Of a stretch of 64,000 nt of DNA, positions 1 to 64,000 are shown piece after piece. The stretch is taken from IMG/VR virus record IMGVR_UViG_3300042946_000906. The stretch is one strand, 5' to 3'. The notes beneath the pieces were generated by a model. It was not told the DNA's origin and searched no databases. It saw only the letters and a program-made list of their open reading frames with translations. How positions within the stretch are numbered: the first letter of the stretch is position 1; each line of letters starts with the position of its first letter. This DNA is from a virus. Its lineage: Duplodnaviria; Heunggongvirae; Uroviricota; Caudoviricetes. A program made the translations under genes and the position numbers.

Positions 1-207
1 GTTGTTGTCTTCACCTTGGGGGCAACAACTTTAAGTTTTGCACTTATGAACAAATCTTCAACATTTGCCTTCTATTTAGGAGGAATGATGTTAGTTATGA
101 CAATTTTCATATTTGCCTTTTGGACATATATGATATTCAACCAAGTGGTTGTACTCTTAAGAGAGAAAAAATTAGTAAGAAAATCTAAAAAGAAAACAAA
201 TGAGTAA
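1..207 (+). CDS. small hydrophobic membrane protein; frame is open from nt 1, so the 5' end is probably outside the window (NfeD-like partner of the downstream SPFH protein?)
   Basis: ORF 16..207 starts at a TTG and the frame stays open back to nt 1. One long hydrophobic segment (FAFYLGGMMLVMTIFIFAFWTYMIF) then a Lys-rich tail. Overlaps the start of the SPFH gene by 8 nt. Confidence 0.4.
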   Translation, partial: VVVFTLGATTLSFALMNKSSTFAFYLGGMMLVMTIFIFAFWTYMIFNQVVVLLREKKLVRKSKKKTNE

Positions 208-1048
208 AAGTTTAGTAAAATTCGGAGTTATTTTTGGTATTGTATTATTGTTGTTCACATTTGTAATATCATGTGAAAATATTGATGCAGGAAACATTGG
301 TATTAAAGTAAACAAATTTGGTACTGGAAGAGGTGTAAGTGGTGTAACAGAGTGCACCGGAACTGTATTTTACAGTCCAATAACTACAAGCATTAAAGAA
401 TTTCCAATTAATATTCGACACAAAGAATATACAGGAGATGATTCATTTGTAGTAAACTCAAAAGATGGATCAGAGTTTCACGTATCACCAATTGTAAACT
501 ACAGAATCAATCCTGATAAAGCTACTCAAATCTTTGCAAAATATAGAAAAGATTTAGATGGTATTGAGAGTGGATTTTTGAAGACTGCAGTAACAGAAGC
601 ATTTAGAATTGTAACAAATAGTTATACTGCAGATCAATTAATTTCAAGTCGAGAAGCATTTGATACTAAAGTAAAAGCTGTATTAAGAAAACAATTGCAA
701 CCAGAAGGATTTGAATTAGATCAGTTTACTACAAATTTAGAGTATCCAGCATCGTTTAAAAATGCTATTAATGCCAAGAATAATGCAGTACAGAAAGCAT
801 TAATGGCTGAAAATAGAGTTAAACAAGCACAAGCAGAAGCAAAAATTAAAGTTGCAACTGCTGCAGGAGATGCTGAAGCAACACTTACACGTGCAAGAGC
901 AGAAGCTGAAGCTAATAAACTTAAACAAGCTACTCTTACACCTATGTTGATTCAACAACAATGGATTGATGCTTGGAAGTATGGTGGTTCTAAAGTTCCT
1001 ACTTACATTGCCAATGGAGGCGAAAGATTTATGATGAATGTAAAATAA
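200..1048 (+). CDS. SPFH/band-7 (stomatin/prohibitin-like) domain protein with N-terminal membrane anchor
   Basis: N-terminal TM segment, then an SPFH-like core (NIGIKVNKFG...FHVSPIVNYRI...AKYRKDLDGIESGFLKTAVTEAFRIV) followed by an Ala/Glu/Lys-rich coiled-coil tail (AQAEAKIKVATAAGDAEATLTRARAEAEANKLKQ), typical band-7 architecture. Confidence 0.65.
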   Translation: MSKSLVKFGVIFGIVLLLFTFVISCENIDAGNIGIKVNKFGTGRGVSGVTECTGTVFYSPITTSIKEFPINIRHKEYTGDDSFVVNSKDGSEFHVSPIVNYRINPDKATQIFAKYRKDLDGIESGFLKTAVTEAFRIVTNSYTADQLISSREAFDTKVKAVLRKQLQPEGFELDQFTTNLEYPASFKNAINAKNNAVQKALMAENRVKQAQAEAKIKVATAAGDAEATLTRARAEAEANKLKQATLTPMLIQQQWIDAWKYGGSKVPTYIANGGERFMMNVK

Positions 1049-1056
1049 TCAGTGCT

Positions 1057-1737
1057 ATGGTAACAAAAGATTACGGTAAATTTAAGTTCTCTGAAAATAA
1101 CAGAGAAATAAAAAATGGTTCAGTAGAGAAACTTAAATCTTCAATGAAAGAACATGGTTTTATTGCTGGTAGACCTGTATTAATAACCAAAGATGGTGTT
1201 GTTGTTGATGGACAACACCGGTTACTTGCTGCAAAAGAGCTTGATATTGATGTACATTATGACATCATTGATGGTGATTACATGAAAAAGATGATTGAGT
1301 TAAATTCTACTCAAACAAATTGGACATTGACTGATTACATTAAGTCATATGCAAGTTTGCATGTTGATTGCTACAGAAAATTGTTAAAGTTTCAAGAAAA
1401 GTATAATCTTGGAATGTCTGTAACAATTGCTTTGTGTATAGATAACAAAATCAAAACTTCTGACATTAGACTTGGAAAGTTGTTTGTTATGAATCCTTAT
1501 GCAGAAGACATTGCAGATTTTGTTTTAAATTGCACACATATTCCTTACAACAAGGATTACAAGTTTATTCAAGCAATAAACAATGTGTACAAGAAATTGA
1601 ATCGCGCACAATTAGGAAAATTGAAAACTAACTTGATTAGTGTTCCTCAGTTGTCAAAATCAGCTGATTATGTAATTGCGTTTGAGAATATCTTAAACAA
1701 AGGTAAGCATGGTCAGAATAGAGTAAAATTGTCATAG
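1057..1737 (+). CDS. ParB-like nuclease (ParB N-terminal/sulfiredoxin fold) domain protein
   Basis: Motif GRPVLITKDGVVVDGQHRLLAAKEL matches the ParBc box (GxxRxxAA preceded by a β-strand and a conserved Gly/Pro). Confidence 0.55.
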   Translation: MVTKDYGKFKFSENNREIKNGSVEKLKSSMKEHGFIAGRPVLITKDGVVVDGQHRLLAAKELDIDVHYDIIDGDYMKKMIELNSTQTNWTLTDYIKSYASLHVDCYRKLLKFQEKYNLGMSVTIALCIDNKIKTSDIRLGKLFVMNPYAEDIADFVLNCTHIPYNKDYKFIQAINNVYKKLNRAQLGKLKTNLISVPQLSKSADYVIAFENILNKGKHGQNRVKLS

Positions 1738-1750
1738 TAATATGATAGGA

Positions 1751-1823
1751 AGTCAGGTGGCTCAATTGGTTAAAGCGACAGCTGAAAAGATGTGGATTGC
1801 AGGTTCGAATCCTGTCCTGACTA
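1751..1823 (+). tRNA. tRNA-like element (Phe-like GAA anticodon context, atypical 6-nt anticodon loop; possibly a pseudo-tRNA)
   Basis: 7-bp acceptor pairing AGTCAGG/CCTGACT. U8. D-arm GCTC-AATTGGTTA-AAGC with a GG dinucleotide. Canonical T-arm GCAGG-TTCGAAT-CCTGT. Discriminator A. 73 nt. Anticodon arm ACAGC-UGAAAA-GAUGU has one G·A mismatch and only a 6-nt loop, so this is not a clean call. Confidence 0.4.
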
Positions 1824-1840
1824 CTAAAATAACAAACCAT

Positions 1841-2122
1841 ATGAAATTACCAGTTGACTACACAATGTTGTCACCTCAACAACGAAGGCAAGTGAGGTTA
1901 CAGTACATTGCAGAACAAGACAATAAATGCATGTACTGCGGAGAGAGTCTGGATGAACCAGCTCCAGAAAAAATAACGAGTAAACCAATTATTTGGAAAC
2001 TGTTTCCTCCTAACTTTTTACAATACCCAATTCATCTTCAGCATTGTCACAAAACAGGTATGACTGAAGGTGCTGTACATAATTACTGTAATGCAGTACT
2101 ATGGCAATACGAAGGAAGATAA
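1841..2122 (+). CDS. HNH-like endonuclease (small Cys/His-rich protein)
   Basis: CMYCGES...HLQHCHKTGMTEGAVHNYCNAV: CxxC pair plus an HxxH...N...C pattern typical of HNH/His-Me finger nucleases. The ORF-track start at 1742 would read through the tRNA-like element, so the start was moved to Met at 1841. Confidence 0.45.
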   Translation: MKLPVDYTMLSPQQRRQVRLQYIAEQDNKCMYCGESLDEPAPEKITSKPIIWKLFPPNFLQYPIHLQHCHKTGMTEGAVHNYCNAVLWQYEGR

Positions 2123-2137
2123 TCTAACAAAAACACA

Positions 2138-2326
2138 ATGGCAAAAAGTAAAAAAGCAGAAAGCAGTGAATCAGAGTACAACATTGGTGATATGATTACG
2201 CATGCCAAGTTTGGCAAAGGCGAGGTAATCAATGTAATACCTGGAGAAGCAATCAAAGTAAAATTTGGCAAACAAGAAAAGATATTATTACTAAAATATA
2301 ATAGTACAACTTTAACTAAAGACTAA
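2138..2326 (+). CDS. hypothetical small protein (62 aa)
   Basis: Tiles the + strand gap; Lys-rich N-terminus and a small β-rich core (GDMITHAKFGKGEVINV). Confidence 0.5.
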   Translation: MAKSKKAESSESEYNIGDMITHAKFGKGEVINVIPGEAIKVKFGKQEKILLLKYNSTTLTKD

Positions 2327-2327
2327 T

Positions 2328-2837
2328 ATGGAATGTACTGGATGTAGTAAAGGAATAAGCATGTGTCATAACAGACCATGCTTTGGTTCCCCAGAAGAAT
2401 TTGACAAAATTATTGATGCAGGATTTGCAGACAAACTACGTATTGATTATTGGACAGGTGCACCACCAGAAACGAGAATTAAACTTGAAGATACTATTGG
2501 CGATGGTCCTTTTGTAGATTTACAAAAGATGCTGTATGATTATCAGCAAAAAAATCCTAATCCTCATGAAGAAGATGTAGAGATGTTGTCCGGTGGTACT
2601 GATAATGATAATAATTATCATGCACCATGGATGCCAACAGGAACTTGCAAACTTCTTACTGAAGATGAGAAATGCATGCTACATGATTCAGGATTAAAAC
2701 CTCATCAAGGTGCTAATTCATGTTGCAATAAAGAAATCAATGCTGCAGAAGACAATTTGTATTATGCAAACTTATGGGCAACACCAAAAGGTAAAGAAGT
2801 GATCGAAAAGTTTAAAAAAACTGTAAACATATCATAA
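2328..2837 (+). CDS. hypothetical Cys-rich protein (169 aa)
   Basis: Long ORF in the same orientation with 1-nt spacing to the neighbour; multiple Cys (CTGCSKGISMCHNRPC...CKLL...CML...SCC) suggest metal binding. Confidence 0.55.
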   Translation: MECTGCSKGISMCHNRPCFGSPEEFDKIIDAGFADKLRIDYWTGAPPETRIKLEDTIGDGPFVDLQKMLYDYQQKNPNPHEEDVEMLSGGTDNDNNYHAPWMPTGTCKLLTEDEKCMLHDSGLKPHQGANSCCNKEINAAEDNLYYANLWATPKGKEVIEKFKKTVNIS

Positions 2838-2838
2838 T

Positions 2839-2985
2839 ATGGATTCATTTGAAATTTGGTGGAAACAAAACGAACCATTGTATCGTATTGTAGGTGTTAA
2901 AAAAGAAATTGCAAAAGCAATTTGGATTGATGCTACTAATTCTGTTAGCAAAAATATTTTACAAATAATAGAAGAACATTCGTAA
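2839..2985 (+). CDS. hypothetical small protein (48 aa), not in the ORF track (<60 aa)
   Basis: ATG at 2839 two nt after the upstream stop. The stop overlaps the next ATG (TAATG at 2983-2987). Fills an otherwise non-coding 147-nt gap in a tightly packed operon. Translation MDSFEIWWKQNEPLYRIVGVKKEIAKAIWIDATNSVSKNILQIIEEHS. Confidence 0.35.
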   Translation: MDSFEIWWKQNEPLYRIVGVKKEIAKAIWIDATNSVSKNILQIIEEHS

Positions 2986-3545
2986 TGAAAGAAGAATCAG
3001 TATATTTCGAATATGAGGAGTTACCTACGATACCACAAGACGTAACACCTACAGATACACATCTTGACAAACAATTAGAATACATTAAAGAAAAAGGCAT
3101 TCTTGTAGAAGAAGATCAGTTACATAGAATGGTAAATAACAAAATTTACACCAAAGCACAACAAGAAGCTGAAGAAGAAACATTTTATTTTGTTGATACC
3201 AGTTATAATGATGGATTTGTTGTAAATGAGTCAACTGTTTCTTGGCGTTCTAAAGACTTAATTATTAAAGGTAAGACCAAAGCGACCATGGTTGTAAATA
3301 AGTTAAACCTGTATCGCGACATGTTGTTAAGAGCTTACGAGCTTGGTTACGATCCTAATAAAATAAATAACGAAAACGGTGTATACGGTATTCGTTATGA
3401 TTTTGACACGGATCCAAGAGGATTTCTTTATGCAACAAGTCATCACAAATTGCAAGTATTTGTATTTGGTATATTTTTTACCAATAAAGACAGTTGTAAT
3501 CGACTTCTTGATGAATTTGGAGAAAGAATAAAATTGTATTATTAA
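2985..3545 (+). CDS. hypothetical protein (186 aa)
   Basis: Long ORF, co-oriented; no recognisable motif. Confidence 0.55.
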   Translation: MKEESVYFEYEELPTIPQDVTPTDTHLDKQLEYIKEKGILVEEDQLHRMVNNKIYTKAQQEAEEETFYFVDTSYNDGFVVNESTVSWRSKDLIIKGKTKATMVVNKLNLYRDMLLRAYELGYDPNKINNENGVYGIRYDFDTDPRGFLYATSHHKLQVFVFGIFFTNKDSCNRLLDEFGERIKLYY

Positions 3546-3551
3546 TTCAAA

Positions 3552-3715
3552 AAAACAGTGTTTTAGTAGTTTAAGAGGTAAAACAACATTCTATCATTGC
3601 CACAGATCAAGTGAGACGCAGAAGTATGAGTATTCAGAAAATGACAATCAGCGACAGAGAGCACGATTTACATGTATAGATATCAGGTTCAATTCCTGAT
3701 CTAAACACTGTTTTA
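3552..3715 (+). ncRNA. candidate structured RNA / intergenic element closed by a 15-bp inverted repeat
   Basis: AAAACAGTGTTTTAG (3552-3566) pairs with CTAAACACTGTTTTA (3701-3715; one bulged nt) around ~135 nt. The interior holds a tRNA-like T-arm hairpin TCAGG-TTCAATT-CCTGA (3683-3699) and a D-arm-like hairpin GTTT-AAGAGGTA-AAAC. There is no ORF >60 aa, and the 220-nt gap is atypical for this compact region. Confidence 0.25.
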
Positions 3716-3765
3716 TATCACAAAGGGAAATATCACCCATATGTTGGACACTTTAAAAATAATTT

Positions 3766-4128
3766 ATGATTAAATACTCAACAAGATTAGTAATTGTACT
3801 TAAAAATGTTGTCATCAAGATTCCTGTAAGCAGAAAAGGATATTTGCAAGGAGTCAATGAAAAATACATTTGGGATAAGTATAAAAATGTTACATCGTTA
3901 GCAGAGTTAAAATGGATGCGCTTTGGTATTGTATGTCAAAAAAGATATGATACAGAATTATTAACAATTCCTAATATAGTTGTAAGACGTATTAAAGCAA
4001 AAGTTCCTGAATTTAATTTTGCTGACTGTGATTTACATAACTCTGAAAACTGGGGAATTGAAGGTAAAAATTACATCTTACTTGATTACGGTGTTAATGA
4101 ATACATAGCAAGCTTGTACAAATATTAA
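3766..4128 (+). CDS. hypothetical protein (120 aa)
   Basis: Co-oriented ORF tiling the strand. Confidence 0.5.
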   Translation: MIKYSTRLVIVLKNVVIKIPVSRKGYLQGVNEKYIWDKYKNVTSLAELKWMRFGIVCQKRYDTELLTIPNIVVRRIKAKVPEFNFADCDLHNSENWGIEGKNYILLDYGVNEYIASLYKY

Positions 4129-4138
4129 AAGAAAAAAG

Positions 4139-4378
4139 ATGACTAAAGAAGAAGAAATCAAGTCTATAGAGTTTAGACTTAAAGCAATTTTCTCACAAGA
4201 TGTAATAAAAGCAATTCATGTTATTGAGTCAAGAGAGTTATTTAGTAAATGGAAAGTTTTAACAGAGTACGTTTCTGATAAAACACCAGTACTTCAATAC
4301 ACACCAGATTTTATTGAACCAATTTTAGAAACAAAACCATTATGCAACAGCATTATTCGTATACAGAACATGAATTAG
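4139..4378 (+). CDS. hypothetical protein (79 aa)
   Basis: Co-oriented ORF; 10-nt spacing to the upstream gene. Confidence 0.45.
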   Translation: MTKEEEIKSIEFRLKAIFSQDVIKAIHVIESRELFSKWKVLTEYVSDKTPVLQYTPDFIEPILETKPLCNSIIRIQNMN

Positions 4379-4415
4379 GAGACCCTCCTAAAGTTAATTT
4401 AAAAAAAGATAATAT

Positions 4416-4895
4416 ATGTCAGCATTTGTATTTAGTGATCCGCATTTTCATCATGAAAATATGGCAAAAAGGCGTGGTTTTTCTTGTGCAGAAGAAATGA
4501 ATGAGCACATTGTAAAGAACTGGAATAACACCGTATCAAAAAGAGATGCAGTGTATTTGTTAGGTGACATTACAATGGAAAAGAATAACTACGCTATTCT
4601 TAGTAGACTAAACGGGGTCATAAACGTAGTTCTGGGAAACCATGATGAACGTCAGCATACAAAGTATATGGCGCATTATGTTAACTCAGTAGCTGGAATG
4701 ATAGATTATAAGAACACTTATATTCTTACTCATTGTCCAATACATCCTTCTCAACTTGAATTCAGATATTCTTATAATATTCACGGTCATGTACACTATA
4801 ATAGTTTAGATGATCCGCGATATATAAACGTGTGTGCTGAAGTTATAGACTACAAACCAATATTGATAACAGAATGCGTAAAAGAATTCCGTTAA
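4416..4895 (+). CDS. metallophosphoesterase (calcineurin-like phosphoesterase)
   Basis: Ordered motifs DPHFHH (DxH), GDITMEKNN (GDxxD), GNHDE (GNH[DE]), THCP, GHVH = calcineurin-like phosphoesterase signature. Confidence 0.7.
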   Translation: MSAFVFSDPHFHHENMAKRRGFSCAEEMNEHIVKNWNNTVSKRDAVYLLGDITMEKNNYAILSRLNGVINVVLGNHDERQHTKYMAHYVNSVAGMIDYKNTYILTHCPIHPSQLEFRYSYNIHGHVHYNSLDDPRYINVCAEVIDYKPILITECVKEFR

Positions 4896-5131
4896 GAAGA
4901 AGAACCAGAAAAGAAAAATCAGTTGTCCAAAAGTACTTTGAACATGCATTGCGTGCTGATGTAACATTTGGATTATTAAAACCTGAAAAGAAACTGGTTG
5001 AATACACTAAAGAATATGGCAAAATCCTCATCAAAGAAAATGATGTAGAAGATGTGAAAAAACATCTAACACCTGAGTTTTTTAATTCGAAAATTGAAAT
5101 TAAAAATTTTATTAGTTATGAACTACGCTGA
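4874..5131 (+). CDS. hypothetical basic protein (85 aa)
   Basis: ATG start; overlaps both neighbours by 22-38 nt, so it may be real or the neighbour may start later. Arg/Lys-rich N-terminus. Confidence 0.4.
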   Translation: MRKRIPLRRRTRKEKSVVQKYFEHALRADVTFGLLKPEKKLVEYTKEYGKILIKENDVEDVKKHLTPEFFNSKIEIKNFISYELR

Positions 5132-5684
5132 ACACGTTAAAGAATTTAAAATTGCAAATGTGCAAATGATGCAATATTTGCTAAGCAAACAAGGAGGACT
5201 TCAACCTATGATAGTAGTTCTTGTCAAAGAAAGCAATGATGAAATGAATATTATTGCAATACCTGTCCCAGGTGAATTTTTAGATAATGACAATACAAAA
5301 GATGCATTAGCAGCAGCTATTCCGTCATTATTGGCAATGTTGACAAAACAAGGAAAGGAACCAGTGTGTTTTTCTTTTTCTTCAGAAGCATGGTTACGTA
5401 AGTCACCAGAAGGTGTAACAGAAGTTCCAGATAACTGGAAAGATTTACCTAAAACAGAATGTATGATTTCTACATATGAATCTGCAGATGAATCAGATAT
5501 GGAAGTATTTGAAATCATTAGAGAAGGTAAGATGGCAAATGAAAATGGCGACTTAATTGATGCAATTGTATTAAGACCATATTCTATTAGTGAAAATGGT
5601 GAAAAACCAAAAGCATTAAAAGGTAGATTCCACGGAGCATTTCAGGAAATGTATAAAATGAGACAAGATGAAAAAGCAAATTAG
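5094..5684 (+). CDS. hypothetical protein (196 aa; true start may be an internal Met, e.g. 5166)
   Basis: Long ORF; no motif. Confidence 0.5.
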   Translation: MKLKILLVMNYAEHVKEFKIANVQMMQYLLSKQGGLQPMIVVLVKESNDEMNIIAIPVPGEFLDNDNTKDALAAAIPSLLAMLTKQGKEPVCFSFSSEAWLRKSPEGVTEVPDNWKDLPKTECMISTYESADESDMEVFEIIREGKMANENGDLIDAIVLRPYSISENGEKPKALKGRFHGAFQEMYKMRQDEKAN

Positions 5685-5952
5685 TTTTGACGATCAAGTA
5701 CATATGATCATTATTCATGCTGGTAATTATCTTAGAGATGATGGTAACGAAGATGAATATGTAGAAGGAAATTATCCTTTTGAACTTCTTTTGTCTGGTG
5801 ATATGGAAATTGCAACCGGTGATGAAGTTTCAGATCAAGACATTACTATAAAATGGATTGATAGAAAGCCATTTAGAAATACAATTGAACAAGAAACAAT
5901 TGAGAAAAAAATCATTAAAAAGTTTAAAAATAAATTTTTAAAAGATGAATAA
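5668..5952 (+). CDS. hypothetical protein (94 aa)
   Basis: Co-oriented, overlapping-stop architecture. Confidence 0.45.
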   Translation: MKKQISFDDQVHMIIIHAGNYLRDDGNEDEYVEGNYPFELLLSGDMEIATGDEVSDQDITIKWIDRKPFRNTIEQETIEKKIIKKFKNKFLKDE

Positions 5953-6235
5953 AGAAATTGTAAACGTAGATTTTGACTTTACTGAACCATACACAGATGG
6001 TCAAGGAAGAGAGTTAGAAGCAAAAATCAGATTAAGTGTTGATGTAAGAAGCAAAACTTTTAATATCATGCCAAGTGCTATGAAAAAAGATTTTGTGTTT
6101 ATGAATACTTCACAAGCAAATTGGCAATTATGGATTGCAACAGCAAAAGCAATTCAATCAGCAACTGAGTTTGCTGTACAGTACATTGAAGAAAACACAC
6201 CAGCAGTACCGGAAACAGATGGAACAGTACAATAA
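5945..6235 (+). CDS. hypothetical protein (96 aa)
   Basis: Co-oriented ORF. Confidence 0.45.
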   Translation: MNKEIVNVDFDFTEPYTDGQGRELEAKIRLSVDVRSKTFNIMPSAMKKDFVFMNTSQANWQLWIATAKAIQSATEFAVQYIEENTPAVPETDGTVQ

Positions 6236-6707
6236 AGTATTAATAGGACACGTAGGAGTTGACTCAGGTCAGCTTCTACTTTGTGATCCTTGTTACATTG
6301 AATCAGAATGGGAACAAGAAGATTTCACAGACGTTAGAGTTTATCAGCATAAAACAACTGGTGATAAACTGCAGTATATGGTCGATTTTCCAAACTATGG
6401 AACAGTAATTCCAAAGTATGGTAAAACTATGAACGAGTTAAATGAAACTGGTGAATGGAATCAAATTGAAGATTTGACAACAGAACATAATTTTAGTTAC
6501 AATGCTTGTAGTAAAGCAACATTGTCTAAAAAAGGTGCTGGACAGTTAAAATATCAAATGGGACACGACGGTGTTGGCGTTGCATTTAGTACAGCATTCG
6601 GTGATGGTTTTTATCCAGTTTTTCAGAACTTTGATGAAGAAGGTAATCTTATGTCTGTAGAAGTAGTGTTTCAATTTCCAGAAGACGATGAAGATGAGGA
6701 AGCATAG
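6219..6707 (+). CDS. hypothetical protein (~163 aa; the ORF-track start at 6135 overlaps the upstream gene by 100 nt, so the internal Met at 6219 is preferred)
   Basis: Long ORF; Met at 6219 sits 17 nt inside the stop of the previous gene. Confidence 0.5.
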   Translation: MEQYNKVLIGHVGVDSGQLLLCDPCYIESEWEQEDFTDVRVYQHKTTGDKLQYMVDFPNYGTVIPKYGKTMNELNETGEWNQIEDLTTEHNFSYNACSKATLSKKGAGQLKYQMGHDGVGVAFSTAFGDGFYPVFQNFDEEGNLMSVEVVFQFPEDDEDEEA

Positions 6708-6885
6708 TCAAGAATTAGTAGGCAAACGTGTACAGTTAATTTACATGAATGACAAACAGTCACCGGCACCTGGTACAAAAGGAACCGTAAGATTAGTAGA
6801 TGATCAAGGAACAATTCATGTTGAATGGGACAGTGGTTCACATCTTGGTTTAATACCAGATGAAGATAAATACAAAATACTTTAA
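6688..6885 (+). CDS. small β-rich protein, DUF4314-like
   Basis: GKRVQLIYMNDKQSPAPGTKGTVRLVDDQGTIHVEWDSGSHLGLIPDED resembles the DUF4314 pattern (G.rV.L..M.D...P..GT.GTV..VDD.G.I.V.WDnG..L.Li...D), recalled from memory. Confidence 0.45.
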   Translation: MKMRKHSQELVGKRVQLIYMNDKQSPAPGTKGTVRLVDDQGTIHVEWDSGSHLGLIPDEDKYKIL

Positions 6886-6886
6886 T

Positions 6887-7066
6887 ATGAAAGTAACTAA
6901 AAAATTAGTAGTACTTGATCATGGTGAAAAAACTGTTACAGTTTATCCTTATGATGAAAATGTATGGGAATCTCCAGAAGATTTTACAGACGAAGATGGC
7001 AATTATGTTTTAGATAGTAATTGCGAATGGATGGTTGTTGACGACCTTAACATAAAAATACTTTAA
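6887..7066 (+). CDS. hypothetical small protein (59 aa)
   Basis: ATG 1 nt after the upstream stop (TAATATG). Ends ...NIKIL like its neighbour (...KYKIL), suggesting paralogous C-termini. Confidence 0.4.
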   Translation: MKVTKKLVVLDHGEKTVTVYPYDENVWESPEDFTDEDGNYVLDSNCEWMVVDDLNIKIL

Positions 7067-7068
7067 TT

Positions 7069-7470
7069 ATGTCACATCCTTTGCATCACAGTATTAGTAG
7101 TAAAAAGAAGTGGGGTGGTCACGTTGATGACTACCTCGCTATCCACAATTGGTTTGACGAAACAAAAATGCACTATCCGGACATGCGCCATAGAGCATTA
7201 AGACATCACGCAGAAGGTATATTCTGGTGTGAAGAAAAGTTTGGCACTTATATTATCAATTCTGATAGTAAAATGGTTCCTGTAAGAGCAATTGCAGAGC
7301 AGCATGTAATGGAAGATATAGGATTTATTCCTACTATCAAAGATTACCTTGACAACATGACACAACAAAACTGGATGTATAAGCCAGGTGAAGGTCGTAA
7401 AGTATTGAAAGAAATACAAGAAGAAAAATCAGATTACGTATTTAGTAAAAATAAAATTGTAAAATCATGA
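7069..7470 (+). CDS. hypothetical His-rich protein (133 aa)
   Basis: Co-oriented ORF; HPLHH...HVDDYLAIHNWFDETKMHYPDMRHRALRHHAEG suggests metal binding. Confidence 0.5.
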   Translation: MSHPLHHSISSKKKWGGHVDDYLAIHNWFDETKMHYPDMRHRALRHHAEGIFWCEEKFGTYIINSDSKMVPVRAIAEQHVMEDIGFIPTIKDYLDNMTQQNWMYKPGEGRKVLKEIQEEKSDYVFSKNKIVKS

Positions 7471-8150
7471 GTAAAGTAATTAGTATACAAGAAATTATTG
7501 ATTGGTGTGACAAACAAACAGCTGAAGGTAAAGAAATCACTCTTTGCTGGGAAGGTGGAGGAGATTCAGGATGGGTTTACTTCGAAATTGATGGTACACA
7601 AGCTGAAGGTGAAGAAATTGAGGCACTTGTAGACATGATGTACAACGAACTTGATTATGGTTCTTGGGCAGGTGAATTTTCTGCAAATGGTACAGCAACA
7701 TATGATCCTGCAACAAAGTGTTTTGAAGGTATTGACTATTATTCAGAAGATGATTGGACAAATACAACTTTTGAAGAACCATTTGCATTTTATATTCCAG
7801 GTACTCATGGTTTTGACAGCATTGAGTATAATATTGAAGGTAACTATGAAGATGACTTTAGAATAGAAGTTACATTTAATATTATAAATGGTTTTATTAC
7901 ACCAGAACTACGTGAACTTGAAAGTGAAATGTCTGAAGCAATAAAAGAAAAGTTAACTGAAGAACTTAAAGACAAAGATGTGAACTATTTTGGTACACAC
8001 AAGTTAGCAGAAAGACACGAGATGAATACTGAAAAAAGTAGTGTTATATTTCAATTTGACACTATTGAATATTCAGTTTATCAAACTGAAGAAAAAGGTA
8101 TAACAATTGATTTAAAAGAACGATTAGAAAACGAAACAAATGACAAATAA
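7467..8150 (+). CDS. strongly acidic protein (227 aa), possible DNA-mimic/anti-restriction candidate
   Basis: Very high Asp+Glu content (about 55 D/E versus about 18 K/R by eye) spread over the whole length. Confidence 0.5.
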   Translation: MSKVISIQEIIDWCDKQTAEGKEITLCWEGGGDSGWVYFEIDGTQAEGEEIEALVDMMYNELDYGSWAGEFSANGTATYDPATKCFEGIDYYSEDDWTNTTFEEPFAFYIPGTHGFDSIEYNIEGNYEDDFRIEVTFNIINGFITPELRELESEMSEAIKEKLTEELKDKDVNYFGTHKLAERHEMNTEKSSVIFQFDTIEYSVYQTEEKGITIDLKERLENETNDK

Positions 8151-8841
8151 ATTTGAAAATTACACTTTTACTGTTAGAAATGTAAGAGGTGTCGAGCTTA
8201 ATGAAGCATTACGAGTATGGAAAACTGCATATTCTTCTTTTGACGAATTTCTCAAAAATGTGATTATCTATGAATCACTTGAAGAATTTGGAGATTATGT
8301 TTCTACAGTGTGGTCTGACATTAAACCTCTTGAAATATCAGAGGCGTTTGAACAAAACAATACAGAAAAAAGAAGATTATATTTTGACACTATTGGTGTA
8401 GAAAAAATCTTTGAATCTGTAGAACCAGATTTATTGGACATGAAAGATGTTGTATTAAACAACAGAAGATGGGATGCTGATGGAAAAGAGTATCTTCAAA
8501 CAGGTCTTGACAGGTACACACTTTACAAAATTGACGGATACAAACTTTTTGGCAGTACTATTAGCGAATGGCAACGTAAAAACAGTTCTGTTTATGCTGT
8601 TAAATGTACTTGTACATCTACCGGTAGAAATTATTGGTTGTATGTGCCACGTGAAGTTGGTGAAAAAGAATCTGCATTAGAAGCAATTGCTTGGACATGC
8701 AGAATTGGAATTACAAATCCAAAAGCTATTTACAGACAAGGTGATATCTTTGTTGTAGCTGCAAATCATGACTCAAAAGTATGTGAACCATATCATTTAG
8801 ATTATGCAACATACAGTTCATTAATCCAATCTCAAACATAA
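8140..8841 (+). CDS. hypothetical protein (233 aa)
   Basis: Long co-oriented ORF. Confidence 0.55.
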   Translation: MTNKFENYTFTVRNVRGVELNEALRVWKTAYSSFDEFLKNVIIYESLEEFGDYVSTVWSDIKPLEISEAFEQNNTEKRRLYFDTIGVEKIFESVEPDLLDMKDVVLNNRRWDADGKEYLQTGLDRYTLYKIDGYKLFGSTISEWQRKNSSVYAVKCTCTSTGRNYWLYVPREVGEKESALEAIAWTCRIGITNPKAIYRQGDIFVVAANHDSKVCEPYHLDYATYSSLIQSQT

Positions 8842-9095
8842 TGGCAAAAGAATTAAAATCCAATCGAATTGTGTTAGCATCAGGTGATTTTGCTAATACT
8901 CATGCTGTTGTTTCTGACAAACAATTGCAGTATGAACACTTAGAAAACAGTGTTATTAAATTTAATGTTACAAAAGACGCAACAATTACACACGAGGAAC
9001 ATGACATAATCAAACTTTCTCCAGATGTGTATTATAAATTCAACCAAGTTGAGTTTAATCCTTTTAACAACACAGTATCATTTGTGTTTGATTAA
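8841..9095 (+). CDS. hypothetical protein (84 aa)
   Basis: Start overlaps the upstream stop (ATAATG). Confidence 0.45.
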   Translation: MAKELKSNRIVLASGDFANTHAVVSDKQLQYEHLENSVIKFNVTKDATITHEEHDIIKLSPDVYYKFNQVEFNPFNNTVSFVFD

Positions 9096-9102
9096 CAAGT
9101 AG

Positions 9103-9148
9103 TTACGAACCAGGACCTGAAAATCTTGGTTCGTAATATTTTTTTGTT
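9103..9148 (+). terminator. rho-independent terminator
   Basis: Hairpin TTACGAACCAGG-ACCTGAAAATC-TTGGTTCGTAA (11-bp stem, 1 mismatch) followed by TATTTTTTTGTTT. Confidence 0.6.
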
Positions 9149-9168
9149 TAATATTGTAAAAAAAAGAT

Positions 9169-9612
9169 ATGCAAGTTAAAATTAAAAAACTACACGAATT
9201 AGTAGAAATACCTACTTACGCTAAACCAGGAGATGCAGGAATGGATCTTACTGCAGTAAAAATTGAAAAAGATGCTTACGGTAATGCTGTAATCTATACA
9301 GGATTAGCTGTAGAAATTCCAGAAGGATACGTTGGATTAATATTTCCAAGAAGTAGCATCTCTAAATATGACATGCATTTAAGAAACAGTGTTGGCGTTA
9401 TCGATTCTGGATACAGAGGAGAAATCATGCTAAAGTTTAGTTTCTTAGAAGATGGTAACTTGTACCAAATGGGCGACAAGGTTGCTCAATTAATAATCTT
9501 ACCTTACCCACAAATTACATTTGAAGAAGTTGATGAGTTGTCAGAAACTGAACGAGGTGATGGAGGGTTTGGTTCTACAACGGTAGGTCATGACGGTCCG
9601 ACGAATTTGTAA
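9169..9612 (+). CDS. dut: dUTP diphosphatase (dUTPase)
   Basis: All dUTPase motifs in order: AGMDL (I), PRSS (II), GVIDSGYRGE (III), MGDKVAQLII (IV), RGDGGFGST (V). Confidence 0.9.
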   Translation: MQVKIKKLHELVEIPTYAKPGDAGMDLTAVKIEKDAYGNAVIYTGLAVEIPEGYVGLIFPRSSISKYDMHLRNSVGVIDSGYRGEIMLKFSFLEDGNLYQMGDKVAQLIILPYPQITFEEVDELSETERGDGGFGSTTVGHDGPTNL

Positions 9613-9632
9613 AATAAATGGTAGTGAGTTTG

Positions 9633-9665
9633 GTGTAGGTTTGTTTATTGAAAAACAACCTACAC
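9633..9665 (+). other. stem-loop downstream of dut (9-bp stem GTGTAGGTT/AACCTACAC, 15-nt loop)
   Basis: Perfect inverted repeat seen directly; no U-tract follows, so it is not a classic terminator. Confidence 0.4.
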
Positions 9666-9729
9666 TTGCTTACTTTGACCATTCGGTGTATGTCAAAATA
9701 CTTTGGTTTCAACTTGGAATTAATATTTT

Positions 9730-10104
9730 ATGGAGATAAATTTTAACACTGGACAAATAGAAATAGTTGGTCCTTATGGTAGAGTTTACTTGTACTCACA
9801 CAACACTGCTAATGAGTTAGTTAGTGTTGTTAGTGATGTACTTTCCAGACAAGTGCGATGGGATGATCCAGATTATCTTTCAAGAATGATTTTTTGCAGA
9901 ATGATACCAAAAAACAAATGGGATGACGAATTAGGATTTGGCATTGGCACTCAACTTTATAAGGATGTAAACATGTTAATTACTTTAGACACTGTTCATC
10001 AGACAATTAAAATTTCATCAGCATTTGAGACTTACATTACAAATAGCATTACGATGTCTTTTGATGATTTTTTAAACAAATATGCAGACAGTGCAGAATT
10101 GTAA
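9730..10104 (+). CDS. hypothetical protein (124 aa)
   Basis: Co-oriented ORF. Confidence 0.5.
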   Translation: MEINFNTGQIEIVGPYGRVYLYSHNTANELVSVVSDVLSRQVRWDDPDYLSRMIFCRMIPKNKWDDELGFGIGTQLYKDVNMLITLDTVHQTIKISSAFETYITNSITMSFDDFLNKYADSAEL

Positions 10105-10105
10105 A

Positions 10106-10191
10106 ATTTTACTGGAAAAAAATGACGCAATCATAGCGTTATAGTGGAAAATATTTTCTCAGAACAGTCAATTTAAACATTTTACTGGAAA
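10106..10191 (+). promoter_or_regulatory. intergenic direct repeats ATTTTACTGGAAA (10106-10118 and 10179-10191) flanking the palindrome GAAAATATTTTC
   Basis: The exact 13-nt repeat occurs twice 73 nt apart in a 127-nt gap, with a perfect 12-nt palindrome between the copies. Confidence 0.35.
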
Positions 10192-10231
10192 TTAATTAGT
10201 AGCTTGGTACTTTATTTAAGATGCAGCTACA

Positions 10232-10519
10232 ATGATATACCAATTGCCCAATGGTAAAAGTATCGAGATGTCGATAGAACAGTACTTAAGAATGACCGAT
10301 GAGGAGCTTAAAGGACTGGTTGCATATAACTTTGGTGAAGAATTTAATGATCCGTTTATATTTAGTGTTTTAAAACATGGACCATCTGGTCCTGAAGAAA
10401 CTGAAGAGATGGATGAAGAAGATTTTACTGAGGAAGAATTAGAAGACCTAACTACAATTCTTCCTGAAGAAAAGTTATATGATGACGATTACATTGACTA
10501 CGATAACTTAGAACAATAA
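10232..10519 (+). CDS. hypothetical protein with acidic C-terminal half (95 aa)
   Basis: ORF with ETEEMDEEDFTEEELEDL... tail. Confidence 0.5.
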   Translation: MIYQLPNGKSIEMSIEQYLRMTDEELKGLVAYNFGEEFNDPFIFSVLKHGPSGPEETEEMDEEDFTEEELEDLTTILPEEKLYDDDYIDYDNLEQ

Positions 10520-11127
10520 TGGACCCAGTTTCACAAAAAATATGGGATGACTTTGTGTCTAAATCAGTTCATGAAACAGGATACTGGTTTTCTACATTTA
10601 CAGCTGATGGACATGCTCATATACATTGTCATGATTTAGCCAAATGGTTAATAGAGTTCTTATCAGAACATAAAGACAAAGTCATCTATGATTTTGGTTG
10701 TGGAGATGGTTTTTATTTAGAACAATTGTACTTAAAAGGTATAAAAAATGTAATAGGTATAGAACCTGAGACTCCTTCAAAAAAACATTCTTTTAAAATT
10801 TTACCACACAATCTTGCTTTTGAATTACCTTTAACAGAAAAAGGAATTGTAATGTCTTTTGAAGTAGGAGAGCACATTCCAAAAAAATATCAAGATGCTT
10901 TTATTGACAATATAACAAAACTTTGTGATAGTTATTTAATACTATCATGGGCAATTGTTGATCAACCAGGTATTGGACATGTAAATTGTAAAAACAATCC
11001 AGATGTAATAAAACTTCTTGAAGAAAAAGGATTTACTTACTTACCAGAGTTAACAGAAATAGCAAGATCATATCCTGAAGGAATGTGTGGATATTACAAA
11101 CAAACATTGATGATATTTAAAAAATGA
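10519..11127 (+). CDS. class I SAM-dependent methyltransferase
   Basis: Motif I VIYDFGCGDGFY (E/DxGxGxG), post-I acidic loop, and SFEVGEHI (motif II/III-like). Confidence 0.6.
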   Translation: MDPVSQKIWDDFVSKSVHETGYWFSTFTADGHAHIHCHDLAKWLIEFLSEHKDKVIYDFGCGDGFYLEQLYLKGIKNVIGIEPETPSKKHSFKILPHNLAFELPLTEKGIVMSFEVGEHIPKKYQDAFIDNITKLCDSYLILSWAIVDQPGIGHVNCKNNPDVIKLLEEKGFTYLPELTEIARSYPEGMCGYYKQTLMIFKK

Positions 11128-11801
11128 AAGTAGAAATATTTAGCATAATGAAAAATGAGGAAGCAATGCTTCCTTTTTATTTGAAACATTATCAAGATAG
11201 ATTTAAAGATTGTGTCATCAACGTATATGACAACGGATCAACTGACAATAGTATTCAGATTTGTAAAGATGCAGGATGCAATGTTGGAGAGTTTCCGGTG
11301 TATACTGAAGAAATTCTTAAAAATTGGAAAAATTCAATATGGAAAAACTCAACTGCAGATTGGATAATTGTATGTGATATTGATGAATTATTGCACATTA
11401 CTGATTTTGGTTTAGAATCATTGCCAGAACATGTCAATGTAATTTCAACAAAAGGTTACACAATGATGGATGTCACAGATGATAATTTACCTATTGAAAA
11501 GTTAGATCATGGTGTTTATGCGCCACCGTATTGCAAAAACATAATGTTTAAGAATAATTACATTACTGATATGAATTATGAAATGGGTGCTCATCAATGT
11601 AACCCTGTTCCAACTCCGGTTTATTCTCAAGATGTTTATACATTATTGCATTACAACAAATACAGTTTTACATTAGAAACATTTCATAAAAAATTTCAAT
11701 TTGCAAAAGATACTATGAATAATGATCAGTTAAAAGTATTAAATGAATCATTAAATGTACTGTTTGAATCAAGTAAAATATTAGCAGTTAAACTATTATG
11801 A
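11124..11801 (+). CDS. GT-A fold (family-2-like) glycosyltransferase
   Basis: N-terminal MKNEEAMLPFYLKHY...CVINVYDNGSTDNS resembles the GT2 'DDGSTD' region; downstream DxD-like VCDIDEL. Confidence 0.45.
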   Translation: MKVEIFSIMKNEEAMLPFYLKHYQDRFKDCVINVYDNGSTDNSIQICKDAGCNVGEFPVYTEEILKNWKNSIWKNSTADWIIVCDIDELLHITDFGLESLPEHVNVISTKGYTMMDVTDDNLPIEKLDHGVYAPPYCKNIMFKNNYITDMNYEMGAHQCNPVPTPVYSQDVYTLLHYNKYSFTLETFHKKFQFAKDTMNNDQLKVLNESLNVLFESSKILAVKLL

Positions 11802-12211
11802 TACAACCTAAAAAGAAAATTTGTGATTGTTGTGAAACAGAACAGTTTATATGGAAAAATCATGATGGAAACAAGTATTGCAAACAATGCTGGTTAAAAG
11901 AACATTCCACTCCACTTCCAAAAAAAGCACCAAAACCTATAAAACCTAAAGCAGATAAACAAGATCCTCTTGATAAATTATATTCTATTATGAGAAAAGA
12001 TTTCTTATCTTTACATCCTGGATGTCAAGCAAGGTTGCAAGGTTGTAGTCTTCAAAGTACTGATGTGCATCACAAAAAAGGAAGAGGATTACATTATCTT
12101 GACAAAACAACATGGTTATCAGTATGTAGATCATGTCACACCTGGATTGAGTTACATCCAAAAGAAGCAAAAGAATTAAATTTTTCACTTAACAGATTAG
12201 AAAATGGATAA
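11798..12211 (+). CDS. HNH endonuclease-like Zn-finger protein
   Basis: CDCC...CKQCW N-terminal Zn knuckle. C-terminal DVHHKKGRG...CRSCHTWIELHP fits the HNH core (HH...N/H...CxxCH). Confidence 0.45.
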   Translation: MIQPKKKICDCCETEQFIWKNHDGNKYCKQCWLKEHSTPLPKKAPKPIKPKADKQDPLDKLYSIMRKDFLSLHPGCQARLQGCSLQSTDVHHKKGRGLHYLDKTTWLSVCRSCHTWIELHPKEAKELNFSLNRLENG

Positions 12212-12467
12212 CAAAAAATTCGTTGGTTATTTTATTATTGGCGCTGCCAATAGAGAAGAAGCTCAAAAAGGAGCTGGATTAGTATTATGGTCACAAAGTA
12301 AACCTGCTTTTATGACAAGATTGTTTAACAAAGGATTGTTAAATATCTACTGGGTCGATAAAGAAGACTACAGTCCTGTTGCAAAAGAAATGCAAGAAGA
12401 AAAAACTAAATTAGAATTTCCTAAACACAGAACTTACAGAAAGAAAAAAGTAGATGAAACAAGATAA
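12204..12467 (+). CDS. hypothetical protein (87 aa)
   Basis: Co-oriented ORF. Confidence 0.45.
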   Translation: MDNKKFVGYFIIGAANREEAQKGAGLVLWSQSKPAFMTRLFNKGLLNIYWVDKEDYSPVAKEMQEEKTKLEFPKHRTYRKKKVDETR

Positions 12468-13557
12468 ACGTGAAGAAATCCAACGTGAAGCATTATTTGC
12501 CACGGAAGGAGTTCATCGTTGTACGTTAGGTGTTTCAATGGGTGTTGGTAAGACTTATATAGGTCTTCGACATATGGATGATCAATACAATAATCATGGT
12601 GCAACTAAATTTTTAGTAGTTGCACCTAAACTTTCTATATTTACTTCATGGAAAGATGATGCTGTAAAGTTTGGTTTAGAACATTTACTACCTCACATTA
12701 AGTTTACTACATATTTATCCTTGACAAAACAAAATGTTGAGTATGATTGTATTTACTTAGATGAGTGTCATAACTTATTGTATACCCATGAATCATATCT
12801 TTTGTTTTACCATGGTAAAATAGTAGGATTATCCGGAACACCTCCGCGTCACGCCACTTCAGAAAAAGGAATAATGGTTAGCAGATATTGTCCAATTGTG
12901 TATTCATACATAACAGACGATGCAGTTGATGATAACATACTTAATGATTATCGTATTGTTGTACATTTATTACCATTATCTACTCAAAAAACATACAAAG
13001 TCACCAAGAAAAATGGTGGATTTTTTATGACTTCTGAACGTGATCATTACAATTATTGGACAAACACCATAGATAAAGAATTTTCTATTGGTTCAAAACA
13101 AAAATTACGCATATTGCGTATGCAAGGATTGATGCAATATCCTACCAAAGAAAGATATGCAAAGCATTTATTGGAGCATGTTGATGACAAATGCATAGTA
13201 TTTTGCAATAACACTGACCAAGCTGATAGAGTTTGTGAGAACAGTTATCATAGTAAAAATGTTAACAGTGAGGATAACTTGGAAGCATTTAAACAAGGAT
13301 TGTTTAACTGTTTATCATGTGTTCAACAATTAAACGAAGGTGTAAATATTCCAAATTTAAAGTATGGAATTATCATGCACTCGTATAGTAATGAACGTAA
13401 AAGTAATCAACGTATTGGTAGATTATTAAGACTTAATCCGGATCAACAATCTGTTATACATATTCTTGCTTACAAAGATACTGTTGATACAGAATGGATA
13501 ATCAGTGCGTTAAGTGATTTAGACCAATCAAAAATTACATGGAAAAATATTGAATAA
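12454..13557 (+). CDS. superfamily-2 DNA/RNA helicase (DEAD/DEAH-like)
   Basis: Walker A GVSMGVGKT, motif II IYLDECHN (DExH), motif VI-like QRIGRLLR. Confidence 0.7.
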   Translation: MKQDKREEIQREALFATEGVHRCTLGVSMGVGKTYIGLRHMDDQYNNHGATKFLVVAPKLSIFTSWKDDAVKFGLEHLLPHIKFTTYLSLTKQNVEYDCIYLDECHNLLYTHESYLLFYHGKIVGLSGTPPRHATSEKGIMVSRYCPIVYSYITDDAVDDNILNDYRIVVHLLPLSTQKTYKVTKKNGGFFMTSERDHYNYWTNTIDKEFSIGSKQKLRILRMQGLMQYPTKERYAKHLLEHVDDKCIVFCNNTDQADRVCENSYHSKNVNSEDNLEAFKQGLFNCLSCVQQLNEGVNIPNLKYGIIMHSYSNERKSNQRIGRLLRLNPDQQSVIHILAYKDTVDTEWIISALSDLDQSKITWKNIE

Positions 13558-14128
13558 AATGAGAGAAACTTCTAATTTTAACAGATTAAAAGAAACACTT
13601 TTAGAAAATTCAAATGCAGACACATGGGAAAAAGCAAAAAAAGAATGGGAATTAAAATACTGTTATGTAAGTAATGACCATTGTAGTTGCGGACATGAAA
13701 TAATGAATGTGTTTCTTATAGAAAACAAATTAAATAGTGAACAACTTAAAATTGGTTCATCCTGTATTGATCACTTTAAAGATCGTGACATGTCAAGTTC
13801 TGCAAAGAATTTGCTTAAACGTCAAAAGTATTTAAAAAGTCAAAATGACAACTTAAACACAACTCTTGAAAAACAAATGTTTGATGATTGTTTGTTAAAA
13901 ATTGTTGAAAAAAGTTTAAAAGCAGGTGTAATAAATCAATGGGAATTTGATTTCTACTCTAAAGTACAAAAATACCGTTCACATACTGAAAAACAACAAG
14001 TAGTGCTTAAACGTGTAAAAAACAAACTTAATAGTTTTGTTGTAAAAAATCCATCTGATGACGATGTAAAAAAAGTAAAAGTGTTGCTAAAATGTTTAAA
14101 AGAAAAAAATGCAGAACATAACAGTTAA
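13550..14128 (+). CDS. hypothetical protein with Cys/His cluster (192 aa)
   Basis: CYVSNDHCSCGHE...SSCIDHF potential Zn site. Confidence 0.5.
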   Translation: MNKMRETSNFNRLKETLLENSNADTWEKAKKEWELKYCYVSNDHCSCGHEIMNVFLIENKLNSEQLKIGSSCIDHFKDRDMSSSAKNLLKRQKYLKSQNDNLNTTLEKQMFDDCLLKIVEKSLKAGVINQWEFDFYSKVQKYRSHTEKQQVVLKRVKNKLNSFVVKNPSDDDVKKVKVLLKCLKEKNAEHNS

Positions 14129-14486
14129 ATTTGGAAAACATAATGGTGAACTAAAACCATTGACAATTACAGATGCAACATTGTACAATCAGTTTAAAAA
14201 TGATCTTGCAGATGGTGAAATGATAGAATTATATATCACTAAACTATCAGATGAAGATGATAAAACTATTGGACAATTAGCAAAAGTACACGCGTCTATT
14301 AGAGATTTGGCAAGATTTACAGGTCACACATTTGAAGAAATGAAAGATGCTGTAAAAGAAAAAGCAGGACTTTATGATCCTGCTTCTAAAGAGTATAAGA
14401 GTTTTGCTGAATGTAGTAAAACTGAATTATCAGACGCTATACAAATCTGTATAGAGATTGGTAATACTGTTGGATTTTACTTTTGA
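14109..14486 (+). CDS. hypothetical protein (125 aa)
   Basis: Co-oriented ORF. Confidence 0.5.
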   Translation: MQNITVKFGKHNGELKPLTITDATLYNQFKNDLADGEMIELYITKLSDEDDKTIGQLAKVHASIRDLARFTGHTFEEMKDAVKEKAGLYDPASKEYKSFAECSKTELSDAIQICIEIGNTVGFYF

Positions 14487-14505
14487 TTATTAATGGTAAA
14501 TAGTA

Positions 14506-14862
14506 TTACTTTTCTTCTTGTACAGCTTGATCTTGTTGTTCTTGAATTTTTTTCTTAAGATCTTCTTGAGTAATAAAATTTGTCTGTCCTTCTGCTTTAG
14601 CATTTTTCTGAAATTCAGATAAAAGAATAAGCATTGTTTCAAGATGAAAATCACTTTCTTCAGAGATTGTTTGAGATTTTACTTTTTCAAGAAATGTTTG
14701 GATTTCTTCATTAGATTTACCTTTTAACATTGATAAATAAAGTCCTTGCAATCTTTGAAAAAATGATGTACTCATTTTAATGTTTACAATTGCTTTTTCA
14801 TCAATAACTTCAACAAGATCTTCTGCTTGTTTTGTAGAAGGTTTTTTAGTTTGCTTTGCCAT
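14506..14862 (-). CDS. hypothetical Lys/Glu-rich helical protein (118 aa), the only minus-strand gene inside the early/middle + block
   Basis: Clean ORF converging on 14109..14486 and diverging from the UDG gene; the divergent gap holds a TTAATTAATTAA palindrome. Confidence 0.5.
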   Translation of the reverse strand: MAKQTKKPSTKQAEDLVEVIDEKAIVNIKMSTSFFQRLQGLYLSMLKGKSNEEIQTFLEKVKSQTISEESDFHLETMLILLSEFQKNAKAEGQTNFITQEDLKKKIQEQQDQAVQEEK

Positions 14863-14904
14863 GGTTTTATAATTAATTAATTAACGCACAAATATATACA
14901 ATAA

Positions 14905-15642
14905 ATGTCAAATATACCAAATAAATTAACACCACAAGAATATGCATCAAAAATGTATGAAATGCTTAAACCATCCGGGTGGCATAATGTTTTAAAAGGT
15001 TTTCTATTGTCAGAAGACTTTGTACACATTATAAAAGTACTCGAAAATTGTGTTGCTGAAGATCTACGTTTTACTCCACCATTGAAACAAGTATTTAGAG
15101 CATTTATGGAATGTCCATATGATACAACCAATGTGATTATAGTAGGACAAGATCCGTATCCTCAATTAGGTGTTGCTGATGGTATTGCTTTTTCGTGTGG
15201 TAACACCAAAAAACCAGAGGCATCATTACGTTACATATTCAAAGAAGTAAACAAAATTGTTTACAATAATGAAAAAGATGTAGCTACGTTTGATCCAGAT
15301 TTATCACGATGGTCAAAGCAAGGTATTCTTATGTTGAATACTTCTCTTACTACAGAAATTGGTAAGATTGGTAAACACATTCCTATATGGGATCCGTTTA
15401 ACAAATATCTTATCGACATGCTTAATGCAAATGACAAAGAATACATCTGGGTTCTTATGGGTAAACAAGCGCAACAGAACGAAGATTTGATTGATAACAT
15501 TCTGAATAACACACAGATACTAAAATGTTCACATCCAGCATCAGCAGCATATCAAAAGTCTGCTGAATGGAATAGTAACAACATTTTTAATCAGGTAAAT
15601 GATGCTTTAAAAGCAGCAAATAAACCAAAAATAGTGTGGTAA
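14905..15642 (+). CDS. ung: uracil-DNA glycosylase (family 1 UNG-like)
   Basis: Water-activating loop VIIVGQDPYP (GQDPY), SKQGILMLNTSLT (Leu-intercalation loop region) and C-terminal HPS motif (CSHPASAAY). Confidence 0.8.
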   Translation: MSNIPNKLTPQEYASKMYEMLKPSGWHNVLKGFLLSEDFVHIIKVLENCVAEDLRFTPPLKQVFRAFMECPYDTTNVIIVGQDPYPQLGVADGIAFSCGNTKKPEASLRYIFKEVNKIVYNNEKDVATFDPDLSRWSKQGILMLNTSLTTEIGKIGKHIPIWDPFNKYLIDMLNANDKEYIWVLMGKQAQQNEDLIDNILNNTQILKCSHPASAAYQKSAEWNSNNIFNQVNDALKAANKPKIVW

Positions 15643-15709
15643 TTATTTGTTTAACTCTCAAAAGTTTATTATCTTCGTAGTCTAATTTAAACTTTATATA
15701 TTTAGTTCC

Positions 15710-16696
15710 ATGGTTGATGAACCAAAAAAAATAGAATGGAAACAGTATGGTGAAGTGATGAACGAGGGTATCAAATACATTCACTCAAGAGCCAGTGGAA
15801 GTATTAAATCTTTAAAAACTCAATGGAAACAATTCAACAAGATTGGATTAAACGGTATTGAGTGGCAATCACTATATGTTATCGCTGCAAGACCAGGAGT
15901 TGGTAAAACTCTTATTGCAGCATCTTTAACACGAGAATTACAGCGTTTGAATCCTGAACAGGATTTTGCTGTACTGCATTTTCAATTTGAGATGCTTGGT
16001 AGAAACATGGCGTTGCGTGAATTATCAGCAACCAGTGGATTAAATATCAGATATTTACAGTCTGCACAAGATGACGGTATGCCACCGTTAACCAGTGCAG
16101 ATTTTAACAAGTTAAAAGAATATGCAAGTAAACAAGGTATTAGAAAGGAGTACATTATTGACAAAGCATTGACTGTAAATGAAATGCGTAGTGCTATTTT
16201 TAGTTTCTACAATACAATGAAAAAACCTTTTGTTATTACTTTGGATCATACTCTTTTAGTAAAACAATCCGGTAGTGAGAATAATAAGCAATCAACTTTA
16301 CAAAATCTTGCTATCATGATGACAGAAATGAAAAATATGTTGCCAGTGACTTTCATTGTACTGACGCAATTGAACAGAGAAATTGACGATCCAGAACGTC
16401 AGAAACCGACAGGGAGAGGTGAAGGACACTATCCCACTGAGTCTGATGTTTATGGTAGTGATTTTTTACTTCAATGTGCAGATGTTATGATTGCTTTTAA
16501 CCGCCCAGCAAAGTATAATTTAGGACTTTATGGACCAAATAAGTATGTCATAGATGATAAGTTCCTGCTGGCAATGCATATTTTGAAGAATCGATTTGGT
16601 GATGTTGGTATTCAATGGTACAGAGCAGAATATGCTAAAATGACCATTGTGGAAGCTGCCACGCCATCAACTCGAATAATTAGTAGTTCAAGTTAA
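15710..16696 (+). CDS. DnaB-like replicative helicase (C-terminal RecA-like domain)
   Basis: H1 IAARPGVGKT, H1a HFQFEM, H2 ITLDHTLLV, H3 VLTQLNREID, H4 ESDVYGSDFLLQCADVMIAFNR. Confidence 0.75.
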   Translation: MVDEPKKIEWKQYGEVMNEGIKYIHSRASGSIKSLKTQWKQFNKIGLNGIEWQSLYVIAARPGVGKTLIAASLTRELQRLNPEQDFAVLHFQFEMLGRNMALRELSATSGLNIRYLQSAQDDGMPPLTSADFNKLKEYASKQGIRKEYIIDKALTVNEMRSAIFSFYNTMKKPFVITLDHTLLVKQSGSENNKQSTLQNLAIMMTEMKNMLPVTFIVLTQLNREIDDPERQKPTGRGEGHYPTESDVYGSDFLLQCADVMIAFNRPAKYNLGLYGPNKYVIDDKFLLAMHILKNRFGDVGIQWYRAEYAKMTIVEAATPSTRIISSSS

Positions 16697-16734
16697 ATGT
16701 AAAAATGTAAAATGTAAATTAAAATGTAATTATT
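16697..16734 (+). repeat. short tandem repeat (A)ATGTAAA x4-5
   Basis: TAAATGTAAAAATGTAAAATGTAAATTAAAATGTAATTATT read directly. Confidence 0.4.
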
Positions 16735-17373
16735 ATGTCAACAACAACAAAGAAAAAACACATTAATGAACTCACTGAAGAGTTTAGACCTTTTTGGGAA
16801 CCTTTGTTTGAAGAAATGGGTATTGAAAACCCTTTGTTTTTTGCAAAATTGTGTTACAACGGTAACGAATTTGGAGTATTGCCAGTAGAAACTATTAGAT
16901 TTTATGCTGAACAAATTTCCAAAAACCAAGATGTATTCATAGAACTCTTCGATTGGTTTGATAAACCTTATCATGATGGAGAACGTGTGCTTTACAGATT
17001 TAAAAATAATCCTGACTGGAGAGAAAACCCAGCAGATTATAGAGAGATAACAAAAAAGAAAGATGGTACAATGCTTCCGACTCCATCTTATGCTTTTAAA
17101 TTATCTTCTTGCGAAGTGGTAAATAGAACAAACATAAAGTTCAGTGTACCAGAACCTCAGACAAAAACATCAGACGAACCAGAACTTACGCTTCCTAAGT
17201 ATGGTGAAATTGATAATGAGATATTTGATGACAACTATCTCGAAAAAGATGATAATCATTATGCTCAAATGACAATTAGAGACATTTACTGTATTGTGCA
17301 GAATGTTCCAATGTCAAACAAAAAGTGGTTAAACAATTTAATAAAAGACGGTAAACAATGGCAACAGAAGTAA
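16735..17373 (+). CDS. hypothetical protein (212 aa)
   Basis: Co-oriented ORF. Confidence 0.5.
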   Translation: MSTTTKKKHINELTEEFRPFWEPLFEEMGIENPLFFAKLCYNGNEFGVLPVETIRFYAEQISKNQDVFIELFDWFDKPYHDGERVLYRFKNNPDWRENPADYREITKKKDGTMLPTPSYAFKLSSCEVVNRTNIKFSVPEPQTKTSDEPELTLPKYGEIDNEIFDDNYLEKDDNHYAQMTIRDIYCIVQNVPMSNKKWLNNLIKDGKQWQQK

Positions 17374-18116
17374 AAGGTATAGAATTACCAACTGCTACAA
17401 TTAAATCAGTAGTAAAGAGTCCAAAAAACTTAATCATATTTAGTAAACCAAAAACAGGTAAGACAACATTGTTGTCACAACTGCCTAATTGTTTACTTAT
17501 AGATTTAGAAAGTGGTTCCGACTATGTTGATGCAATGAAAATCAAAGCAAGTAACATCAAAGAACTTATGGACATTGAGGCTGCAATTATTAAAGCAGGT
17601 AAGCCATACAAGTATATCGCTTTAGACACTATTACTGCATTAGAAGACATGTGTATACCATACGCAGAACATTTGTATTCGTTATCACCAATGGGTGCTA
17701 ATTGGAAAACAACCGGTAAAGCAAAGTACGGTAACATATTGAATCTTGCAAATGGTGCAGGTTATCCATGGTTACGTCAAGCATTTAATGATATTACGTC
17801 AAGAATCAAAAATCTTGCACCTAATGTTATTTTTTGTGGTCACGTAAAAGACACATTATTGTCTAAAAATGGTAATGATTTTAGTTCGTTGGATCTTAAT
17901 CTAACAGGTAAACTGAAAGACATTACAACATCTAAATCAGACGCAATTGGATACTTGGTGCGTAAAGGAGACAAAAATATCTTGAGTTTTAAAACACAAG
18001 ATGATATTTCATGTGGTGCAAGACCAGAACATTTAAGAAATAAAGAGATTGTTATCTCTGAAACTCTTGAAGATGGTACTATTGTAACACACTGGGATGA
18101 AGTATTTATTGATTAA
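17358..18116 (+). CDS. RecA-like AAA ATPase (AAA_24/Sak4-like)
   Basis: Walker A FSKPKTGKTT near the N-terminus followed by hydrophobic-DLE Walker B (LLIDLESG), the typical Sak4/AAA_24 layout. Confidence 0.55.
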   Translation: MATEVKGIELPTATIKSVVKSPKNLIIFSKPKTGKTTLLSQLPNCLLIDLESGSDYVDAMKIKASNIKELMDIEAAIIKAGKPYKYIALDTITALEDMCIPYAEHLYSLSPMGANWKTTGKAKYGNILNLANGAGYPWLRQAFNDITSRIKNLAPNVIFCGHVKDTLLSKNGNDFSSLDLNLTGKLKDITTSKSDAIGYLVRKGDKNILSFKTQDDISCGARPEHLRNKEIVISETLEDGTIVTHWDEVFID

Positions 18117-18152
18117 TTAAAAATTATTATTAAAAATTAAAAATTAGAAAAA

Positions 18153-18899
18153 ATGGGAACATTTAGCTTAAACGATTACAATCCATCAGAAGGAAACTAT
18201 GTATCTAAAATTTTATTACCAGGTACGCATAAATGCAGAATCTTAGATTTGAAATTAGAAAGACCTCCGTATGACAGAGAACAATATAATTTGATTTTTG
18301 TATTGGAAGGTCCAGAAATTGGTGATGGATTCGAAGGTATTCAAATTAACAGATTAGATCCTTCTAAAGGAAACTATAAAGGACAGATTGCTTCTGTTAG
18401 AAGTGGTCAATTTGGATTTAAAGACTGGGTTTACAAAGGTAAAACTATTGGAAGAGACGAGTCTATTCAAAATTTCTTAGGTAGTTTCTTAAAACAACTT
18501 GGATTGTTAGAAAAGTTCCAATCTCTTAATATTCAGTGTGATACAATTGAAGACTTGGTTGTTGCAATCAAAAACTTTATTTGTAAAGCAGACTTCTGGT
18601 TGCATTTTACAATTGGTGGACAAAAATATTACAAAGATGGTTCAGACTATGCAAACTATTCTTTATTTTTACCAAAAAGAACCGAGGGTAAATATGCTTA
18701 CGCGTTAACTGCAGAAGATCCAAACTTCTTACCATTTAACGAAGCTGTTCATATCTATGAGAAAAAGGTTGCCGAAGACACTTCTGAAACAGTAAGTGAA
18801 TTTTCTGCAGCTCCTGCAGCTCAAGATATTTTCAATGACGCACCAGCTGCAAGTGCTCCAATCTTTGAAGACAACGTAAATGATTTGCAACTACCATAA
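18153..18899 (+). CDS. hypothetical protein (248 aa), possibly the ssDNA-binding partner of the Sak4-like ATPase
   Basis: Position directly after Sak4-like gene; Ala/Pro-rich acidic C-terminal tail (AAPAAQDIFNDAPAASAPIFEDNVNDLQLP). Confidence 0.5.
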   Translation: MGTFSLNDYNPSEGNYVSKILLPGTHKCRILDLKLERPPYDREQYNLIFVLEGPEIGDGFEGIQINRLDPSKGNYKGQIASVRSGQFGFKDWVYKGKTIGRDESIQNFLGSFLKQLGLLEKFQSLNIQCDTIEDLVVAIKNFICKADFWLHFTIGGQKYYKDGSDYANYSLFLPKRTEGKYAYALTAEDPNFLPFNEAVHIYEKKVAEDTSETVSEFSAAPAAQDIFNDAPAASAPIFEDNVNDLQLP

Positions 18900-18922
18900 T
18901 TAAAATGTTTTATTTTTAAGAT

Positions 18923-18955
18923 GAGGGTAGATGTAATGTCTACCCTTTTCATTTT
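18923..18955 (+). terminator. rho-independent terminator
   Basis: GAGGGTAGA-TGTAATG-TCTACCCT hairpin followed by TTTCATTTT. Confidence 0.6.
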
Positions 18956-18972
18956 AATGTAAAATACTGATT

Positions 18973-19980
18973 ATGTTTAGTTTAAATAATTTTGTCGCAT
19001 CAATAGATGATGTACCATCGGATTGGATATTTGAAAACTATTTGGATCTTGCTGAAAAGTTATCAGGTCAAAATGTACGAATGAATAGTTTATTTAATCC
19101 ACATGATAGAGATCCATCAATGTATCTGTATTATGTAAAAGCAATTGGTAAATACCGGTATAAATGTTTTTCAACAGGTAAATCTGGTAATGCAGTTGAC
19201 TTAATGGCAAAATTGTGGAATGTAGATTATGGCACTGCAGTCTATAAAATCTTGGAAGATTACCAGTCATTTTTGAAGACAGGTAAAACAACTCCAAAGA
19301 AAGAATTTGTAGAAACCAAATGGATTGTCTCTGAATATTTTATCAGAAGTTGGACCAAAGATGATGCAGATTTCTGGTTACAGTTTAATATTGGTAGTAA
19401 ATTGTTAAATGAGTACAATGTAATTCCATTACGTAGTTACACTATGGCAAAGCAAGTTGGTGATATAATCACCGATGAAGAGTTCCATGTACAAAAAAAG
19501 TATACTTATTTGTACACTACAAAGTACAACGAGATGTACAAAATTTACCAACCAAAAAATGGAGCCAAGAAATTTTTAAAGTTAATGGACTATACTCAAG
19601 GTATAGATCAGTTAGAAGGAGCCAGGTTTTTAGTTATCACATCTTCTCTAAAAGATTGCATGGCAATTAGAAGTATCCCAGGTCTTGACGTTGACGTTAT
19701 AGCACCAGATAGTGAGAATACAAAATTGTCTTCAGAACTAATTGAATCCATGAAAAGTAATTACGAAGCTGTTGTTACTTATATGGATAGTGATGCTGCA
19801 GGTATTGCGAGTATGAAATATTATTTGGAAACTTATAATTTACCGTTTTGTTATATACCGCTTGAAAAAGACTTTAGTGACATTGTCAAAGTTCACGGTA
19901 TCAAAAAAGCAGCATACACTTTTATACCAGTTTTAGACAGAGCAGTTGCAAAATATAAAGAATTAAATGTAGATTTGTAA
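18973..19980 (+). CDS. DnaG-like DNA primase (degenerate zinc-finger region + TOPRIM)
   Basis: NPHDRDPSM...YKCFSTGKSGNAVDLM aligns to the CHC2 primase finger (CPFHxExTPSF...HCFGCGxxGdvIxF) with two ligands lost. C-terminal TOPRIM acidic motif VVTYMDSDAAG. Confidence 0.6.
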   Translation: MFSLNNFVASIDDVPSDWIFENYLDLAEKLSGQNVRMNSLFNPHDRDPSMYLYYVKAIGKYRYKCFSTGKSGNAVDLMAKLWNVDYGTAVYKILEDYQSFLKTGKTTPKKEFVETKWIVSEYFIRSWTKDDADFWLQFNIGSKLLNEYNVIPLRSYTMAKQVGDIITDEEFHVQKKYTYLYTTKYNEMYKIYQPKNGAKKFLKLMDYTQGIDQLEGARFLVITSSLKDCMAIRSIPGLDVDVIAPDSENTKLSSELIESMKSNYEAVVTYMDSDAAGIASMKYYLETYNLPFCYIPLEKDFSDIVKVHGIKKAAYTFIPVLDRAVAKYKELNVDL

Positions 19981-19992
19981 AAAATCAACATT

Positions 19993-20448
19993 ATGAGCAA
20001 TTGGATCTTAACTGAAAGTAATAACAAAGTAATTACTAAATTAGAGGATATACCTAACAATGAGCATGTTATAGGTTTTGTTTACAAAATTACACACATT
20101 GGAACTGGTAAATTCTACATTGGCAAAAAAAGTCTATTCGCATCAAGAAAGACTGCAATCAGTAAAAAAGAAAAAGCAACTACTGGTACAAGAAAGCGTA
20201 CTAAAACAGTTGTAAAAGAATCAAACTGGTTGTCATATTTTGGTAGTTGTAAAGAACTATCTGAAGAAGTGCTAAGAAATGGAGCACATAGTTATAAACG
20301 CGAGATTCTTGAATTGTGTTGTACTAAAAAATACCTGAACTATTGCGAATTAAGTTATCAAGTAAAACTTGACGTCTTATCATCAAATAGTTATAATGGT
20401 AATATATTAGGCAGATACTTTGCAAGAGATATGCAAAATTGTAAATAA
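19993..20448 (+). CDS. GIY-YIG nuclease domain protein (homing-endonuclease-like)
   Basis: N-terminal IGFVYKITHIGTGKFYIGKK = GIY-(x10)-YIG spacing typical of GIY-YIG nucleases; basic remainder. Confidence 0.55.
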   Translation: MSNWILTESNNKVITKLEDIPNNEHVIGFVYKITHIGTGKFYIGKKSLFASRKTAISKKEKATTGTRKRTKTVVKESNWLSYFGSCKELSEEVLRNGAHSYKREILELCCTKKYLNYCELSYQVKLDVLSSNSYNGNILGRYFARDMQNCK

Positions 20449-21491
20449 TGAAAGTACAAAATTTGATGCCCACAGTAGCAGATCGTCTACAAAAAGAAGA
20501 AGAGTTCTTTGACAAAAATTTTATGATGTCTTATTCTGGTTTGAATAAGTTATTATACAGTCCAAGATTGTTTTATTTACATTATATCTTGGGACAACGC
20601 GATGACGCAACTGACAAATTTGCAATAGAAGGGAAGTTAATTCACTGTCTATTCTTAAAACCGGATGATTTTGACAAAGAATTTGCATTAAGTATTGCTG
20701 ATGTGCCAAGCGATAATCCAAAAACATTATTGGATAGATTGTTTGTACACTACAAAGAACTTAATGCTGCAGGTGATCCACGAGAAAATCTGGAACATTT
20801 CGAACATGCAATACTGGATATTCTCAAAGACATGAATTTGTATCAGACTTTGAAGACTGATGCTCAACGTGTTGAAAAAATTATCACAGAACGACATGTT
20901 GCTTACTGGGACCACTTAAAAAATGGTGAAGGTAAAATACTTGTGGATCCTGATACATTTGCTCAATGCAATGCAATTGTTGAAGAGATTAAATCCAAAG
21001 ACAATGTAATGTCTATTATGGGTTATAGACCTGATTTTGGACAAGACATTAAGTTGCAAAATGAAATTGAACTTGCTGCATTTGATGATAAGTATCCATT
21101 GTTTGGATTAAGAGGATTCATTGACAACTTGGTAATTGATCATACTAACAAAGTAATACGTGTTAATGATTTAAAGAAATCAAGTAAAGACATATCTTCT
21201 TTTCCAGAGTCAATTGAATACTATAAATATTGGATGCAAGCAGCTATGTATTACATGTTGATATGTAATGTGTATTTGTTCAAACCAGAGTATTCAGACT
21301 ACAAATTTGAATTTAGATTCATTGTAGTTGATAACTATCTGCAGATTGCACCAATTAGAGTTTCAAATGAAACTTTAAAAGAATGGGTAAAGAAAACCCA
21401 AGCATTATTGGATCAAGCTCATTATCATTTTGATAACAAGAACTTTGATCTACCATATGAATTTTTAATAAATGATGAAATTGTGTTATGA
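20448..21491 (+). CDS. PD-(D/E)XK nuclease (RecB/YqaJ-like exonuclease)
   Basis: GLRGFIDNLVID...VIRVNDLKK gives the D...D/ExK triad arrangement. Confidence 0.45.
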   Translation: MKVQNLMPTVADRLQKEEEFFDKNFMMSYSGLNKLLYSPRLFYLHYILGQRDDATDKFAIEGKLIHCLFLKPDDFDKEFALSIADVPSDNPKTLLDRLFVHYKELNAAGDPRENLEHFEHAILDILKDMNLYQTLKTDAQRVEKIITERHVAYWDHLKNGEGKILVDPDTFAQCNAIVEEIKSKDNVMSIMGYRPDFGQDIKLQNEIELAAFDDKYPLFGLRGFIDNLVIDHTNKVIRVNDLKKSSKDISSFPESIEYYKYWMQAAMYYMLICNVYLFKPEYSDYKFEFRFIVVDNYLQIAPIRVSNETLKEWVKKTQALLDQAHYHFDNKNFDLPYEFLINDEIVL

Positions 21492-22051
21492 TAACTGATA
21501 TTTATAGAAAATATTTTCAGAAATCTTACAACTTCTTGTATCCTTTATTAGGATTAAAGAAACACAAAACCCACAAACCTTCCCAAACTTATATAGAATG
21601 GGAAGACGTTTGTGACTTTACATCAAGAAAACTAATATGTGTTTTTAAAAGACAAGACACTCCGGAATGGAAACATTTTGAGATGAATTATCTAATTGCA
21701 CATAGTATGCTTGATCACTGTGTTCCAATTGACGAGAACACAATTGCATATGTATTTGATTTGAACTCTAAAGCAGAGGACTTCGATGCATTTTGCAATG
21801 GTCAATACTCACGATTTTCTTCTGATGCAAAAAAGATGCTAAGTAACTATTATGGAGTTCATACTCCAGAGTGGGTATTTATGGAGTCTTACGTGTATCC
21901 AGAAAAATATTTTAAGAAATATGCAGAAATTTTATTAATTGATGTTGATATTCTTAAAAAAGTTGGCGAACTTTGTGAAAAATACGACCAGGTAAAAGAA
22001 GTGTATACTACACCTCATCCTGAAATCTCCACGTATAATATAAACCAATAA
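21488..22051 (+). CDS. hypothetical protein (187 aa)
   Basis: Co-oriented ORF, 4-nt overlap with the upstream gene. Confidence 0.5.
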   Translation: MITDIYRKYFQKSYNFLYPLLGLKKHKTHKPSQTYIEWEDVCDFTSRKLICVFKRQDTPEWKHFEMNYLIAHSMLDHCVPIDENTIAYVFDLNSKAEDFDAFCNGQYSRFSSDAKKMLSNYYGVHTPEWVFMESYVYPEKYFKKYAEILLIDVDILKKVGELCEKYDQVKEVYTTPHPEISTYNINQ

Positions 22052-22054
22052 ATA

Positions 22055-22423
22055 ATGACAGCACAAAGTATGCTTATATATTCTACTGACTGGTACGGTA
22101 GAAGAACTTTTAGAATGTTACCAGCAACAGAAGAATGTCCTTATAACGAAGTAATCTTTGATCCAAGTACAAAGGTTCTTGCTGTTATCAGTAAAGAATT
22201 TAAAGAGAAACCACACATGTTTCCAAAGCTAAATGTAACAGGTAAACCGTTACACACAACTGCTGCTGGACATGATTATGTGGAAGAACGTATTGTAATG
22301 GACACATATTACGAATACTATCTTGATAACATTGATGATATTAGAGTTTTTGTAAATCATTTTGCAATTAACAGTGATCATTCTGCAATGAAAATTCTTG
22401 ATGAAGTTCTAACTGAAGAATAA
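22055..22423 (+). CDS. hypothetical protein (122 aa)
   Basis: Co-oriented ORF. Confidence 0.5.
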   Translation: MTAQSMLIYSTDWYGRRTFRMLPATEECPYNEVIFDPSTKVLAVISKEFKEKPHMFPKLNVTGKPLHTTAAGHDYVEERIVMDTYYEYYLDNIDDIRVFVNHFAINSDHSAMKILDEVLTEE

Positions 22424-22437
22424 TCCTAACAATTAAA

Positions 22438-24420
22438 ATGTCAATGATGTCACGTAATAAGAAATTTTGGATAATGGATTACGAAACAATTGTAAATTGT
22501 TTTGTAGCTGTGTTTACTGGATATTCTTCTGGTGAAACCCGGATCTTTGTTGTAAACAGAGATAGAAATGACCTGCCTGAGTTTCTTGATTTTTTAGATG
22601 AAAACATTGAACATAAAGATTGGCATTTTGGATATAATAATCTTGCATTTGACTCTCAAATAACTGAATTCATACTTGAAAACAGAAATGAGTTGTCGTA
22701 TTTGTCTTCTAATGATTTTACAGCAACAATTGCACAATATGCAGGTTCTGTTATTGCAAAATCTAATAGAGGAGAATGGTTAGATTATCCAGAGTTTAAG
22801 TTGTCTATTCCGTGTGTTGATATATTCAAACTCAACCACTGGGATGGTACAGCAAAAAGATGTTCTTTAAAATGGATACAGTTTTCTATGGATTGGTTTA
22901 ATGTTGAAGAGATGCCTCATCATCATACAGAACCGGTTCTTACTGATCAAGTATTAGATTCTATTGTAAGATATTGTATTAATGACGTAAGGTCAACTAA
23001 ACAAATATTTGTTCTTCGAAATCCTAAAGGAGAGCAAGTAATGGCAAGTCAAATAAATTTACGTGCTCAATTGAGTGCAGATTATAGATTAAATCTGTAT
23101 TCTGCAAGTGAGCCGCGTATAAGTAAAGAGATGTTTCTTCACTTCTTATCTGAAAAATTAGGAAAAGATAAGAAGGAAATCAGAGTAATGAAGACAGAAC
23201 GTGATAACGTAGTTGTCAGAAACATTATCTTACCAAGTATCAAGTTTGAAACGCCAGAATTTAATGGCGTGTTCAACTGGTTCAAAAGTCAAATAGTAAA
23301 TACTATGATTGACATTGAACAAGCAGAAACAAAAGGTCCTAAATACAGGATGATGTTCAAAGGAGTTCCTACTGACTATGGTTTAGGTGGTTTGCACGGA
23401 TGTATCAGATCTGGTATATACAGTGCAGGTAATGGTAAAAAGATTTTGTCTGCTGACGTGACGTCTTTTTATCCTAATCTTGCTATTAAAAATGAATGGT
23501 CTCCAGCGCATATTCCTAAAAGAGACTTTTGTGAACTGTATGAATGGTTCTTTGAAGAGAGAAAGAAATATCCAAAAACTTCTCCTTTGAATTATCTATT
23601 CAAAATTATATTGAATTCTACTTATGGATTAAGTAAAAATAAGTATTCGTTTTTGTATGATCCTGAATTTACTTTCAGAATTACCATCAATGGACAATTA
23701 CAACTATCAATGTTGTATGAGATGATAGCAACCAGAATCCCTGGTGCTCAACCACTTATGCAAAATACTGATGGTTTGGAGTTTCTTGTAGATGAACAAG
23801 ATGAAAAGTTATTTTATGAAATCTGTAAAGAGTGGGAAGAGTTGACATCTTTACAACTTGAAACAGTAGAATATGACAAGATGATTATTGGCGATGTGAA
23901 TAACTACATTGCTGTATACACAGATGGAAAAACAAAATGCAAAGGTCGTTTTGAATTTGAAGAGCTGGCACTTCATAAAAACAAATCTCATCTAATAATA
24001 CCAAAAGCGTTGTATGCATATTTCATATTTGGAAAAGATCCAAAAGATTTTTTACAAGAAAATAGAAATATATTTGACTATTGCGCAGGAGCAAAACTAA
24101 AAGGAAATTGGTTCTTTGAAAAAAGAGGTGTAGTAAATGGTGAGTATCAAGTAGAAAAACTGCAAAGACTTGTTAGATATTATATTTCCAATACAGGAGT
24201 CAAGCTAATTAAGTGTAATCCGGATGGTCGCGAAATACAATTGGAAAGTGGTAAGCACATGCAGACAATATTTAATCTGCATGAAGAAAAACCATGGAAC
24301 CAATATGATATAAACGAAAAGTATTATTTAGATAAGATTTATGATGAGATTCAAAAGATAGAGAAGTCATCTATCATATTACCTCAAGATAAAGTAAATC
24401 AACAATTAAGTCTCTTTTAA
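22438..24420 (+). CDS. family B DNA polymerase with 3'-5' exonuclease domain
   Basis: Exo I MDYET, Exo II YNNLAFDSQ, Exo III YCINDV, Pol A SADVTSFYPNL (DxxSLYPS), Pol B KIILNSTYGL (KxxxNSxYG), Pol C QNTDGLEF (DTDS-like, see findings). Confidence 0.85.
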   Translation: MSMMSRNKKFWIMDYETIVNCFVAVFTGYSSGETRIFVVNRDRNDLPEFLDFLDENIEHKDWHFGYNNLAFDSQITEFILENRNELSYLSSNDFTATIAQYAGSVIAKSNRGEWLDYPEFKLSIPCVDIFKLNHWDGTAKRCSLKWIQFSMDWFNVEEMPHHHTEPVLTDQVLDSIVRYCINDVRSTKQIFVLRNPKGEQVMASQINLRAQLSADYRLNLYSASEPRISKEMFLHFLSEKLGKDKKEIRVMKTERDNVVVRNIILPSIKFETPEFNGVFNWFKSQIVNTMIDIEQAETKGPKYRMMFKGVPTDYGLGGLHGCIRSGIYSAGNGKKILSADVTSFYPNLAIKNEWSPAHIPKRDFCELYEWFFEERKKYPKTSPLNYLFKIILNSTYGLSKNKYSFLYDPEFTFRITINGQLQLSMLYEMIATRIPGAQPLMQNTDGLEFLVDEQDEKLFYEICKEWEELTSLQLETVEYDKMIIGDVNNYIAVYTDGKTKCKGRFEFEELALHKNKSHLIIPKALYAYFIFGKDPKDFLQENRNIFDYCAGAKLKGNWFFEKRGVVNGEYQVEKLQRLVRYYISNTGVKLIKCNPDGREIQLESGKHMQTIFNLHEEKPWNQYDINEKYYLDKIYDEIQKIEKSSIILPQDKVNQQLSLF

Positions 24421-24422
24421 AA

Positions 24423-25238
24423 ATGAAAAGAACAGTAAATGGCATGATTGCCTATGGTAAAATGTTAAGCACACCATTACCAGCAAGAACAAAAACATAT
24501 ACTCCTATCTCTCACAAAGACGTTGTCAGTCGTGTGAGAGCAGAAATAGCTGCAGCAGGATATATAATTACTGGCGAAGATTACAAGTGCACACAAGATG
24601 GCACTGTAGCAATTGGAAATTTTAAATTGAATTATAAAGCGGATCCAGATGTTGAGTTATCTGCAAACTTTATGAATTCATATAATAAACAATATGCATT
24701 TAGATTCTCACTTGGAGGATTGGTAAAAGTATGTATGAACGGTATGATGTTATCAAACAGTAAGTTTGGGGCATACAAACGCGTTCACAAAGGTGCTGCA
24801 GATATACTTGCAGCTGGTAAAATCTCTGAGTTTATAAAAGATTCAGAAGAGTATTGGACAACATTGATACAGCATAAAGATGCTTTAAAAGATCGAATTA
24901 TAACAAAACCAATTGCATTTATTATTCTTGGTAAATTATTCTTTGAACATGAACTACTGACAACTATGCAGTTAAACATGATTAAGAAAGAAATGGAAAA
25001 ACCAAGTTTTGAATACAATGCAGATCCTGATAGTGCTTGGGTATTGTATAATCACATTACTCTCGCATTAAAAGAAGCACATCCTTCTACCTGGATGGAT
25101 GATCAAGTAAAAATGCATCAAGTATTTTGTGACACTTTTGGTATAGACATTGATTCTGATACAGAACCTGAAGAAGACAGTGCCGGTTATACAGTTGCTG
25201 ATCGAGAAGAGGAAATAGAAGAACTATTACCATTTTAA
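24423..25238 (+). CDS. hypothetical protein (271 aa)
   Basis: Long co-oriented ORF directly after the polymerase. Confidence 0.55.
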   Translation: MKRTVNGMIAYGKMLSTPLPARTKTYTPISHKDVVSRVRAEIAAAGYIITGEDYKCTQDGTVAIGNFKLNYKADPDVELSANFMNSYNKQYAFRFSLGGLVKVCMNGMMLSNSKFGAYKRVHKGAADILAAGKISEFIKDSEEYWTTLIQHKDALKDRIITKPIAFIILGKLFFEHELLTTMQLNMIKKEMEKPSFEYNADPDSAWVLYNHITLALKEAHPSTWMDDQVKMHQVFCDTFGIDIDSDTEPEEDSAGYTVADREEEIEELLPF

Positions 25239-25241
25239 TAA

Positions 25242-25535
25242 TTGGGGAGTGTAAAAGCTCCCCTAATTTTAGTTATTATGAAAATAAATGAGCAATTGCA
25301 AGACATGATAGATCTTAAAACAAGATTACAAAAAGTACAAGAAAAAATAGAACTTTTAAATTCAGAACCAATGGTTGATGTTATATTACAAGCAATTATC
25401 AAAGTGAGTAAAAAAGATACATCTCACAATGTAGTTCAGTTTACAAAGCGATATCTACGTAGATATTACAATATCGATATAGATTCAAAATCGGTAAGAG
25501 ACAGAATAAAATCAATAACAAAACAATTAAAGTAA
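25242..25535 (+). CDS. hypothetical Lys-rich helical protein (97 aa)
   Basis: Co-oriented ORF. Confidence 0.45.
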   Translation: MGSVKAPLILVIMKINEQLQDMIDLKTRLQKVQEKIELLNSEPMVDVILQAIIKVSKKDTSHNVVQFTKRYLRRYYNIDIDSKSVRDRIKSITKQLK

Positions 25536-25753
25536 TGACAAAAAATTTAAAACTTGACCAAGCATTATCACTTTTGCAAACTGGTAATACTGTAACCAGA
25601 AATGAATGGAAAACAAGAGGTGAATTTCTTTATAGTGCAGATGAAGGTAAAACTATTGAGTTAAAAAATGCAGAAGGAACAATTGATCCAAATTGGCAAC
25701 CTGACGAAATTGATACAATCGCTGAAGATTGGGAAATGATTAATTCTTTATAA
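25535..25753 (+). CDS. DUF2829/Tad2-like small protein (candidate anti-Thoeris sponge)
   Basis: LDQALSLLQTGNTVTRNEWKTRGEFLY resembles the DUF2829 N-terminal signature (fgeAL.aLK.GkkV.R.gW...g.yi). C-terminal AEDWEMI resembles the family's (A/E)DW(E/I)V end. Comparison is from memory, not a search. Confidence 0.4.
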   Translation: MTKNLKLDQALSLLQTGNTVTRNEWKTRGEFLYSADEGKTIELKNAEGTIDPNWQPDEIDTIAEDWEMINSL

Positions 25754-25754
25754 G

Positions 25755-26477
25755 ATGATTATAGGTATAAATGGTAAAATAGGATCTGGTAAAGACACTA
25801 TTGGAGAAATTATACGAGGTCTTTGTTTAACAAATAAAGATCAAGTATTTGAAATCAAAAAGTTTGCTGGTAAACTAAAACAAATTGGCAGTATACTATC
25901 AGGTATTCCTGTAGAGAAATTTGAAGACCAAGAGTTTAAACAAAAACATATGGGTCTTGAGTGGGAAATGACATACAGAGAGTTTCTTCAAAAACTTGGT
26001 ACAGAAGCAATGCGTGATGGATTACATACAAATGTATGGGTAAATGCTTTGTTTGCTGATTATAGACTATGGAGTGATGGAAGTAAAGATTGGTATCCAA
26101 ACTGGATTATAACAGACATGAGATTTCCTAATGAGATGGAAGCTATTGTAGAGAAAGGTGGACTCACTATTAGAGTGGTTAGAAACAATAATGCTAAATA
26201 CTCAGATAAGAAAGTTAAATCCATACTTAAAGATATGGGTTATGTTGACTTATCAGATGGTGTTTGGGAAGAATTGGCTATCAATGAAGGATTCACCTGG
26301 TTTGAAACATTTAAGTTATGGACATGGGATGAAGATGATAACAATAATGAAGCTTTGCATCCTTCAGAAACAGCATTAGATGATGCTGAGTTTGATTATG
26401 AAATTATCAATGATGGTTCTATTGAAGATCTTGTAACAAAAGTTAGAGAAATACTAACAAAAGAAAATATAATATGA
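25755..26477 (+). CDS. P-loop nucleotide kinase (dNMP kinase-like)
   Basis: N-terminal Walker A GINGKIGSGKDT right at residue 4, as in phage dNMP kinases. Confidence 0.5.
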   Translation: MIIGINGKIGSGKDTIGEIIRGLCLTNKDQVFEIKKFAGKLKQIGSILSGIPVEKFEDQEFKQKHMGLEWEMTYREFLQKLGTEAMRDGLHTNVWVNALFADYRLWSDGSKDWYPNWIITDMRFPNEMEAIVEKGGLTIRVVRNNNAKYSDKKVKSILKDMGYVDLSDGVWEELAINEGFTWFETFKLWTWDEDDNNNEALHPSETALDDAEFDYEIINDGSIEDLVTKVREILTKENII

Positions 26478-27202
26478 AAACATTTGTAATAGGAGATGTG
26501 CACGGTAATCATCGTGCACTTCTACAATGTCTTGAGAAATCAGGATTCGATAAAGAAAATGACAAATTAATATCGCTTGGCGATATTGCAGACGGTTGGA
26601 GCGAGGTTTCTGAGTGTGTTGACACTCTGTTATCAATTAAAAATTTGATTGCCATACGAGGCAATCATGACGTTTGGTGTTATGATTGGTTTGAATACGG
26701 AAGAACACCTCTTATTTGGTCAGCGCAAGGTGGTGCTGCGACTATGGAAGGTTATGTTCGCACTGGTAAACTTGTTGAACAGTCTCATAAAGATTTTTGG
26801 AAAAACCAAATAGACTATTACATTGATGATGAAAACAGATTGTTTATTCATGGCGGATGGGATTACATGGAAGGATTTCCACGTGGTGCAATGTTGTCAG
26901 TAAATGCAGGAAGTCTTGCTAAAGAATGTCATTGGGACAGAAGTTTATTAATGGGTGCTAAATCTGCATTTGGTAACAAGATGTCAAGAAATGGTAAGTT
27001 CAAAGCACTTGAAGAATTTAAAGAAATCTACATTGGACACACTGCAGAAAATGATGGACCTAATCAGTATGGAAATCTATGGAACCTGGACACAGGTGCT
27101 GGATGGAATGGTAAACTTACAATCATGGATGTTGACAGTAAAGAGTTTTGGCAATCTGACTTTGCTACTTTATTGTATCCTGAAGAACGCGGAAGAGGAT
27201 AA
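26474..27202 (+). CDS. Ser/Thr protein phosphatase-type metallophosphoesterase (lambda PPase-like)
   Basis: GDVHG (motif I), GDIADGW (GDxxDRG-like), GNHD (GNHE-like), followed by the HGG and GH motifs. Confidence 0.75.
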   Translation: MKTFVIGDVHGNHRALLQCLEKSGFDKENDKLISLGDIADGWSEVSECVDTLLSIKNLIAIRGNHDVWCYDWFEYGRTPLIWSAQGGAATMEGYVRTGKLVEQSHKDFWKNQIDYYIDDENRLFIHGGWDYMEGFPRGAMLSVNAGSLAKECHWDRSLLMGAKSAFGNKMSRNGKFKALEEFKEIYIGHTAENDGPNQYGNLWNLDTGAGWNGKLTIMDVDSKEFWQSDFATLLYPEERGRG

Positions 27203-28053
27203 TGGAAATAAAAAAACAGAAAACAAAAACTTTAGTTACCAGAGATAATGGGAGGAGTAGCGATGCTATTTCTCCCAATTTTATTTATGGATGTTTAGGT
27301 GGATGCATGAAATCGTATTGTTATGTAGGTAGATTTAACAACAACAAGTTATTTCTAAATGAAAACACAGAACAAATATTAGCATCTATAAACAAATGGG
27401 CAGAACCACAGCCAATGCCTAAGATACCTAATCAAATTGATGACAAGTATTACTGTATTGATATTGGATGCAGTACGGATGTAGCATTACATGGTAAATA
27501 TTACCAGTGGCAACAAGTGTTTGAGTTTTTTAACACGCATCCAAAATTAAAAAGCACTTTTGCTACAAAGTATCCTACTAAATTTAGATTAGATGATTAT
27601 ACTCTGGTTCCTGGTAAACACAGGATCAGAGTAAGTTTGATGCCTCAGAAATATGCAGATGTACTGGAACCAAATACAGATAGTATTGCTGATAGAATTG
27701 CAATGATTCCTAAGCTGCAAGAGAAGATGGAAGTACATATTAATTTTAGTCCTATCATATATGAAGAAGGATGGTTAGACGAGTATATAAATCTTTTTGA
27801 GTTACTAAAAACTGCAGGTATTAATGTACCATGCGAATGTATCTTCTTGACGTATAATGATACATCTTATCAGAACGCAGATGACGCTGTAAACGCCTTG
27901 TGCTGGAAACCAGAAATACAAGAAAAGAAAGATTCGCAATATGCTGCAGATAACATTAGATACAAATATCAGTTAAAAGCAAAAATGATTGATGATTTTA
28001 AAAAACTGTATGCTGAGTATTTTGATCCTAAAAACATTAGGTATATATTTTAA
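27202..28053 (+). CDS. hypothetical protein with SplB/radical-SAM-like Cys cluster (283 aa)
   Basis: NFIYGCLGGCMKSYCYVGR resembles the COG1533/SplB motif (npyrGCshgCiYCY) but with C-x3-C-x4-C spacing. Confidence 0.5.
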   Translation: MEIKKQKTKTLVTRDNGRSSDAISPNFIYGCLGGCMKSYCYVGRFNNNKLFLNENTEQILASINKWAEPQPMPKIPNQIDDKYYCIDIGCSTDVALHGKYYQWQQVFEFFNTHPKLKSTFATKYPTKFRLDDYTLVPGKHRIRVSLMPQKYADVLEPNTDSIADRIAMIPKLQEKMEVHINFSPIIYEEGWLDEYINLFELLKTAGINVPCECIFLTYNDTSYQNADDAVNALCWKPEIQEKKDSQYAADNIRYKYQLKAKMIDDFKKLYAEYFDPKNIRYIF

Positions 28054-28057
28054 TAGA

Positions 28058-28083
28058 AAAACCCCCAGGAATGGGGGTCTTTC
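28058..28083. terminator. bidirectional hairpin terminator between convergent genes
   Basis: AAAAACCCCCA-GGAA-TGGGGGTCTTTC; A-run upstream and T-run downstream so it can work on either strand. Confidence 0.55.
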
Positions 28084-28129
28084 AACAGAAGAGAGAAGAA
28101 ATCAACTAACTATAAAGAACAGTTGTTTA

Positions 28130-28546
28130 CTAAATCTTCGCAAGTTGGAAATGCATTCCATCCTTACGTGTCCACGTACCTCCCCAATCAAATCCTGCAT
28201 CTGTAAAACATTTTACAAATCCTGCAGATAACACTGGTGTTTTACCAAGACCATTCCATGCAGCATTAACATCAATAGCAATTGCCCATGAGTGTAATGA
28301 CATGCTTGTTAAACCTCTTTTCTTTCTGATATTAAAACATCCATCCCATGTTTTTAGTTCTTTTACAAAACCTGTTGCAATAAGATTTTTAAATGCTTGC
28401 GTGAGAGGCGCAACTAAATCTTTGTTACAATACAATCTTTTAGGTATAACACCTATTTCTAATTCTGTTGGTACATCCCATAGAATCATGTTGCGTTCTA
28501 ATGTAGGATCACCATATTTTTTTAAACATTGTGCACTTGTTACCAT
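28130..28546 (-). CDS. endolysin, peptidase M15 (L-alanyl-D-glutamate / D-Ala-D-Ala carboxypeptidase family)
   Basis: Zn-binding motifs SLHSWAIAIDV (H..D) and DGMHFQ (the family's DxxHxE-type signature). Confidence 0.7.
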   Translation of the reverse strand: MVTSAQCLKKYGDPTLERNMILWDVPTELEIGVIPKRLYCNKDLVAPLTQAFKNLIATGFVKELKTWDGCFNIRKKRGLTSMSLHSWAIAIDVNAAWNGLGKTPVLSAGFVKCFTDAGFDWGGTWTRKDGMHFQLAKI

Positions 28547-28552
28547 TGGTTA

Positions 28553-29176
28553 TTATTTTTTAAATGAAATTTTCCAGTATGCTCCAACACCATAAGTAAA
28601 TGTACCGTCAAAGTTTATTCCAATATTTGCTTGGTATATTTGGTCTTTTTTGGTTTTGTATAATACGCCTGGAGTTAATAATTGAACAGCATTTTTATCA
28701 CCAAAGATATTTCCTCCTATGTATAATTGACGTACAGGTTCTTTTTCTTTAGTTATAGTTACCGTTTTTGTCACAAAAGGTATTTTGTAATCGTATATTT
28801 TGGTTCTTTTACCAAGTTTGTTTAACCAAACAGTATCAATTACAACAATAGTTCCAAGACTGTCAAGTTTTAAAGTATCTTGATAAACTCTTCGAGCAAT
28901 GTGTTGTTTAAGTAAATAGTTAAATCTTGCTCTGCAGGTGTCTATATGCTCACCTGAAGTGTATTCTGGCGCATCTGGTTTTACAGTATCATGTATTGTA
29001 TGATATACAGTATTTTGTACAGTATCATGCACATGCTTGTAAACTGTATCGTATTTTATCTCTACTTTAGGATCAGCAACAACTACTTTATCTCCTGAAC
29101 AAGATCTTTGTAGAAAAATTATTAGGACAAGAAGTCCTATTAATATATAATTAAAGTATGGTTTTATATTTTTCAT
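28553..29176 (-). CDS. membrane-anchored lysis-cassette protein (207 aa; spanin-like or other lysis accessory)
   Basis: N-terminal TM/signal anchor (YILIGLLVLIIFLQRSCSG) then a soluble domain; sits between holin-like and endolysin genes; 4-nt overlap with the holin-like gene. Confidence 0.45.
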   Translation of the reverse strand: MKNIKPYFNYILIGLLVLIIFLQRSCSGDKVVVADPKVEIKYDTVYKHVHDTVQNTVYHTIHDTVKPDAPEYTSGEHIDTCRARFNYLLKQHIARRVYQDTLKLDSLGTIVVIDTVWLNKLGKRTKIYDYKIPFVTKTVTITKEKEPVRQLYIGGNIFGDKNAVQLLTPGVLYKTKKDQIYQANIGINFDGTFTYGVGAYWKISFKK

Positions 29177-29616
29177 TCTTGCGGGTTTGTTATATCAACG
29201 TCTTCTTTTACTTCTCTTGCTCTTCGTATGGCGTTTTTAATAATCTTCCATATTTTTATATTAAGAGCCTCTTCTATATTTTCTTTAATTGAAGTTCCTT
29301 CAATAAGAATTATTACAATGCAAACAAGTTTAGTAGCAAAATATTGCACTGAAATAAGACGAATAAGTAAATCATTTAACAAAAACTCATCTATTGGAAA
29401 AAGTAAGACAATACATATCTCATACAACAACATTTTACTAATAATGTTAGACAATATTCTACTTCTAATAGAACTCCAACCTCTTAATTTTACTGATCTA
29501 AATATTCCTGTGAATGTGTCTAATAAAACAATTAACCCAACAGTAATAACCAATCCTGTGATTGGTGAAAAGAAAAGTAACAGTCCTGCTAATGCATTTA
29601 ATAGGTACGTTTTCAT
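29173..29616 (-). CDS. holin-like multi-TM membrane protein (147 aa)
   Basis: Three to four hydrophobic helices with a charged C-terminus (RRAREVKEDVDITNPQE); first gene of the lysis cassette. Confidence 0.5.
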   Translation of the reverse strand: MKTYLLNALAGLLLFFSPITGLVITVGLIVLLDTFTGIFRSVKLRGWSSIRSRILSNIISKMLLYEICIVLLFPIDEFLLNDLLIRLISVQYFATKLVCIVIILIEGTSIKENIEEALNIKIWKIIKNAIRRAREVKEDVDITNPQE

Positions 29617-29872
29617 GAAAAATTTAATATATAATAATACTTGGTATGTGTCGTCATTATTAATATACTAAAAACTTTAAAAATATCCATATAATTCATT
29701 TACTATTTGATTTTTTATTTTGATATTTGCATTCTCGCTTTGAAAAGCTGTTTTTTATCCTTATCTTGAAGTAGTGAGACTGAAAAAATTAGAAAAATCA
29801 GCTATTTTCTGCAAAAAATGAAAATCTTAACACAATTCACTTAATAAATAACACTTTAAACCCAATCTCATT

Positions 29873-31732
29873 ATGCAATTAGACAAGCAAATTTTGAGCG
29901 AAATAACTGTGCATACAAAGTATGCTAAGTTTTTACCAGAACAGGAACGTAGAGAATCCTGGCAAGAGCTGGTAACACGCAATCGTGACATGCATCTTCG
30001 TAAATTTCCTGAACTGGCTGTGGAAATTAAAAACGTATACGATGAATTCGTATACACCAAAAAGATTTTACCATCAATGCGTTCGTTGCAGTTTGGTGGT
30101 AGAGCAATTGAGTTAAACAATGCTCGTATATACAACTGTGCATTTTTACCTGTTGACAGCATTCATAGTTTTTCTGAGACTATGTTTTTATTACTTGGTG
30201 GAACCGGAGTAGGATACTCTGTACAAGGACATCATATTGAAAAACTTCCTGAAATTAGAAAACCTAATTACAATAGAAAGAAAAGATATGTTGTTCAAGA
30301 TAGTATTATTGGATGGGGTGATGCTGTTAAAACTTTGTTCAAATCATATACAGGAGGAGTTACATCTCATATTGAATTTGATTTGTCAGACATTAGACCA
30401 AAAGGTGCTTTATTAATTACTGCAGGTGGTAAAGCTCCAGGACCAGAACCATTACGTATCGCGTTAGTAAAAATTGAAGCAATACTTCGTGAAAAAGAAG
30501 ATGGTTCAAAACTTACAGACATCGAGTGTCACGATATTCAGTGTCATATTGCAGATGCTGTACTTGCAGGTGGTATCCGTAGAGCTGCAATGATCAGTTT
30601 GTTTGATTTACATAGTATGCAAATGCTAAATTGTAAAGCTGGTAACTGGTGGGAAAATAATCCACAGCGTGGTAGAGCAAATAACTCAGTTGTATTGCAA
30701 CGTCACATGATTGATAAGAAGACATTTGATATGGTATGGGAAAGAATCGAGGCATCTGGATCCGGGGAACCTGGAATATATCTTACTAATGATAAAGACT
30801 GGGGTACTAATCCATGTTGTGAGATTGCACTACGACCATATCAGTTCTGTAACCTTGTAGAAATAAATATGGGTGAAATTACTAATCAAGATGATTTGAA
30901 TAGTCGCGCACGTGCTGCATCATTTCTTGCAACCTTGCAAGCATCTTACACAGATTTTCATTATTTACGTGATATCTGGAGAAAAAACACTGAAAAAGAT
31001 GCATTACTTGGTGTATCAATGACAGGAATTGCTTCCAAATCTAATATGGAATTGAACTATGTTGAAGCTACAACACATGTAGTTGCAATGAATAAGACAA
31101 TTGCTGAAAAAATTGGAATCAATGTTGCTGCAAGAACCACTGCAGTTAAACCTGCTGGTACTACTTCTCTTGTATTAGGTACGTCTTCTGGTATTCATGC
31201 ATGGCACAATGATTATTATATTCGTCGCATGCGTTTAGGTAAAAACGAAGCTATCTACACCTATCTTGCAATTAATCATCCTGAACTTCTTGAGGATGAA
31301 TATTTTAATCCTAATTCACAATCTGTTATTTCTGTTCCACAAAAAGCACCTGAAGGAGCAATTACACGTCACGAGTCTACATTAGATTTACTTGAAAGAG
31401 TAAAAACAATTTCCAAAGACTGGGTAAAACCTGGACACTTTAAAGGACAAAATACACACAATGTATCTTGTACAGTTTCTGTTAGACCTGGAGAATGGAA
31501 AATTGTTGGTGAATGGATGTGGGCAAACAAAGAATACTACAATGGATTGTCTGTACTTCCTTATGATGGTGGTACATATAAGCAAACTCCATTTGAAGAT
31601 TGTACCAAGGAACAATACGAACAAATGATGCTTACTCTAAAAGACGTTGATTTATCTAAAGTAATTGAAGTAGCTGATACTACAAACTTTGGAGAATCAG
31701 TTGCTTGTGGAGGAGCAGGATGCGAAGTATAA
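29873..31732 (+). CDS. nrdJ: ribonucleotide reductase, class II (adenosylcobalamin-dependent, NrdJ-like)
   Basis: Active-site finger TNPCCEIALRPYQFCNLVEIN (NPC[GC]E...CNL) plus a C-terminal Cys pair (CGGAGCEV) for re-reduction. Confidence 0.7.
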   Translation: MQLDKQILSEITVHTKYAKFLPEQERRESWQELVTRNRDMHLRKFPELAVEIKNVYDEFVYTKKILPSMRSLQFGGRAIELNNARIYNCAFLPVDSIHSFSETMFLLLGGTGVGYSVQGHHIEKLPEIRKPNYNRKKRYVVQDSIIGWGDAVKTLFKSYTGGVTSHIEFDLSDIRPKGALLITAGGKAPGPEPLRIALVKIEAILREKEDGSKLTDIECHDIQCHIADAVLAGGIRRAAMISLFDLHSMQMLNCKAGNWWENNPQRGRANNSVVLQRHMIDKKTFDMVWERIEASGSGEPGIYLTNDKDWGTNPCCEIALRPYQFCNLVEINMGEITNQDDLNSRARAASFLATLQASYTDFHYLRDIWRKNTEKDALLGVSMTGIASKSNMELNYVEATTHVVAMNKTIAEKIGINVAARTTAVKPAGTTSLVLGTSSGIHAWHNDYYIRRMRLGKNEAIYTYLAINHPELLEDEYFNPNSQSVISVPQKAPEGAITRHESTLDLLERVKTISKDWVKPGHFKGQNTHNVSCTVSVRPGEWKIVGEWMWANKEYYNGLSVLPYDGGTYKQTPFEDCTKEQYEQMMLTLKDVDLSKVIEVADTTNFGESVACGGAGCEV

Positions 31733-31747
31733 TGCATACATATTTAG

Positions 31748-31776
31748 GAAGAGAGTGTTGGGTATACACTCTCTTC
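31748..31776 (+). other. perfect 11-bp stem-loop (GAAGAGAGTGT-TGGGTAT-ACACTCTCTTC) without a U-tract
   Basis: Seen directly in the 66-nt gap after nrdJ. Confidence 0.4.
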
Positions 31777-31798
31777 ATCACAAGTAAATTATTTAAAC

Positions 31799-32419
31799 AT
31801 GAAAGACTTTTATGATCATCTCGTAAAAAATGAAACAACTCCAAATGGGTTGTTTGTGCTACACTGTTTACATAAGAGTTATAGTTACCAAAATTATGTG
31901 AATACTTTAACAGAACTATACAGATTAGAAATGCATGGTTTTGTTGCTAAAAAGGAAAACGAGTTTGGTTCATCTTATGTAATTACAACTAAAGGTCTTC
32001 ACTTGTTAAAAGAGTCTGAAGATATTTTGATTCGAAACAAAAGAATTAAAAAGAATGAAGTTCCATTTGAAGACTGGCAGGAAAAAATTATTGCATATAA
32101 TAATTTGTTTCCTAAAGGTAAAAAAGAAGGATCATCAGTAAGTTTTAGAACTAATCCAAAAGAACTATATGATAAATTCAAATGGTTCTTTGGTGAGTAT
32201 CCTGATTATGATTGGGATATGGTGTTTAAAGCAACTGCAGAATATGTGAAACCGTTTGATGAAACGTCAGATTATCAGTATATGCAGACTTCAAAGTATT
32301 TTATCCGGAAAGATGACAAGAATAAAAATACAACTTCTACACTTGGGACCATGTGTTACAATATAGTAGAAGGTAATCTTGATCAGGTTTCTGACAATTA
32401 CAAATACTTTGGTGATTAA
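31799..32419 (+). CDS. hypothetical protein (206 aa)
   Basis: Last gene of the + block before the convergent terminator. Confidence 0.5.
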   Translation: MKDFYDHLVKNETTPNGLFVLHCLHKSYSYQNYVNTLTELYRLEMHGFVAKKENEFGSSYVITTKGLHLLKESEDILIRNKRIKKNEVPFEDWQEKIIAYNNLFPKGKKEGSSVSFRTNPKELYDKFKWFFGEYPDYDWDMVFKATAEYVKPFDETSDYQYMQTSKYFIRKDDKNKNTTSTLGTMCYNIVEGNLDQVSDNYKYFGD

Positions 32420-32425
32420 AAAGAT

Positions 32426-32456
32426 AAGGGGGTTTAAACACCCCCTTTATTCTTTT
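32426..32456. terminator. bidirectional terminator between + block and minus-strand structural operon
   Basis: Perfect 8-bp stem AAGGGGGT-TTAAAC-ACCCCCTT followed by TATTCTTTT, and preceded by AAAAAGAT on the other strand. Confidence 0.6.
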
Positions 32457-32598
32457 ACTTTCCTTGTCCTCTGTACAATTTCTTGTAATTCTTTGAGGAT
32501 TTTAAAACAGATGTTTTAGTTTTACTATGAACACCTGGTCTTTTTACTTTTGGTCGCGCTTGAAACGTACCTGTTTGTGTTGTTTTTGCTTTTGCCAT
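32455..32598 (-). CDS. small highly basic protein (47 aa), not in the ORF track
   Basis: Hand translation MAKAKTTQTGTFQARPKVKRPGVHSKTKTSVLKSSKNYKKLYRGQGK. ATG overlaps the stop of the upstream micro-ORF (TAATG). Last ORF of the structural operon before the terminator. Confidence 0.4.
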   Translation of the reverse strand: MAKAKTTQTGTFQARPKVKRPGVHSKTKTSVLKSSKNYKKLYRGQGK

Positions 32599-32738
32599 TA
32601 TTCTTCAATTATTTGTTCGTTATTTTCAATTATTTCTTCAGTGATAATGACGTAGTCACCATGAGCTTCTGCTTCTAAAAGATCAAGAGTTTCTACATAC
32701 CCTTCTCCTACTATCATTCTGTATTTTGTAAGTATCAT
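32598..32738 (-). CDS. small acidic protein (46 aa), not in the ORF track
   Basis: MILTKYRMIVGEGYVETLDLLEAEAHGDYVIITEEIIENNEQIIEE. Starts 13 nt after the tail-fibre stop and is translationally coupled to the basic ORF. Confidence 0.35.
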   Translation of the reverse strand: MILTKYRMIVGEGYVETLDLLEAEAHGDYVIITEEIIENNEQIIEE

Positions 32739-32750
32739 AATATTTAATTT

Positions 32751-35537
32751 TTAATTTAACGCACCTCTTGTCGATGCTATTATGGTAAATCCAAGATAAT
32801 CAACAGTTATCATTTCTGTTGGTACAGTTATTGATACTGATGAAAAAGCTAACGCACTACCAGTTAAAAGTGCTGTTGGTATATTTGTTGTTAATGTGTC
32901 ACTCCATAACAATGCACCAGCCATGTTGTATAAACTGTATTCTATTAAATTTGTCGCCTTATACAAAACTCTCATGTGAAACCATATTCCACCATTTGAT
33001 ATAGGAAAAAAAGTTCCTGTTTGACTTCTTACTGATGCATTTGCTGTTTTTCCATATAATTGATTATCAACAATTTCCATATAAAAACCTTGTGAGGCAT
33101 CTGTAACAGTATTTGTAGCAACCATAAAACCTGCTCTAATTGTAGAACCTATTCCAATTATAGTATTTGGTGTTCTAAAAACTAAATCCATTTGCATTCC
33201 AATTGTTGGAAATATATTACCAATTGATAGCGAGTTTGTAGTAAAAAAACCACCACTGCTTGCTGTTGCTGATGATGAAATTCTCAACATCCCCGGATTT
33301 GTTCCATTAAAATAAGGCGCTACTGTAATTGATCCTGAAAGATACGTACCAGATGAAAAAGGTTGAATAGCTTGAGTTGCCAAACCAATAAAATCTGAAC
33401 TAAGAACTCTTGATACTTGTCGTAGTCTAAATTCTTCTGATCTATTTTCCCAAAGTGTAGTAGTTTTATTGTACAATAATGAATCACCATTATTTGGAGT
33501 ATTACTTATCAAGTCCACATTATGAAGCTCTTGTAACTCATACCCATTTTGCACCCTTACATACATTCTACCCGCACTTCCATTTGAAGCTGTTGTTACA
33601 ACACCTAAATAAACTAAATGATTAGGTGCATAAGGTTTAACATTTGTAATTGTTCCTGCTGTTGCACCAAGATATACAGGATCCCCATCATTCCAAGTTG
33701 ATGTAGGTAAAATACTTAATCCATCCAACAATCCTTGCATCATTATCAACCCCTTTTGATTAACACCAATAGATGTAGACAATACTAATCCAACTGTTTG
33801 AGCAGATGTCGCATCACTTGTATTATTTGCTCTTTTTACAGTCATTCTGTCTCCTGTTCCGCTAAAAGCATAAACAGGCATTCCTTTAGTTAGAGTAACG
33901 GAATCATCATTCGTAACATAAGACAATAAACTATTTGGAGCAGTTCCAATAACTTGAAACCTACTTGTTGTTGAATTATACACACAAAGCATTTCGCCTC
34001 CATTAATAATATCACCACCGATTAAAACACCATCATTATTTCTATATAAAGGTATTGCGCCAAGTGAATTTATATTTAGTGTTGCACTCGTAGTATTTCC
34101 ATTTGTAAATCTAATCAAGTAGGCATCAGCATCATTATAAGCAGTAACTCCTGTAATTGTAGCAGTATATGTGTCAGTTCCGGATGCTGTTGCGTGAGGT
34201 ATTCCGCCACCTGTTGCACTTGCATTTAATGTTCCTCCTGATAAAGTTAATCCTGTGCCAATAGTTATTTCTTCCATTACACCTGTACCTGCTGTGCTTC
34301 TACCAATAAGTTTATTAGTAGCCATAGATGTAGATATAACAGGCGTTGTTCCTCCTGAAGATGTTATAGGACTTGTAGCACTTACTGATGTTACACCAGA
34401 AGTAATCCAAGCAGTACCAGTTAAAGTTGAAGATAAAATTTGACCTGCTGTACCTGGTGAATTTGCTGAATCATATACTGCACCAGTAATTCTTGCATTA
34501 CCACTGACATGTAATTTTTGAGAAGGACTATTTGTTCCCATCCCAACATCACCTGCTTGAGTAATACGCATTCGCTCAGCACCATTAATTGTAAAAAGAT
34601 ATGCTGTTAAAGATTGTCCAAATAATGGGTTAAATTCTAATTGATTAGAAGTATTTATTTTAAAAACTGATAATGGTAAACCATCCGGTCTATAACTTAT
34701 GAAATGTCTATTATTATCTATTGCAATATTTCCATTTGTTATGGCAGCTTTTATAGAAAGTCCTGGATCAATTGCAGTTCCAACAAGTATTTTATTAGTT
34801 ATAGTATCTCCTGTATTATTAACACGAAATACACTATTTCCAATAACACCTGTGTACTTGATAAAATTTATAAAATCACCAGTATGCAGTGGTCTACTAT
34901 TTAATCTTATACCATCTGAAAGTGCAGAGGTGTCATCAAAGTCACCATAAAAACCAATATTTTCTGGACCAGAAACAGCAACATTGTATCCAGTCATTAT
35001 ACCATTTGCAGGTGCTGCTTTACCATTTATTCTTACAATTACTGCATCTGGAGTTCCTCCAGGTAAATTATAAAATGGCATATTGACATATAAGGTAGAA
35101 GGTACATTTGCAACATTACTTGCACCATAGTCACAATAAATTGTACCGTTTACGTCAAATCTAAAAGGTGTTGCAAAACTGATCGGTCTATTAACTATTA
35201 CCGAAGTACCATTGTCTTCTATAAGTGAATCGCCAATAGTTGTTGGTGTAAAAAATTTAGATACACGATTTGGTGTACCAGAACCTGTAATACCACCAAA
35301 AGAAGAAATTGCATTTTGTAATTTTTCTAATGCTGTAAGCACTGAATCTGCAGCAGTAATTGTACCAGGAATTGGTACAAATCCATCAAGAGGTCTATCA
35401 AGTACTACATCGTTTTCATTTGCACCATCATATAACTTAAAATATCCATTTTTAAGATAGAATTTTTTGAATCCTGGTTGCACAGAACCTGGGGATCCAA
35501 CGTAATTCGCTACATGTATTGGTACAAGATGCTTCAT
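32751..35537 (-). CDS. tail fibre / receptor-binding protein (928 aa)
   Basis: Gly/Ser/Thr/Asn-rich repetitive β-type sequence (…TGSGTPNRV…GTAWITSGVTSVSATSPITSSGGTTPVISTS…) typical of phage fibres; last large gene of the virion operon. Confidence 0.55.
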   Translation of the reverse strand: MKHLVPIHVANYVGSPGSVQPGFKKFYLKNGYFKLYDGANENDVVLDRPLDGFVPIPGTITAADSVLTALEKLQNAISSFGGITGSGTPNRVSKFFTPTTIGDSLIEDNGTSVIVNRPISFATPFRFDVNGTIYCDYGASNVANVPSTLYVNMPFYNLPGGTPDAVIVRINGKAAPANGIMTGYNVAVSGPENIGFYGDFDDTSALSDGIRLNSRPLHTGDFINFIKYTGVIGNSVFRVNNTGDTITNKILVGTAIDPGLSIKAAITNGNIAIDNNRHFISYRPDGLPLSVFKINTSNQLEFNPLFGQSLTAYLFTINGAERMRITQAGDVGMGTNSPSQKLHVSGNARITGAVYDSANSPGTAGQILSSTLTGTAWITSGVTSVSATSPITSSGGTTPVISTSMATNKLIGRSTAGTGVMEEITIGTGLTLSGGTLNASATGGGIPHATASGTDTYTATITGVTAYNDADAYLIRFTNGNTTSATLNINSLGAIPLYRNNDGVLIGGDIINGGEMLCVYNSTTSRFQVIGTAPNSLLSYVTNDDSVTLTKGMPVYAFSGTGDRMTVKRANNTSDATSAQTVGLVLSTSIGVNQKGLIMMQGLLDGLSILPTSTWNDGDPVYLGATAGTITNVKPYAPNHLVYLGVVTTASNGSAGRMYVRVQNGYELQELHNVDLISNTPNNGDSLLYNKTTTLWENRSEEFRLRQVSRVLSSDFIGLATQAIQPFSSGTYLSGSITVAPYFNGTNPGMLRISSSATASSGGFFTTNSLSIGNIFPTIGMQMDLVFRTPNTIIGIGSTIRAGFMVATNTVTDASQGFYMEIVDNQLYGKTANASVRSQTGTFFPISNGGIWFHMRVLYKATNLIEYSLYNMAGALLWSDTLTTNIPTALLTGSALAFSSVSITVPTEMITVDYLGFTIIASTRGALN

Positions 35538-35571
35538 AATATAAATAGTAAGTTATACTATAATATACGAA

Positions 35572-38500
35572 TTATTGGTTACGTTTCATAATATCAATAC
35601 GCCAATTTGGATCTGCAATATCTCTAAAGTTTTTAATACCAGTTAGATCGAAGAAATCTTTCATCAATTTTGCATCACCTTTCTCATAACCACCAGCTTT
35701 TCTCATATAGTGAGAATCTTTCCAGATTTCATGTTTCCATTGACTATCATCTTCATTAGGTTCTTCACCACCATTAAAAATATATGATAGTAAAAGATTA
35801 AATCCATGACTACTTGTTGCCATCAGCGCGTTAAATTCACGTGTGTATGCAGTAAATGTTGTAAAATTCTTAACGTATTCTTTAGAACCACCTCCAATTG
35901 GAAACATCGAGTTGGTTTCACCATGTACACCCCAAAGAACTCTAATTGCGTTACCTTCCAAGAATGATAATTCTTCATCATCATCGTCTTTTTTCCTAAC
36001 GTATGAAAGAGCCATCATACTTAAAACTGTAAAGAGAGCCATTGTCAACGCATCTCTTTTTGCATGCTGAATTTTAGACGCATAAAAACCATTTACTTTT
36101 GTTTTATTATCTCTCAAAAGATTTTTGCTACCAAACAATACATGTTTAGCAATTTCTTTTGGTCCATAATAGCGATATGCTGTTACAAATGCTCTCCAGT
36201 ATCCAACAGCAACTTCTCCAGATTCATAGTTTGGTCTAAGATATCCAAATCTATTTAACATCTGAGGTATTACATATTTTCTAAAGAAGAATACAAGTTT
36301 ACCTACTACATTTTCTTCAAAAGCAGTTTGATCTGCTTTAGCATAGTTACCTTGTGCTCTACGCATTTCAGAATAAATAGTATTTCTTAATCTGTTTTCA
36401 TCTTGTTGTGTATATTCTACATCATTGCGTTTTGATATGGAACCATCAGCATCTTTAAAATAGACCTCGTGAGCTGGTATAACTACATCATTACCTTCAG
36501 CATCTTTTCTGTACACTTTATCTCCTGTAACCGGATCAATGTCAAAAGTTTTAAATTTGTAACGATTTAAAATTGCGTACATTACTGTAACACCAATTTC
36601 TGTATCACCTTTATCTTGAAATAAATATCCAAGTTCTTGAACATTCATTGCTTTAGATAAAATTCTTCTACCTCTTGAACCAGTTACTTCATCGACATAT
36701 TTTATATAATCCTTTTGCATTGGGTTAAATAGTCTGTACAACATAGTAGATTTACTAATGTCACTAACTCTACCCCAGTCACCAAAATAGTTTTTGATAA
36801 AACCGTTTTCACCAAGACCATACACTTGACCTTTTGCCCACATATAGTCTTCTCTACTATAGTGATCACTTTCTAATCCTCCTGCTGCAATAAATGCTTG
36901 TACATTACCAGACACGTAGTTTTTAGTTTGGTTGACAACATCAAATCCAATTCTAATAAAACTGGTGTATGACATTACGTTATTTACAATCTTTGTAAGT
37001 TTTTTGTTAAGATATGTAAGTGATTGATCTTGTGCATTAATAAACTTTCTTCTTTCAAATTTAAGAATTGAAATTACATTTTCAAGTTCTGCAAGACGTT
37101 TATTCATATCAATTGGTCTACCTTCATCATCTTTAAGAACTGCTTTGTTTTGAGTTTGTTTTTTCAAATCCTCAGAAAGTAATTCAATACCAGAAATAAA
37201 AATATCAGCAACCGGTGCAACTTCTTGCATTGCAATATTATAGTTTGCTTCTGTTGTCCATTTCATTAAACAACCAACTGCATCTTTTGATTGCATGTTT
37301 TCAGGAAGTTGATCGTTAAATCTTAAACGAATTCTACCTCCATTATCACCAAAAGTATTTGACACTGTGTCTTGTACACTACGTGTTTTCCATGCTTTAT
37401 CAATGTATTGTTCCCATCTGTTTTTTGAACCTTCAATAATTCCTTCTCTTGAGAAGTTTTGCATTGTGGTTGAAGCAAATCCAGGAACTTGGTATCCAAT
37501 TTTTTTACCATCAGTTTTTACTTGTAAATCAAAAAACATGGTAGTTAATTTTTTGTAAAAATTAAATAGTTCAGGATCATTCATCATGTTCAAGTATTTT
37601 GAATTGATGTTTTCTACTTTATATGTAGACCTGTCTACTTGATAAGATTTGTCAGAATCTTGATAAATACCTTTTGGCATTGGAATTCCATCTGGTGATT
37701 TTAAAAAGTCTGGATTATACGACGACTCTTTTAATTTTTTGATTTTATACTTAGGATGTGGTACAGTTTCAGTATATTCTGCAGCAACGCCTGGAGCAGG
37801 AAGTCTTTGGTAATTAAAAGATTTTGCTATTGTTCGTTTGTAAATATCTTCTTCACTGTCTAATATACTTTGATATGGTTGTTGGTGAAATTGATTGTAC
37901 CATTTTTCAAATTTCTTTTCTTCAATGTCAAATTGACCTTCATAAAATATAACATCTTTTGTAGCATTATCAATTGCAGCTGCGTCTTTACTTGCCTCTG
38001 CTTTTTCTAAATCAAGTTGTGCTTTAATTAATAGTTTTTTTGAACTATTTAATGCTTTGATTTTAGCATCACGACTGTTTATGTAAGATTTACTTAACTG
38101 CAGTGAAGCAATTCTGTTTATTTGTTCTTTAATTTGAGTAGATCTTTGTTTTTCTTCAGGAGTAAATTTACTCATATCAAGTGTCTTGCCTTCAAATATA
38201 GACTCAAGTTGTGCTTCTATATCAGCAATTTGATCTGCTTCTTCTTCAGTAACAAACTGTGACTGAAGTATACCAGCAACCTTGTGTGGTTTTAGTATCT
38301 CAGAACGCTGTTTAATCAAATCAGATACTGCAGGATCAGAACCAAATATTTCTGCACGAGCTTCATATAATGCAGAAAGCTCATCATACCATTGTGATGT
38401 CGGTCTTGTTACTGTGTTATCAGCATACCATTTTTTAAGTAATTCAGGATGTTCTTGATACTTTGCAATTGCATTTGCTTTTCTTCTTTCGTAGAATGCA

Positions 38501-41457
38501 AAGTTTGTATCAAACTCAAATAAATTATTAAACTCTTCCATGTACGCAGCATAATCAGGATTCATCTTCTTTGCCTTTTCTCTCAGAACTCTGATGTCAT
38601 CTTCAAGTTCTTTCAATCTATCAAAGTCATAATCCTCAAGTAACACTTCGTTTCCTTCACCTACCTGAAATGTTATTTGCTGTATCTCAAAATATTTTTC
38701 CTGAAGTTCATTTCTGATTTCTTCAGGCATTAATGCTTGTAATTTGTAGAATGATTCATTAAATGGTAATGATGTATTATCAATTAACCATTTAATTCTT
38801 TCAGTATTAAAATTTTCTTTTTCTTTCTTTTTTTCAAACAATGCTGTTTTAGCATCTTCATATTCTTGAGTACCATTCTGTTTAGAATTAACTTCACTTG
38901 TCAAGTTTCGAATTTCTTGATTAAATTCTTTTAGTTTTGAGTTGTATTCTTTGAATGTGTTTTCGTATTCTTGACTATATGGTTTTACAAAATTTAAACT
39001 TCTTGCAGTTTCATACTCACCTTTATCCTTATTAAATACTTTGTATTCTCTCCATTCAGACATTTCATCATTTAATTGTTCAACAGTAAATCGTTTTAAT
39101 AAATTATCTCTGTCTCTGTCAAACTGCATTATTGCAAAATCATTTTGCATATTGTATACAGCTTTTGCTTGTCCATTTTTATACATTTGAGTCATTGCTG
39201 ATATTGCAAGATCACTATTAGATGCAGAAGCGATACCTTTATCTAATAACAATCCGGAAAACAATGATGTACTATTAAAAGTATCTTGTGCTCCAATATA
39301 AACTTGAGAGTTTGGATCTGTAACAGCATTGATGTATTTTTTTAACGCCTCAATATCATATTCAACTCCTGTAGTAACGTATGCGCGTAAACGTAATAAC
39401 TCAAGTTCTTTACGTTGTACATTGTCCAAAATATCTTTAGCATCAGGAGAACTATTAGCAACTTTTTTTCTAAACTCAACAGATACTAAAGATATTAAAC
39501 TTCCTTGCAGTTGTTTAAAAAGATTTGCTGCTTTACCAGCTTTCATGTCTTCAATTTCTTTTTCTAATTTAGCAATCTTTGGTTCAAGTGCCTGACGTGT
39601 TTGAGCATTAATAGAAGAAAACACTGCTTCACCAGGTGTCATTAATATTTTAACACCGTTTAGTAAAAATGCTTCTCTAAAATTTGCTTCAATTGTCATG
39701 TTATGTTGACGTAATTGATTTAATTTTTGCATTACAGGACTGCTTGGAGAAATATTATTATTAGGATCTTCTGCAGCTTTGTTTACAATAGACTCAAGAG
39801 TTTCAATAATATCGTTTAGTCCTTTTGAACGTATAAATGCTTGATGAATTTGTGTTGTATCTGAACTAAAAAAATCAAGTGTTCCAGTTCTAAAAGACTT
39901 GATTGCTTCTTTTGACAAATCAGATAACTTTTTAAGATCGTCTTCTGTAGCAGCAAGAATATTAAAAAAGTTAATTTCATATGCAGCATCTGTTGCATCT
40001 ACCTTTTCAGTATAAGTATTAAATGTTGCTAAGGTGGCTCTTCTAACTGCAAGTAGTTCACGCAATGGAGTCGAGTTTTTACCTTGAGCGTCTAATTCAT
40101 TTATTCTATCAAAGATTTCTTCACTCTGTTGTTTATATGCCTCTTTTAATGCTTTCATTACTCTTTTGTTTTCTGCTTCAGTTGGAGTAAACTCTAATGT
40201 TTGAAAGTTCTTTTCAAGTTCATCCTCAATAGCTTTGTTACCAACAGGGATTTCTGCATCTATTGCATCACGATATTCTTTTAATCTTTGTGCAGTTCGT
40301 AGTGGATCTTTTATCCAATCACCATACTCATTGATTGTTTGAGCGTATGTTGCATAATCAAAGTAGTTATTACCTTGAAATATATGTAATGCATCACCTA
40401 AGAATTTATTGTTTGCATCTGTTTGATATAGTAAAGCAACAATCTTACTTTCTTCAGTAACAAGACCAATTTGACCAAGCATATTTTCATATGCTTTTAA
40501 TTGCAGTGTCCAGTTGTCGTATGCTGTTCTAAGTAAGTTTGCTTGTTTTAATTTATCAGCCATACCTGGTTTGTCATTAACCTGATATGAAGTTGTGGCA
40601 AGATTGACAAATGCTCTGTCTTTGTCAATTTCAACACCAAACGGACCAGTAGTAACCATGTTATGAACCTTTTTTGTCTTAAAGTCAAACACTTTTACTT
40701 TACCGGTATTGCTAATCAAAAGTAAATCCAGACGACCAACAATATAGTTACCTGCAATATCTTTACCAGCAAGAGTAATCTCTGGTAAGATAAGATATCC
40801 TTCATCTTTGTTAACAGCGACATGTTTTGCAACACGATCTGCCATGTCAAATATTTTTTCTTTTGTAAGTTCTTCTATGTAAAATGGATTCTTTTCTAAA
40901 TACTTTTCATACACCTTGTCAAAAAATTCTGGAGTCAAGACTTGGTCAATAACCTTGTTTGTTTTTAACGCTTCAATCTGTGCTTTTTCTAACACGTCGT
41001 GCATAAATGTACCAAACAGTTTGAATGCTTCATACTTAGCAGGATCTCCTGCAAAATCTGAAGATCCAATAAATGAAGTAACAGAGTAAGAAGGTAAAGT
41101 GTTTCTACCATCTTTTCTTAGCTCAATGTTTTTTTCAAGAAATTCTTGATACTCTCTATTGTTTTGTAACAGTTTTGAAATTGCTTCTCTTTGAGCATTG
41201 TTTGCAAATAAACTAAGATTTGTAAGTGTAACTGCTTGATCTTTAGTTCTTTCTAATTTGAATTCATCAGAGTGACGAACATGTCGTTCATCATTTTCTT
41301 CCACTTTCATACCTGCAATTAAACTTTTTGCTTCATCAACAGAAGGAATAATATCTTTATTTAATGCAACAGCGGTTCTTGCTAATGCCTCATTGCCTCC
41401 AAATGCTGCAACAAGTTCTTTAAACAATGGATCATTTATGTTAATACAATTTGTCAT
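35572..41457 (-). CDS. large virion protein (1961 aa), coiled-coil rich; candidate ejected/cargo or tape-measure-like protein
   Basis: Uninterrupted 5.9-kb ORF, 4 nt downstream of the 3843-aa gene. Long E/K/Q-rich helical stretches; hydrophobic segment near the C-terminus (ALFTVLSMMALSYV). Confidence 0.6.
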   Translation of the reverse strand: MTNCININDPLFKELVAAFGGNEALARTAVALNKDIIPSVDEAKSLIAGMKVEENDERHVRHSDEFKLERTKDQAVTLTNLSLFANNAQREAISKLLQNNREYQEFLEKNIELRKDGRNTLPSYSVTSFIGSSDFAGDPAKYEAFKLFGTFMHDVLEKAQIEALKTNKVIDQVLTPEFFDKVYEKYLEKNPFYIEELTKEKIFDMADRVAKHVAVNKDEGYLILPEITLAGKDIAGNYIVGRLDLLLISNTGKVKVFDFKTKKVHNMVTTGPFGVEIDKDRAFVNLATTSYQVNDKPGMADKLKQANLLRTAYDNWTLQLKAYENMLGQIGLVTEESKIVALLYQTDANNKFLGDALHIFQGNNYFDYATYAQTINEYGDWIKDPLRTAQRLKEYRDAIDAEIPVGNKAIEDELEKNFQTLEFTPTEAENKRVMKALKEAYKQQSEEIFDRINELDAQGKNSTPLRELLAVRRATLATFNTYTEKVDATDAAYEINFFNILAATEDDLKKLSDLSKEAIKSFRTGTLDFFSSDTTQIHQAFIRSKGLNDIIETLESIVNKAAEDPNNNISPSSPVMQKLNQLRQHNMTIEANFREAFLLNGVKILMTPGEAVFSSINAQTRQALEPKIAKLEKEIEDMKAGKAANLFKQLQGSLISLVSVEFRKKVANSSPDAKDILDNVQRKELELLRLRAYVTTGVEYDIEALKKYINAVTDPNSQVYIGAQDTFNSTSLFSGLLLDKGIASASNSDLAISAMTQMYKNGQAKAVYNMQNDFAIMQFDRDRDNLLKRFTVEQLNDEMSEWREYKVFNKDKGEYETARSLNFVKPYSQEYENTFKEYNSKLKEFNQEIRNLTSEVNSKQNGTQEYEDAKTALFEKKKEKENFNTERIKWLIDNTSLPFNESFYKLQALMPEEIRNELQEKYFEIQQITFQVGEGNEVLLEDYDFDRLKELEDDIRVLREKAKKMNPDYAAYMEEFNNLFEFDTNFAFYERRKANAIAKYQEHPELLKKWYADNTVTRPTSQWYDELSALYEARAEIFGSDPAVSDLIKQRSEILKPHKVAGILQSQFVTEEEADQIADIEAQLESIFEGKTLDMSKFTPEEKQRSTQIKEQINRIASLQLSKSYINSRDAKIKALNSSKKLLIKAQLDLEKAEASKDAAAIDNATKDVIFYEGQFDIEEKKFEKWYNQFHQQPYQSILDSEEDIYKRTIAKSFNYQRLPAPGVAAEYTETVPHPKYKIKKLKESSYNPDFLKSPDGIPMPKGIYQDSDKSYQVDRSTYKVENINSKYLNMMNDPELFNFYKKLTTMFFDLQVKTDGKKIGYQVPGFASTTMQNFSREGIIEGSKNRWEQYIDKAWKTRSVQDTVSNTFGDNGGRIRLRFNDQLPENMQSKDAVGCLMKWTTEANYNIAMQEVAPVADIFISGIELLSEDLKKQTQNKAVLKDDEGRPIDMNKRLAELENVISILKFERRKFINAQDQSLTYLNKKLTKIVNNVMSYTSFIRIGFDVVNQTKNYVSGNVQAFIAAGGLESDHYSREDYMWAKGQVYGLGENGFIKNYFGDWGRVSDISKSTMLYRLFNPMQKDYIKYVDEVTGSRGRRILSKAMNVQELGYLFQDKGDTEIGVTVMYAILNRYKFKTFDIDPVTGDKVYRKDAEGNDVVIPAHEVYFKDADGSISKRNDVEYTQQDENRLRNTIYSEMRRAQGNYAKADQTAFEENVVGKLVFFFRKYVIPQMLNRFGYLRPNYESGEVAVGYWRAFVTAYRYYGPKEIAKHVLFGSKNLLRDNKTKVNGFYASKIQHAKRDALTMALFTVLSMMALSYVRKKDDDDEELSFLEGNAIRVLWGVHGETNSMFPIGGGSKEYVKNFTTFTAYTREFNALMATSSHGFNLLLSYIFNGGEEPNEDDSQWKHEIWKDSHYMRKAGGYEKGDAKLMKDFFDLTGIKNFRDIADPNWRIDIMKRNQ

Positions 41458-41460
41458 GTC

Positions 41461-44400
41461 TTATAAACATTTAAGTTTTTCAATAATTTCTTGGTTAGAT
41501 AATCCTGTAGATTTTAACTGTACAGCCATGTCTGCAAAAGTTTTAGAATACGCTTCTAAAGATTGACGTTTACCGCTTTGCTCGTAGAAGTGCTTTACTA
41601 CATCAAAGGTAACATTAATATTTTGAATATCAAGTTCTAATTGAGTAAGTGGTGCAGATGTTTCCGGTTTAATAGAATAGTCTTCAAACATGTCTGCAGT
41701 TAAACCTTCAGACATTGCTTCTGCAAGATCAAATTCTGACATGTCAACTTTTGCTTTTTTATTTATAAGACTCATGTATCGTTTAGATTGTTCAATACTA
41801 AATCCAATTGGACTAAGTGTATTAGTTGTAAGTTCCATTGGTAATGCAACATATTTTGCAGCGTTACCTGTAGTTCTATATTCACCTACACCTGCAATAG
41901 AATTGATAATAGATTTACCAAAACTCTTATTACCTATTTCTTCATCAACACCTTGTAACAAATAAGTAGTGGATCCAAGTTTTAACATAACTGGAAACTT
42001 AAACTTATTTTTATCATCTTTATCTTTGAAGATGTTTAACTTTTCACCTACAGCCATTACTGCTTGAGAAGTTGCTTCAGGAATGCTATCAGCACCTTTC
42101 ATGTTAATAACAATTTCTTCAAGTTTACCAGAAGTAAGTCTATCAGTAAGTAAAAATCCTTTTTTATCTGCAGTAACAACTAATCCTAAAATATTTCCAA
42201 CAATTTTATTTGCAATGTCAATTCTTTCTTTTGCATCTGTTGTTTGGAAATTAATGTTTTTCATAAATTTAGATGCATAATCTGCAGACTCATTGTATGA
42301 AATATTTTTAACACCTTTGATTTTCTTATTACTAACTTCTTTTGATGCACCATGCGCCATTAAAACAAACAAATCATCAAATAACTTGTACACTTGTTCT
42401 TGAGTAGTTGTTGACTCATCGCCAATAAATGATTTAATTGCATCAATTAATTCTTTTTTATTACCTTGAGTACTCTCAATTGCTTTAATAAAGTCTTCTA
42501 TGTTTTTAGACAATGGTATCTGTAATTCAGCAGGTAGATATTGTAAAAAAGATCCAGATTTATATTGCAACCCTGTTCTTGCAAGTTCATGATAAAATAG
42601 TTTTTTCATAAACAAGTTTTCTTTTTTATACAATACATACGCATCATTCGAAATACTATCAGCTAATTCACCAGCAATTTTTGCTTTATTTACCATTTCC
42701 AAAGTCTTTTCTTGAACAGGTTGATTGGTTGTAGTAAATACTGTTGCTGTATTGTTGGATACTTTTAAGTATTGTAAGAACTTATTATCAGGATACAGAT
42801 CCTTCATTGCATCAAGTTCTTTATCTAAAGAATTTTTAAACCAGTAATCTGCAGTAAATGTTTCAATCAAGTTTCTGTCATCTGCGTCAAAGTTTGCTTG
42901 CATCGAGGCGTTAGTACTTTTTCTGCTTCCAGGAAGACTTAGTTGATATTTACGCAAAGCAACAAAACTTGTCATAATTTTGGCAATGTTAGATGGATCT
43001 GTAAACACAGTATCAAACAAGTTTTTAATTGGTTGGAAGAAAGACGTTCTTTCTAAGAATATTTTAGAAGATTGCTCTTTTAAATCATCCATTGATTCAG
43101 TAAGTGGAACCCACACTTGTTTTCCATTAAATAATTTATCGCTGGATTCTACTGTAAATATAGATTCACCATCACGTAACTGATTAATGTTTTTATACAA
43201 TTTGTCAAAAGATACAAAAGTCGGATTAAGTTTTTTATACAAATCAACTATTGCACCTGCATTTCGTATCTTCCATGCTTGTTGTGATTGTTCTTTGTAT
43301 AATTGTAACAAAATCAATTTTTGTGCTTCATTTGATAGTGCTGTTTTAACACCTCCAACATAAGCTGATACTTCATATCCAATGTCTTCAGTAGTAAGAA
43401 CATTGTTCTCTAATCTGTATTCATCAAGTGGAGTTTGTTTAAAATCAATCATTAAGTTGTCTTTGTTAATTTTAACATTAACAGCATATGAATCTGGTGC
43501 AATTAGACCTGCATCAATTAGTTCATTTAACAATTTTCTATCACCATTGGTTTTTACAAATTTTTCAATTTGTTTTCCAATCCTGTCATTTAAAAACAAA
43601 TACTCTGTCGAAATTGATTCACTAATTGCAAAACGAGATGCTTGAACTTCATTTATAGCATTTCTTATTTCAGGAATAAAGTTAAATCCAAATGCAAATG
43701 CAGGATCTAATCCGATTCCAATCATCGCAAGAGTAACACCAGTATTTATTTCATTCATTTCTAATGCAGCAGGAATAGGTTTTTTCATACCGTCTGCAGC
43801 AATACCTAATACAATACCATTAAGTTCAATTACACGCTGACCATTTTTGTTTATTGCACCAAATTTAAAAAGATTGTTTTCAGTTATTTTAGTAGTACCA
43901 TCTGCTTGCAAATCGTTGCTAAAAAATTTCCAAACAACATTGTTAGAATTTAGTTCTAATTCATATTGACTTGCAAGTGCTAAGAATTTTTGTAATGACG
44001 CTGCAATACCAATCATATCTTTATAAGCAGAACCTAAATATTTAGACTCAATAATAGATGTAATAGTATTTGGATCAGACTTAGGTCCAAAATTTTCAAG
44101 ATCCCTACCGTAGCCTTCTACAATACTTTCGAAGTATTCTGTAGAAGATTTAGCGTGTATGTACAAGTTTTTAAACACTGCCTCATTAGAAAGAATATTA
44201 ATCTTTGCATCCAAGTTATTATTTTGGTGTATAGGTAATACAGACAAATGATTCACAATGTTACTATCAAAGTTTGCTTGATCAACTGGTAAACCATATT
44301 TTTCAAAAACTTGTAATGCTGCTTCAATTCTTACAGCTCCATCTACAAGTGTTAACAATCTTCGTTTTTCTGCACGTACTTTATTACGTTCCTGATATGT

Positions 44401-47400
44401 TTCGTCAAGTTCATTTTTCAAATCAAAATGTTCTTTACCAAATTTTCTACGATTTGCTTTTGCAACATAGTCATTAGAATCATTTTCAGTATCACGTTTT
44501 GCTTGAACAAATGCTTGTCTACTTACTTCTTTTTCTGATTTAATGTCTACAATATCTTCTTCTAAATCTGATTCGTAACTTTCAAGATCATCAATTACAC
44601 CTGCAGTTAACGCTTTGATATAATCTTCCTGAGTATAACCCATTCCGTACATTACCTCAAGTGCATTTGCAGTTATAACAAGCTCTTTAGATTCTAAAAT
44701 TTCTTTTCTTTTTGCTTTGATTAATTTTTTAAAGTTTTCATCATTAGCCATGTAATGAATGTACTCTATAAATTTACCTTGTGCAGGAGATTTGTAAACA
44801 TCATAATTACCATATTTTGCATAATCACCTGCCGCATTTATATAATGCGCATATGTTTGACCATATAACGAGTCAACGTCAAAGTCAGATCCTGCAAGTA
44901 AGTGTATAAATTGTGGTACGACAATAGTGTTCATGTTAGAACTATCCACGTAGTCTACTACTTTAAGTACAATCATTGAACGCTTATCTTCAGTTGGAAT
45001 ACGAAGAGCAAACATTTCTCTAAGATTTTCCATAAAGAAATCTTCTTGCTGCTGACTTCTAAAAAACTGCTTTGGTAAAATACATTCAACAAAGTATTTT
45101 TTACTAATTAATTCTCCATTAGAATCATATTTAGCTTCAATACGTACACCTAATGGTCTACTTTTTACATTAGGATATCTTTCTGGATTGTTTTTGTAAT
45201 CTTCAGTTGTAACAACTTCTCCATCTTCATTTTCTAATACGTCAAGTCCAAATGAAGAAACGTGAATATTTTTAAATCCAGAACCTTTTTCATCAGTTAC
45301 ATGTTTACTGTAAAGCGAAAAGAAATAGTATTCTAACATAGATCTAATACCTGGAAGGTTAGGACTATGAACAGGTTTACCAGAAGCATCTACATCAAAT
45401 AGTTTTAATACTGATGCCGGTGCATTCTGTGTTTCAAGATTTTCTCTAATCAAATCAAATACTTTTCCTAAATCAAAGTCTTCACCTTTACGCATAAAGT
45501 GTTTTAATGACTGCAGATTAGAATCAGCAATATCATAAAGTGACTCTTGATATTTAAGAAGAACATCACCTAATTGGTTCATTGCTTTTCTTTCAGAAGA
45601 AGACATTACCGTTCCGTCTTCAGCGTGACGCTTTTCTGCAAGTTGTTCAATGTATTTTAAATCTGCAGGTAATAATATTTTACCTTGTACAGAAAAACGT
45701 GCTGTGTCGTGTACGCCAGAAGTTTCAACCTGAAGATATTTATCTTCATTGTTTACTCTTAATGATGACAAATTTAATGGAAGATATTCTTCAGCTTCAT
45801 GTCCAAAGAAATCAACAGGAAGTTTTGTAGCATTTTTAGATGCTTCAGTATCCATTAACTGATCTATATTGTGATACTCCATAGAGTTTAAAATCTTGTG
45901 AAGTTTTACTCTATTAGGAAGTGGCACATAATATGCATGAATTTTTACATATGTGTCTTGAATACTTTTTTCTAAATCTTCAATAGTAGTATCAAATTCT
46001 CCTGTATCATTAATTTTGTGTGACTCTTGTATTTGATTACGTAAACTATATATGTACATGTATTTAGAATGTAAATCGTCATACACTTGATCACGAGTTT
46101 TACCTTCCGGCACAATCAATCTACTCACGTCATTTCTATCAATATACGCTTCTGATTGTTTATGATATACATTACGAGAAGCAGTAACAGTTTTCTTAGG
46201 ATTATTTACTACTTTGTTTTTCTCCATGTTTCGAACTTCTTCTTCAGTTAGTTCGCGATATTGTTTTGCAATAAGAGAACTTAATATTTCAGGAGTAAGT
46301 CTTCCTAAAGCATCATGCATATCTGCTTGATGAAACAATGTAGAAATACTTTGACCATCAAATACTTTTTGATTAAGTTTAAAGTTTCTATAAATGTAAT
46401 CACGCACAGCATCATCAGTAATTTGAATATCATTTAATACTTCTTGAGGATTATAAAATGGTCCATATTCTGGATATTTATCATTTATGTATCCTTCAAT
46501 AGTATTAAGATAAGTAACAGTATGTTTACCTGCTTTCATTGTACTACCAGACGCAAGTAATTTTTTATTACGTTTTGTAGAATCAATACCGTCTTTAACA
46601 TTCATTGCCTTATCACCTAAGAATAATTCATTAACCATTAACGAGTTATACCATTGATTAAAGAAATAATCAGCAAGTAATCCGTTCAAGTCACTGCGAG
46701 ATTGTAATTCAGCTCTTACATCATAATTTGGTTTTGTACCAGCATATACTGTAGTAGTACTTTGATCAGGTCTACTGTCAATTTTTAATTTGTCTGCAAT
46801 TAAACTTGAAGTTAAATATCTAAGGGGTGGCTGTTTTGTTTCAAACACAATAGGATTTCCTTCAACATCAGTAATAGTTTTTCCAGTTGCTGGATCTTTT
46901 TTAAGAGCTTTTACTGTTTCTTCATTTTCTTTTACAACACCTAAATTTTTTAATGTATTTATATACGTGTTTAATTCTTGTAAAGCATAGTTGTTTAGTC
47001 CTTCACGTAAATCTGCTAAAGTACTTTCATCAATGTCTTCAAAATTTATATTTTTATCTTTTGCTAAACCTATTAATGTTTGTGTTAAAGTATCATTTTC
47101 AGGAGCTGCAAAAAAGTATGGTAAGTAATTAAAGTTATATGCTCTTAAGTTTTCAGATTCAGTGTCTGCTTCTGTCACATTTTCTTTACTTAATACACCA
47201 TTGTACTTGTTAATTATTCTATTTGATTTACCAGAATCAAAGTTTGATTTGTTATCAACTCTACTGTTCCATTCTTTTTTAATTCTGTTAAATTCTTGTT
47301 TTACTTTGCCTTCAAGATCTGCAACAATTTTTAAATGTTTTCCTTCTTTTAAAAGACCTGTTTTATCTGCATAAGGTTTGTAGATAGAAGTAATTAAAAA

Positions 47401-50400
47401 GTTTGTCTGAGATGCCTCAAGTGTGTCAAAAGTACGCAAGAATGTCTGGAATGATGTACTAACATCTTCTGGGTTCCCATCTTCATCTAATTTTGTTTCA
47501 GTGGATGATACAGTTGTTCTTTGCAAAAATGATAAAATACTCATTACATGGAATGATTGTTTATCAAGTTTACCAAATGTTTTACCATCTTTGTATGTCT
47601 GATTATTAAACTGAGCCACTCCTCCAAATAAAGACACTCTCATGTTGTCCATTAAAAGCTGTGCTTTTTTTGCATCAGCTGTGTCTTTACCGGCAAGCAA
47701 GTCTGCAAACAATGGATTATCTTTATAAAAATCTTTTAAGAAATCATTATAATAAGGATCTTTTCTTAATGTGTTTTCTAAACCTGTTCTTCTAAAAGCT
47801 TGAGCAGTTGAAATCAGCGGTGTGTATTTTGTATAACGATATACTGGTTTACCAGCAGCATTTCTTACAACACTTGGTCTATCAGTAGCGTCATATTTTA
47901 ATATATATTTTTGAAATTTGTAAGCAATACTAAAAAAACGCTTGAAGTTATCATTGTTTTCGTCAAGCATTTTACCAAATGCATTTGAAGTAATAGAATC
48001 ATTTTTAACAGTATTGTATATTGCTCTTATGTCATAGAACAAATCTTTTTGTAAAAACGCTTTATCAGCAATAAGAGAAGCATTAGCATCATAATGTAAA
48101 AGTGTTTTTTTATCTATTTGAGATAATCCATTATTATTATTGTCTATTTTATCAATTGCTAAAATTGACATTCTTATTAATGATTTTGGTAATTCAATAC
48201 CGACACCTTTGAAGGCATTGTATAAATCAAAAGTAAGAGTTTCTAAATCATTATTTGCTTTTGCAGCACTACCAAGAATTATCTTTTTATTAATAATTGT
48301 GTTTGATAATTCAATCAATCTGTTTACAGATGCTAAGTATTCAGGATCATTTCTTTTTTTAGCATGAGTGGTAATCATTGAAGCAATCATATTACTTCTT
48401 TTATTTTTTGAATCCATTTTTACAATAGTATCTCCTAATGTATAGTTTTCAATATTATTACCTTCTTCTTCAAATACTCCTGTTTTTAATCTGGCAATCA
48501 TCATAAAATATTCTGTTTCAGTACCGTGAAGTACGTCAACAAACATGTTATATAATTGTCTGTTAGAAGATGGATTACCATTTTCATCCATCCCGGTATA
48601 ATCTTTTAACTGATTATATACAGCTTGTAAATCTGCAGCATCGTTAAATTTACCATCTTCTCTGTAAACATCAGCAGTAACTTGTATCTGATTAATAATG
48701 TTGTCTACAGATACATCAGATGTGATTTTTAATAAAGTACCATAAATACTTTCTCCATCAATTACACGTGGAAAAGTTATACCTAAATCTTCTTCTTTTT
48801 CATAATTGATAATAGCAAGAAATCTTCTGATTTGTCTTGGCGCTGAATCAAGTCTGTTGTGTTCACCAAATCCTTCATCGATGTTTACGTCATCAGATAT
48901 TTCTTGACCATCTTCGTAGTCTTGATCTACTTGAGATTTTTTCTCATTTTCTCCAGCAAGTTCTTTTAATAAAAGTCCTTTATCAAGAGTTTCACCAGTT
49001 CCGTCTAATATAGAATATAACTCTTGTGATTTTTTCTTAACAAGTTTTTTTAATTTTTCAAGAGATACTTGTCCAAGATCGTTGTTTAACGGATCGGATT
49101 CATACTGCAGTATTTTATTTGGTAATATTCTTTTGTCATATGCAGCATTACCAGAGTTGTTTAAATCATAAATTGTTTCTCCAGTTGCTCTGGCTCCTAA
49201 CATAAATCGATATTGTGAAATAAGATTACCTTTTGTTTTAATAAGTTCTTGTACTCTGTTTGGATACTGTTCTGTATTTGGATTTTTTTCAATTAATCTA
49301 TCAAGGTTGTATACTTTATCAAGAATTAATCTTTGTGCTGTTTTAAACTTTTCTTCAAATGTTTGTGCTGATGTGTTTTCAATAACATATTTTGTCACCA
49401 TGTTTACTAACTGACTTTGATCAGATGCACTTAATGGCATTGCTTGTTGACTAACTCCAGTTGCAGATGTTTTATCTTTTACAATTACTTTTAAACCATC
49501 AATTACTTCATAAGCAACTTGACCATCATATAAATTTGACTGAATTTGCTTGCTACTATAGTAACCTCTTTGAATGTCTTTGTATGTACTATCAACAAGT
49601 TTACCTCTTTGAGTAAACATATCAATTAGTCTTTTAAGCATTTCGAATAGCTGTGCTACAAGACCTTGAGGTTTTGTATTTTTATTCATGTAGTTTTGGA
49701 AACCATCTGCAAGAATTTCTTCAGCTTTTAACTGAAACATTTTCTCATAATCATATACATAGTTTCTTTCACTTGCAAATTTTTTCAATGCTGCAGGTGT
49801 AAATGCTTTTTTGTATTTTTTGTTTGATGATACTGCATCAATAAGTTTTGCTCTTTGTTCTGGAGACATTAGATATCTAAACACACCATGAAATGCCTCA
49901 TGGTATACTACACCTTTTGACAATATAGAATTATTCAAATAGATAACTCTATCTTTAAACATACCAAGTACAGTTCCATCAATTGCTGCTAAATCAACAA
50001 TGCTTGCAATATCTTCTGTTGATATACCAAACTGTGGTAAATTTTCTTGCAACCACTGAACAGAGTTTTGTCTTTCTGCTTCTGTTTCAGTTTGCACCTC
50101 AGTGTCAGAAATAGAAAACACATCAATTTCTGGAATATCATCGTTTACGTCAATTTGTTCTGTAGTAGTTCCTTCTGCGTATTCTGCAGATGGTAATGGT
50201 TGACTTACTGGTATATTTTCAATCGGATGATTTGTAACTTCTAATGGTTCTACGTTTGCAACAGGCATGTTAGTTGCAGATGGAGATTTAGAAGTAATAA
50301 CAAGTTTTTTTACAGGTATAGTTTTAATATCTAAACTACTTAGGCTTTTATCGTAGTTTTGTCTTGCTTGTGTTTTATTATTATTTGCAAATTCAATACG

Positions 50401-52992
50401 CGGAATGTATGCTCCTTCTTCATTAACATCTACAACTAAATGTTTAGGATCTGGAAAATCATTCATAAAGTTTTCAGTAAACCCTTCATATTTTTTACCA
50501 ACTACTAATAGCTTATCAATTACTCTTTCAATAATTATTTCAGAAAACTTTTGTTGTTGTTTTTTAATTTCGTCTACAAGAGCAACTATATTTTCAGATG
50601 GATTTTCTTCTTTAGATAATTGATTTACTAATGAATAGAATTTTGCAAGATCTTTTTGTTTTGTAAGATCCAATTCTGAAAATATAATGTTTTCATTAAT
50701 TACTTTTGTAACTAACGGACCTCCTCTTAAAGCAGCTGCTAAAGTTTTTATGTCTTTTTCAGGTGATAAAATAGTTGTACCATCTGCTGCAAACATTGGT
50801 CTAAAAGAAAAATTAAAATCTGATTTAAGTTCTTTATCTCCCATGAAACCGTATTTGCCTGTACTACTTACAGGTCTGACTTCAACTTGTAAAAATCCTT
50901 CAGCGTCACTTGCAAAATTTACATATAATTCCAAGTTATCATTTTTAGATGCAAACTTTTTAAAAGCGTAAACATTTCTATTAAAATCTTGCAACAGAGC
51001 TTTTTTATTTGGAGAATTTAATACATCAGCCAAAGTTGTCATAAATGTAGCAAACCCTTCTTCTTGTGATAATACATATACAGGTCGTACAACTCTAAAA
51101 CCATATGTACGGTTGTTGTTAAAACGAATAATTATGTTTGTAGTTGTTTCAACATATTGATTTTTAAGTATATTGTTTTTAATATACTCATCAGTAAGTT
51201 TTATATTAGGATCGAAATAAGAAGTCAAATATGCATCTTGTGTAACTTTATCAATAACTCCACCGTTTTCATCTTTTATAATAATACGCTCATTAGCACC
51301 TAAAGTATTGATTAAAGTAAACTTGTTTAATTTATCTTTATCAGGAAATTTTCCAGTTTTTTTATCAAACTTGTCTTTGATTTTGCTAAATGCAAATACA
51401 ACATTGCGCTCTTCTTCTTTGATTATATTACCAGCATTATCAATTGTTCCAATTGTCAACTTGCGAGAAAGATTAGGTTCAGACTCAATTACTTCAGATA
51501 AGTTTTGTCTTGTCTCTTTACCAAAAGTTTGTGTGCCAATGTTATATTGTGAAAAAAATTCTTTAGTAACATCTATAGAAGTTACATCATCTGAGAATTG
51601 ATCTTCAATACTGTTTGTTAATTGCTCTTTAAATGTTTTATATACTTCATGAGCATTTTTTATTGTAAGTAAATCATCTTCAGTTAATTCATCTTGACTT
51701 TTATCTGATAATCTTTTAATAGATAATTCTTTAACTTTTGCAAGATGCACAGGATTTGAAAAGTCTATTTTTTCTGTAGTGTTATCACTATTTAAGAAAA
51801 CATAGTTGTCAAGTGGATACAAGTAAAATTTTTCACCGGTTCCAATTATTTCACCCATCAACGCAAATTTACTATCTGCTTTCTGTGGTCTTGCAACAGT
51901 AATAACTGTTCCTTTAGAAGTAGATTTTAAATAATTAATTTGAGTCTCATTCTCAAATGTTTCATATGTTCTATTACCAAGACCTTTGTATTGTGGATTT
52001 GCAGCAAGTCCCTGTATTCTCTTTAGACGTTCATCACCAACAGTACTTAATTGTACAGCAATTATCCGTACACCAGCTTCTGGGTTGTCCATTTTTTTAA
52101 GCTTATCTTCAATTTTATCTTTAAGATAAACAGTATTTTCTACAGGTTGGATCTTAAAATTAGATGTAATAGTGTCTTCAAAAAATTCTTGTTTACCAGT
52201 GTTACTATTAGAGTAATCATCGTTACGTGCATTTTTTGTAGAAAGTATATCAATTTCATCAAGTTGAAATTCGTTACCATCTTCTGTCATAATAAACAAA
52301 CCTTCTGGTTTAGCTATTGCCTCAAGCATTTGACCATTTTTCAAAGTAACAAGTACATTGTTTAATTCTGCAAGAGATGCAATATCACGCAATGATATGA
52401 AATCAGATTTTTTATCTAATGATTCTATAACAGAATCAATTCTTGCTAATAAAAATTCTTTCTGAGAATCAGTAGTATTTAATTCACGAATAACATCTTT
52501 TAATTCTGAAGTTATACTTTTTAATACTTCAGCTCTTTCTTCAAGACTTGCAAACTCATGAGTGTTAAAATAATTTTTTATGGCAGTAAGCACACCATTT
52601 GATCCTGTTAAATCATTACCGGTGATTGTATTCTTTTTAGAAAGTGCCTCTATCTTTTTTTCAATAACTTCTGCTTTTAATGAAGGTGCTTTTTTAATAG
52701 TGTAAAGATTGCTTACAGCTGATAGAAACGCATCCGGTTCAGAAAGTAACACTTTTGCTTCTGCAATTTTTACAGCATTACCAACTTGATAAAATGATTT
52801 ATCAAGATCATTTAAACCAATGTATATCTCTGATATTGAAAATAAAGAAAGTGATTTCTCATTGTTTGAGAGACCACTCTTTAAAATAAACTCCGCTGTT
52901 TTATCAAAGTTTCTATATATCTCAGGATTTAATTTAATAAGGTTCTTTACAATTGATACATATTGACCAGTTGTTATTTCACACTGTTTCAT
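41461..52992 (-). CDS. giant virion protein (3843 aa) with DFDVD (two-barrel RNAP-like) and HEAFH (zincin-like) motifs; candidate virion-packaged RNA polymerase
   Basis: Single 11.5-kb ORF. GSDFDVDS at residues 2701-2708 (nt 44872-44886) resembles the NADFDGD Mg2+ site of β'-type double-psi β-barrel RNAPs. VYHEAFHGVF at residues 1029-1038 (nt 49888-49902) is an HExxH motif. Size and position (after tail genes, minus strand) match crAss-like vRNAP/cargo genes; that is an inference. Confidence 0.6.
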   Translation of the reverse strand: MKQCEITTGQYVSIVKNLIKLNPEIYRNFDKTAEFILKSGLSNNEKSLSLFSISEIYIGLNDLDKSFYQVGNAVKIAEAKVLLSEPDAFLSAVSNLYTIKKAPSLKAEVIEKKIEALSKKNTITGNDLTGSNGVLTAIKNYFNTHEFASLEERAEVLKSITSELKDVIRELNTTDSQKEFLLARIDSVIESLDKKSDFISLRDIASLAELNNVLVTLKNGQMLEAIAKPEGLFIMTEDGNEFQLDEIDILSTKNARNDDYSNSNTGKQEFFEDTITSNFKIQPVENTVYLKDKIEDKLKKMDNPEAGVRIIAVQLSTVGDERLKRIQGLAANPQYKGLGNRTYETFENETQINYLKSTSKGTVITVARPQKADSKFALMGEIIGTGEKFYLYPLDNYVFLNSDNTTEKIDFSNPVHLAKVKELSIKRLSDKSQDELTEDDLLTIKNAHEVYKTFKEQLTNSIEDQFSDDVTSIDVTKEFFSQYNIGTQTFGKETRQNLSEVIESEPNLSRKLTIGTIDNAGNIIKEEERNVVFAFSKIKDKFDKKTGKFPDKDKLNKFTLINTLGANERIIIKDENGGVIDKVTQDAYLTSYFDPNIKLTDEYIKNNILKNQYVETTTNIIIRFNNNRTYGFRVVRPVYVLSQEEGFATFMTTLADVLNSPNKKALLQDFNRNVYAFKKFASKNDNLELYVNFASDAEGFLQVEVRPVSSTGKYGFMGDKELKSDFNFSFRPMFAADGTTILSPEKDIKTLAAALRGGPLVTKVINENIIFSELDLTKQKDLAKFYSLVNQLSKEENPSENIVALVDEIKKQQQKFSEIIIERVIDKLLVVGKKYEGFTENFMNDFPDPKHLVVDVNEEGAYIPRIEFANNNKTQARQNYDKSLSSLDIKTIPVKKLVITSKSPSATNMPVANVEPLEVTNHPIENIPVSQPLPSAEYAEGTTTEQIDVNDDIPEIDVFSISDTEVQTETEAERQNSVQWLQENLPQFGISTEDIASIVDLAAIDGTVLGMFKDRVIYLNNSILSKGVVYHEAFHGVFRYLMSPEQRAKLIDAVSSNKKYKKAFTPAALKKFASERNYVYDYEKMFQLKAEEILADGFQNYMNKNTKPQGLVAQLFEMLKRLIDMFTQRGKLVDSTYKDIQRGYYSSKQIQSNLYDGQVAYEVIDGLKVIVKDKTSATGVSQQAMPLSASDQSQLVNMVTKYVIENTSAQTFEEKFKTAQRLILDKVYNLDRLIEKNPNTEQYPNRVQELIKTKGNLISQYRFMLGARATGETIYDLNNSGNAAYDKRILPNKILQYESDPLNNDLGQVSLEKLKKLVKKKSQELYSILDGTGETLDKGLLLKELAGENEKKSQVDQDYEDGQEISDDVNIDEGFGEHNRLDSAPRQIRRFLAIINYEKEEDLGITFPRVIDGESIYGTLLKITSDVSVDNIINQIQVTADVYREDGKFNDAADLQAVYNQLKDYTGMDENGNPSSNRQLYNMFVDVLHGTETEYFMMIARLKTGVFEEEGNNIENYTLGDTIVKMDSKNKRSNMIASMITTHAKKRNDPEYLASVNRLIELSNTIINKKIILGSAAKANNDLETLTFDLYNAFKGVGIELPKSLIRMSILAIDKIDNNNNGLSQIDKKTLLHYDANASLIADKAFLQKDLFYDIRAIYNTVKNDSITSNAFGKMLDENNDNFKRFFSIAYKFQKYILKYDATDRPSVVRNAAGKPVYRYTKYTPLISTAQAFRRTGLENTLRKDPYYNDFLKDFYKDNPLFADLLAGKDTADAKKAQLLMDNMRVSLFGGVAQFNNQTYKDGKTFGKLDKQSFHVMSILSFLQRTTVSSTETKLDEDGNPEDVSTSFQTFLRTFDTLEASQTNFLITSIYKPYADKTGLLKEGKHLKIVADLEGKVKQEFNRIKKEWNSRVDNKSNFDSGKSNRIINKYNGVLSKENVTEADTESENLRAYNFNYLPYFFAAPENDTLTQTLIGLAKDKNINFEDIDESTLADLREGLNNYALQELNTYINTLKNLGVVKENEETVKALKKDPATGKTITDVEGNPIVFETKQPPLRYLTSSLIADKLKIDSRPDQSTTTVYAGTKPNYDVRAELQSRSDLNGLLADYFFNQWYNSLMVNELFLGDKAMNVKDGIDSTKRNKKLLASGSTMKAGKHTVTYLNTIEGYINDKYPEYGPFYNPQEVLNDIQITDDAVRDYIYRNFKLNQKVFDGQSISTLFHQADMHDALGRLTPEILSSLIAKQYRELTEEEVRNMEKNKVVNNPKKTVTASRNVYHKQSEAYIDRNDVSRLIVPEGKTRDQVYDDLHSKYMYIYSLRNQIQESHKINDTGEFDTTIEDLEKSIQDTYVKIHAYYVPLPNRVKLHKILNSMEYHNIDQLMDTEASKNATKLPVDFFGHEAEEYLPLNLSSLRVNNEDKYLQVETSGVHDTARFSVQGKILLPADLKYIEQLAEKRHAEDGTVMSSSERKAMNQLGDVLLKYQESLYDIADSNLQSLKHFMRKGEDFDLGKVFDLIRENLETQNAPASVLKLFDVDASGKPVHSPNLPGIRSMLEYYFFSLYSKHVTDEKGSGFKNIHVSSFGLDVLENEDGEVVTTEDYKNNPERYPNVKSRPLGVRIEAKYDSNGELISKKYFVECILPKQFFRSQQQEDFFMENLREMFALRIPTEDKRSMIVLKVVDYVDSSNMNTIVVPQFIHLLAGSDFDVDSLYGQTYAHYINAAGDYAKYGNYDVYKSPAQGKFIEYIHYMANDENFKKLIKAKRKEILESKELVITANALEVMYGMGYTQEDYIKALTAGVIDDLESYESDLEEDIVDIKSEKEVSRQAFVQAKRDTENDSNDYVAKANRRKFGKEHFDLKNELDETYQERNKVRAEKRRLLTLVDGAVRIEAALQVFEKYGLPVDQANFDSNIVNHLSVLPIHQNNNLDAKINILSNEAVFKNLYIHAKSSTEYFESIVEGYGRDLENFGPKSDPNTITSIIESKYLGSAYKDMIGIAASLQKFLALASQYELELNSNNVVWKFFSNDLQADGTTKITENNLFKFGAINKNGQRVIELNGIVLGIAADGMKKPIPAALEMNEINTGVTLAMIGIGLDPAFAFGFNFIPEIRNAINEVQASRFAISESISTEYLFLNDRIGKQIEKFVKTNGDRKLLNELIDAGLIAPDSYAVNVKINKDNLMIDFKQTPLDEYRLENNVLTTEDIGYEVSAYVGGVKTALSNEAQKLILLQLYKEQSQQAWKIRNAGAIVDLYKKLNPTFVSFDKLYKNINQLRDGESIFTVESSDKLFNGKQVWVPLTESMDDLKEQSSKIFLERTSFFQPIKNLFDTVFTDPSNIAKIMTSFVALRKYQLSLPGSRKSTNASMQANFDADDRNLIETFTADYWFKNSLDKELDAMKDLYPDNKFLQYLKVSNNTATVFTTTNQPVQEKTLEMVNKAKIAGELADSISNDAYVLYKKENLFMKKLFYHELARTGLQYKSGSFLQYLPAELQIPLSKNIEDFIKAIESTQGNKKELIDAIKSFIGDESTTTQEQVYKLFDDLFVLMAHGASKEVSNKKIKGVKNISYNESADYASKFMKNINFQTTDAKERIDIANKIVGNILGLVVTADKKGFLLTDRLTSGKLEEIVINMKGADSIPEATSQAVMAVGEKLNIFKDKDDKNKFKFPVMLKLGSTTYLLQGVDEEIGNKSFGKSIINSIAGVGEYRTTGNAAKYVALPMELTTNTLSPIGFSIEQSKRYMSLINKKAKVDMSEFDLAEAMSEGLTADMFEDYSIKPETSAPLTQLELDIQNINVTFDVVKHFYEQSGKRQSLEAYSKTFADMAVQLKSTGLSNQEIIEKLKCL

Positions 52993-53011
52993 AAAAAGTG
53001 ATTTTTTTAAA

Positions 53012-56000
53012 TTACTTAAAGCACTCTGCTGCTTTCTTTAATTGTTCAAGTATTGAGGATTCAGAAATAGGTTCCTCACTTACAAATTTACTAATTTCTT
53101 TTGAATTTTCTTGTACAATTGATTTAAAATCTGCAAGTTCATTGTTCAAACTTTCTAAAATATTACGACCAGTAGACAACACGTTAGGTGTTTCAACTGT
53201 GTCAAATAAACTTGTTTGAACTTCTTCAGTAGGTTTAGCAACAGTAACTTTTTTTGAAGTGTATTTAATTCTTTTACCTGTTATAACAGATTCTCTAATG
53301 CCTTCAAGACTTTTTCTACCTTCTTTTGTAGCAGCGTATTCTTCTAATGTTTTAAACTCAGTACCGTTTTTCTTATTGTACAACTTCATTGCTTTCTCAC
53401 CACGCGATTGCATGCTGGTATACTTTACAGTATCCATTTTGTCTTCAATGTTTGTCAATACTTCATCCATAAATTTCTTTACAAAATCAATGTCTTTTCT
53501 TGTGTTGTTTGCAGAAGTTGCAATCTCATCAGCTTTTGTTTCAGTATCAACAGTTTGTAGTACATTGTTACTTGTGTCTTTAACATCGTATGTTTGAGCA
53601 TCATTTGTTGTAACCGTAAAAGGTTCTGCTGCAGATTCAACTGGAGTTTCTCCAAGTAATGAACTTAAGAAATTAACTTCTGCAGCACTTACAAAACCTT
53701 CTTCATTACTTTCAGTTAATTGCGTAACATTAGGAGTAGGAGCCGGTGCAGGAGTTACAGGAGCAACAGTCGCAACAGGTGTTACAGGCAATTCTATTGG
53801 CTGAGATATTTCATCAGGAATTCCTTGTGTAGTAGTAACAGCTGCTTCAGGTATTTCTGGTTCAGGAGCATTTGATGCTGGAGTTTCTTTTAATTTTTTA
53901 TTTAATGCAGCAAGTACATAATTTCTTTCTTGTAATAAATCATCTATTTCTTGTTGTGTACCTTGAATACTTAATTCATCATACGCCTCATTAATGCTAT
54001 TAAGATTATCTTGTAACTCAACTACAGACATGTCCATGTACTGTTGACCCGGAGTTGTCTCAGGTATTTCACTAACAGGAGTTTCAGAAGTATTTGTCAT
54101 TGCTTCAGATGCTGCAATAGCTTCTGCTTCAGTATCATAACCTTCAGTAATAATCTCATCATTAGTTGTTGCTACACCCCATTTACCATCAGGATCCTTA
54201 AATGTTTTTGTACCTGTTTTTTCTTCAGATATTTTTTGTTTTGCTATTGCAACTTGAGCATCAATAGACTCTTTAAACTGTTCTGAGTTTACAAGTTTTT
54301 GTTCATTTTCTCCAAGCGCAATTTCACCACGAGCAATTTTGTCTACAAGTAATTGTTCTTTAATAGGTTCAATTTTACCAGTAGCAATCATTTGATCATA
54401 GTCTTCGTCAGTAATGTCTTGAGTATATTCACTTGGTGCATACTTTTTAACTATGTCTGCAAATTTTGCTGTAACATTGTCTTTAAGAGAACCAAGTAAT
54501 TTGTCTACATACTCACCATTTTGTATACCAAGATTTGGATCAAGAGCAACCGTTAATAAGTTTTTATAATTCTCATCTTGATACATCATCTCCATGATCT
54601 CAAAACCAATTGCAAGTTTATCTGATTCATTAAATGAACTATTAACTTCTTCTAAACTGTCAAGCAATCCTCCTTTACCATAAACATGTTGTATAATTGT
54701 AACATTATATCTGTCTAAAAATGATATTACATTAAACTTCATTTTACCATCAGTCATTTTACTAATAGCATGTTTAAAGTTTTTAGGATTCATAAGAGTA
54801 TCAACAGCATTCATGTAGTCTTTTGTATCCTTGTCAAGTTTCATGTAATCTACTAACTTGCTGTGAACATCGCGCATTTCTGTTTCAGAAATTTGTGTAT
54901 CTACTCCAGCTTGTCGATTTTTAACATTTAATAATTGTCTAAATACTTCAATGACCTCATCATCATTTGTATCAAATGTTGTTTCAATTGTGTCTAAAGG
55001 TTCTCCGTATCCGTCAAGTAATGTTTGTTTTTTGTCAATACGTTTACCAACAAAAGTATCTAATACTATATTTTCTACCGGTACTATTTCACCTTGTTCA
55101 TTTAATGAAATACTTGCATCAACTCTATTACTGAAAAATGATTGCCATTTTTCTAAGTTTGCAAGTTCTTCTTCCTTGTCTTTAATTTGTTTTTCAATCT
55201 TAGGTTTCAAACTCTCGTCTGTATTCTCTTTAAGATTGTTTCTATAAATTCTTAATTCAGACATTATGTTTCCCTTTTCATCATTAAGAATCTTAGGATC
55301 TGTCAGAACTCGGATAACATAATCAGAACTGTTTGCAATACTCTGATTACTTAATAATTCTTGTGCGATTTGTTGTGCACGTTTTGCAGTCATGTCTCCT
55401 TTAACTGCATTCATAGCAATTGTATGAACAGCATCTTCTTCTGCAGAACGAGCAATCATTGCAGTAAAATATTCTTTACTACCTTGAGTGTATAAAGTTG
55501 GTTCAGTAAAAGTCTTAACCTTGTTTCTTATACTGTCAGTTACATCAGAATATTTTTTAATATCTTTTGCAAGACTTTTTGAAAATTCTAATGGAGTTGT
55601 GTATTTAGTATCTTCAAGTTTTACACCAAATGATTTTTCAAAATCTTCATTTGACATATCAACTCCCATTTCTTTTACCACTCTTTGTAATACGTCAATC
55701 GATTCTGTGCGTTTTGCGGCACTAATTGCAGAAACTAATGCGTTATCTCTACTGTTTTCGAATTCGTATCTTAAACCTTTCGCAGCAGCTTCAGCTTGGT
55801 TCTGTCCTTCTTGTGTTTGATTGACAAAATTTACAATCTTATGTTTAAATGTTCTTTCTTCTGTTTGTTTAAAGAAAGTATTTAAAGTTTCAATGTCTTT
55901 GTCAAATTGTTTTCTAACTCTTTCAACAGGATTTTCACCAGGATTTTTTGCGTACTGTCTTTCGTTAATTTTGTTAGATGCAGCTTCTAATCCTTTGGTT

Positions 56001-57838
56001 GTCATATGAACAGGAAGTCTAACTAATGTTCCTGTTAATGCTCCCATTAAAAATGTTTTTATACCTTGTTTACTTAGTTCATCTTCAAACGCCTGACCAA
56101 ATGATTCGCTTAATATTGAATTAGATTTCTGGTATTGACCAACATAGTAATCTTTCCAACCATTTGAAGAAATGCTTTGTAAGTTTTCTTGCAAACCTTC
56201 AACAAGTTCAAATCTTGCCATGTCTTTAAAGAACGCTTTACCTACTTGGAAAGTTGCTTCTTTTTTACCAAAGTCTGTTGCAATTTGTCCTGTAAGACCA
56301 TACGCTCCAGCAAATCCTTTTTTATAAAATTTCTTTAAGCCATTTTTTTCTACAAGTAACAAGTTATCTTTAGTTGCCTCAATCAATTCTCGCATTGTTT
56401 TATTGGCAGGTAAAAACTTATTAAACATGTTTCCAAATTGTAACTTGTTAGTTGCCAATAAGATTGCCATGTTTGTTTTATAATTTGCACCACTTGATTC
56501 CATTGATAACTTACGCATTTCTTCAAACTGCGTTTCATTTGGATTCTCACCATTATTACTATTACGATGATTGTCAATAAGTTTATTCAATGTATCACCA
56601 TAAGAAGACACAGCTTCAAAAGATGCTTCTGTTGCAGACATATTTAACTCTTGTGCTACACGTCTTAATCCTTGTGCACCCATACCAACAAGTTTACCTG
56701 TTGATAATCCTGCATCTACACCAGCTTTAATTCTTTCACCATATCTTATACCTGTACCAACTAATGGTAATCCTCTTGCGACATTACCTGTCATTTCAAG
56801 TACAGATTTTGATTTTAATATTGCTGGCAAGTTACCATTGAAAACTGTAAATGTATCATTTATAGCATCTCGTGCAATACTACCGGTTGTGTTAGATACA
56901 GCAGCCGCTTCATCTATTTTAGTCAATAATCTAATTTCTTCTGCAGACTTATTACCTAATGTAAAACCTTGTGCTGCTTCTCTAAAGAAATTTGTTTTCT
57001 TTGCAAGTGCTTCTGCAGATTCTCTGGCTCCTACTTCAACAGCTTCTCTACCAAGTAATCTTCCGAAACCTGCTCCAATTTTTGCAAAGGTAGGTGCAAA
57101 TAATGCAGCACCTTCACCACCACCAGGAGCTGTAGCCGCTGTTATTAAAATATCTGCAGCAATCTCTAACGACAGTGCTGCAAATGTTCCAAGCATAAAT
57201 CCACTACTTCCAATAAACTCAGACACACTTCCTTTTGAAAAAATACTATCTTGATCTTCAGGTTTTTGAAATACAAAGTTTTTTTGTGCATCCTTTTGAT
57301 CTTTATAATATTGCTGCATCATTTCATCTTCAGTAGGCATAAGCAAAGACATATCCATGTTTGCAATAGCAGAACCCATTCTACCATAACCAACAAAGTT
57401 TTCTTTGAATGCTGCACCAAATTTGCTTGACATAGAATCAAATCCTTTTGCAAGAGCTGTTCCCCATGTTTCCATTGCAGCAAATCTTGCATAGTTAGTA
57501 GGATCCTTTGGATTAAATCCATCTGGATTATATGATTCTTGTTGTGTAAAATTTGCTATACTATCAGCATCCAAGTATCTTATACCAGGTGACTTTTGGT
57601 AAGTCATTGAATCAATAAGAGATGTAGGAGGATCTATTTTGTTTTGCAACTGTTGTCTACCAACATACTGAGAATAACGCATAGCATCTCCAAGTGGATC
57701 ACCAGCTGGACCATCAGAAGAAGTTTCAACATTATTTGTTGCCTGATTATTTGATGACATTAATGACGCAAAATCCTGTTGTTGATTTGCATCAGTAGCA
57801 GTTAATGCTGATGCGTCTAATTCTGTGTTTTCAGCCAT
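53012..57838 (-). CDS. large virion protein (1608 aa)
   Basis: Continuous 4.8-kb ORF; Gly-rich segment (GAALFAPTFAKIGAGFGRLLG) and Pro/Thr-rich linker (PEPEIPEAAVTTTQGIPDEISQPIELPVTPVATVAPVTPAPAPTP). Confidence 0.6.
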   Translation of the reverse strand: MAENTELDASALTATDANQQQDFASLMSSNNQATNNVETSSDGPAGDPLGDAMRYSQYVGRQQLQNKIDPPTSLIDSMTYQKSPGIRYLDADSIANFTQQESYNPDGFNPKDPTNYARFAAMETWGTALAKGFDSMSSKFGAAFKENFVGYGRMGSAIANMDMSLLMPTEDEMMQQYYKDQKDAQKNFVFQKPEDQDSIFSKGSVSEFIGSSGFMLGTFAALSLEIAADILITAATAPGGGEGAALFAPTFAKIGAGFGRLLGREAVEVGARESAEALAKKTNFFREAAQGFTLGNKSAEEIRLLTKIDEAAAVSNTTGSIARDAINDTFTVFNGNLPAILKSKSVLEMTGNVARGLPLVGTGIRYGERIKAGVDAGLSTGKLVGMGAQGLRRVAQELNMSATEASFEAVSSYGDTLNKLIDNHRNSNNGENPNETQFEEMRKLSMESSGANYKTNMAILLATNKLQFGNMFNKFLPANKTMRELIEATKDNLLLVEKNGLKKFYKKGFAGAYGLTGQIATDFGKKEATFQVGKAFFKDMARFELVEGLQENLQSISSNGWKDYYVGQYQKSNSILSESFGQAFEDELSKQGIKTFLMGALTGTLVRLPVHMTTKGLEAASNKINERQYAKNPGENPVERVRKQFDKDIETLNTFFKQTEERTFKHKIVNFVNQTQEGQNQAEAAAKGLRYEFENSRDNALVSAISAAKRTESIDVLQRVVKEMGVDMSNEDFEKSFGVKLEDTKYTTPLEFSKSLAKDIKKYSDVTDSIRNKVKTFTEPTLYTQGSKEYFTAMIARSAEEDAVHTIAMNAVKGDMTAKRAQQIAQELLSNQSIANSSDYVIRVLTDPKILNDEKGNIMSELRIYRNNLKENTDESLKPKIEKQIKDKEEELANLEKWQSFFSNRVDASISLNEQGEIVPVENIVLDTFVGKRIDKKQTLLDGYGEPLDTIETTFDTNDDEVIEVFRQLLNVKNRQAGVDTQISETEMRDVHSKLVDYMKLDKDTKDYMNAVDTLMNPKNFKHAISKMTDGKMKFNVISFLDRYNVTIIQHVYGKGGLLDSLEEVNSSFNESDKLAIGFEIMEMMYQDENYKNLLTVALDPNLGIQNGEYVDKLLGSLKDNVTAKFADIVKKYAPSEYTQDITDEDYDQMIATGKIEPIKEQLLVDKIARGEIALGENEQKLVNSEQFKESIDAQVAIAKQKISEEKTGTKTFKDPDGKWGVATTNDEIITEGYDTEAEAIAASEAMTNTSETPVSEIPETTPGQQYMDMSVVELQDNLNSINEAYDELSIQGTQQEIDDLLQERNYVLAALNKKLKETPASNAPEPEIPEAAVTTTQGIPDEISQPIELPVTPVATVAPVTPAPAPTPNVTQLTESNEEGFVSAAEVNFLSSLLGETPVESAAEPFTVTTNDAQTYDVKDTSNNVLQTVDTETKADEIATSANNTRKDIDFVKKFMDEVLTNIEDKMDTVKYTSMQSRGEKAMKLYNKKNGTEFKTLEEYAATKEGRKSLEGIRESVITGKRIKYTSKKVTVAKPTEEVQTSLFDTVETPNVLSTGRNILESLNNELADFKSIVQENSKEISKFVSEEPISESSILEQLKKAAECFK

Positions 57839-57844
57839 GACTTA

Positions 57845-60460
57845 TTATTTCTTTTTGCTATTAATTGTTTGTAACGCAGTCATATAAGTTTCATATTGCG
57901 TTTTGATGTGTTCATCAAGTGCCATGATTCCTTCTATATCATCTGGTCCACTCATTGGAATAAAATCAACTCCTGAACTAACCCATTTGTCTTGTATTGG
58001 ATCTTTGTATTTAGTACTGTATGAAACTGAATAGTTACCATATCTGTCATAATTACCAGTAGCAGTAAAATCAAATCCTGAGTTTTTAATATTTGTTTTA
58101 GCATTTATAGTACCTGTTGGATTTTGGAACAACAAATTAAAATCACCAAGAGATGTTTGATTCATTGTAGATTCTTTTACAAATTTCTTAAACCTTGATA
58201 ATGAAGGATTTGTATTTATTGTTTCAAATGGCAATGTCACAACTAAAGGTGCTGTTGCAGTTTTTGGATTATCATTTTTATTTCTTACAGTTATTTTTAC
58301 AGTTTTCTTAACCGGATCACTGCTTACTTCATACTCGTCACCTAATGCTTCAGCTCTTGCTTTAGTGTTCATGTTAGCAAATTTAGTAAATACTTCAGGA
58401 TCATTTGCAGATGATGCCGCAACAGAACCAAATATATTACCCCATTCGTCTGCAGTAACACCTGTGTTTAATCTTGTTATAGTTGTACCGGTTGTTCTTT
58501 TTGTAAATTCTGGAGATACTTTTAAACTTAAACCATTTTTTTCTGCTTCTGACAACTTAGATAAATCAAATATTGGATACCCTGATTGTGTACGCCCTGT
58601 GATTTTTACTTTGTCTTTGTATGTCTCTTTTATGTTCCCTTCAGCATCAGTTATACTTTTAGCAATGTTTTCATAATTTTTATCAAGTTGTTCTCTTTGT
58701 GTAAATACTTGATCAAACTTACCCATTAAATTATTCAATACATACAATTGTTGTTTGTACTCTTGAACACTTCCTTGTTTTGCAAGAATAGGAATAAGTT
58801 TTTTTGCTTTAGTATAAACACCAAGTGCAAATGATTCAAGCATTGATTGTGCAAGTTGTGGAGTTTTTGGATCATATGCGTGATCAAGACCAAGTTTTTT
58901 TGCAAGTGAACCATACAATTTTCCTTCTTGTTCTGTTAATTTTTCATTACTACCACCAGCAATTCTTTTTAATTTATCCATTACTGTATAATACTTACCA
59001 GAATTATCACCACCAACAACAATGTTTAAAGCACCTTCTTTTGGATCAAATGCGTCTGAAAATAATTCGTTACGTGTAGTTGTCAATGATTCAGCAAGAA
59101 CATCAACAGCTGGTAAAGAAGAAGTTGTCTGAGAAGTACCAGTGATAGTACTTGTTGGCAACTCACCTTTTCCTCCGGCAATTCTTATTTTCAATGCCAT
59201 CTCACTATCAAACTGTTTTTGGTCTTGATCCATCTCCATTAACTTAAGATCTCTATCTTGATTCATTTTTGCAATAGCAAGACTTCTGGCATTATTTTCT
59301 TTCCACACATTCATTGCTACATCATCCTGATCTATTTCAACTTTAGATGTTACATTTGCATAATTTTTACCCCAATCTAATGCAGTTTTAATCATTGCAT
59401 TATTTTTGTAAAGATTGTGCAAGTTTTGTGCAATATATTCAAAACCACCAGTAGTTAAATCATTTAGATCTTTCTCTGCATTTCCTGCAGTTTTTTCAAG
59501 TTCTTGTTTTTGTGCTTGTAAACTATTATAATATGCCTGTTGTAAAACAGGTACTCCATCCGGATGTTCTCTATCAAATAGTTCTATTTTTTCAAGTACA
59601 TCAGATAATCCTAATTTAGTTTGAATTTCTGTTTTCTTGGCTTCTTCAACTGCAGGTTGTTCAAGTTTTTTTGCAAGGTTTTGTAATGCTTGATCTCTGG
59701 AAACTTTACTTGTTTCCATTTCTTCTTTAATGTCATTTTCAGCATTAACAAACCCCATTACTCGCAATTGTTCATTAAATCTACCATCTGCTTTCATTTC
59801 TGAAATTGCCCATTGTGCAAATGATGGTGCAACCTCTGGTCCATTAGTTTTTTTAATTTTATAAAAACCATGCACCTCATCTCTGACAATTTCTAATTTT
59901 AAATCTTTTACACGTTGTTCAAGAAATCCAGTTACATCTTCAAATGGTACAAAGTTTTTTGGTTGTGCTTTTAATATACTACCGTCACCACGTTTGGCAT
60001 TTTTTAATTCACTAATACCATAGTTCATATAAGCCATACTATAATCACTTGCAAGCGCTCTTTGCTTTGGATCGTCACTTGCTTTTAGTGCATTATATTT
60101 ACCTATTTCATTACTATAATATTTTGTCAACGCCATGTCACGACCAAGTTCTTTGTCTTGCGTAATTGGATCTACAATAGAATTTGCAATACTAATGTTT
60201 GCAGGATTTGATAAATCTAAGTTTGAAATGTCTTTTAAAGAGCTTTGTACTTTTTTAAACACTTCTTTGCGAAATTGTTCGTTTGATTCAGAAGTTAATG
60301 GATCATTTAATGCAGAGTTGATTATGCTTTTTACATAATTAAATCCACGATCATACTCACCTTGTTTAGTTCCCAACACTTGTGTAAGAAAAGCATAATC
60401 AGGTTTATATAAATTTAATTGTGGAAACTCGTCAGTAACTCCTTTTAAAAATGTTGCCAT
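57845..60460 (-). CDS. virion structural protein (871 aa)
   Basis: Continuous ORF, 7 nt from the neighbour; no assignable motif (portal or tail component possible). Confidence 0.55.
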   Translation of the reverse strand: MATFLKGVTDEFPQLNLYKPDYAFLTQVLGTKQGEYDRGFNYVKSIINSALNDPLTSESNEQFRKEVFKKVQSSLKDISNLDLSNPANISIANSIVDPITQDKELGRDMALTKYYSNEIGKYNALKASDDPKQRALASDYSMAYMNYGISELKNAKRGDGSILKAQPKNFVPFEDVTGFLEQRVKDLKLEIVRDEVHGFYKIKKTNGPEVAPSFAQWAISEMKADGRFNEQLRVMGFVNAENDIKEEMETSKVSRDQALQNLAKKLEQPAVEEAKKTEIQTKLGLSDVLEKIELFDREHPDGVPVLQQAYYNSLQAQKQELEKTAGNAEKDLNDLTTGGFEYIAQNLHNLYKNNAMIKTALDWGKNYANVTSKVEIDQDDVAMNVWKENNARSLAIAKMNQDRDLKLMEMDQDQKQFDSEMALKIRIAGGKGELPTSTITGTSQTTSSLPAVDVLAESLTTTRNELFSDAFDPKEGALNIVVGGDNSGKYYTVMDKLKRIAGGSNEKLTEQEGKLYGSLAKKLGLDHAYDPKTPQLAQSMLESFALGVYTKAKKLIPILAKQGSVQEYKQQLYVLNNLMGKFDQVFTQREQLDKNYENIAKSITDAEGNIKETYKDKVKITGRTQSGYPIFDLSKLSEAEKNGLSLKVSPEFTKRTTGTTITRLNTGVTADEWGNIFGSVAASSANDPEVFTKFANMNTKARAEALGDEYEVSSDPVKKTVKITVRNKNDNPKTATAPLVVTLPFETINTNPSLSRFKKFVKESTMNQTSLGDFNLLFQNPTGTINAKTNIKNSGFDFTATGNYDRYGNYSVSYSTKYKDPIQDKWVSSGVDFIPMSGPDDIEGIMALDEHIKTQYETYMTALQTINSKKK

Positions 60461-60482
60461 GTTTATTTATTGTATAAAAATA

Positions 60483-63400
60483 TTAATCTTCAAAAAAGTA
60501 TAAAGGTAATGCACCAAAATCAAATACTACACCACCATATTGTTTTTTTACTTTTCCACCATATTTTGATTGTCTTGGCGCAGGTAATGCTTGTCCAGAT
60601 AGAATAGCATTACGACCAGCAGTTTTATTATCAGCTACAGCAGCTTTACCATTTACTTCTGCATTTGCAGCATCTATCGCGTCTGACGCACTAAAACCTT
60701 GACTTTTCCAATATTTTACTCGATCTTCAAATATATATCCTGATTTACTATTTTTACCAGTTGGGTCTGCAGGATTAATATACGGATCATACACAGGTCT
60801 ACCTTGTGCATCAAACATTTGTCTGCCATCTTTAAAAGTTACATCACCTGTATTACGATCAATATCGTAATTAAACATGTCAGATAACTGATTAGTTCTT
60901 TGCCAGTTTGTAGTACCATTATTCCAAGCATCAAGCTGTCTCCATTTTAATGCACGTCTGGCATTATCATATTGTTGTCTTGCTGTTACTGATTGACCAA
61001 TGTAATTTTGTAATGAGTTTGCATTTAAAATCTTTTCTTGATTATTAATTCCAGCAATGTTACCAGAAAATCGATTAAAAATATTTGAATTTTGATTTTC
61101 AACATCACCAATAATATTTGCAGCTTGACCAAGTCTTTGATTTGATGGCGCAACTTGAGATGCACCAGCAACATTACCTGCTGTTGTATTGTATGCAGCT
61201 TCTCTATCAGCAGCAGCAGCTTCTTGCATCGCAGCAATTCTTCTATCAGGATCAAGCAATGCGTAACGAGGAGTTTCTAAATCAACTTGAGTTAATGCAG
61301 GAGGATAATAACCAACATTGTCAGTAAGTGTACCAGCAAAGTTTACTGCATCTTGTATCCACCAAGGTCTTCTTGGTTTTGGTTTTTCTTCAACTACTTC
61401 TTGTTTACCATTACATCCTGCTTCAGCTTCTTCACGTGTATTGTAAGAACCTGCAGGCATCTCTCCTTCATATTCAAATTGATATATTTCTTTTACACCG
61501 GTTACAGGATCTTGTCTACATGACCATGCTCTTTTTTTCTCTGGTATTGGTTCAGGTTTGTCTTCTGGTTTCTTAGCAGTCATTGCTTCTAAGAAAGCAT
61601 TGTGAAATGGACCTGGATCACCATCTGTAGCAAGTTCTAATATCTTATCATAACGTGCTTGACCTGTTAAACCTTGTAATTGATAAAGTATGTTTGGACC
61701 ATATTTACCTTTAGCTGCAACATTGGTTAAATAATCATCAATTGCTTTAGCACTTTCTGAATTTAACATTGCTTGTTGAGCTTTTGGTTTCCACACTTTG
61801 TCATAATTTTGTGGCTTCCAGTCTTCATATGTTGCTTTTTCTTTTGAAGTACTTGGTAATCTTTTTACACTGGATGGTTGAAATTCATAGTTTGGATCAT
61901 TATTTGCAATTACTTGCTTATTAGGATCTCCTGTGGAAACTGCTGCTACAGAACCATTTTGAATTCCTTGTGCTGTAGTTGCCATAAAGGGTTGAGATGC
62001 AGCAGTTGGTGCAGCATCTGCAGGAAATAAACTTGCAAGTTCAGCTGGTAATTCAGGATTGGCAACATTTGTATTTGTAGCAACAGGTGGAATATTAACA
62101 GATGTACTTGCAGATGTTGCTGCAGGATTAGCAACAGCATCCATTGCTTGTTGATCAAGAGATGGAGTTGCGGAAGTTGAAGTTGCAGAATCACTTTTTG
62201 ATTTATCTTCACCACTAAACAGGTCACTAAAAAAGTCACCTATACCACCAAAAAATCCGTTTGATGAACCATCATCCATCATTGAAGATCCAGAAGCATC
62301 GCCAACTGTGCTTGGACCAGTATCACCTTGATGTTTTGGTAAATATCCACCATGTCTATAACCTGGAAGCGGTTTACCATTAATAAAAGCTTCATGCGTT
62401 CCGTCTGGATAAAAAATTCTTATTGTATCACCCATTTTAACAGCAGAACCTTCTTGACCTTTAAACTTTCCACTTGGTATAATAAACTTTGGAAATGTTT
62501 GCATTTTACCAGAAACTCTTTTAGCAGGTTGCTGTGTTACCTTTGTGTTTGGTGTTACTACAGTTTTTGCTGCAGGTTTGCTGTTATCTTCTTTTACAAC
62601 AACTTTTGTTGTTAGAGTATCTTCTTCAACTACTTCTTCTTCAGCAGTATCTACCCAATCTTTTGCACCAGCAGTTTCAGCATCTGCTTGTGTAGTACCG
62701 GCAGCTGCTTCAGGAACTACGGTTGGAGCTATACCAACAATTTTGTTAAACTCGTCAATAGGAATTAACTTCTTGCCAAATTTAGTATCAAAGAAAGAAC
62801 CAATGTTTTGATCTGGATCATCAATTTGTTCTACACTTACAGCTTGTCTATTACCAGCTGCTGAACCATAAGGACTGTATACATCAGAAGCAACAACTTT
62901 ATATTTTTTGTTACCTTGTGTAAATGTATATCCAGGTTTCATTTGTGGTTTAACTGCAGGTTTTGCAGTAGCAACAGGAGCTGTAGGAGAATAATTAATT
63001 GTATTATATTTCACACCTCTACCAATATCAAATATAGATCTATCTTGATTCCACCAAGTAAGATTGCTAATATCTGTATAGTTATTTGGTTGAATTAAAT
63101 TATCTGTCAATCCCATTTTAAGAGACTTTTTTGCAGTTAATTTTTTCCAATCAGAAAGTGTCATTTCAGTCATTGTATCAGGATTACCATCCTCATCAAT
63201 TACTTGAATAGGTTTTTCAAATTGAACCCACATATCGTTTGCATCATCTCCATCACTATCATTATCAACATCAAAGAACCCTTCATAAGTTTTTACAATT
63301 CTATTCGGTTTACCATTTATATAAAACGTACCAGGAGCAGGTGCTGCAGGTTTAGGTTTTGCTTTTGGTTTTGGTTTAACTGTACCTGCTTTTTGGTACA

Positions 63401-64000
63401 TAGCCATTCCACCATAACGCATTTGACCTTCTTCTCCAGCAGCTTCTCTACCTTCCATTGCTTCTTCAGGCATACCCTCACCTTGTCCTTGCAATCCTGC
63501 CATAACAGATTGTGCAATTGCAGGTACTCCATCAGGAAATCCTTTCATTGATTCTTGCACCAATGCTAACATGCCAAGTTTCTCAAGATTATTTTTTAAC
63601 ATCTGAGAAGCAGTACGCTTTGATACAGGATCTGTTGCATCATCCTTTAGAATATTCATGTAGTTATTCATAGGATATTTTTGTGCAATCTTTGCTGGTG
63701 TAACACCACCTTTGTCAAATTTGGTAATACCAAAAATAGAAAGTACTTCAGGATCTTTAATCTTTAACTTTTTTGTGTCAGAGAATATAAATGAACCAGG
63801 TGCAACATTAAGAGGCACACCGCCTTCAGTATGTCTTTTACCAACAATTTTACTATGTTCTAAAAAACCATCATTGTTGATATCACCGATTACAGTTTCT
63901 CCACCTTCAGCTTCTATATTAGCTTCTTCACGTGGAACTGCACTGATAGTGTTTTTGACATTACTGTCTTGGTTAATTGGATTTACTTTGATATATAAAT
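60483..64000 (-). CDS. large virion structural protein, N-terminus outside the window (>1170 aa)
   Basis: The ORF-track 'M' at 63816-63818 is a GTG. The reading frame stays open on the minus strand to nt 64000, so the gene continues upstream beyond the window. Contains Pro/Ala/Lys linker (VKPKPKAKPKPAAPAPG). Confidence 0.55.
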   Translation of the reverse strand, partial: LYIKVNPINQDSNVKNTISAVPREEANIEAEGGETVIGDINNDGFLEHSKIVGKRHTEGGVPLNVAPGSFIFSDTKKLKIKDPEVLSIFGITKFDKGGVTPAKIAQKYPMNNYMNILKDDATDPVSKRTASQMLKNNLEKLGMLALVQESMKGFPDGVPAIAQSVMAGLQGQGEGMPEEAMEGREAAGEEGQMRYGGMAMYQKAGTVKPKPKAKPKPAAPAPGTFYINGKPNRIVKTYEGFFDVDNDSDGDDANDMWVQFEKPIQVIDEDGNPDTMTEMTLSDWKKLTAKKSLKMGLTDNLIQPNNYTDISNLTWWNQDRSIFDIGRGVKYNTINYSPTAPVATAKPAVKPQMKPGYTFTQGNKKYKVVASDVYSPYGSAAGNRQAVSVEQIDDPDQNIGSFFDTKFGKKLIPIDEFNKIVGIAPTVVPEAAAGTTQADAETAGAKDWVDTAEEEVVEEDTLTTKVVVKEDNSKPAAKTVVTPNTKVTQQPAKRVSGKMQTFPKFIIPSGKFKGQEGSAVKMGDTIRIFYPDGTHEAFINGKPLPGYRHGGYLPKHQGDTGPSTVGDASGSSMMDDGSSNGFFGGIGDFFSDLFSGEDKSKSDSATSTSATPSLDQQAMDAVANPAATSASTSVNIPPVATNTNVANPELPAELASLFPADAAPTAASQPFMATTAQGIQNGSVAAVSTGDPNKQVIANNDPNYEFQPSSVKRLPSTSKEKATYEDWKPQNYDKVWKPKAQQAMLNSESAKAIDDYLTNVAAKGKYGPNILYQLQGLTGQARYDKILELATDGDPGPFHNAFLEAMTAKKPEDKPEPIPEKKRAWSCRQDPVTGVKEIYQFEYEGEMPAGSYNTREEAEAGCNGKQEVVEEKPKPRRPWWIQDAVNFAGTLTDNVGYYPPALTQVDLETPRYALLDPDRRIAAMQEAAAADREAAYNTTAGNVAGASQVAPSNQRLGQAANIIGDVENQNSNIFNRFSGNIAGINNQEKILNANSLQNYIGQSVTARQQYDNARRALKWRQLDAWNNGTTNWQRTNQLSDMFNYDIDRNTGDVTFKDGRQMFDAQGRPVYDPYINPADPTGKNSKSGYIFEDRVKYWKSQGFSASDAIDAANAEVNGKAAVADNKTAGRNAILSGQALPAPRQSKYGGKVKKQYGGVVFDFGALPLYFFED

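Follow-up and report, generated by a model that had tools for sequence, protein, structure and literature searches.

The window analysed in this study is the whole 64,000-nucleotide stretch, and it belongs to a low-GC, uncultured phage lineage. The left side of the locus carries a DNA polymerase gene (positions 22438-24420; phrog_1252, E 5.5e-134) and a DUF932 gene (24423-25238), with a PD-(D/E)XK exonuclease gene and two genes of unknown function further upstream. Between the DUF932 gene and an 85-aa ORF lies a terminator-like hairpin with a T-rich tail, GGGGAGTGTAAAAGCTCCCC (25244..25263, plus strand). The 85-aa ORF (25278..25535, plus strand) starts with ATG and is conserved across the phage group. 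A Tad2-like gene of 72 aa follows (25535..25753, plus strand, ATG to TAA), which encodes a minimal PF11195 domain without the insertion discussed below. To its right is a dNMP kinase gene (25755..26477, plus strand; PF21448 DNMK, E 8e-12; phrog_139, E 2e-46), and further downstream are genes for a calcineurin-like phosphoesterase and an SPL-like protein, an opposite-strand lysis cassette and a ribonucleotide reductase gene. The sequence-only reading had placed the 72-aa ORF among small early genes between the polymerase and the nucleotide kinase. The position is right, but "among small early genes" was an overstatement, as the ORF has one small neighbour only and its early expression is presumptive.

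The stop codon of the 85-aa ORF overlaps the start codon of the Tad2-like gene by one base (TAATG), and the ATG of the dNMP kinase gene starts 2 nt after the Tad2-like stop in the same co-directional gene string. Because of the TAATG overlap, the 85-aa ORF and the Tad2-like gene are probably co-transcribed and translationally coupled. Gene calling on the related contigs gave the upstream ORF a length of 85-86 aa from this ATG in every case, and homologues are present in many of the 44 related loci described below; its only profile match, to Rep3_N, was weak (E 0.004) and below the cut-off. A longer version of this ORF (97 aa, from TTG at 25242) was rejected, given that the hairpin occupies 25244-25263 and all the relatives are called from the ATG at 25278. 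The terminator scan found this hairpin to be unique in the window, with 0 expected by chance. It was invariant in diverged relatives (L001, L007, L010 and L011) whose coding dS reached up to 0.5-0.9, and it may serve as a transcript boundary or attenuator ahead of the small-gene pair. A sigma-70 promoter scan showed no enrichment over shuffled sequences (100 found vs. 97 expected) and is uninformative as to expression timing.

The 72-aa ORF translates to MTKNLKLDQALSLLQTGNTVTRNEWKTRGEFLYSADEGKTIELKNAEGTIDPNWQPDEIDTIAEDWEMINSL. Residues 10-25, ALSLLQTGNTVTRNEW, fit the pattern ALxLLxxGxxVxRxxW exactly, and AEDWEMI occupies residues 63-69, followed by NSL. Thus, the position, the size of 72 aa and both motifs that had been read from the sequence were all correct (ATG at 25535, TAA ending at 25753, plus strand). 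The protein has a net charge of -7 and a pI of 4.3. No ORF of at least 30 aa overlaps 25535-25753 on the opposite strand. Exact or near-exact copies with the same neighbours were found on metagenomic contigs (JGI, ENA and Logan), together with four further diverged orthologue clusters (74-89% identity), all of exactly 72 codons. The reading frame of exactly 72 aa was kept in every orthologue. We calculated substitution rates by the Nei-Gojobori method among five diverged metagenomic orthologues; dN/dS was 0.13-0.29 in all pairs at a dS of 0.29-1.27, and the comparisons of the window gene with the orthologues gave a dN/dS of 0.17-0.24 at a dS of 0.29-0.94. The dN/dS of 0.13-0.29 across the orthologue pairs indicates that the ORF is a real gene under purifying selection. 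The opposite reading, in which both the ORF and its motif resemblance are due to chance, could appeal to the short length of 72 aa and to the existence of a repeat-driven match artefact (see below). It is refuted by the Pfam match over the full domain (E 1.1e-11), by the dN/dS of 0.13-0.29 with dS up to 1.27, by the frame of exactly 72 aa in all orthologues and by a confident fold prediction, and we give it practically no weight.

We then considered the family to which the protein belongs. PF11195 (Tad2-like/DUF2829) was the sole Pfam match in hmmscan; it scored 45.5 bits (E 1.1e-11), the gathering cut-off being 25, with residues 7-68 aligned to positions 3-72 of the 73-position profile. The same label was already precomputed for all five orthologue clusters. 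When the single sequence was compared with PDB sequences by phmmer, it matched SPO1 Tad2 (E 3e-5), HgmTad2/AcrIIA7 (1.2e-4), ModTad2 (7e-4) and SptTad2 (3e-3). A profile built from 15 sequences (nine distant relatives in addition to the gene and its orthologues) matched all seven distinct solved Tad2 sequences with E values of 1.2e-19 to 6.6e-23, and nothing else. In an alignment of relatives, the framework residues A10, G17, W25, W54, A63, D65 and W66 were invariant and L11, R22, P56 and D60 were at least 90% conserved; W25, W54, D65 and W66 were invariant across the 105-sequence alignment.

An AlphaFold2 monomer model built on this 105-sequence alignment reached a pLDDT of 92.9 and a pTM of 0.81. 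Its elements (H7-15, E19-22, H23-28, E31-35, E40-44, H58-62 and E66-69) follow the Tad2 order of helix α1, strands, the short W-loop helix, strands, α3 and the last strand. In a Foldseek search of the PDB with this model, ranks 1-24 were all Tad2 chains (TMq 0.72-0.81, probability 1.00), and at rank 25 the probability fell to 0.38. The BFVD matches were nearly all phage proteins labelled "Thoeris anti-defense 2-like". The DUF2829/Tad2 assignment made from the motifs was therefore borne out by a PF11195 score above the cut-off and by the Tad2-only top 24 in Foldseek; the profile search and the structure search, either of which could have spoken against the assignment, both returned the family. 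By profile and by fold, the 72-aa protein belongs to the Tad2 family.

Several other matches were set aside. The best phmmer matches in the PDB were to designed WD40 proteins ("WRAP-T"), and we rejected them as sums of 7-8 weak repeats with no single significant stretch. A representative sequence search likewise returned large multi-stretch matches, namely P0012 (WD40/STAND), P0014 and P0018 (TPR/Sel1), P0016 and P0025 (propellers) and P0021. These are repeat proteins without PF11195 and were also rejected. The central segment of the 72-aa protein is the source of these summed weak matches to WD40, TPR and propeller repeat proteins. PHROGs gave families of unknown function only, plus a "transcriptional regulator" label (phrog_643) that we regarded as uninformative, the match being weak (E 1.8e-4). 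With the protein as tblastn query, GenBank phages yielded no more than three distant matches (30-32% identity), and megablast of the 8 kb around the gene gave no match there.

The distribution of the gene among related phages was examined by searching IMG/VR with the DUF932 protein, which yielded 44 phage loci; the identity was 59-99%, and the contigs were as long as 125 kb. A Tad2-like gene was present in only one of these loci (L015). In the alignment of the window with L014 and L015, a single clean gap of 226 columns with near-identical flanks appeared in L014, and L015 had the segment. The presence/absence cassette so defined is 226 bp long (25529..25754, plus strand) and extends from the end of the 85-aa ORF to the dNMP kinase ATG, the kinase gene being its right flank. 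L014 is otherwise very close to the window (polymerase 97% and DUF932 99% identical), with nothing separating its 85-aa ORF from the adjoining kinase gene. The same slot is occupied by a GIY-YIG/NUMOD1 endonuclease in L017 and L055 and by an HNH/NUMOD4 endonuclease in L054. Given the clean indel relative to L014, the presence in one of 44 loci and the use of the slot by homing endonucleases, the Tad2-like gene can be described as an optional cassette at a site prone to recombination. It is not needed for replication, a typical trait of counter-defence genes, and the distribution is consistent with a counter-defence role without proving it. A scan of genome contigs with the DUF932 protein for host inference gave no confirmed match.

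We next mapped the ligand-binding residues by aligning the window protein with the SPO1 Tad2, ModTad2 and HgmTad2 sequences. In SPO1 Tad2, the contacts to gcADPR or to water are W25, N26, I63, T65, D67, H71, W73, S76, T78 and D79 (10.1101/2023.05.01.538930). Three of the ten are identical in the window protein (SPO1 W25, W73 and D79 correspond to W25, W54 and D60), two are conservative (I63 to L43 and D67 to E47) and five are different (N26 to K26, T65 to N45, H71 to D51, S76 to D57 and T78 to I59). W25, W54 and D60 were invariant within the protein's own clade and in 98-99 of the 99 canonical homologues. In these 99 homologues, a sample biased toward the consensus, the residue after the first Trp was Asn in 98 and the next was Gly in 97, while the SPO1 S76 position was Ser in 97 and the T78 position was Thr in 76. 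In the sponges with a solved gcADPR or His-ADPR pocket, this Asn touches phosphates and hydroxyls and is contributed by both protomers. The window protein has no such W-N-G loop, as it reads W25-K26-T27. The position after W25 was always basic within the clade (Lys in five clusters and in L015, Arg in P0005), and a basic residue there suits the phosphate-binding, positively charged pocket described for sponges (PMC12265669). The S-x-T/S-D motif of α3 is also absent; the window has D57-E58-I59-D60, in which the Asp alone is retained, and the Ser and Thr positions are variable within the clade (D or T; I, T or E). The Asn and Ser positions lie within the multi-residue HgmTad2 mutants W21A/N22A and S90A/T92A/D93A, which lose gcADPR binding (10.1101/2023.11.15.567273).

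The second departure concerns the segment between β2 and the next core strand. The insertion found there in other members, of about 20 residues in SPO1 Tad2 and ModTad2 and 37 in HgmTad2, is absent and appears as a 37-column gap in the alignment. In the solved Tad2 structures, the β2-β3 segment carries helix α2, and α2 and β2 form a V-shaped dimer; the V-dimer insertion gives a homotetramer with two pockets. Because the missing segment includes this helix, the known Tad2 tetramer might not form in the window protein, and, with the insertion lacking, the protein is unlikely to have a second pocket that takes a cyclic dinucleotide or cUMP. All the segments that form the gcADPR pocket as defined previously (10.1101/2023.05.01.538930) are present, namely the β1-β2 loop, β4, the β4-α3 loop and α3. 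The domain lengths in the homologue sample went down to 65 residues, with a median of 94.5, which places the window protein at the short extreme. The closest relatives beyond its own small clade are insertion-less domains of 30-40% identity, and in such domains the position after the first Trp is not conserved.

The family membership and the retained framework lead us to lean towards a role as a sponge for an ADPR-type signal derived from a TIR protein. According to this proposal, several copies of the protein would assemble through helix α1, and a pocket would form between the protomers, lined by W25, W54, D60 and the clade-specific basic K26. This pocket would capture a small nucleotide that an immune enzyme of the host produces as an alarm signal, most plausibly the ADP-ribose-derived signal of a TIR-domain (Thoeris-type) system, and with the signal trapped the defence effector would never be switched on. 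The more specific claim of the earlier reading, an anti-Thoeris gcADPR sponge, held up with respect to the Tad2 family; its anti-Thoeris function and gcADPR specificity were not established, with five of the ten contacts changed and the insertion absent. A ligand that is specifically 1''-3' gcADPR is plausible but less likely than not, and carries roughly half of the weight that we give to an ADPR-type signal.

In fact, the ligand of the 72-aa protein cannot be inferred from its sequence. The ligands reported for Tad2 homologues include 3'cADPR or 2'cADPR, His-ADPR, N7-cADPR, cyclic dinucleotides, and cUMP and cCMP. Of five tested Tad2 homologues, four were inhibitors of type I Thoeris and one was an inhibitor of type II (10.1101/2023.05.01.538930; 10.1101/2024.01.03.573942). 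In the latter, ModTad2, the canonical pocket is largely conserved, yet the protein does not block type I Thoeris and binds His-ADPR instead (10.1101/2024.01.03.573942). Since ModTad2 keeps seven of the ten SPO1 contact residues without inhibiting type I Thoeris, pocket conservation is a weak predictor of the ligand in either direction. For other Tad2 homologues the system counteracted is type IV Thoeris, CBASS or Pycsar (PMC12393519). In the same source, a later screen of 84 proteins from three sponge families, 18 of them Tad2, found 65 to be active against at least one signalling system.

The principal competitor to the sponge role is a Tad2 fold put to another use, in which the protein would bind some other small molecule, or a protein belonging to the replication and nucleotide-metabolism module, or would be a weakly functional remnant. 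We consider this rather unlikely, but it has points in its favour. The protein has lost the oligomerisation insertion as well as the pocket Asn and Ser that are nearly invariant elsewhere, the insertion-less relatives share no conserved residue after the first Trp, and the surroundings are genes of nucleotide metabolism (dNMP kinase, phosphoesterase and ribonucleotide reductase); moreover, none of the assays in PMC12393519 showed activity for 19 of the 84 proteins from the sponge families. A remnant, however, is opposed by purifying selection (dN/dS 0.13-0.29), and a core role in replication is opposed by the dispensability of the gene in the near-identical phage L014. The strict retention of W25, W54, D60 and the AxDW tail also speaks against this alternative, and our literature search found no non-sponge function for the family except that of AcrIIA7. 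That exception is itself an alternative, as AcrIIA7 is a PF11195 protein, and the PDB chains 8kbi and 9kzr were matched by our profile. An anti-CRISPR of this type would hold tracrRNA or another structured RNA in the basic groove of a tetramer and so keep the Cas9 RNP from assembling, and a 2026 study reports tracrRNA binding through K58, K66, K71, K93 and R101 (pdAcrIIA7 numbering; PMC13133391). In the window protein, K58, K66 and K71 map to Q15, N23 and R28, and K93 and R101 fall in the absent insertion, such that one of the five basic residues is retained. The protein is strongly acidic (net -7, pI 4.3), and the anti-Cas9 activity of AcrIIA7 was not reproduced by another group (10.1101/2023.11.15.567273). 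We therefore hold an AcrIIA7-type activity to be highly improbable.

A sponge that takes up not a Thoeris signal but the cyclic nucleotides used by CBASS or Pycsar (cyclic dinucleotides, cUMP or cCMP) has precedents within the family. HgmTad2 and SptTad2 bind cGG, cGAMP or cUG (10.1101/2023.11.15.567273), and MoTad2 and Tad2_70 are described as binding cUMP and cCMP (PMC12393519). The structural basis of these activities speaks against such a role here. The cyclic-dinucleotide pocket of HgmTad2 is formed by the long insertion within the V-dimer (10.1101/2023.11.15.567273), which the window protein does not have, and the cUMP pocket of MoTad2 is predicted at the same V-dimer interface (PMC12393519); SPO1 Tad2, with its short insertion, bound no cyclic nucleotide among those tested. 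A cyclic-nucleotide sponge is thus improbable, though less so than the anti-CRISPR. Less unlikely than either, but still an outside prospect, is that the insertion-less core with a basic residue in place of the canonical Asn represents a distinct sponge subtype, with a non-canonical assembly and a signal beyond those assigned to Tad2. The assembly could be, for example, a simple α1-mediated dimer with one pocket, an arrangement that may be mimicked by the natural relatives with two or four domains in tandem, and the target could be, for example, the product of a recently catalogued, uncharacterised TIR system. Capture of a TIR-derived ADPR-type signal remains the reading we prefer.

The Tad2 family is well described and the close relatives are already labelled in Pfam, so one more member is in itself routine annotation. 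As far as its sequence allows, the 72-aa protein is a divergent, minimal, insertion-less new member of a known sponge family, and its recognition points to a predicted counter-defence capacity in a phage lineage that is uncultured and otherwise without annotation. A natural minimal Tad2 could reveal which parts of the architecture are needed for oligomerisation and for ligand capture, and the Asn-to-Lys pocket variant could show whether the specificity changes. The polymorphism of the cassette and the use of the slot by homing endonucleases point to a gene-exchange hot spot, in which other accessory genes might occur.

The best reference for the window protein is SPO1 Tad2 (gp34.65; PDB 8SME/8SMF/8SMG), the 1''-3' gcADPR sponge against type I Thoeris. 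The two proteins share the Pfam family, the fold (TMq 0.73-0.80) and about 30% identity, and both have the α1 motif, the same W25 numbering, the equivalents of W73 and D79, and the C-terminal AEDW tail. Both are small, acidic phage proteins (pI 4.3 for the window protein and 4.7 for SPO1 Tad2). SPO1 Tad2 is 89 aa long vs. 72 aa, and the window protein lacks the approximately 20-residue β2-β3 segment that includes the V-dimer α2. ModTad2/MoTad2 (PDB 8V3E/9EIB), from a Myroides prophage, is a sponge for His-ADPR (type II Thoeris) and cUMP (Pycsar). It has the same family and fold as the window protein (TMq 0.74-0.76) and illustrates that the ligand can switch while the W...W...D framework is kept; its W-N-G loop, S-x-S-D motif and extended insertion with extra pockets are all missing from the window protein. 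HgmTad2/AcrIIA7 (PDB 8KBI-8KBM, 9KZR) is a dual sponge for gcADPR and cyclic dinucleotides with reported tracrRNA binding. It has the core domain in common with the window protein (profile E 6.6e-23), which keeps the equivalents of W21, W87 and D93, as well as T82 (window T49). The 37-residue insertion with the cyclic-dinucleotide pocket and the basic surface set HgmTad2 apart from the insertion-less, strongly acidic window protein (net charge +1 and pI 7.9 vs. -7 and 4.3). The HgmTad2 residues N22, S90 and T92 have no equivalents in the window protein, and four of the five RNA-binding basic residues are missing too. The cyclic-dinucleotide cavity of HgmTad2 is built on the long β2-β5 insertion, with R31, S47, F70 and N85 (10.1101/2023.11.15.567273), and S47 and F70 have no counterpart in the window protein.

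The short form is not unique to the window protein, as evidenced by the 60-75-aa Tad2-like phage proteins in BFVD. In the literature, the supplementary tables of PMC12393519 aside, no test of a Tad2-like protein without the insertion came to light. Short or tandem relatives occur in Bacillus phage vB_BcoS-136 (A0A3G3BVE3, 75 aa), in Klebsiella phage KpS110 (A0A2K9VAK2, 60 aa) and in metagenomes (P0017, P0019, P0034, P0010, P0013 and P0015). Like the window protein, they have insertion-less cores of 60-76 residues and the pattern W...W-P-x-x-x-D-x-x-A-x-D-W; the residue after their first Trp is variable. They are the nearest relatives of the window protein beyond its clade, at 24-40% identity to it, and several carry 2-4 tandem copies per chain, whereas the window protein consists of a single domain.

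The 226-bp cassette that carries the Tad2-like gene lies in a variable slot, which is bounded by the 85-aa ORF on its upstream side and by the gene for dNMP kinase on its downstream side. We located this slot at positions 25529-25754 of the window and in three related phage contigs (L017, 6145-6726; L055, 6045-6785; L054, 6120-6653), and it was always directly downstream of the 85-aa ORF. The slot was empty in most of the related phages, and in others it was occupied by homing endonucleases of the GIY-YIG/NUMOD1 or HNH/NUMOD4 type. Therefore, the slot is a hot spot where cassettes are gained and lost. The dNMP kinase gene on its downstream side (25755-26477) was compared with its counterpart in L014 (5740-6381), the near-identical phage without the cassette. 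The two kinases shared only 51% identity, and the flanking polymerase and DUF932 genes of the same two phages were 97-99% identical. The N-termini of the kinases were nearly identical and the divergence was in the middle of the protein, a pattern which suggests, from the sequence comparison, a mosaic recombination boundary at or beside the cassette.

The 85-aa ORF on the upstream side of the slot (25278-25535, + strand) was kept throughout the phage group and contains the motif KRYLRRYYNIDxDSK. The ORF had no significant family match; its sole match, to the Rep3_N WH1 domain with an E-value of 0.004, fell below the cut-off. Upstream of this ORF and downstream of the DUF932 gene, a terminator-like hairpin, GGGGAGTGTAAAAGCTCCCC, followed by a T-rich tail, was found at 25244-25263 (+ strand). 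It occurs once in the window and was 100% conserved among relatives whose coding-region dS is 0.5-0.9. Because of this hairpin, the listed TTG start at 25242 was ruled out as wrong, and the true start of the 85-aa ORF is the ATG at 25278.

Downstream, the strongest terminator-like hairpin of the region was found at 27249-27277 (+ strand), with a 13-bp stem including 6 GC pairs. The SPL-like ORF (27202-28053) contains this hairpin at its 5' end. The hairpin may have a regulatory role, or the start annotated for this ORF may have been placed too far upstream. A small lysis cassette follows on the opposite strand (28130-29616, - strand), with the nucleotide-metabolism genes on one side and a ribonucleotide reductase gene on the other. 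As annotated from the syntenic contigs L001-L003, it comprises an endolysin (Peptidase_M15_4), a 207-aa ORF of unknown function and a holin (Phage_holin_4_1).

About 31 kb of the window (32751-63818, - strand) is taken up by six very large ORFs in one block, with lengths of 928, 1961, 3843, 1608, 871 and 1111 aa. The PHROGs search covered five of them and gave no match at E ≤ 1e-5. The Pfam search, which covered the ORFs other than the 3843-aa one, gave an SO2946-like C-terminal domain in the 928-aa ORF and a PD-(D/E)XK nuclease domain in the 1961-aa ORF, and no other match. ARAGORN also reported, at 1751-1824 (+ strand), a structure resembling a tRNA, to which it assigned no anticodon ('tRNA-???'). 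The structure overlaps the start of the ORF at 1742-2122, and the call could be a false positive.

Among the metagenomic Tad2-like proteins, P0036, P0037, P0043, P0047, P0059 and P0109 (approximately 165-175 aa) formed a two-domain group, in which a canonical Tad2 domain comes after a short degenerate N-terminal copy lacking the second Trp motif. Another protein, P0013, carries four insertion-less Tad2-like copies. The two-domain group and the four-copy P0013 are naturally occurring covalent 'oligomers' of the Tad2-like domain.

Follow-up and report, generated by a model that had tools for sequence, protein, structure and literature searches.

A giant crAss-type RNA polymerase gene in the probable late virion-gene block of an uncultured aquatic phage

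The DNA analysed here (the window) is a 64,000-nucleotide stretch of IMG/VR record IMGVR_UViG_3300042946_000906. The source contig is 83 kb long and the genomes of its relatives span 105-125 kb. Between 32455 and 64000 the minus strand is filled by six large ORFs, of 928, 1,961, 3,843, 1,608, 871 and at least 1,172 codons in 3' to 5' order, and two micro-ORFs, with sizes that agree with those given in a first-pass annotation of the same DNA. The features are as follows, from the 5' end of the block downward:

60483-64000, minus strand: 3'-terminal 1,172 codons of a gene for a 1,196 aa protein, whose reading frame stays open as far as the window edge and whose start lies just past it
57845-60460, minus strand: 871 aa protein, mainly long helices with a C-terminal alpha/beta domain
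53012-57838, minus strand: lineage-specific protein of 1,608 aa, its gene immediately preceding that of the RNA polymerase (RNAP)
41461-52992, minus strand: 3,843 aa fusion of an N-terminal region, a zincin module and a two-barrel RNAP (tblastn, profiles, motifs, fold)
49888-49902, minus strand: zincin motif HEAFH, aa 1031-1035 within YHEAFHGVFR (confirmed by translation)
43633-47145, minus strand: RNAP core segment, aa 1950-3120 (AF2 model and Foldseek)
44872-44886, minus strand: catalytic DFDVD, aa 2703-2707 within GSDFDVDSLY (confirmed by translation)
35572-41457, minus strand: 1,961 aa RNAP-associated protein (Pfam, invariant residues, profile matches)
~40468-41085, minus strand: RecB-type PD-(D/E)XK nuclease domain, aa ~125-330 (Pfam PDDEXK_1, 3e-6)
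~35968-37290, minus strand: C-terminal domain of the crAss001 gp49 / phi14:2 gp076 (gp65) type, aa ~1390-1830
32751-35537, minus strand: 928 aa tail-fibre or receptor-binding protein (Pfam, PDB match, N-terminus conservation), with fibre repeats at aa ~315-403 (match to PDB 8OND)
32808-33296, minus strand: SO2946-like C-terminal domain of the same protein, aa 748-910 (Pfam SO2946-like_C, 1.4e-14)
32598-32738, minus strand: acidic 46 aa micro-ORF from the ORF list, starting 12 nt past the fibre gene
32455-32598, minus strand: very basic 47 aa micro-ORF (30% K+R), phrog_516
32426-32447, both strands: bidirectional intrinsic-terminator hairpin, AAGGGGGT-TTAAAC-ACCCCCTT, with T-runs on either strand

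Down the minus strand from the gene at 60483, the spacers measure 22, 6, 19, 3, 34, 12 and -1 nt, the last being the nucleotide that the 47 aa micro-ORF shares with the stop codon of the 46 aa one; they are short, as the first-pass annotation had noted, but range from -1 to 34 nt rather than from 4 to 22. Its report that terminators are absent between the genes agrees with our terminator scan, which placed no minus-strand terminator-like site in any spacer of the block and found as many such sites in total as expected from shuffled sequence. The only strong hairpin (8 bp stem, 5 G-C pairs, detected on both strands) lies at 32426-32447, in the gap where the block converges with a plus-strand replication module that stops at 32419, and the signs of GC skew and AT skew flip at ~32 kb. 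The array is uninterrupted and co-directional, as described, but it extends past the window edge: genes of 508, 856 and ~1,746 aa continue it upstream on the source contig. A Pfam scan of the 26 window proteins gave no match to capsid, portal or terminase families, in keeping with the earlier observation that no such signature is recognisable in the window; these genes lie outside it. Family searches with the 46 aa micro-ORF gave no match; the 47 aa micro-ORF matches phrog_516 (function unknown) over its full length (E 1e-3).

The largest gene is not a chance ORF, as a stop is expected every ~13 codons at 32% GC and the probability of none in 3,843 codons is ~1e-132. It encodes a crAss-type two-barrel RNAP (aa ~1950-3500) with a DFDxD loop, and a zincin-like metalloprotease module (aa ~900-1150) in the same frame. 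The RNAP assignment follows from an invariant catalytic loop, tblastn matches and a fold match. By tblastn the protein finds 88 crAss-like records of 'putative RNAP catalytic subunit' (best 8e-15), and by profile it matches p-crAss gp44 (8e-18), crAss001 gp50 (1.5e-12) and crAss001 gp47 (1.5e-18) and is colinear with phi14:2 gp077. The loop GSD(F/L)D(V/I)D is invariant in all 28 family members covering the site, and DFDVD aligns with position 1483 of crAss001 gp50, position 1433 of p-crAss gp44 and 1361-DFDID-1365 of phi14:2, the RNAP of which has a described DFDxD metal-binding loop (preprint 10.1101/2020.03.07.982082). An AF2 model of the core (pLDDT 78.6, pTM 0.72) has as its best Foldseek match 6VR4_A, the phi14:2 virion RNAP (E 3.3e-20, probability 1.00, 1,205 columns), followed by beta'-type RNAP subunits at E>0.03. 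In the zincin module, HE(A/S)FH is kept in every family member that spans the site; the motif is the same as that of crAss001 gp47 (YHEAFHVVFQ at 2157), and homology to the gp47 C-terminus, seen in the profile match at 1.5e-18, is also given by hhalign, at 98% against gp47 aa 2100-2294. The RNAP gene encodes 3,773-4,532 aa across 30 loci. RNase H or DUF1768 domains occur on some database homologs.

A gene of 1,842-2,031 aa lies directly after the RNAP gene in 23/23 loci extending that far. Judged from its residues, the 1,961 aa representative in the window has an intact RecB-type PD-(D/E)XK nuclease domain, with E226, D244, D258-x-K260 and Q319xxxY323 invariant in 25 sequences, and a C-terminal domain that also occurs in crAss001 gp49, in phi14:2 gp65 (gp076 in GenBank) and at the C-terminus of p-crAssphage gp44. 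Matches were obtained to crAss001 gp49 (4e-7), crAss001 gp47 aa 1732-1844 (6e-7), phi14:2 gp076 (2e-6) and a 2,748 aa protein of Leptolyngbya phage Lbo-JY46 (4e-16). The last large gene, of 928 codons, encodes a trimeric-fibre-type adhesin that is T/G/S/N-rich with few charges and matches PDB 8OND (Bd2133; 1e-7) via three copies of an ERMRI..G.VG.GT..P..KLHV repeat; at least 11 relatives have a conserved N-terminal attachment region at this position, with the remainder of the protein variable. The first-pass annotation had taken all six large genes to encode virion or ejection proteins, but this one is an external tail fibre, neither internal nor ejected.

The three genes upstream of the polymerase are candidate cargo genes because of their position, to which the 871 aa protein adds a fold similarity to gp46-type proteins. 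Sequence comparison revealed no significant link of any of the three to crAss001 C1/C2 or to any characterised protein, and their packaging in virions would follow by inference only. The 1,196 aa gene, seen at full length in the source contig, encodes two conserved domains, an N-terminal one of ~200 aa and a C-terminal one, joined by a hypervariable A/G/P/K-rich linker of ~700 aa. Among cluster representatives, 1,663 contain the N-domain (901 at E<=1e-30); the protein matched nothing in Pfam, PHROG, PDB or GenBank phages and had no significant link to crAss001 gp45 (hhalign 4.9%); we regard it as a candidate ejected or cargo protein. The 871 aa protein is constant in length across the lineage (867-895 aa), and none of its 115 database homologs has a Pfam domain. 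Its AF2 model (pLDDT 78.8) has no structural neighbour in the PDB; in BFVD it matches proteins of crAss-like NIOZ-UU157 (1.6e-23) and cr127_1 (6e-12), a phi17:2 'Structural protein' (5e-9) and an 866 aa protein of cr11_1 (2e-6) that is the ortholog of p-crAssphage gp46. These matches are to long helical proteins with low TM-scores (0.13-0.36), and the model suggests candidate cargo with fold-level kinship to crAss gp46-position proteins. The phi17:2 annotation is MS-based. The 1,608 aa gene is kept at the same position in 23 loci, and its product contains a conserved hydrophobic helix (aa 214-237) in which G213/F214/G217/T218 are near-invariant. A weak match to crAss001 gp47 aa 498-637 was unconfirmed by profile comparison. 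This protein may be a membrane-inserting ejection protein or an RNAP-associated protein.

Relatives supply the upstream context. On the same strand, close relatives encode CrAss_Ring_2 (2e-23), CrAss_Ring_1 (7e-10) and Crass_capsid (6e-31) Pfam families, the rings R1 and R2 corresponding to crAss001 gp43/gp40 and phi14:2 gp083/gp085, and a muzzle-like protein, its match weak but colinear. The plus-strand replication module carries the crAss gene set (DnaB, primase, SNF2-type helicase, AAA_24, UDG, PDDEXK, PolA, dNMP kinase and RNR), and the same genome design is found in annotated p-crAssphage, crAss001, phi14:2 and cr11_1. The crAss counterpart of the block is the region that follows the tail barrel, a region encoding virion-packaged proteins in crAss001 and phi14:2 (PMC10172136), and the centre of the block is the crAss 'transcription gene block'. 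The likeness to a crAss 'cargo + tail' block proposed by the first-pass annotation is broadly borne out by the ring and capsid families, although the polymerase at its centre had gone unrecognised. We see in this locus a known design in a new and divergent form, not a new kind of system.

The phi14:2 counterpart, gp66 (GenBank gp077; PDB 6VR4), is likewise a single-chain two-barrel RNAP with a GSDFD(I/V)D loop and a colinear alignment, but it has 2,180 aa and identity is very low (13% in structural alignment). The phi14:2 block also ends convergent with the replication module in late, structural orientation. Its zincin motif lies in gp65 (HEIMH at aa 245), whereas here the zincin shares a polypeptide with the RNAP and the gp65-like domain, in the next gene downstream, is fused to the nuclease; a homolog of phi14:2 gp67 (gp078) was not detected. 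In p-crAssphage (Carjivirus communis), gp45 is an 'RNAP-associated protein fused to zincin protease' and gp44 an 'RNAP catalytic subunit fused to unknown RNAP subunit'. This phage and cr11_1 show the same strand order of zincin, RNAP and gp49-like domain, a block convergent with the replication genes, and upstream a ~860 aa gp46-type protein fold-similar to the 871 aa protein. Contrary to the first-pass annotation, the genes are not larger than those of Crassvirales, since the RNAPs of p-crAssphage (gp44, 4,070 aa) and cr11_1 (4,388 aa) are of comparable or greater size. Relative to p-crAssphage, ORF boundaries are shifted (zincin joined to the RNAP, gp49-like domain in a separate nuclease-bearing gene), an additional, lineage-specific gene of 1,608 aa separates the RNAP gene from the 871 aa gene, the next gene after the block is that of a tail fibre, and BLAST aligns only ~200 aa around the catalytic loop. 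The crAss001 cargo set comprises C1 (gp45), C2 (gp46), gp47, gp49 and gp50 (PMC10172136). No significant sequence homolog of C1 or C2 was found here; the zincin module matches gp47 aa 2030-2295, the PD-(D/E)XK domain matches gp47 aa 1732-1844, and the gp49-like domain and gp50 catalytic loop are common to both. R1, R2 and muzzle-like protein of crAss001 type precede the block in relatives, but crAss001 spreads the zincin, nuclease, gp49-like and RNAP functions over three genes on two strands.

The nearest cultured phage is Lbo-JY46 (PP438436), which has a cyanobacterial host. Its MCP is 28% identical to that of a 105 kb relative (L128) over 99% of the length (8e-50), and it shares R2, R1 and the muzzle-like protein (E 7e-163). 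Proteins of 845 aa (871-like; weak, hhalign 85%), 1,552 aa (1,608-like; 1e-12, hhalign 97%) and 2,748 aa (gp49-like C-terminus) follow in matching order, their genes convergent with the replication module, and all of these genes are annotated as hypothetical. The N-domain of the 1,196 aa protein, widespread elsewhere, was not found in Lbo-JY46, nor was a DFDxD giant polymerase detected in the matching gene region or by tblastn; even among relatives, then, the composition of the module varies.

We consider, at a probability of about 85%, that an uncultured crAss-like podophage (Crassvirales-type) of aquatic origin carries here the distal part of its late virion-gene block, with a virion-type RNAP and candidate cargo. 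That the giant ORFs are assembly chimeras or conceal frameshifts or recoded stops, a doubt raised in part by the first-pass annotation, has a vanishingly small probability: recoded stops and disrupted RNAP genes do occur in some crAss groups (PMC7886860), but these ORFs are intact under code 11 and the same gene order and lengths recur, at 32-96% identity, in 25-30 IMG/VR contigs that are independent of one another (the RNAP and ~1,960 aa genes in 30 loci, the 1,196, 871 and 1,608 aa genes in 25), with identical proteins on 16 contigs from three assembly sources (ENA, JGI and Logan). We rejected this reading on the strength of that cross-contig conservation. It is extremely unlikely that the giants are the tape-measure and fibre proteins of an ordinary siphovirus or myovirus tail module, the other doubt raised. 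They are very long, mostly helical and have low-complexity stretches, and the BFVD matches of the 871 aa model include, at low rank, a few tape-measure entries (E>0.09), but no tape-measure, sheath, tube or baseplate family was matched, the largest protein is an RNAP by sequence, motif and fold, and relatives have the ring proteins of a crAss podovirus tail barrel and a crAss MCP; the 6VR4 match and these ring and capsid families led us to discard it.

A different polymerase system, either the single-subunit vRNAP of N4-like phages (Schitoviridae) or the split multisubunit RNAP of phiKZ/AR9-type jumbo phages, is very unlikely. N4-like phages too are reported to package a ~3,500 aa vRNAP plus ejection proteins (PMC13434306), and non-virion RNAP chains of phiKZ and AR9 gave weak local fold matches (E 0.2-0.6). 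Against this, the single-chain two-barrel phi14:2 gp66 surpasses every other fold match by 18 orders of magnitude, the DFDxD loop is a two-barrel signature as opposed to the T7-like fold of N4 vRNAP, no T7-type RNAP Pfam family was matched, and tblastn matches are confined to crAss-like phages. The polymerase block could also be homologous to that of crAss phages yet encode unpackaged intracellular factors for transcription, replication or anti-host functions, with only the fibre structural. The apparently active nuclease domain would suit such a role, as would the accessory domains on some RNAP homologs, and the seeming lack of the polymerase in Lbo-JY46 suggests that it may be dispensable for virion design. 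We nevertheless think this unlikely, given that the genes are in late, structural orientation, right after the tail-barrel and muzzle genes and ahead of the tail-fibre gene, and that virion mass spectrometry detected the homologs crAss001 gp47/gp49/gp50 and phi14:2 gp65/66/67.

For the preferred reading of a late block with virion cargo, we infer packaging, ejection, timing and activity by analogy with phi14:2, in which gp65/66/67 are present in virions and gp66 transcribes early genes in a rifampicin-resistant manner (preprint 10.1101/2020.03.07.982082), and crAss001, in which gp45-gp50 were found in virions by mass spectrometry (PMC10172136). The giants would be made late and packed in the capsid as cargo, probably auto-inhibited. 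Upon binding of the fibre to the host they would precede the DNA through portal, tail barrel and muzzle, ejected in a partly unfolded state, and the polymerase would then transcribe the plus-strand early genes without need of host RNAP. A role for the zincin module may be to cleave or activate the fusion protein, or to cut peptidoglycan, and the nuclease may have host or phage DNA as its target upon entry. The best candidates for a conduit or ejectosome would be the 1,196, 871 and 1,608 aa proteins. Features relevant to an ejectosome are the long disordered linker of the 1,196 aa protein and the conserved hydrophobic helix of the 1,608 aa protein.

Our best explanation for the minus-strand half of the window is that a divergent crAss-like phage, aquatic and uncultured, ends its late block here with genes for a virion RNA polymerase, cargo proteins and a fibre. 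The first-pass annotation had described six large minus-strand ORFs and two micro-ORFs between 64000 and 32455. The ORF list, the odds of the stop-free runs and the terminator scan confirm this layout, since the ORFs are free of stops and separated by short spacers without internal minus-strand terminators.

Features of the giant-gene block (large ORFs from the ORF list)
60483 to window edge, minus strand, 3' part of the gene for a 1,196 aa protein (1,172 codons, stop-free)
57845-60460, minus strand, 871 aa ORF
53012-57838, minus strand, 1,608 aa ORF
41461-52992, minus strand, 3,843 aa ORF
35572-41457, minus strand, 1,961 aa ORF
32751-35537, minus strand, 928 aa ORF
32598-32738, minus strand, 46 aa micro-ORF, strongly acidic, downstream of the 928 aa gene
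32455-32598, minus strand, 47 aa micro-ORF, last ORF of the late block
32426-32447, both strands, hairpin with a perfect 8 bp G+C-rich stem (5 G-C pairs) and T-runs on either strand

The spacers of the block measure 22, 6, 19, 3, 34, 12 and -1 nt, and no Shine-Dalgarno-like sequence is visible by eye in the AT-rich leaders of its genes. At 32% GC, the chance of 3,843 consecutive stop-free codons is ~1e-132. GC skew and AT skew both change sign at ~32 kb. Terminator-like hairpins are as numerous in the window as expected from shuffled sequence, and the block spacers contain no minus-strand hairpin of this kind. The sole strong hairpin, at 32426-32447, occupies the 35 nt convergent gap between the end of a plus-strand gene (32419) and the last minus-strand ORF, and is probably a bidirectional terminator shared by the replication and late arms. 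Scans for sigma-70 promoters gave counts equal to or lower than those from shuffled sequence, and we considered them uninformative. The 47 aa peptide (MAKAKTTQTGTFQARPKVKRPGVHSKTKTSVLKSSKNYKKLYRGQGK) contains 30% K+R and aligns along its whole length with PHROG 516 (unknown function). It may be a small protein that binds nucleic acid or sits inside the virion.

An exact look-up found an identical 871 aa protein on 16 contigs, the longest of which (ena:ERZ28008711:k141_1424641, 83,045 bp) contains the window at positions 9643-73642 and supplies the full length, 1,196 aa, of the gene at the window edge. Upstream of this gene, genes of 508, 856 and ~1,746 aa follow on the same strand, the contig ending inside the last of them, so that the co-directional array extends beyond the window. 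To the left of the window, 9.6 kb of contig sequence carry nothing but small plus-strand genes and the gene for an ATPase of AAA_5/CbbQ type. The capsid module is present in neither the window nor the incomplete source contig and lies outside both. A megablast search with 23 kb against 50,697 phage records returned no match. The polymerase segment of the 3,843 aa protein retrieved 30 IMG/VR loci, at identities from 90% down to 32%. Complete polymerase genes in this set encode 3,773-4,532 aa, and a gene of 1,842-2,031 aa comes next in all 23 loci that extend that far. The 1,608 aa family served to collect 25 loci, and these keep the order 1,000-1,650 aa, 867-895 aa, 1,440-2,050 aa and then polymerase. 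Recurrence of these lengths and this order across the two sets excludes assembly chimeras and hidden frameshifts in the giant ORFs. Pfam and PHROG scans of the six giants and the 508, 856 and ~1,746 aa upstream proteins returned only PDDEXK_1 and SO2946-like_C.

The catalytic-loop motif GSDFDVDSLY is found at aa 2703 of the translated 3,843 aa protein. Its core, GSD(F/L)D(V/I)D, is invariant in 28 of 28 relatives covering the loop, which aligns with the loops of phi14:2 (1361-DFDID-1365), crAss001 gp50 and p-crAssphage gp44 (preprint 10.1101/2020.03.07.982082). A tblastn search with aa 1500-3843 retrieved 88 crAss-like records, mostly annotated as ‘putative RNAP catalytic subunit’ (best E 8e-15), and family profiles matched crAss RNAP catalytic subunits at 8e-18 and 1.5e-12. 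In the profile alignment, residues 792-924, 1173-1369 and 1467-1665 of phi14:2 gp077 are colinear with ~1994-2119, 2505-2711 and 2866-3069 of the query. An AlphaFold2 model of aa 1950-3120 (pLDDT 78.6, pTM 0.72) matches the phi14:2 virion RNAP (gp66; PDB 6VR4_A) over 1,205 columns with E 3.3e-20 and probability 1.00; its other fold matches are exclusively beta'-type RNAP subunits at E>0.03. Judged from this whole-model match rather than barrel by barrel, the protein is predicted to have two double-psi beta-barrels in one chain in the gp66-type overall fold. PDB sequence searches with single sequences and profiles gave no match for the RNAP segment, and what identifies it as an RNA polymerase is tblastn, the motif and the fold.

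The same polypeptide carries, upstream of the RNAP part, a zincin (HExxH metalloprotease) motif, YHEAFHGVFR, at aa 1031. HE(A/S)FH is kept in all relatives covering the site, and crAss001 gp47 has a homologous motif at its C-terminus, YHEAFHVVFQ (profile 1.5e-18; hhalign 98%). This was the only link recovered when N-terminal, middle and C-terminal pieces of the polymerase protein were compared with crAss001, p-crAssphage and phi14:2 by hhalign and family HMMs. Some homologs of the RNAP giant (P0123, P0128, P0134) have additional precomputed Pfam domains, namely RNase H (PF00075), DUF1768/YbiA (PF08719) and PF25176, which suggests that RNAP polyproteins pick up accessory enzymatic modules. Zincin-like motifs also occur in the genes upstream of the window, with HEVGH at aa 626 of the 856 aa protein (L002:2147-4717, L002 being the source-contig stretch that reaches upstream) and HEKNH in the C-terminal part of the ~1,746 aa protein (L002:3-2144). 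The latter part is related to phi14:2 gp081 (3e-7), itself with two HExxH motifs; the 713 C-terminal residues present in the contig have no match to the muzzle-like profile. With these further HExxH motifs, the late block may encode several metalloprotease-like modules.

Downstream of the polymerase, the 1,961 aa protein has a PDDEXK_1 domain at aa 145-265 (Pfam, E 3e-6, above the gathering score). All 25 sequences compared keep its RecB-type PD-(D/E)XK residues E226, D244, D258-F-K260 and Q319xxxY323 unchanged, which makes it probable that the nuclease is active. The C-terminal ~450 aa are related to crAss001 gp49, phi14:2 gp076 (numbered gp65 in the preprint) and a 2,748 aa protein of Leptolyngbya phage Lbo-JY46, and PDB sequence searches with the 1,961 aa protein gave no match. 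crAss001 gp49 also matches the C-termini of p-crAssphage gp44 and of the cr11_1 4,388 aa protein; p-crAssphage (gp45 and gp44) therefore has the same order of zincin, RNAP and gp49-like domains as the 3,843 and 1,961 aa proteins, although the ORF boundaries differ. It has been reported that some crAss-like phages encode one fused, probably cleaved polyprotein (preprint 10.1101/2020.03.07.982082), and that a large transcription-block protein of some crAss-like phages contains a PDDEXK domain (PMC7886860). The domain order and the nuclease of the window fit both remarks, and the retention of the order zincin, RNAP, gp49-like while gene boundaries move supports the published idea of a processed polyprotein.

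A walk upstream of the giants through IMG/VR relatives (L007, then L012, L014/L015 and L128) led to the following genes, all on the same strand. These encode fibre-like proteins with fn3, Fib_succ_major/Lcl_C and TSP1 domains, an Mre11-like phosphoesterase, and proteins with the Pfam domains CrAss_Ring_2 (2e-23) and CrAss_Ring_1 (7e-10) that match crAss001 gp40/gp43 and phi14:2 gp085/gp083 by HMM. A protein of 1,700-3,000 aa aligns weakly (3e-4), though colinearly, with gp44, the muzzle protein of crAss001. In the 105 kb relative L128, a 550 aa protein belongs to Pfam Crass_capsid (PF23898, Crassvirus major capsid protein; E 6e-31), a gene absent from both window and source contig. L128 is tied to the window by its 871 aa, 1,608 aa and RNAP proteins, which are 69-82% identical to ours, and it shares 89% identity in ring protein 1 with the intermediate relative L012. 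Together, the crAss major capsid protein, ring proteins and muzzle-like match of the relatives indicate by sequence that the lineage of the window is crAss-like. The best GenBank match of the L128 capsid protein is Lbo-JY46 (an unclassified member of Caudoviricetes; 28% identity, 8e-50), with epsilon-group and other crAss-like phages next at 22-24%. Relatives of the ring-1 protein were found in 168 IMG/VR stretches, of which 80 were kept, on contigs of up to 120 kb and one of 246 kb. New family-level clades of marine Crassvirales have been reported previously (PMC11502894).

On the plus strand, the other half of the window carries a replication and nucleotide-metabolism module, convergent with the giant-gene block.

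Features of the plus-strand arm (domain scan)
200-1048, in the plus-strand arm, SPFH/Band 7 protein
12454-13557, plus strand, ResIII/Helicase_C helicase (SNF2-type)
15710-16696, plus strand, DnaB_C
17358-18116, plus strand, AAA_24
18973-19980, plus strand, DnaG-type primase zinc finger
27202-28053 and 29873-31732, plus strand, spore-photoproduct-lyase-like radical-SAM protein (match 3.5e-10) and RNR with a B12-dependent (class II) insertion domain

UDG, a PD-(D/E)XK exonuclease, a family A DNA polymerase (PolA), DUF932, a dNMP kinase and a metallophosphatase are also encoded. This arm thus has the conserved crAss replication set (primase, DnaB, SNF2-type helicase and AAA ATPase), and the structural and transcription genes lie on the opposite one. 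A lone minus-strand ORF of 207 aa (28553-29176) interrupts the replication arm, and GC skew dips at 28-30 kb.

The layouts of four crAss-like genomes identify the design of the window as a known one. p-crAssphage has gp49 (at least 1,503 aa), gp48, gp47, gp46, gp45 (1,957 aa, zincin) and gp44 (4,070 aa, RNAP fusion), with convergent replication genes, and the cr11_1 block comprises proteins of 1,156, 268, 970, 866, 1,988 and 4,388 aa. In phi14:2 the series gp082 (1,340 aa), gp081, gp080, gp079, gp078 (1,797 aa), gp077 (2,180 aa, RNAP) and gp076 (1,421 aa) is likewise convergent with the replication genes, and all of these are structural proteins verified by mass spectrometry. crAss001 has the muzzle gp44, C1 (gp45) and C2 (gp46), then gp47, gp49 and gp50, all detected in virions (PMC10172136). 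The suggestion that the genes of the window are even larger than those of Crassvirales does not hold, given the 4,070 aa of p-crAssphage gp44 and the 4,388 aa of the cr11_1 protein.

The 928 aa protein is set apart by its composition, being T/G/S/N-rich with 6% K+R. It contains the repeat ‘ERMRI..G.VG.GT..P..KLHV’, which we take to be of phage-tail-fibre type. Three copies are present and match Bd2133 (PDB 8OND) at E 1e-7, and the C-terminal domain is SO2946-like_C (Pfam, 1.4e-14). In at least 11 relatives the gene at this position conserves the first ~90-250 aa and varies in the remainder, and in some it encodes just ~390 aa. With its fibre repeats, conserved N-terminal anchor and variable distal part, the protein resembles a trimeric tail-fibre-type adhesin, and we read it as a putative tail fibre or receptor-binding protein that would belong to the virion but not be ejected.

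No Pfam, PHROG or PDB-sequence match was obtained for the 1,196, 871 and 1,608 aa proteins, nor any match in PDB sequence searches for the 508 aa upstream protein. Compared by family HMMs and hhalign with crAss001, p-crAssphage and phi14:2, these four families gave no significant match, including to crAss001 C1 (gp45) or C2 (gp46), the only links among them being to Lbo-JY46. The 1,196 aa protein consists of a conserved N-terminal ~200 aa, a hypervariable A/G/P/K-rich middle of ~700 aa and a conserved C-terminal domain. Its N-domain (L002:6388-7098; consensus ...EAEGGET..GD.N.DG..EH.KI.GKRHS.GGVPLN.PEGSFIFSD...) is widespread in metagenomes, where it occurs in 1,663 representatives of clusters built at 50%, in 901 cases with E<=1e-30, and is sometimes internal in proteins of 1,300-1,770 aa. 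Scans of 37 diverse homologs revealed no shared Pfam or PHROG family, tblastn found no match in GenBank phages, and the PDB has no counterpart. In one homolog it is accompanied by an L-alanyl-D-glutamate peptidase domain. crAss001 C1 spans the portal channel (PMC10172136), and equating the 1,196 aa protein with it had rested on similar architecture and repeated weak matches to one gp45 region; we reject this, the best hhalign of the C-domain against gp45 (aa 655-788) having a probability of 4.9%.

The 871 aa protein has 115 database homologs of near-constant length and a confident, mostly helical model. Foldseek against the PDB gave nothing below E 0.1; a local PUR-repeat-like match was seen. 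Against BFVD the model matched crAss-like proteins of ~860-1,130 aa, among them those of NIOZ-UU157 (1.6e-23) and cr127_1 (6e-12), a phi17:2 ‘Structural protein’ (5e-9) and the 866 aa protein of cr11_1 (2e-6), an ortholog of p-crAssphage gp46. TM-scores are 0.13-0.36, and the hhalign probability to the gp46 type is 0.5%; because the TM-scores are low, we rate the fold matches as moderate evidence, and the protein may resemble the gp46-type ~860 aa proteins in fold, in size and in its position upstream of the RNAP block. The 1,608 aa protein, with a homolog in Lbo-JY46, contains a conserved hydrophobic helix at aa 214-237 (FMLGTFAALSLEIAADILITAATA), the sole TM-like segment among the six giants and reminiscent of an N-terminal TM helix that is proposed to insert crAss001 gp45 into the host membrane (PMC10172136). 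By position, architecture and analogy, the 1,196, 871 and 1,608 aa proteins are candidate ejected cargo or conduit proteins.

Virion packaging, host entry and rifampicin-resistant early transcription are known only for the phi14:2 and crAss001 homologs (PMC10172136; preprint 10.1101/2020.03.07.982082). From gene position we infer that the polymerase of the window is packaged, translocated into the host and transcribes early genes. Domain identities and genome layout are established here, and the steps of the mechanism are drawn from phi14:2 and crAss001. By analogy with these phages, the giants would be synthesized late, packed into the capsid, probably in an inhibited form, and ejected via portal, barrel and muzzle ahead of the DNA, whereupon the phage polymerase would carry out early transcription of the plus-strand arm; the zincin module might contribute proteolytic activation. 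We regard as rather unlikely the more far-reaching proposal that the lineage is a large uncultured aquatic sister of the classical Crassvirales (105-125 kb genomes, hundreds of metagenomic relatives, nearest isolate a cyanophage) in which the ejected-protein set has largely been replaced: the zincin-RNAP polyprotein would process itself, its RNAP partner would be armed with a nuclease, and three cargo families would be unrecognised ones.

The design itself being already known, what is new are the rearranged domain fusions and the three unannotated conserved families (~1,200, 870 and 1,600 aa), which are good candidates for crAss-type ejection machinery in aquatic phages. The phage would be a well-delimited and highly divergent addition to the few that carry their own giant two-barrel RNAP in the capsid. 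What makes the window most useful are the annotation leads it gives and the N-domain of the 1,196 aa protein, which is widespread and unrecognised. If that domain, on the sister-lineage proposal above, is a general portal-/tail-docking or membrane-penetration module, it would represent a new, widespread class of phage ejection proteins, and the crAss virion-RNAP strategy would extend beyond Bacteroidota hosts.

At 62354-89872 of Lbo-JY46 (PP438436), the nearest cultured phage, ring, muzzle and cargo genes follow the crAss-type order, and no DFDxD giant polymerase was found in this region. The phage shares ring, muzzle-like, 871-like, 1,608-like and gp49-like genes with the lineage, all annotated as hypothetical, and our results provide functional leads for these unannotated genes of a cultured cyanophage. 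A 674 aa protein of Lbo-JY46 contains the motif SDWDGDY, and its 2,748 aa protein combines two HExxH motifs with the gp49-like C-terminus.

What the first reader, a model, noticed from the sequence alone, without database searches (positions are those of the whole stretch)
41461..52992. 3843-aa ORF carries a DFDVD motif like the β' NADFDGD catalytic loop: candidate giant virion-packaged two-barrel RNA polymerase
The largest ORF in the window (11.5 kb, one protein) contains GSDFDVDSLYGQ at residues 2701-2712 (DFDVD = nt 44872-44886, minus strand). Cellular RNAP β' subunits, YonO, and the crAss-like virion RNAP gp66 of Cellulophaga phage phi14:2 all use an Asp triad in a D(F/Y)DxD loop on a double-psi β-barrel. 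A multi-thousand-residue protein after the tail genes matches how crAss-like phages encode an RNAP that is ejected into the cell. If confirmed, this phage does not depend on host RNAP for early transcription, and the protein would be among the largest vRNAP-containing polypeptides. The rest of the polypeptide has no recognisable similarity and may hold further ejection or pore-forming domains.
Basis: partly seen in the sequence, partly recalled or inferred. Interest (0 to 1): 0.8.

Follow-up and report, generated by a model that had tools for sequence, protein, structure and literature searches.

The report
Giant crAss-like phage virion RNA polymerase
The 3843-residue protein is a typical, previously uncharacterised member of the known family of giant RNA polymerases that crAss-like phages carry in their particles and inject to start infection.

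Summary
The ORF (41461-52992, minus strand, 3843 aa) and the DFDVD motif (aa 2703-2707, nt 44872-44886) are exactly as described.

The motif alone is weak evidence, since about 1.4 DxDxD are expected by chance in a protein this size. Homology settles the question:
- GSDFDVDSLYG aligns residue for residue with the catalytic motif of crAssphage gp44 and Cellulophaga phage phi14:2 gp66.
- The three Asp are invariant in every homologue examined.
- A clade profile matches gp66 over connector, second barrel, bridge helix and trigger loop (hhalign E 8e-9).
- Gene order copies phi14:2 gp67-gp66-gp65.

The protein is ordinary for its clade. At least 64 non-redundant relatives of 3000-5047 aa share the layout, so it is not unusually large.

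The N-terminal third carries a conserved HExxH...EE metalloprotease-like domain (aa 975-1160).

One thing seen in passing may be new. These cargo proteins are almost free of cysteine, except for one Cys at each end that faces the next protein in the chain. The pattern tracks gene fusions and fissions, which suggests head-to-tail linkage.

The parts
41461..52992 (-). Complete ORF, 3843 aa: giant cargo protein containing the virion RNA polymerase
44872..44886 (-). DFDVD (aa 2703-2707), the metal-binding Asp triad of the beta-prime-like barrel. It has Val at position 4, as in all crAss-like polymerases.
   Evidence: paper 10.1101/2020.03.07.982082
43624..45573 (-). aa 2474-3123: region aligned by profile to gp66 residues 1143-1668 (connector, second barrel, bridge helix, trigger loop). 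By alignment the bridge helix is at about aa 2975-3010 and the trigger loop at about aa 3053-3090.
   Evidence: hhalign prob 95.8%, E 8.4e-9; 96.3%, E 1.8e-9
45715..45882 (-). aa 2371-2426: MDTEASKNAT...QVETSG block. It aligns to gp66 at about 1058-1100, just before the connector, so it is the candidate beta-like first barrel. K2386 is invariant in all 8 aligned sequences.
   Evidence: local model confidence is low
43093..46692 (-). aa 2101-3300: modelled catalytic core
49513..50070 (-). aa 975-1160: conserved HExxH...EE (gluzincin-like) domain. HEAFH is aa 1031-1035 (nt 49888-49902); the EE is at aa 1091-1092.
   Evidence: HExxH present in 109 of 112 homologous segments; A5 invariants; fold not confirmed
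50071..52992 (-). aa 1-974: clade-specific N-terminal region of unknown fold. Cys4 (nt 52981-52983) lies in MKQCEI.
   Evidence: collinear N-termini in about 64 giant relatives; no match to gp65, gp67 or crAss gp45
41464..41664 (-). aa 3777-3843: conserved C-terminal module ending ...EIIEKLKCL. Cys3842 is nt 41467-41469.
   Evidence: homologous to the C-termini of separate small ORFs in related loci and to P0002/P0009
53012..57838 (-). Upstream 1608-aa cargo protein in the position of phi14:2 gp67. Its only Cys is third from the end (...AAECFK).
   Evidence: synteny
35572..41457 (-). Downstream 1961-aa protein. It starts MTNC, has a PD-(D/E)XK nuclease domain at aa 145-265, and its C-terminal part is homologous to phi14:2 gp65 and crAss-like 'RNAP subunit' proteins.
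   Evidence: Pfam PF12705 E 2.9e-6; BLASTP to gp65 E 6.5e-8; tblastn

Best explanation
The ORF encodes a crAss-like virion RNA polymerase, orthologous to phi14:2 gp66 and crAssphage gp44, embedded in a larger cargo polypeptide. The layout is: a clade-specific N-terminal region (aa 1-974), an HExxH...EE metalloprotease-like domain (aa 975-1160), a gp66-like single-chain two-barrel polymerase (roughly aa 1250-3700, catalytic DFDVD at 2703) and a short conserved C-terminal module ending in Cys. What is shown here: homology, conservation of the catalytic residues, a predicted fold matching 6VR4 and QDE-1, synteny, and cysteine depletion. What is inferred from phi14:2 and crAss001: the protein is packed in the capsid together with its two neighbours (1608 aa and 1961 aa). 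It is then pushed at least partly unfolded through the tail ahead of the DNA and refolds in the cell. There it transcribes early phage genes in a rifampicin-resistant way, with D2703/D2705/D2707 holding the catalytic Mg2+. Middle and late genes are left to the host polymerase. The HExxH domain may process or activate the cargo.
Against: Direct sequence searches give nothing: PDB phmmer, Pfam and PHROGs. A profile of the closest relatives alone does not reach 6VR4 by hmmsearch. The link to gp66 therefore needs profile-profile or structural comparison. The first-barrel region and the DFDVD loop itself have low model confidence, so convergence of the three Asp between two barrels was not checked geometrically. 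Outside about aa 2100-3300, homology to gp66 is only hinted at. Packaging, ejection and activity are untested. The capsid, portal and terminase genes that define Crassvirales lie outside the window.
Confidence: 0.9

Rival explanations
1. Polyprotein variant: the 3843-aa product is only a precursor. Its own HExxH domain, or a partner's, cuts it into an N-terminal piece, a protease and a gp66-sized polymerase of about 2200-2500 aa, and that polymerase is the active enzyme. This refines the best explanation rather than contradicting it.
For: The published suggestion that fused crAss cargo proteins are cleaved and that a zincin domain may activate the polymerase. The HExxH...EE residues are conserved in 109 of 112 homologues. 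The gp66-equivalent region starts right after this domain (collinear weak matches).
Against: No cleavage site is known. The zincin fold is not confirmed. The conserved terminal cysteines at residue 4 and residue 3842 suggest that both original ends matter in the mature form.
Confidence: 0.35
2. Chance motif in a structural, tail or tape-measure-like giant protein with no polymerase function.
For: About 1.4 DxDxD are expected by chance. There are no Pfam, PHROG or PDB sequence hits.
Against: Exact alignment of the extended motif with established and predicted crAss polymerases, an invariant Asp triad, profile E of 1e-9 to 1e-16, and structural top hits 6VR4 and QDE-1. No tail profile matches.
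Confidence: 0.01
3. A two-barrel enzyme with a different job from early DNA-dependent transcription, for example RNA-dependent synthesis like QDE-1, or primer synthesis.
Against: The closest characterised relative, gp66, is a DNA-dependent polymerase that transcribes early genes in vivo. The window has its own primase and helicase genes.
Confidence: 0.05

Closest known systems
Cellulophaga phage phi14:2 gp66, virion-packaged DNA-dependent RNA polymerase (PDB 6VR4)
   Different: gp66 is 2180 aa and has no HExxH motif. Here about 1250 extra N-terminal residues, including an HExxH...EE domain, and a C-terminal module are part of the same chain. In phi14:2 the zincin motif sits in gp65, whereas here the gp65-like protein carries a PD-(D/E)XK domain instead. 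Identity is only about 16-24%.
crAssphage (Carjivirus communis) gp44 and other gut Crassvirales 'RNAP catalytic subunit' giants
   Same: Identical core motif GSDFDVDS.YG and the RIPTE.K.S block; similar overall size (4070-4749 aa); N-terminal MxC.
   Different: In gut phages the polymerase is fused at its C-terminus to the gp65-like part, and the zincin lies in the upstream protein gp45. Here the fusion is at the N-terminal side and the gp65-like part is a separate gene. Sequence similarity is detectable only over about 250-400 residues.
Uncultured environmental clade in IMG/VR and metagenomes (e.g. IMGVR_UViG_3300031952_000005, 105 kb; P0021, 3849 aa)
   Same: Same architecture: HExxH at about aa 1000, DFDxD at about aa 2500-3000, length 3500-5050 aa, same neighbours. 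Up to 80% identity over the core and 69% over the N-terminus.
   Different: Some members split the C-terminal module off as a separate small ORF of 149-744 aa. None has been studied experimentally.
Neurospora QDE-1 and cellular multisubunit RNA polymerases (beta-prime / Rpb1)
   Different: There is no detectable sequence homology. The fourth motif residue is Val rather than the universal Gly of NADFDGD. It is a single chain rather than beta plus beta-prime.
Coliphage N4 gp50 and other Schitoviridae virion RNA polymerases
   Same: A giant polymerase of about 3500 aa, packed in the virion, ejected with two partner proteins, and strongly depleted of cysteine (PMC11445570).
   Different: N4 gp50 is a T7-like single-subunit enzyme of an unrelated fold, so this is analogy, not homology. 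Schitoviridae ejection proteins lack Cys altogether, while the crAss-like ones keep terminal Cys.

Membership tests
crAss-like virion RNA polymerase (phi14:2 gp66 family) | DFDxD catalytic motif with Ile or Val at the fourth position, in the GSDFD[IV]D context | tested here: met
   GSDFDVDSLYG at aa 2701-2711 aligns column for column with gp66 1359-1369 and crAssphage gp44 1431-1441. The rule is stated in 10.1101/2020.03.07.982082.
crAss-like virion RNA polymerase (phi14:2 gp66 family) | Asp triad conserved in homologues | tested here: met
   D2703, D2705 and D2707 are invariant in 8 of 8 sequences and 11 of 11. The motif is present in 70 of 79 fetched loci; the other 9 had no motif-bearing ORF under standard translation.
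crAss-like virion RNA polymerase (phi14:2 gp66 family) | Significant homology to gp66 / crAss gp44 across the catalytic core | tested here: met
   hhalign E 8.4e-9 and 1.8e-9 against gp66; E 4e-13 and 1e-16 against crAss gp44 and the Rudgehvirus protein. Plain hmmsearch against PDB was negative.
crAss-like virion RNA polymerase (phi14:2 gp66 family) | Single chain with two double-psi beta-barrels joined by a connector, plus bridge helix and trigger loop | tested here: met
crAss-like virion RNA polymerase (phi14:2 gp66 family) | Encoded between two other large virion proteins at the end of the structural block | tested here: met
   1608 aa, 3843 aa and 1961 aa on the minus strand meet the plus-strand replication genes, as gp67-gp66-gp65 do. 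The 1961-aa protein is homologous to gp65.
crAss-like virion RNA polymerase (phi14:2 gp66 family) | Present in virions and ejected into the host | not testable with these tools
   Indirect support only: Cys depletion to 0.08% against 1.58% background, a signature reported for ejected proteins.
crAss-like virion RNA polymerase (phi14:2 gp66 family) | Rifampicin-resistant DNA-dependent RNA synthesis of early genes | not testable with these tools
   Known for gp66 only.
Order Crassvirales | Characteristic major capsid protein, portal and large terminase | not tested
   These genes lie outside the 64-kb window. The two structural ORFs upstream (871 and 1111 aa) have no database match.
Zincin / gluzincin metallopeptidases (aa 975-1160) | HExxH plus a downstream Glu ligand, conserved | tested here: met
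   H1031, E1032 and H1035 are conserved in 97-98% of 112 segments, and E1091/E1092 in 92-96%. Both motifs also hold in A5 (invariant or at least 90% per residue).
Zincin / gluzincin metallopeptidases (aa 975-1160) | Zincin fold or profile match to a curated peptidase family | tested here: inconclusive
Cellular RNA polymerase beta-prime subunit | NADFDGD motif with Gly at position 4 and Pfam RNA_pol_Rpb1 domains | tested here: not met
Phage tape-measure / tail proteins | Match to tail or tape-measure profiles | tested here: not met
   No Pfam or PHROG tail family matches the ORF.

The most novel reading that the evidence does not exclude
The cargo proteins of crAss-like phages may be joined head to tail through single cysteines placed at their ends, most simply by disulfide bonds. 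The gp67-like protein, the polymerase and the gp65-like protein would then form one continuous thread. That thread would be ejected through the tail and fall apart by reduction once it reaches the cytoplasm. In the window the pairs would be Cys1606 of the 1608-aa protein with Cys4 of the polymerase, and Cys3842 of the polymerase with Cys4 of the 1961-aa protein. The supporting evidence is as follows. In 64 non-redundant giants, 59 have Cys at positions 2-6 and 61 have Cys in the last 7 residues, and 120 of all 182 Cys are terminal. Cys is present on both sides of the junction in 15 of 18 upstream and 9 of 10 downstream junctions across 19 lineages. Lineages that fuse two proteins lose the pair, and lineages that split off a small ORF gain a new pair. 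The pattern also holds in crAss001, where gp47 is encoded on the opposite strand from gp50 and gp49, so it is a property of the proteins and not of the gene junctions. I found no mention of this in the searchable literature.
Probability: 0.4. Interest if true: 0.7.

Novelty: new member of a known kind. Interest (0 to 1): 0.3.

Why it matters
The result identifies the window as part of a crAss-like phage from an environmental, low-GC (about 32%) lineage. It also assigns function to its largest gene. By analogy with phi14:2, early transcription should be independent of the host polymerase and resistant to rifampicin.

Comparison across the clade shows that the same set of modules is cut into genes at different places in different lineages. 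The modules are an upstream cargo protein, a metalloprotease-like domain, the polymerase, a C-terminal module and a gp65-like protein.

The terminal-cysteine rule that emerged along the way gives a concrete, testable idea for an open question: how several cargo proteins of about 200-450 kDa each are ordered and threaded through a narrow tail.

Tried and rejected
- The whole-protein search of the 5.8-billion-protein database timed out. Searching in pieces worked.
- The first representative-library job failed because the profile exceeded 1200 positions. The job was then used for the N-terminal 1200 aa.
- Direct phmmer against PDB, Pfam, PHROGs and megablast against phages all gave nothing for the ORF.
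- A profile of the closest relatives did not reach 6VR4 by hmmsearch.
- No homology was found between the N-terminal 974 aa and gp65, gp67 or crAss gp45.
- The pore-forming idea has no support: no hydrophobic segment lies outside the polymerase core.
- The DNA polymerase (family A, about 33% identity to many unrelated phages) and the 1111-aa structural ORF gave no taxonomic placement.
- The single tRNA call (1751-1824, undetermined anticodon) lies inside an ORF and was treated as a probable false positive.
- The explanation that junction cysteines reflect nucleotide-level coupling signals was rejected. Their positions vary, and the pattern persists in crAss001 across opposite strands.

Full report
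**1. Observation.** The window holds an uninterrupted ORF at 41461-52992 on the minus strand, 3843 aa, flanked in the same orientation by ORFs of 1608 aa (53012-57838) and 1961 aa (35572-41457). GSDFDVDSLYGQ is at aa 2701-2712 and DFDVD is encoded by nt 44872-44886. It is the only DxDxD in the protein. About 1.4 would be expected by chance given 7.1% Asp, so the motif on its own proves nothing.

**2. First-pass searches.** Single-sequence searches were empty: PDB, Pfam, PHROGs and megablast against 50,697 phage records. A translated search with aa 2001-3200 found 85 phage records. All 30 listed are crAss-like or uncultured gut phages, and the matches lie under genes annotated 'putative RNAP catalytic subunit' (best E 4e-15).

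**3. Homology at the motif.**
- BLASTP against crAssphage gp44 (4070 aa) and its Rudgehvirus counterpart (4098 aa) aligns GSDFDVDSLYG with GSDFDVDSVYG and GSDFDIDSVYA. It also aligns RIPTEDKRS with RIPTEGKQS.
- Against phi14:2 gp66, the experimentally proven virion polymerase, the pairwise match is weak. It ends precisely at 1361-DFDID-1365.
- In an alignment of the window protein, four close relatives, two gut crAss proteins and gp66, the residues R-I-P, S, G-S-D-F-D, D and Y around the motif are invariant.
- Among 11 clade members the three Asp are invariant, and two members have DLDxD.
- The published rule that crAss-like polymerases carry Ile or Val at the fourth motif position, where all other two-barrel polymerases have Gly, is met.

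**4. Extent of the polymerase.** Profile-profile comparison of the clade with gp66 gives probability 95.8-96.3% and E about 1e-9. It covers window aa about 2474-3123 against gp66 1143-1668, that is the connector, the second barrel, the bridge helix and the trigger loop. Weaker collinear matches (aa 1797, 2101 and 3415 against gp66 736, 855 and 1897) suggest that the gp66-equivalent module spans roughly aa 1250-3700. The block MDTEASKNAT...QVETSG (aa 2371-2426) aligns just upstream of the gp66 connector. It contains Lys2386, invariant in all eight sequences, and is a candidate for the conserved basic residue of the beta-like barrel.

**5. Structure.** An AlphaFold2 model of aa 2101-3300 with a 19-sequence alignment reached mean pLDDT 76.4 and pTM 0.78.
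- Foldseek against PDB returned 6vr4_A first (E 1.3e-13, probability 1.0, 875 columns). Pol II Rpb1 chains, archaeal and bacterial largest subunits and P74 gp62 followed at E 0.02-0.25.

This reproduces the published relationships of gp66. The DFDVD loop and part of the first barrel are low-confidence in the model, so I did not verify the active-site geometry.

**6. Context.** The left half of the window, on the plus strand, encodes helicases, a DnaB-like helicase, a primase, a PD-(D/E)XK exonuclease, a family A DNA polymerase and a ribonucleotide reductase. The three giant genes converge on this block, exactly as gp67-gp66-gp65 do in phi14:2. The C-terminal part of the 1961-aa protein is homologous to gp65 and to crAss-like 'RNA polymerase subunit' proteins. 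Its N-terminus has a PD-(D/E)XK domain. No second polymerase gene was found among the 15 largest window ORFs scanned against Pfam and PHROGs.

**7. How common it is.** IMG/VR contains at least 402 relatives. The best is 80% identical over the core, on a 105-kb contig. About 28 loci share the layout: HExxH near aa 1000 and DFDxD near aa 2500-2900, in an ORF of 3500-4330 aa, followed by a protein of about 2000 aa. An exhaustive search of 1.84 billion representatives with the N-terminal 1200 aa found 122 relatives, 64 of them giants of 3000-5047 aa. Most of these match from at or near residue 1, a few only through the domain of section 8. The protein is therefore typical of an uncultured environmental clade, not exceptional in size.

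**8. The rest of the polypeptide.** Residues 975-1160 form a domain that also occurs alone in small proteins and at other positions in giants. Y-H-E-A-F-H-x-V-F and, 56 residues later, E-E-x-L-A-x-x-F are each conserved in more than 90% of 112 segments. This is the gluzincin pattern. It agrees with the literature statement that one of the three crAss cargo proteins carries a zincin-like protease. However, no curated profile, PDB profile, homology to the gp65 or gp45 zincin regions, or structural match confirms the fold. I therefore call it metalloprotease-like. The first 974 residues have no detectable relatives outside the clade. No transmembrane-like segment exists outside the polymerase core.

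**9. Mechanism.** Shown here: a conserved two-barrel catalytic core of the gp66 type. Inferred from phi14:2 and crAss001:
- The protein is packed in the capsid with its two neighbours.
- It passes, at least partly unfolded, through the tail ahead of the DNA and refolds in the cell.
- It transcribes early genes in a rifampicin-resistant way, while middle and late genes use host polymerase.

One independent piece of support for ejection is cysteine depletion. The three giants have 0.06-0.10% Cys, against 1.58% in the window's plus-strand ORFs (P about 1e-22). Cysteine depletion is reported for ejected proteins of N4-like phages.

**10. Seen in passing: terminal cysteines.** The few cysteines that remain sit at the protein ends.
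- In the window, the 1608-aa protein ends ...AAECFK. The polymerase starts MKQCEI and ends ...EKLKCL. The 1961-aa protein starts MTNCIN.
- In phi14:2, the only four cysteines in gp67, gp66 and gp65 together (5398 aa) are these junction residues.
- In crAss001, gp47 has one Cys, third from its end. gp50 has Cys5 and Cys2404 of 2412, plus one internal Cys. gp49 has only Cys5. This holds although gp47 is encoded on the other strand.
- In 64 non-redundant giants, 59 have Cys at positions 2-6 and 61 have Cys within the last 7 residues. These account for 120 of all 182 Cys.
- Across 19 lineages, both sides of the upstream junction carry Cys in 15 of 18 cases, and both sides of the downstream junction in 9 of 10.
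- Gut crAss phages, in which the polymerase is fused to the gp65-like part, lack the C-terminal Cys.
- Six loci split the C-terminal module off as a small ORF. That ORF has exactly two Cys, one at each end, and the shortened polymerase gains a new C-terminal Cys.

The simplest reading is a covalent or metal-bridged head-to-tail chain of cargo proteins. I found no report of this. Disulfides are already known in crAss001 virion structures. This is a hypothesis, not a result.

**11. Verdict.** The feature is a new member of a known kind, the crAss-like virion RNA polymerase. The claims about record size and pore-forming domains are not supported. Interest in the finding itself is modest. The terminal-cysteine rule is the part worth following up.

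Noticed in passing
window 52981-52983 (Cys4), 41467-41469 (Cys3842), 53018-53020 (Cys1606 of the 1608-aa ORF), 41446-41448 (Cys4 of the 1961-aa ORF); also L004, L084, L005-L083: The cargo proteins are nearly cysteine-free, yet they carry one Cys within about 6 residues of the end that faces the next protein in the chain. This holds in phi14:2, crAss001, crAssphage and 64 non-redundant metagenomic giants (59 N-terminal, 61 C-terminal; 120 of 182 Cys are terminal). I found no description of it in the literature.
   Followed up: partly
L009 8227-8808, L010 12888-13475, L011 8222-10219, L012 16768-17217, L013 15686-17920, L014 15901-16881; window aa 3777-3843 (nt 41464-41664): In some relatives the C-terminal module of the polymerase giant is a separate small ORF with exactly two Cys, one at each end. 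The shortened polymerase ORF then ends in a new Cys. Fusions, as in the window and in gut crAss phages, lack the pair. So gene fission and fusion track gain and loss of the junction cysteines.
   Followed up: partly
window 49513-50070 (aa 975-1160 of the giant ORF): A conserved HExxH...EE domain with no Pfam or PDB match. It also exists as stand-alone proteins of 200-530 aa and at other positions in other giant proteins, so it looks like a mobile, uncatalogued metallopeptidase-like family.
   Followed up: partly
window 40663-41025 (aa 145-265 of the 1961-aa ORF); P0009, P0011: The gp65-like cargo protein carries a PD-(D/E)XK nuclease domain. Relatives of the polymerase giant carry other enzyme domains according to precomputed Pfam hits: RNase HI (PF00075) in P0009 and DUF1768/YbiA-like (PF08719) in P0011. 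This suggests that variable 'payload' enzymes are injected together with the polymerase.
   Followed up: no
window 32751-35537 (-): A 928-aa ORF directly downstream of the cargo genes has an SO2946-like C-terminal domain (PF22237, E 1.4e-14) and low Cys (0.2%). Its role is unknown.
   Followed up: no
window 57845-60460 and 60483-63818 (-): The two large ORFs upstream of the cargo block (871 aa with no Cys at all, and 1111 aa) have no match in Pfam, PHROGs or the phage collection.
   Followed up: partly
window 27202-28053 (+), 200-1048 (+), 24423-25238 (+): Accessory genes in the replication half: a spore-photoproduct-lyase-like protein (PF20903), an SPFH/Band 7 protein (PF01145) and a DUF932 protein.
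   Followed up: no
window aa 2760-2890 of the giant ORF (about nt 44323-44715): A coiled, highly charged helical insertion of about 100-120 residues follows the catalytic barrel. It is present here and in several relatives (P0010, P0012, P0013, P0015) but absent from P0001 and P0002.
   Followed up: no
L027, L051, L052, L068, L071, L073, L075-L077, L082, L083; L039, L040: Several gut crAss-like loci gave no intact motif-bearing ORF under the standard code, or had an odd start without the MxC. This may reflect stop-codon reassignment, introns or mis-called starts in those phages.
   Followed up: no
window 1751-1824 (+): ARAGORN calls a tRNA with an undetermined anticodon inside the ORF at 1742-2122. 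It is probably a false positive.
   Followed up: no
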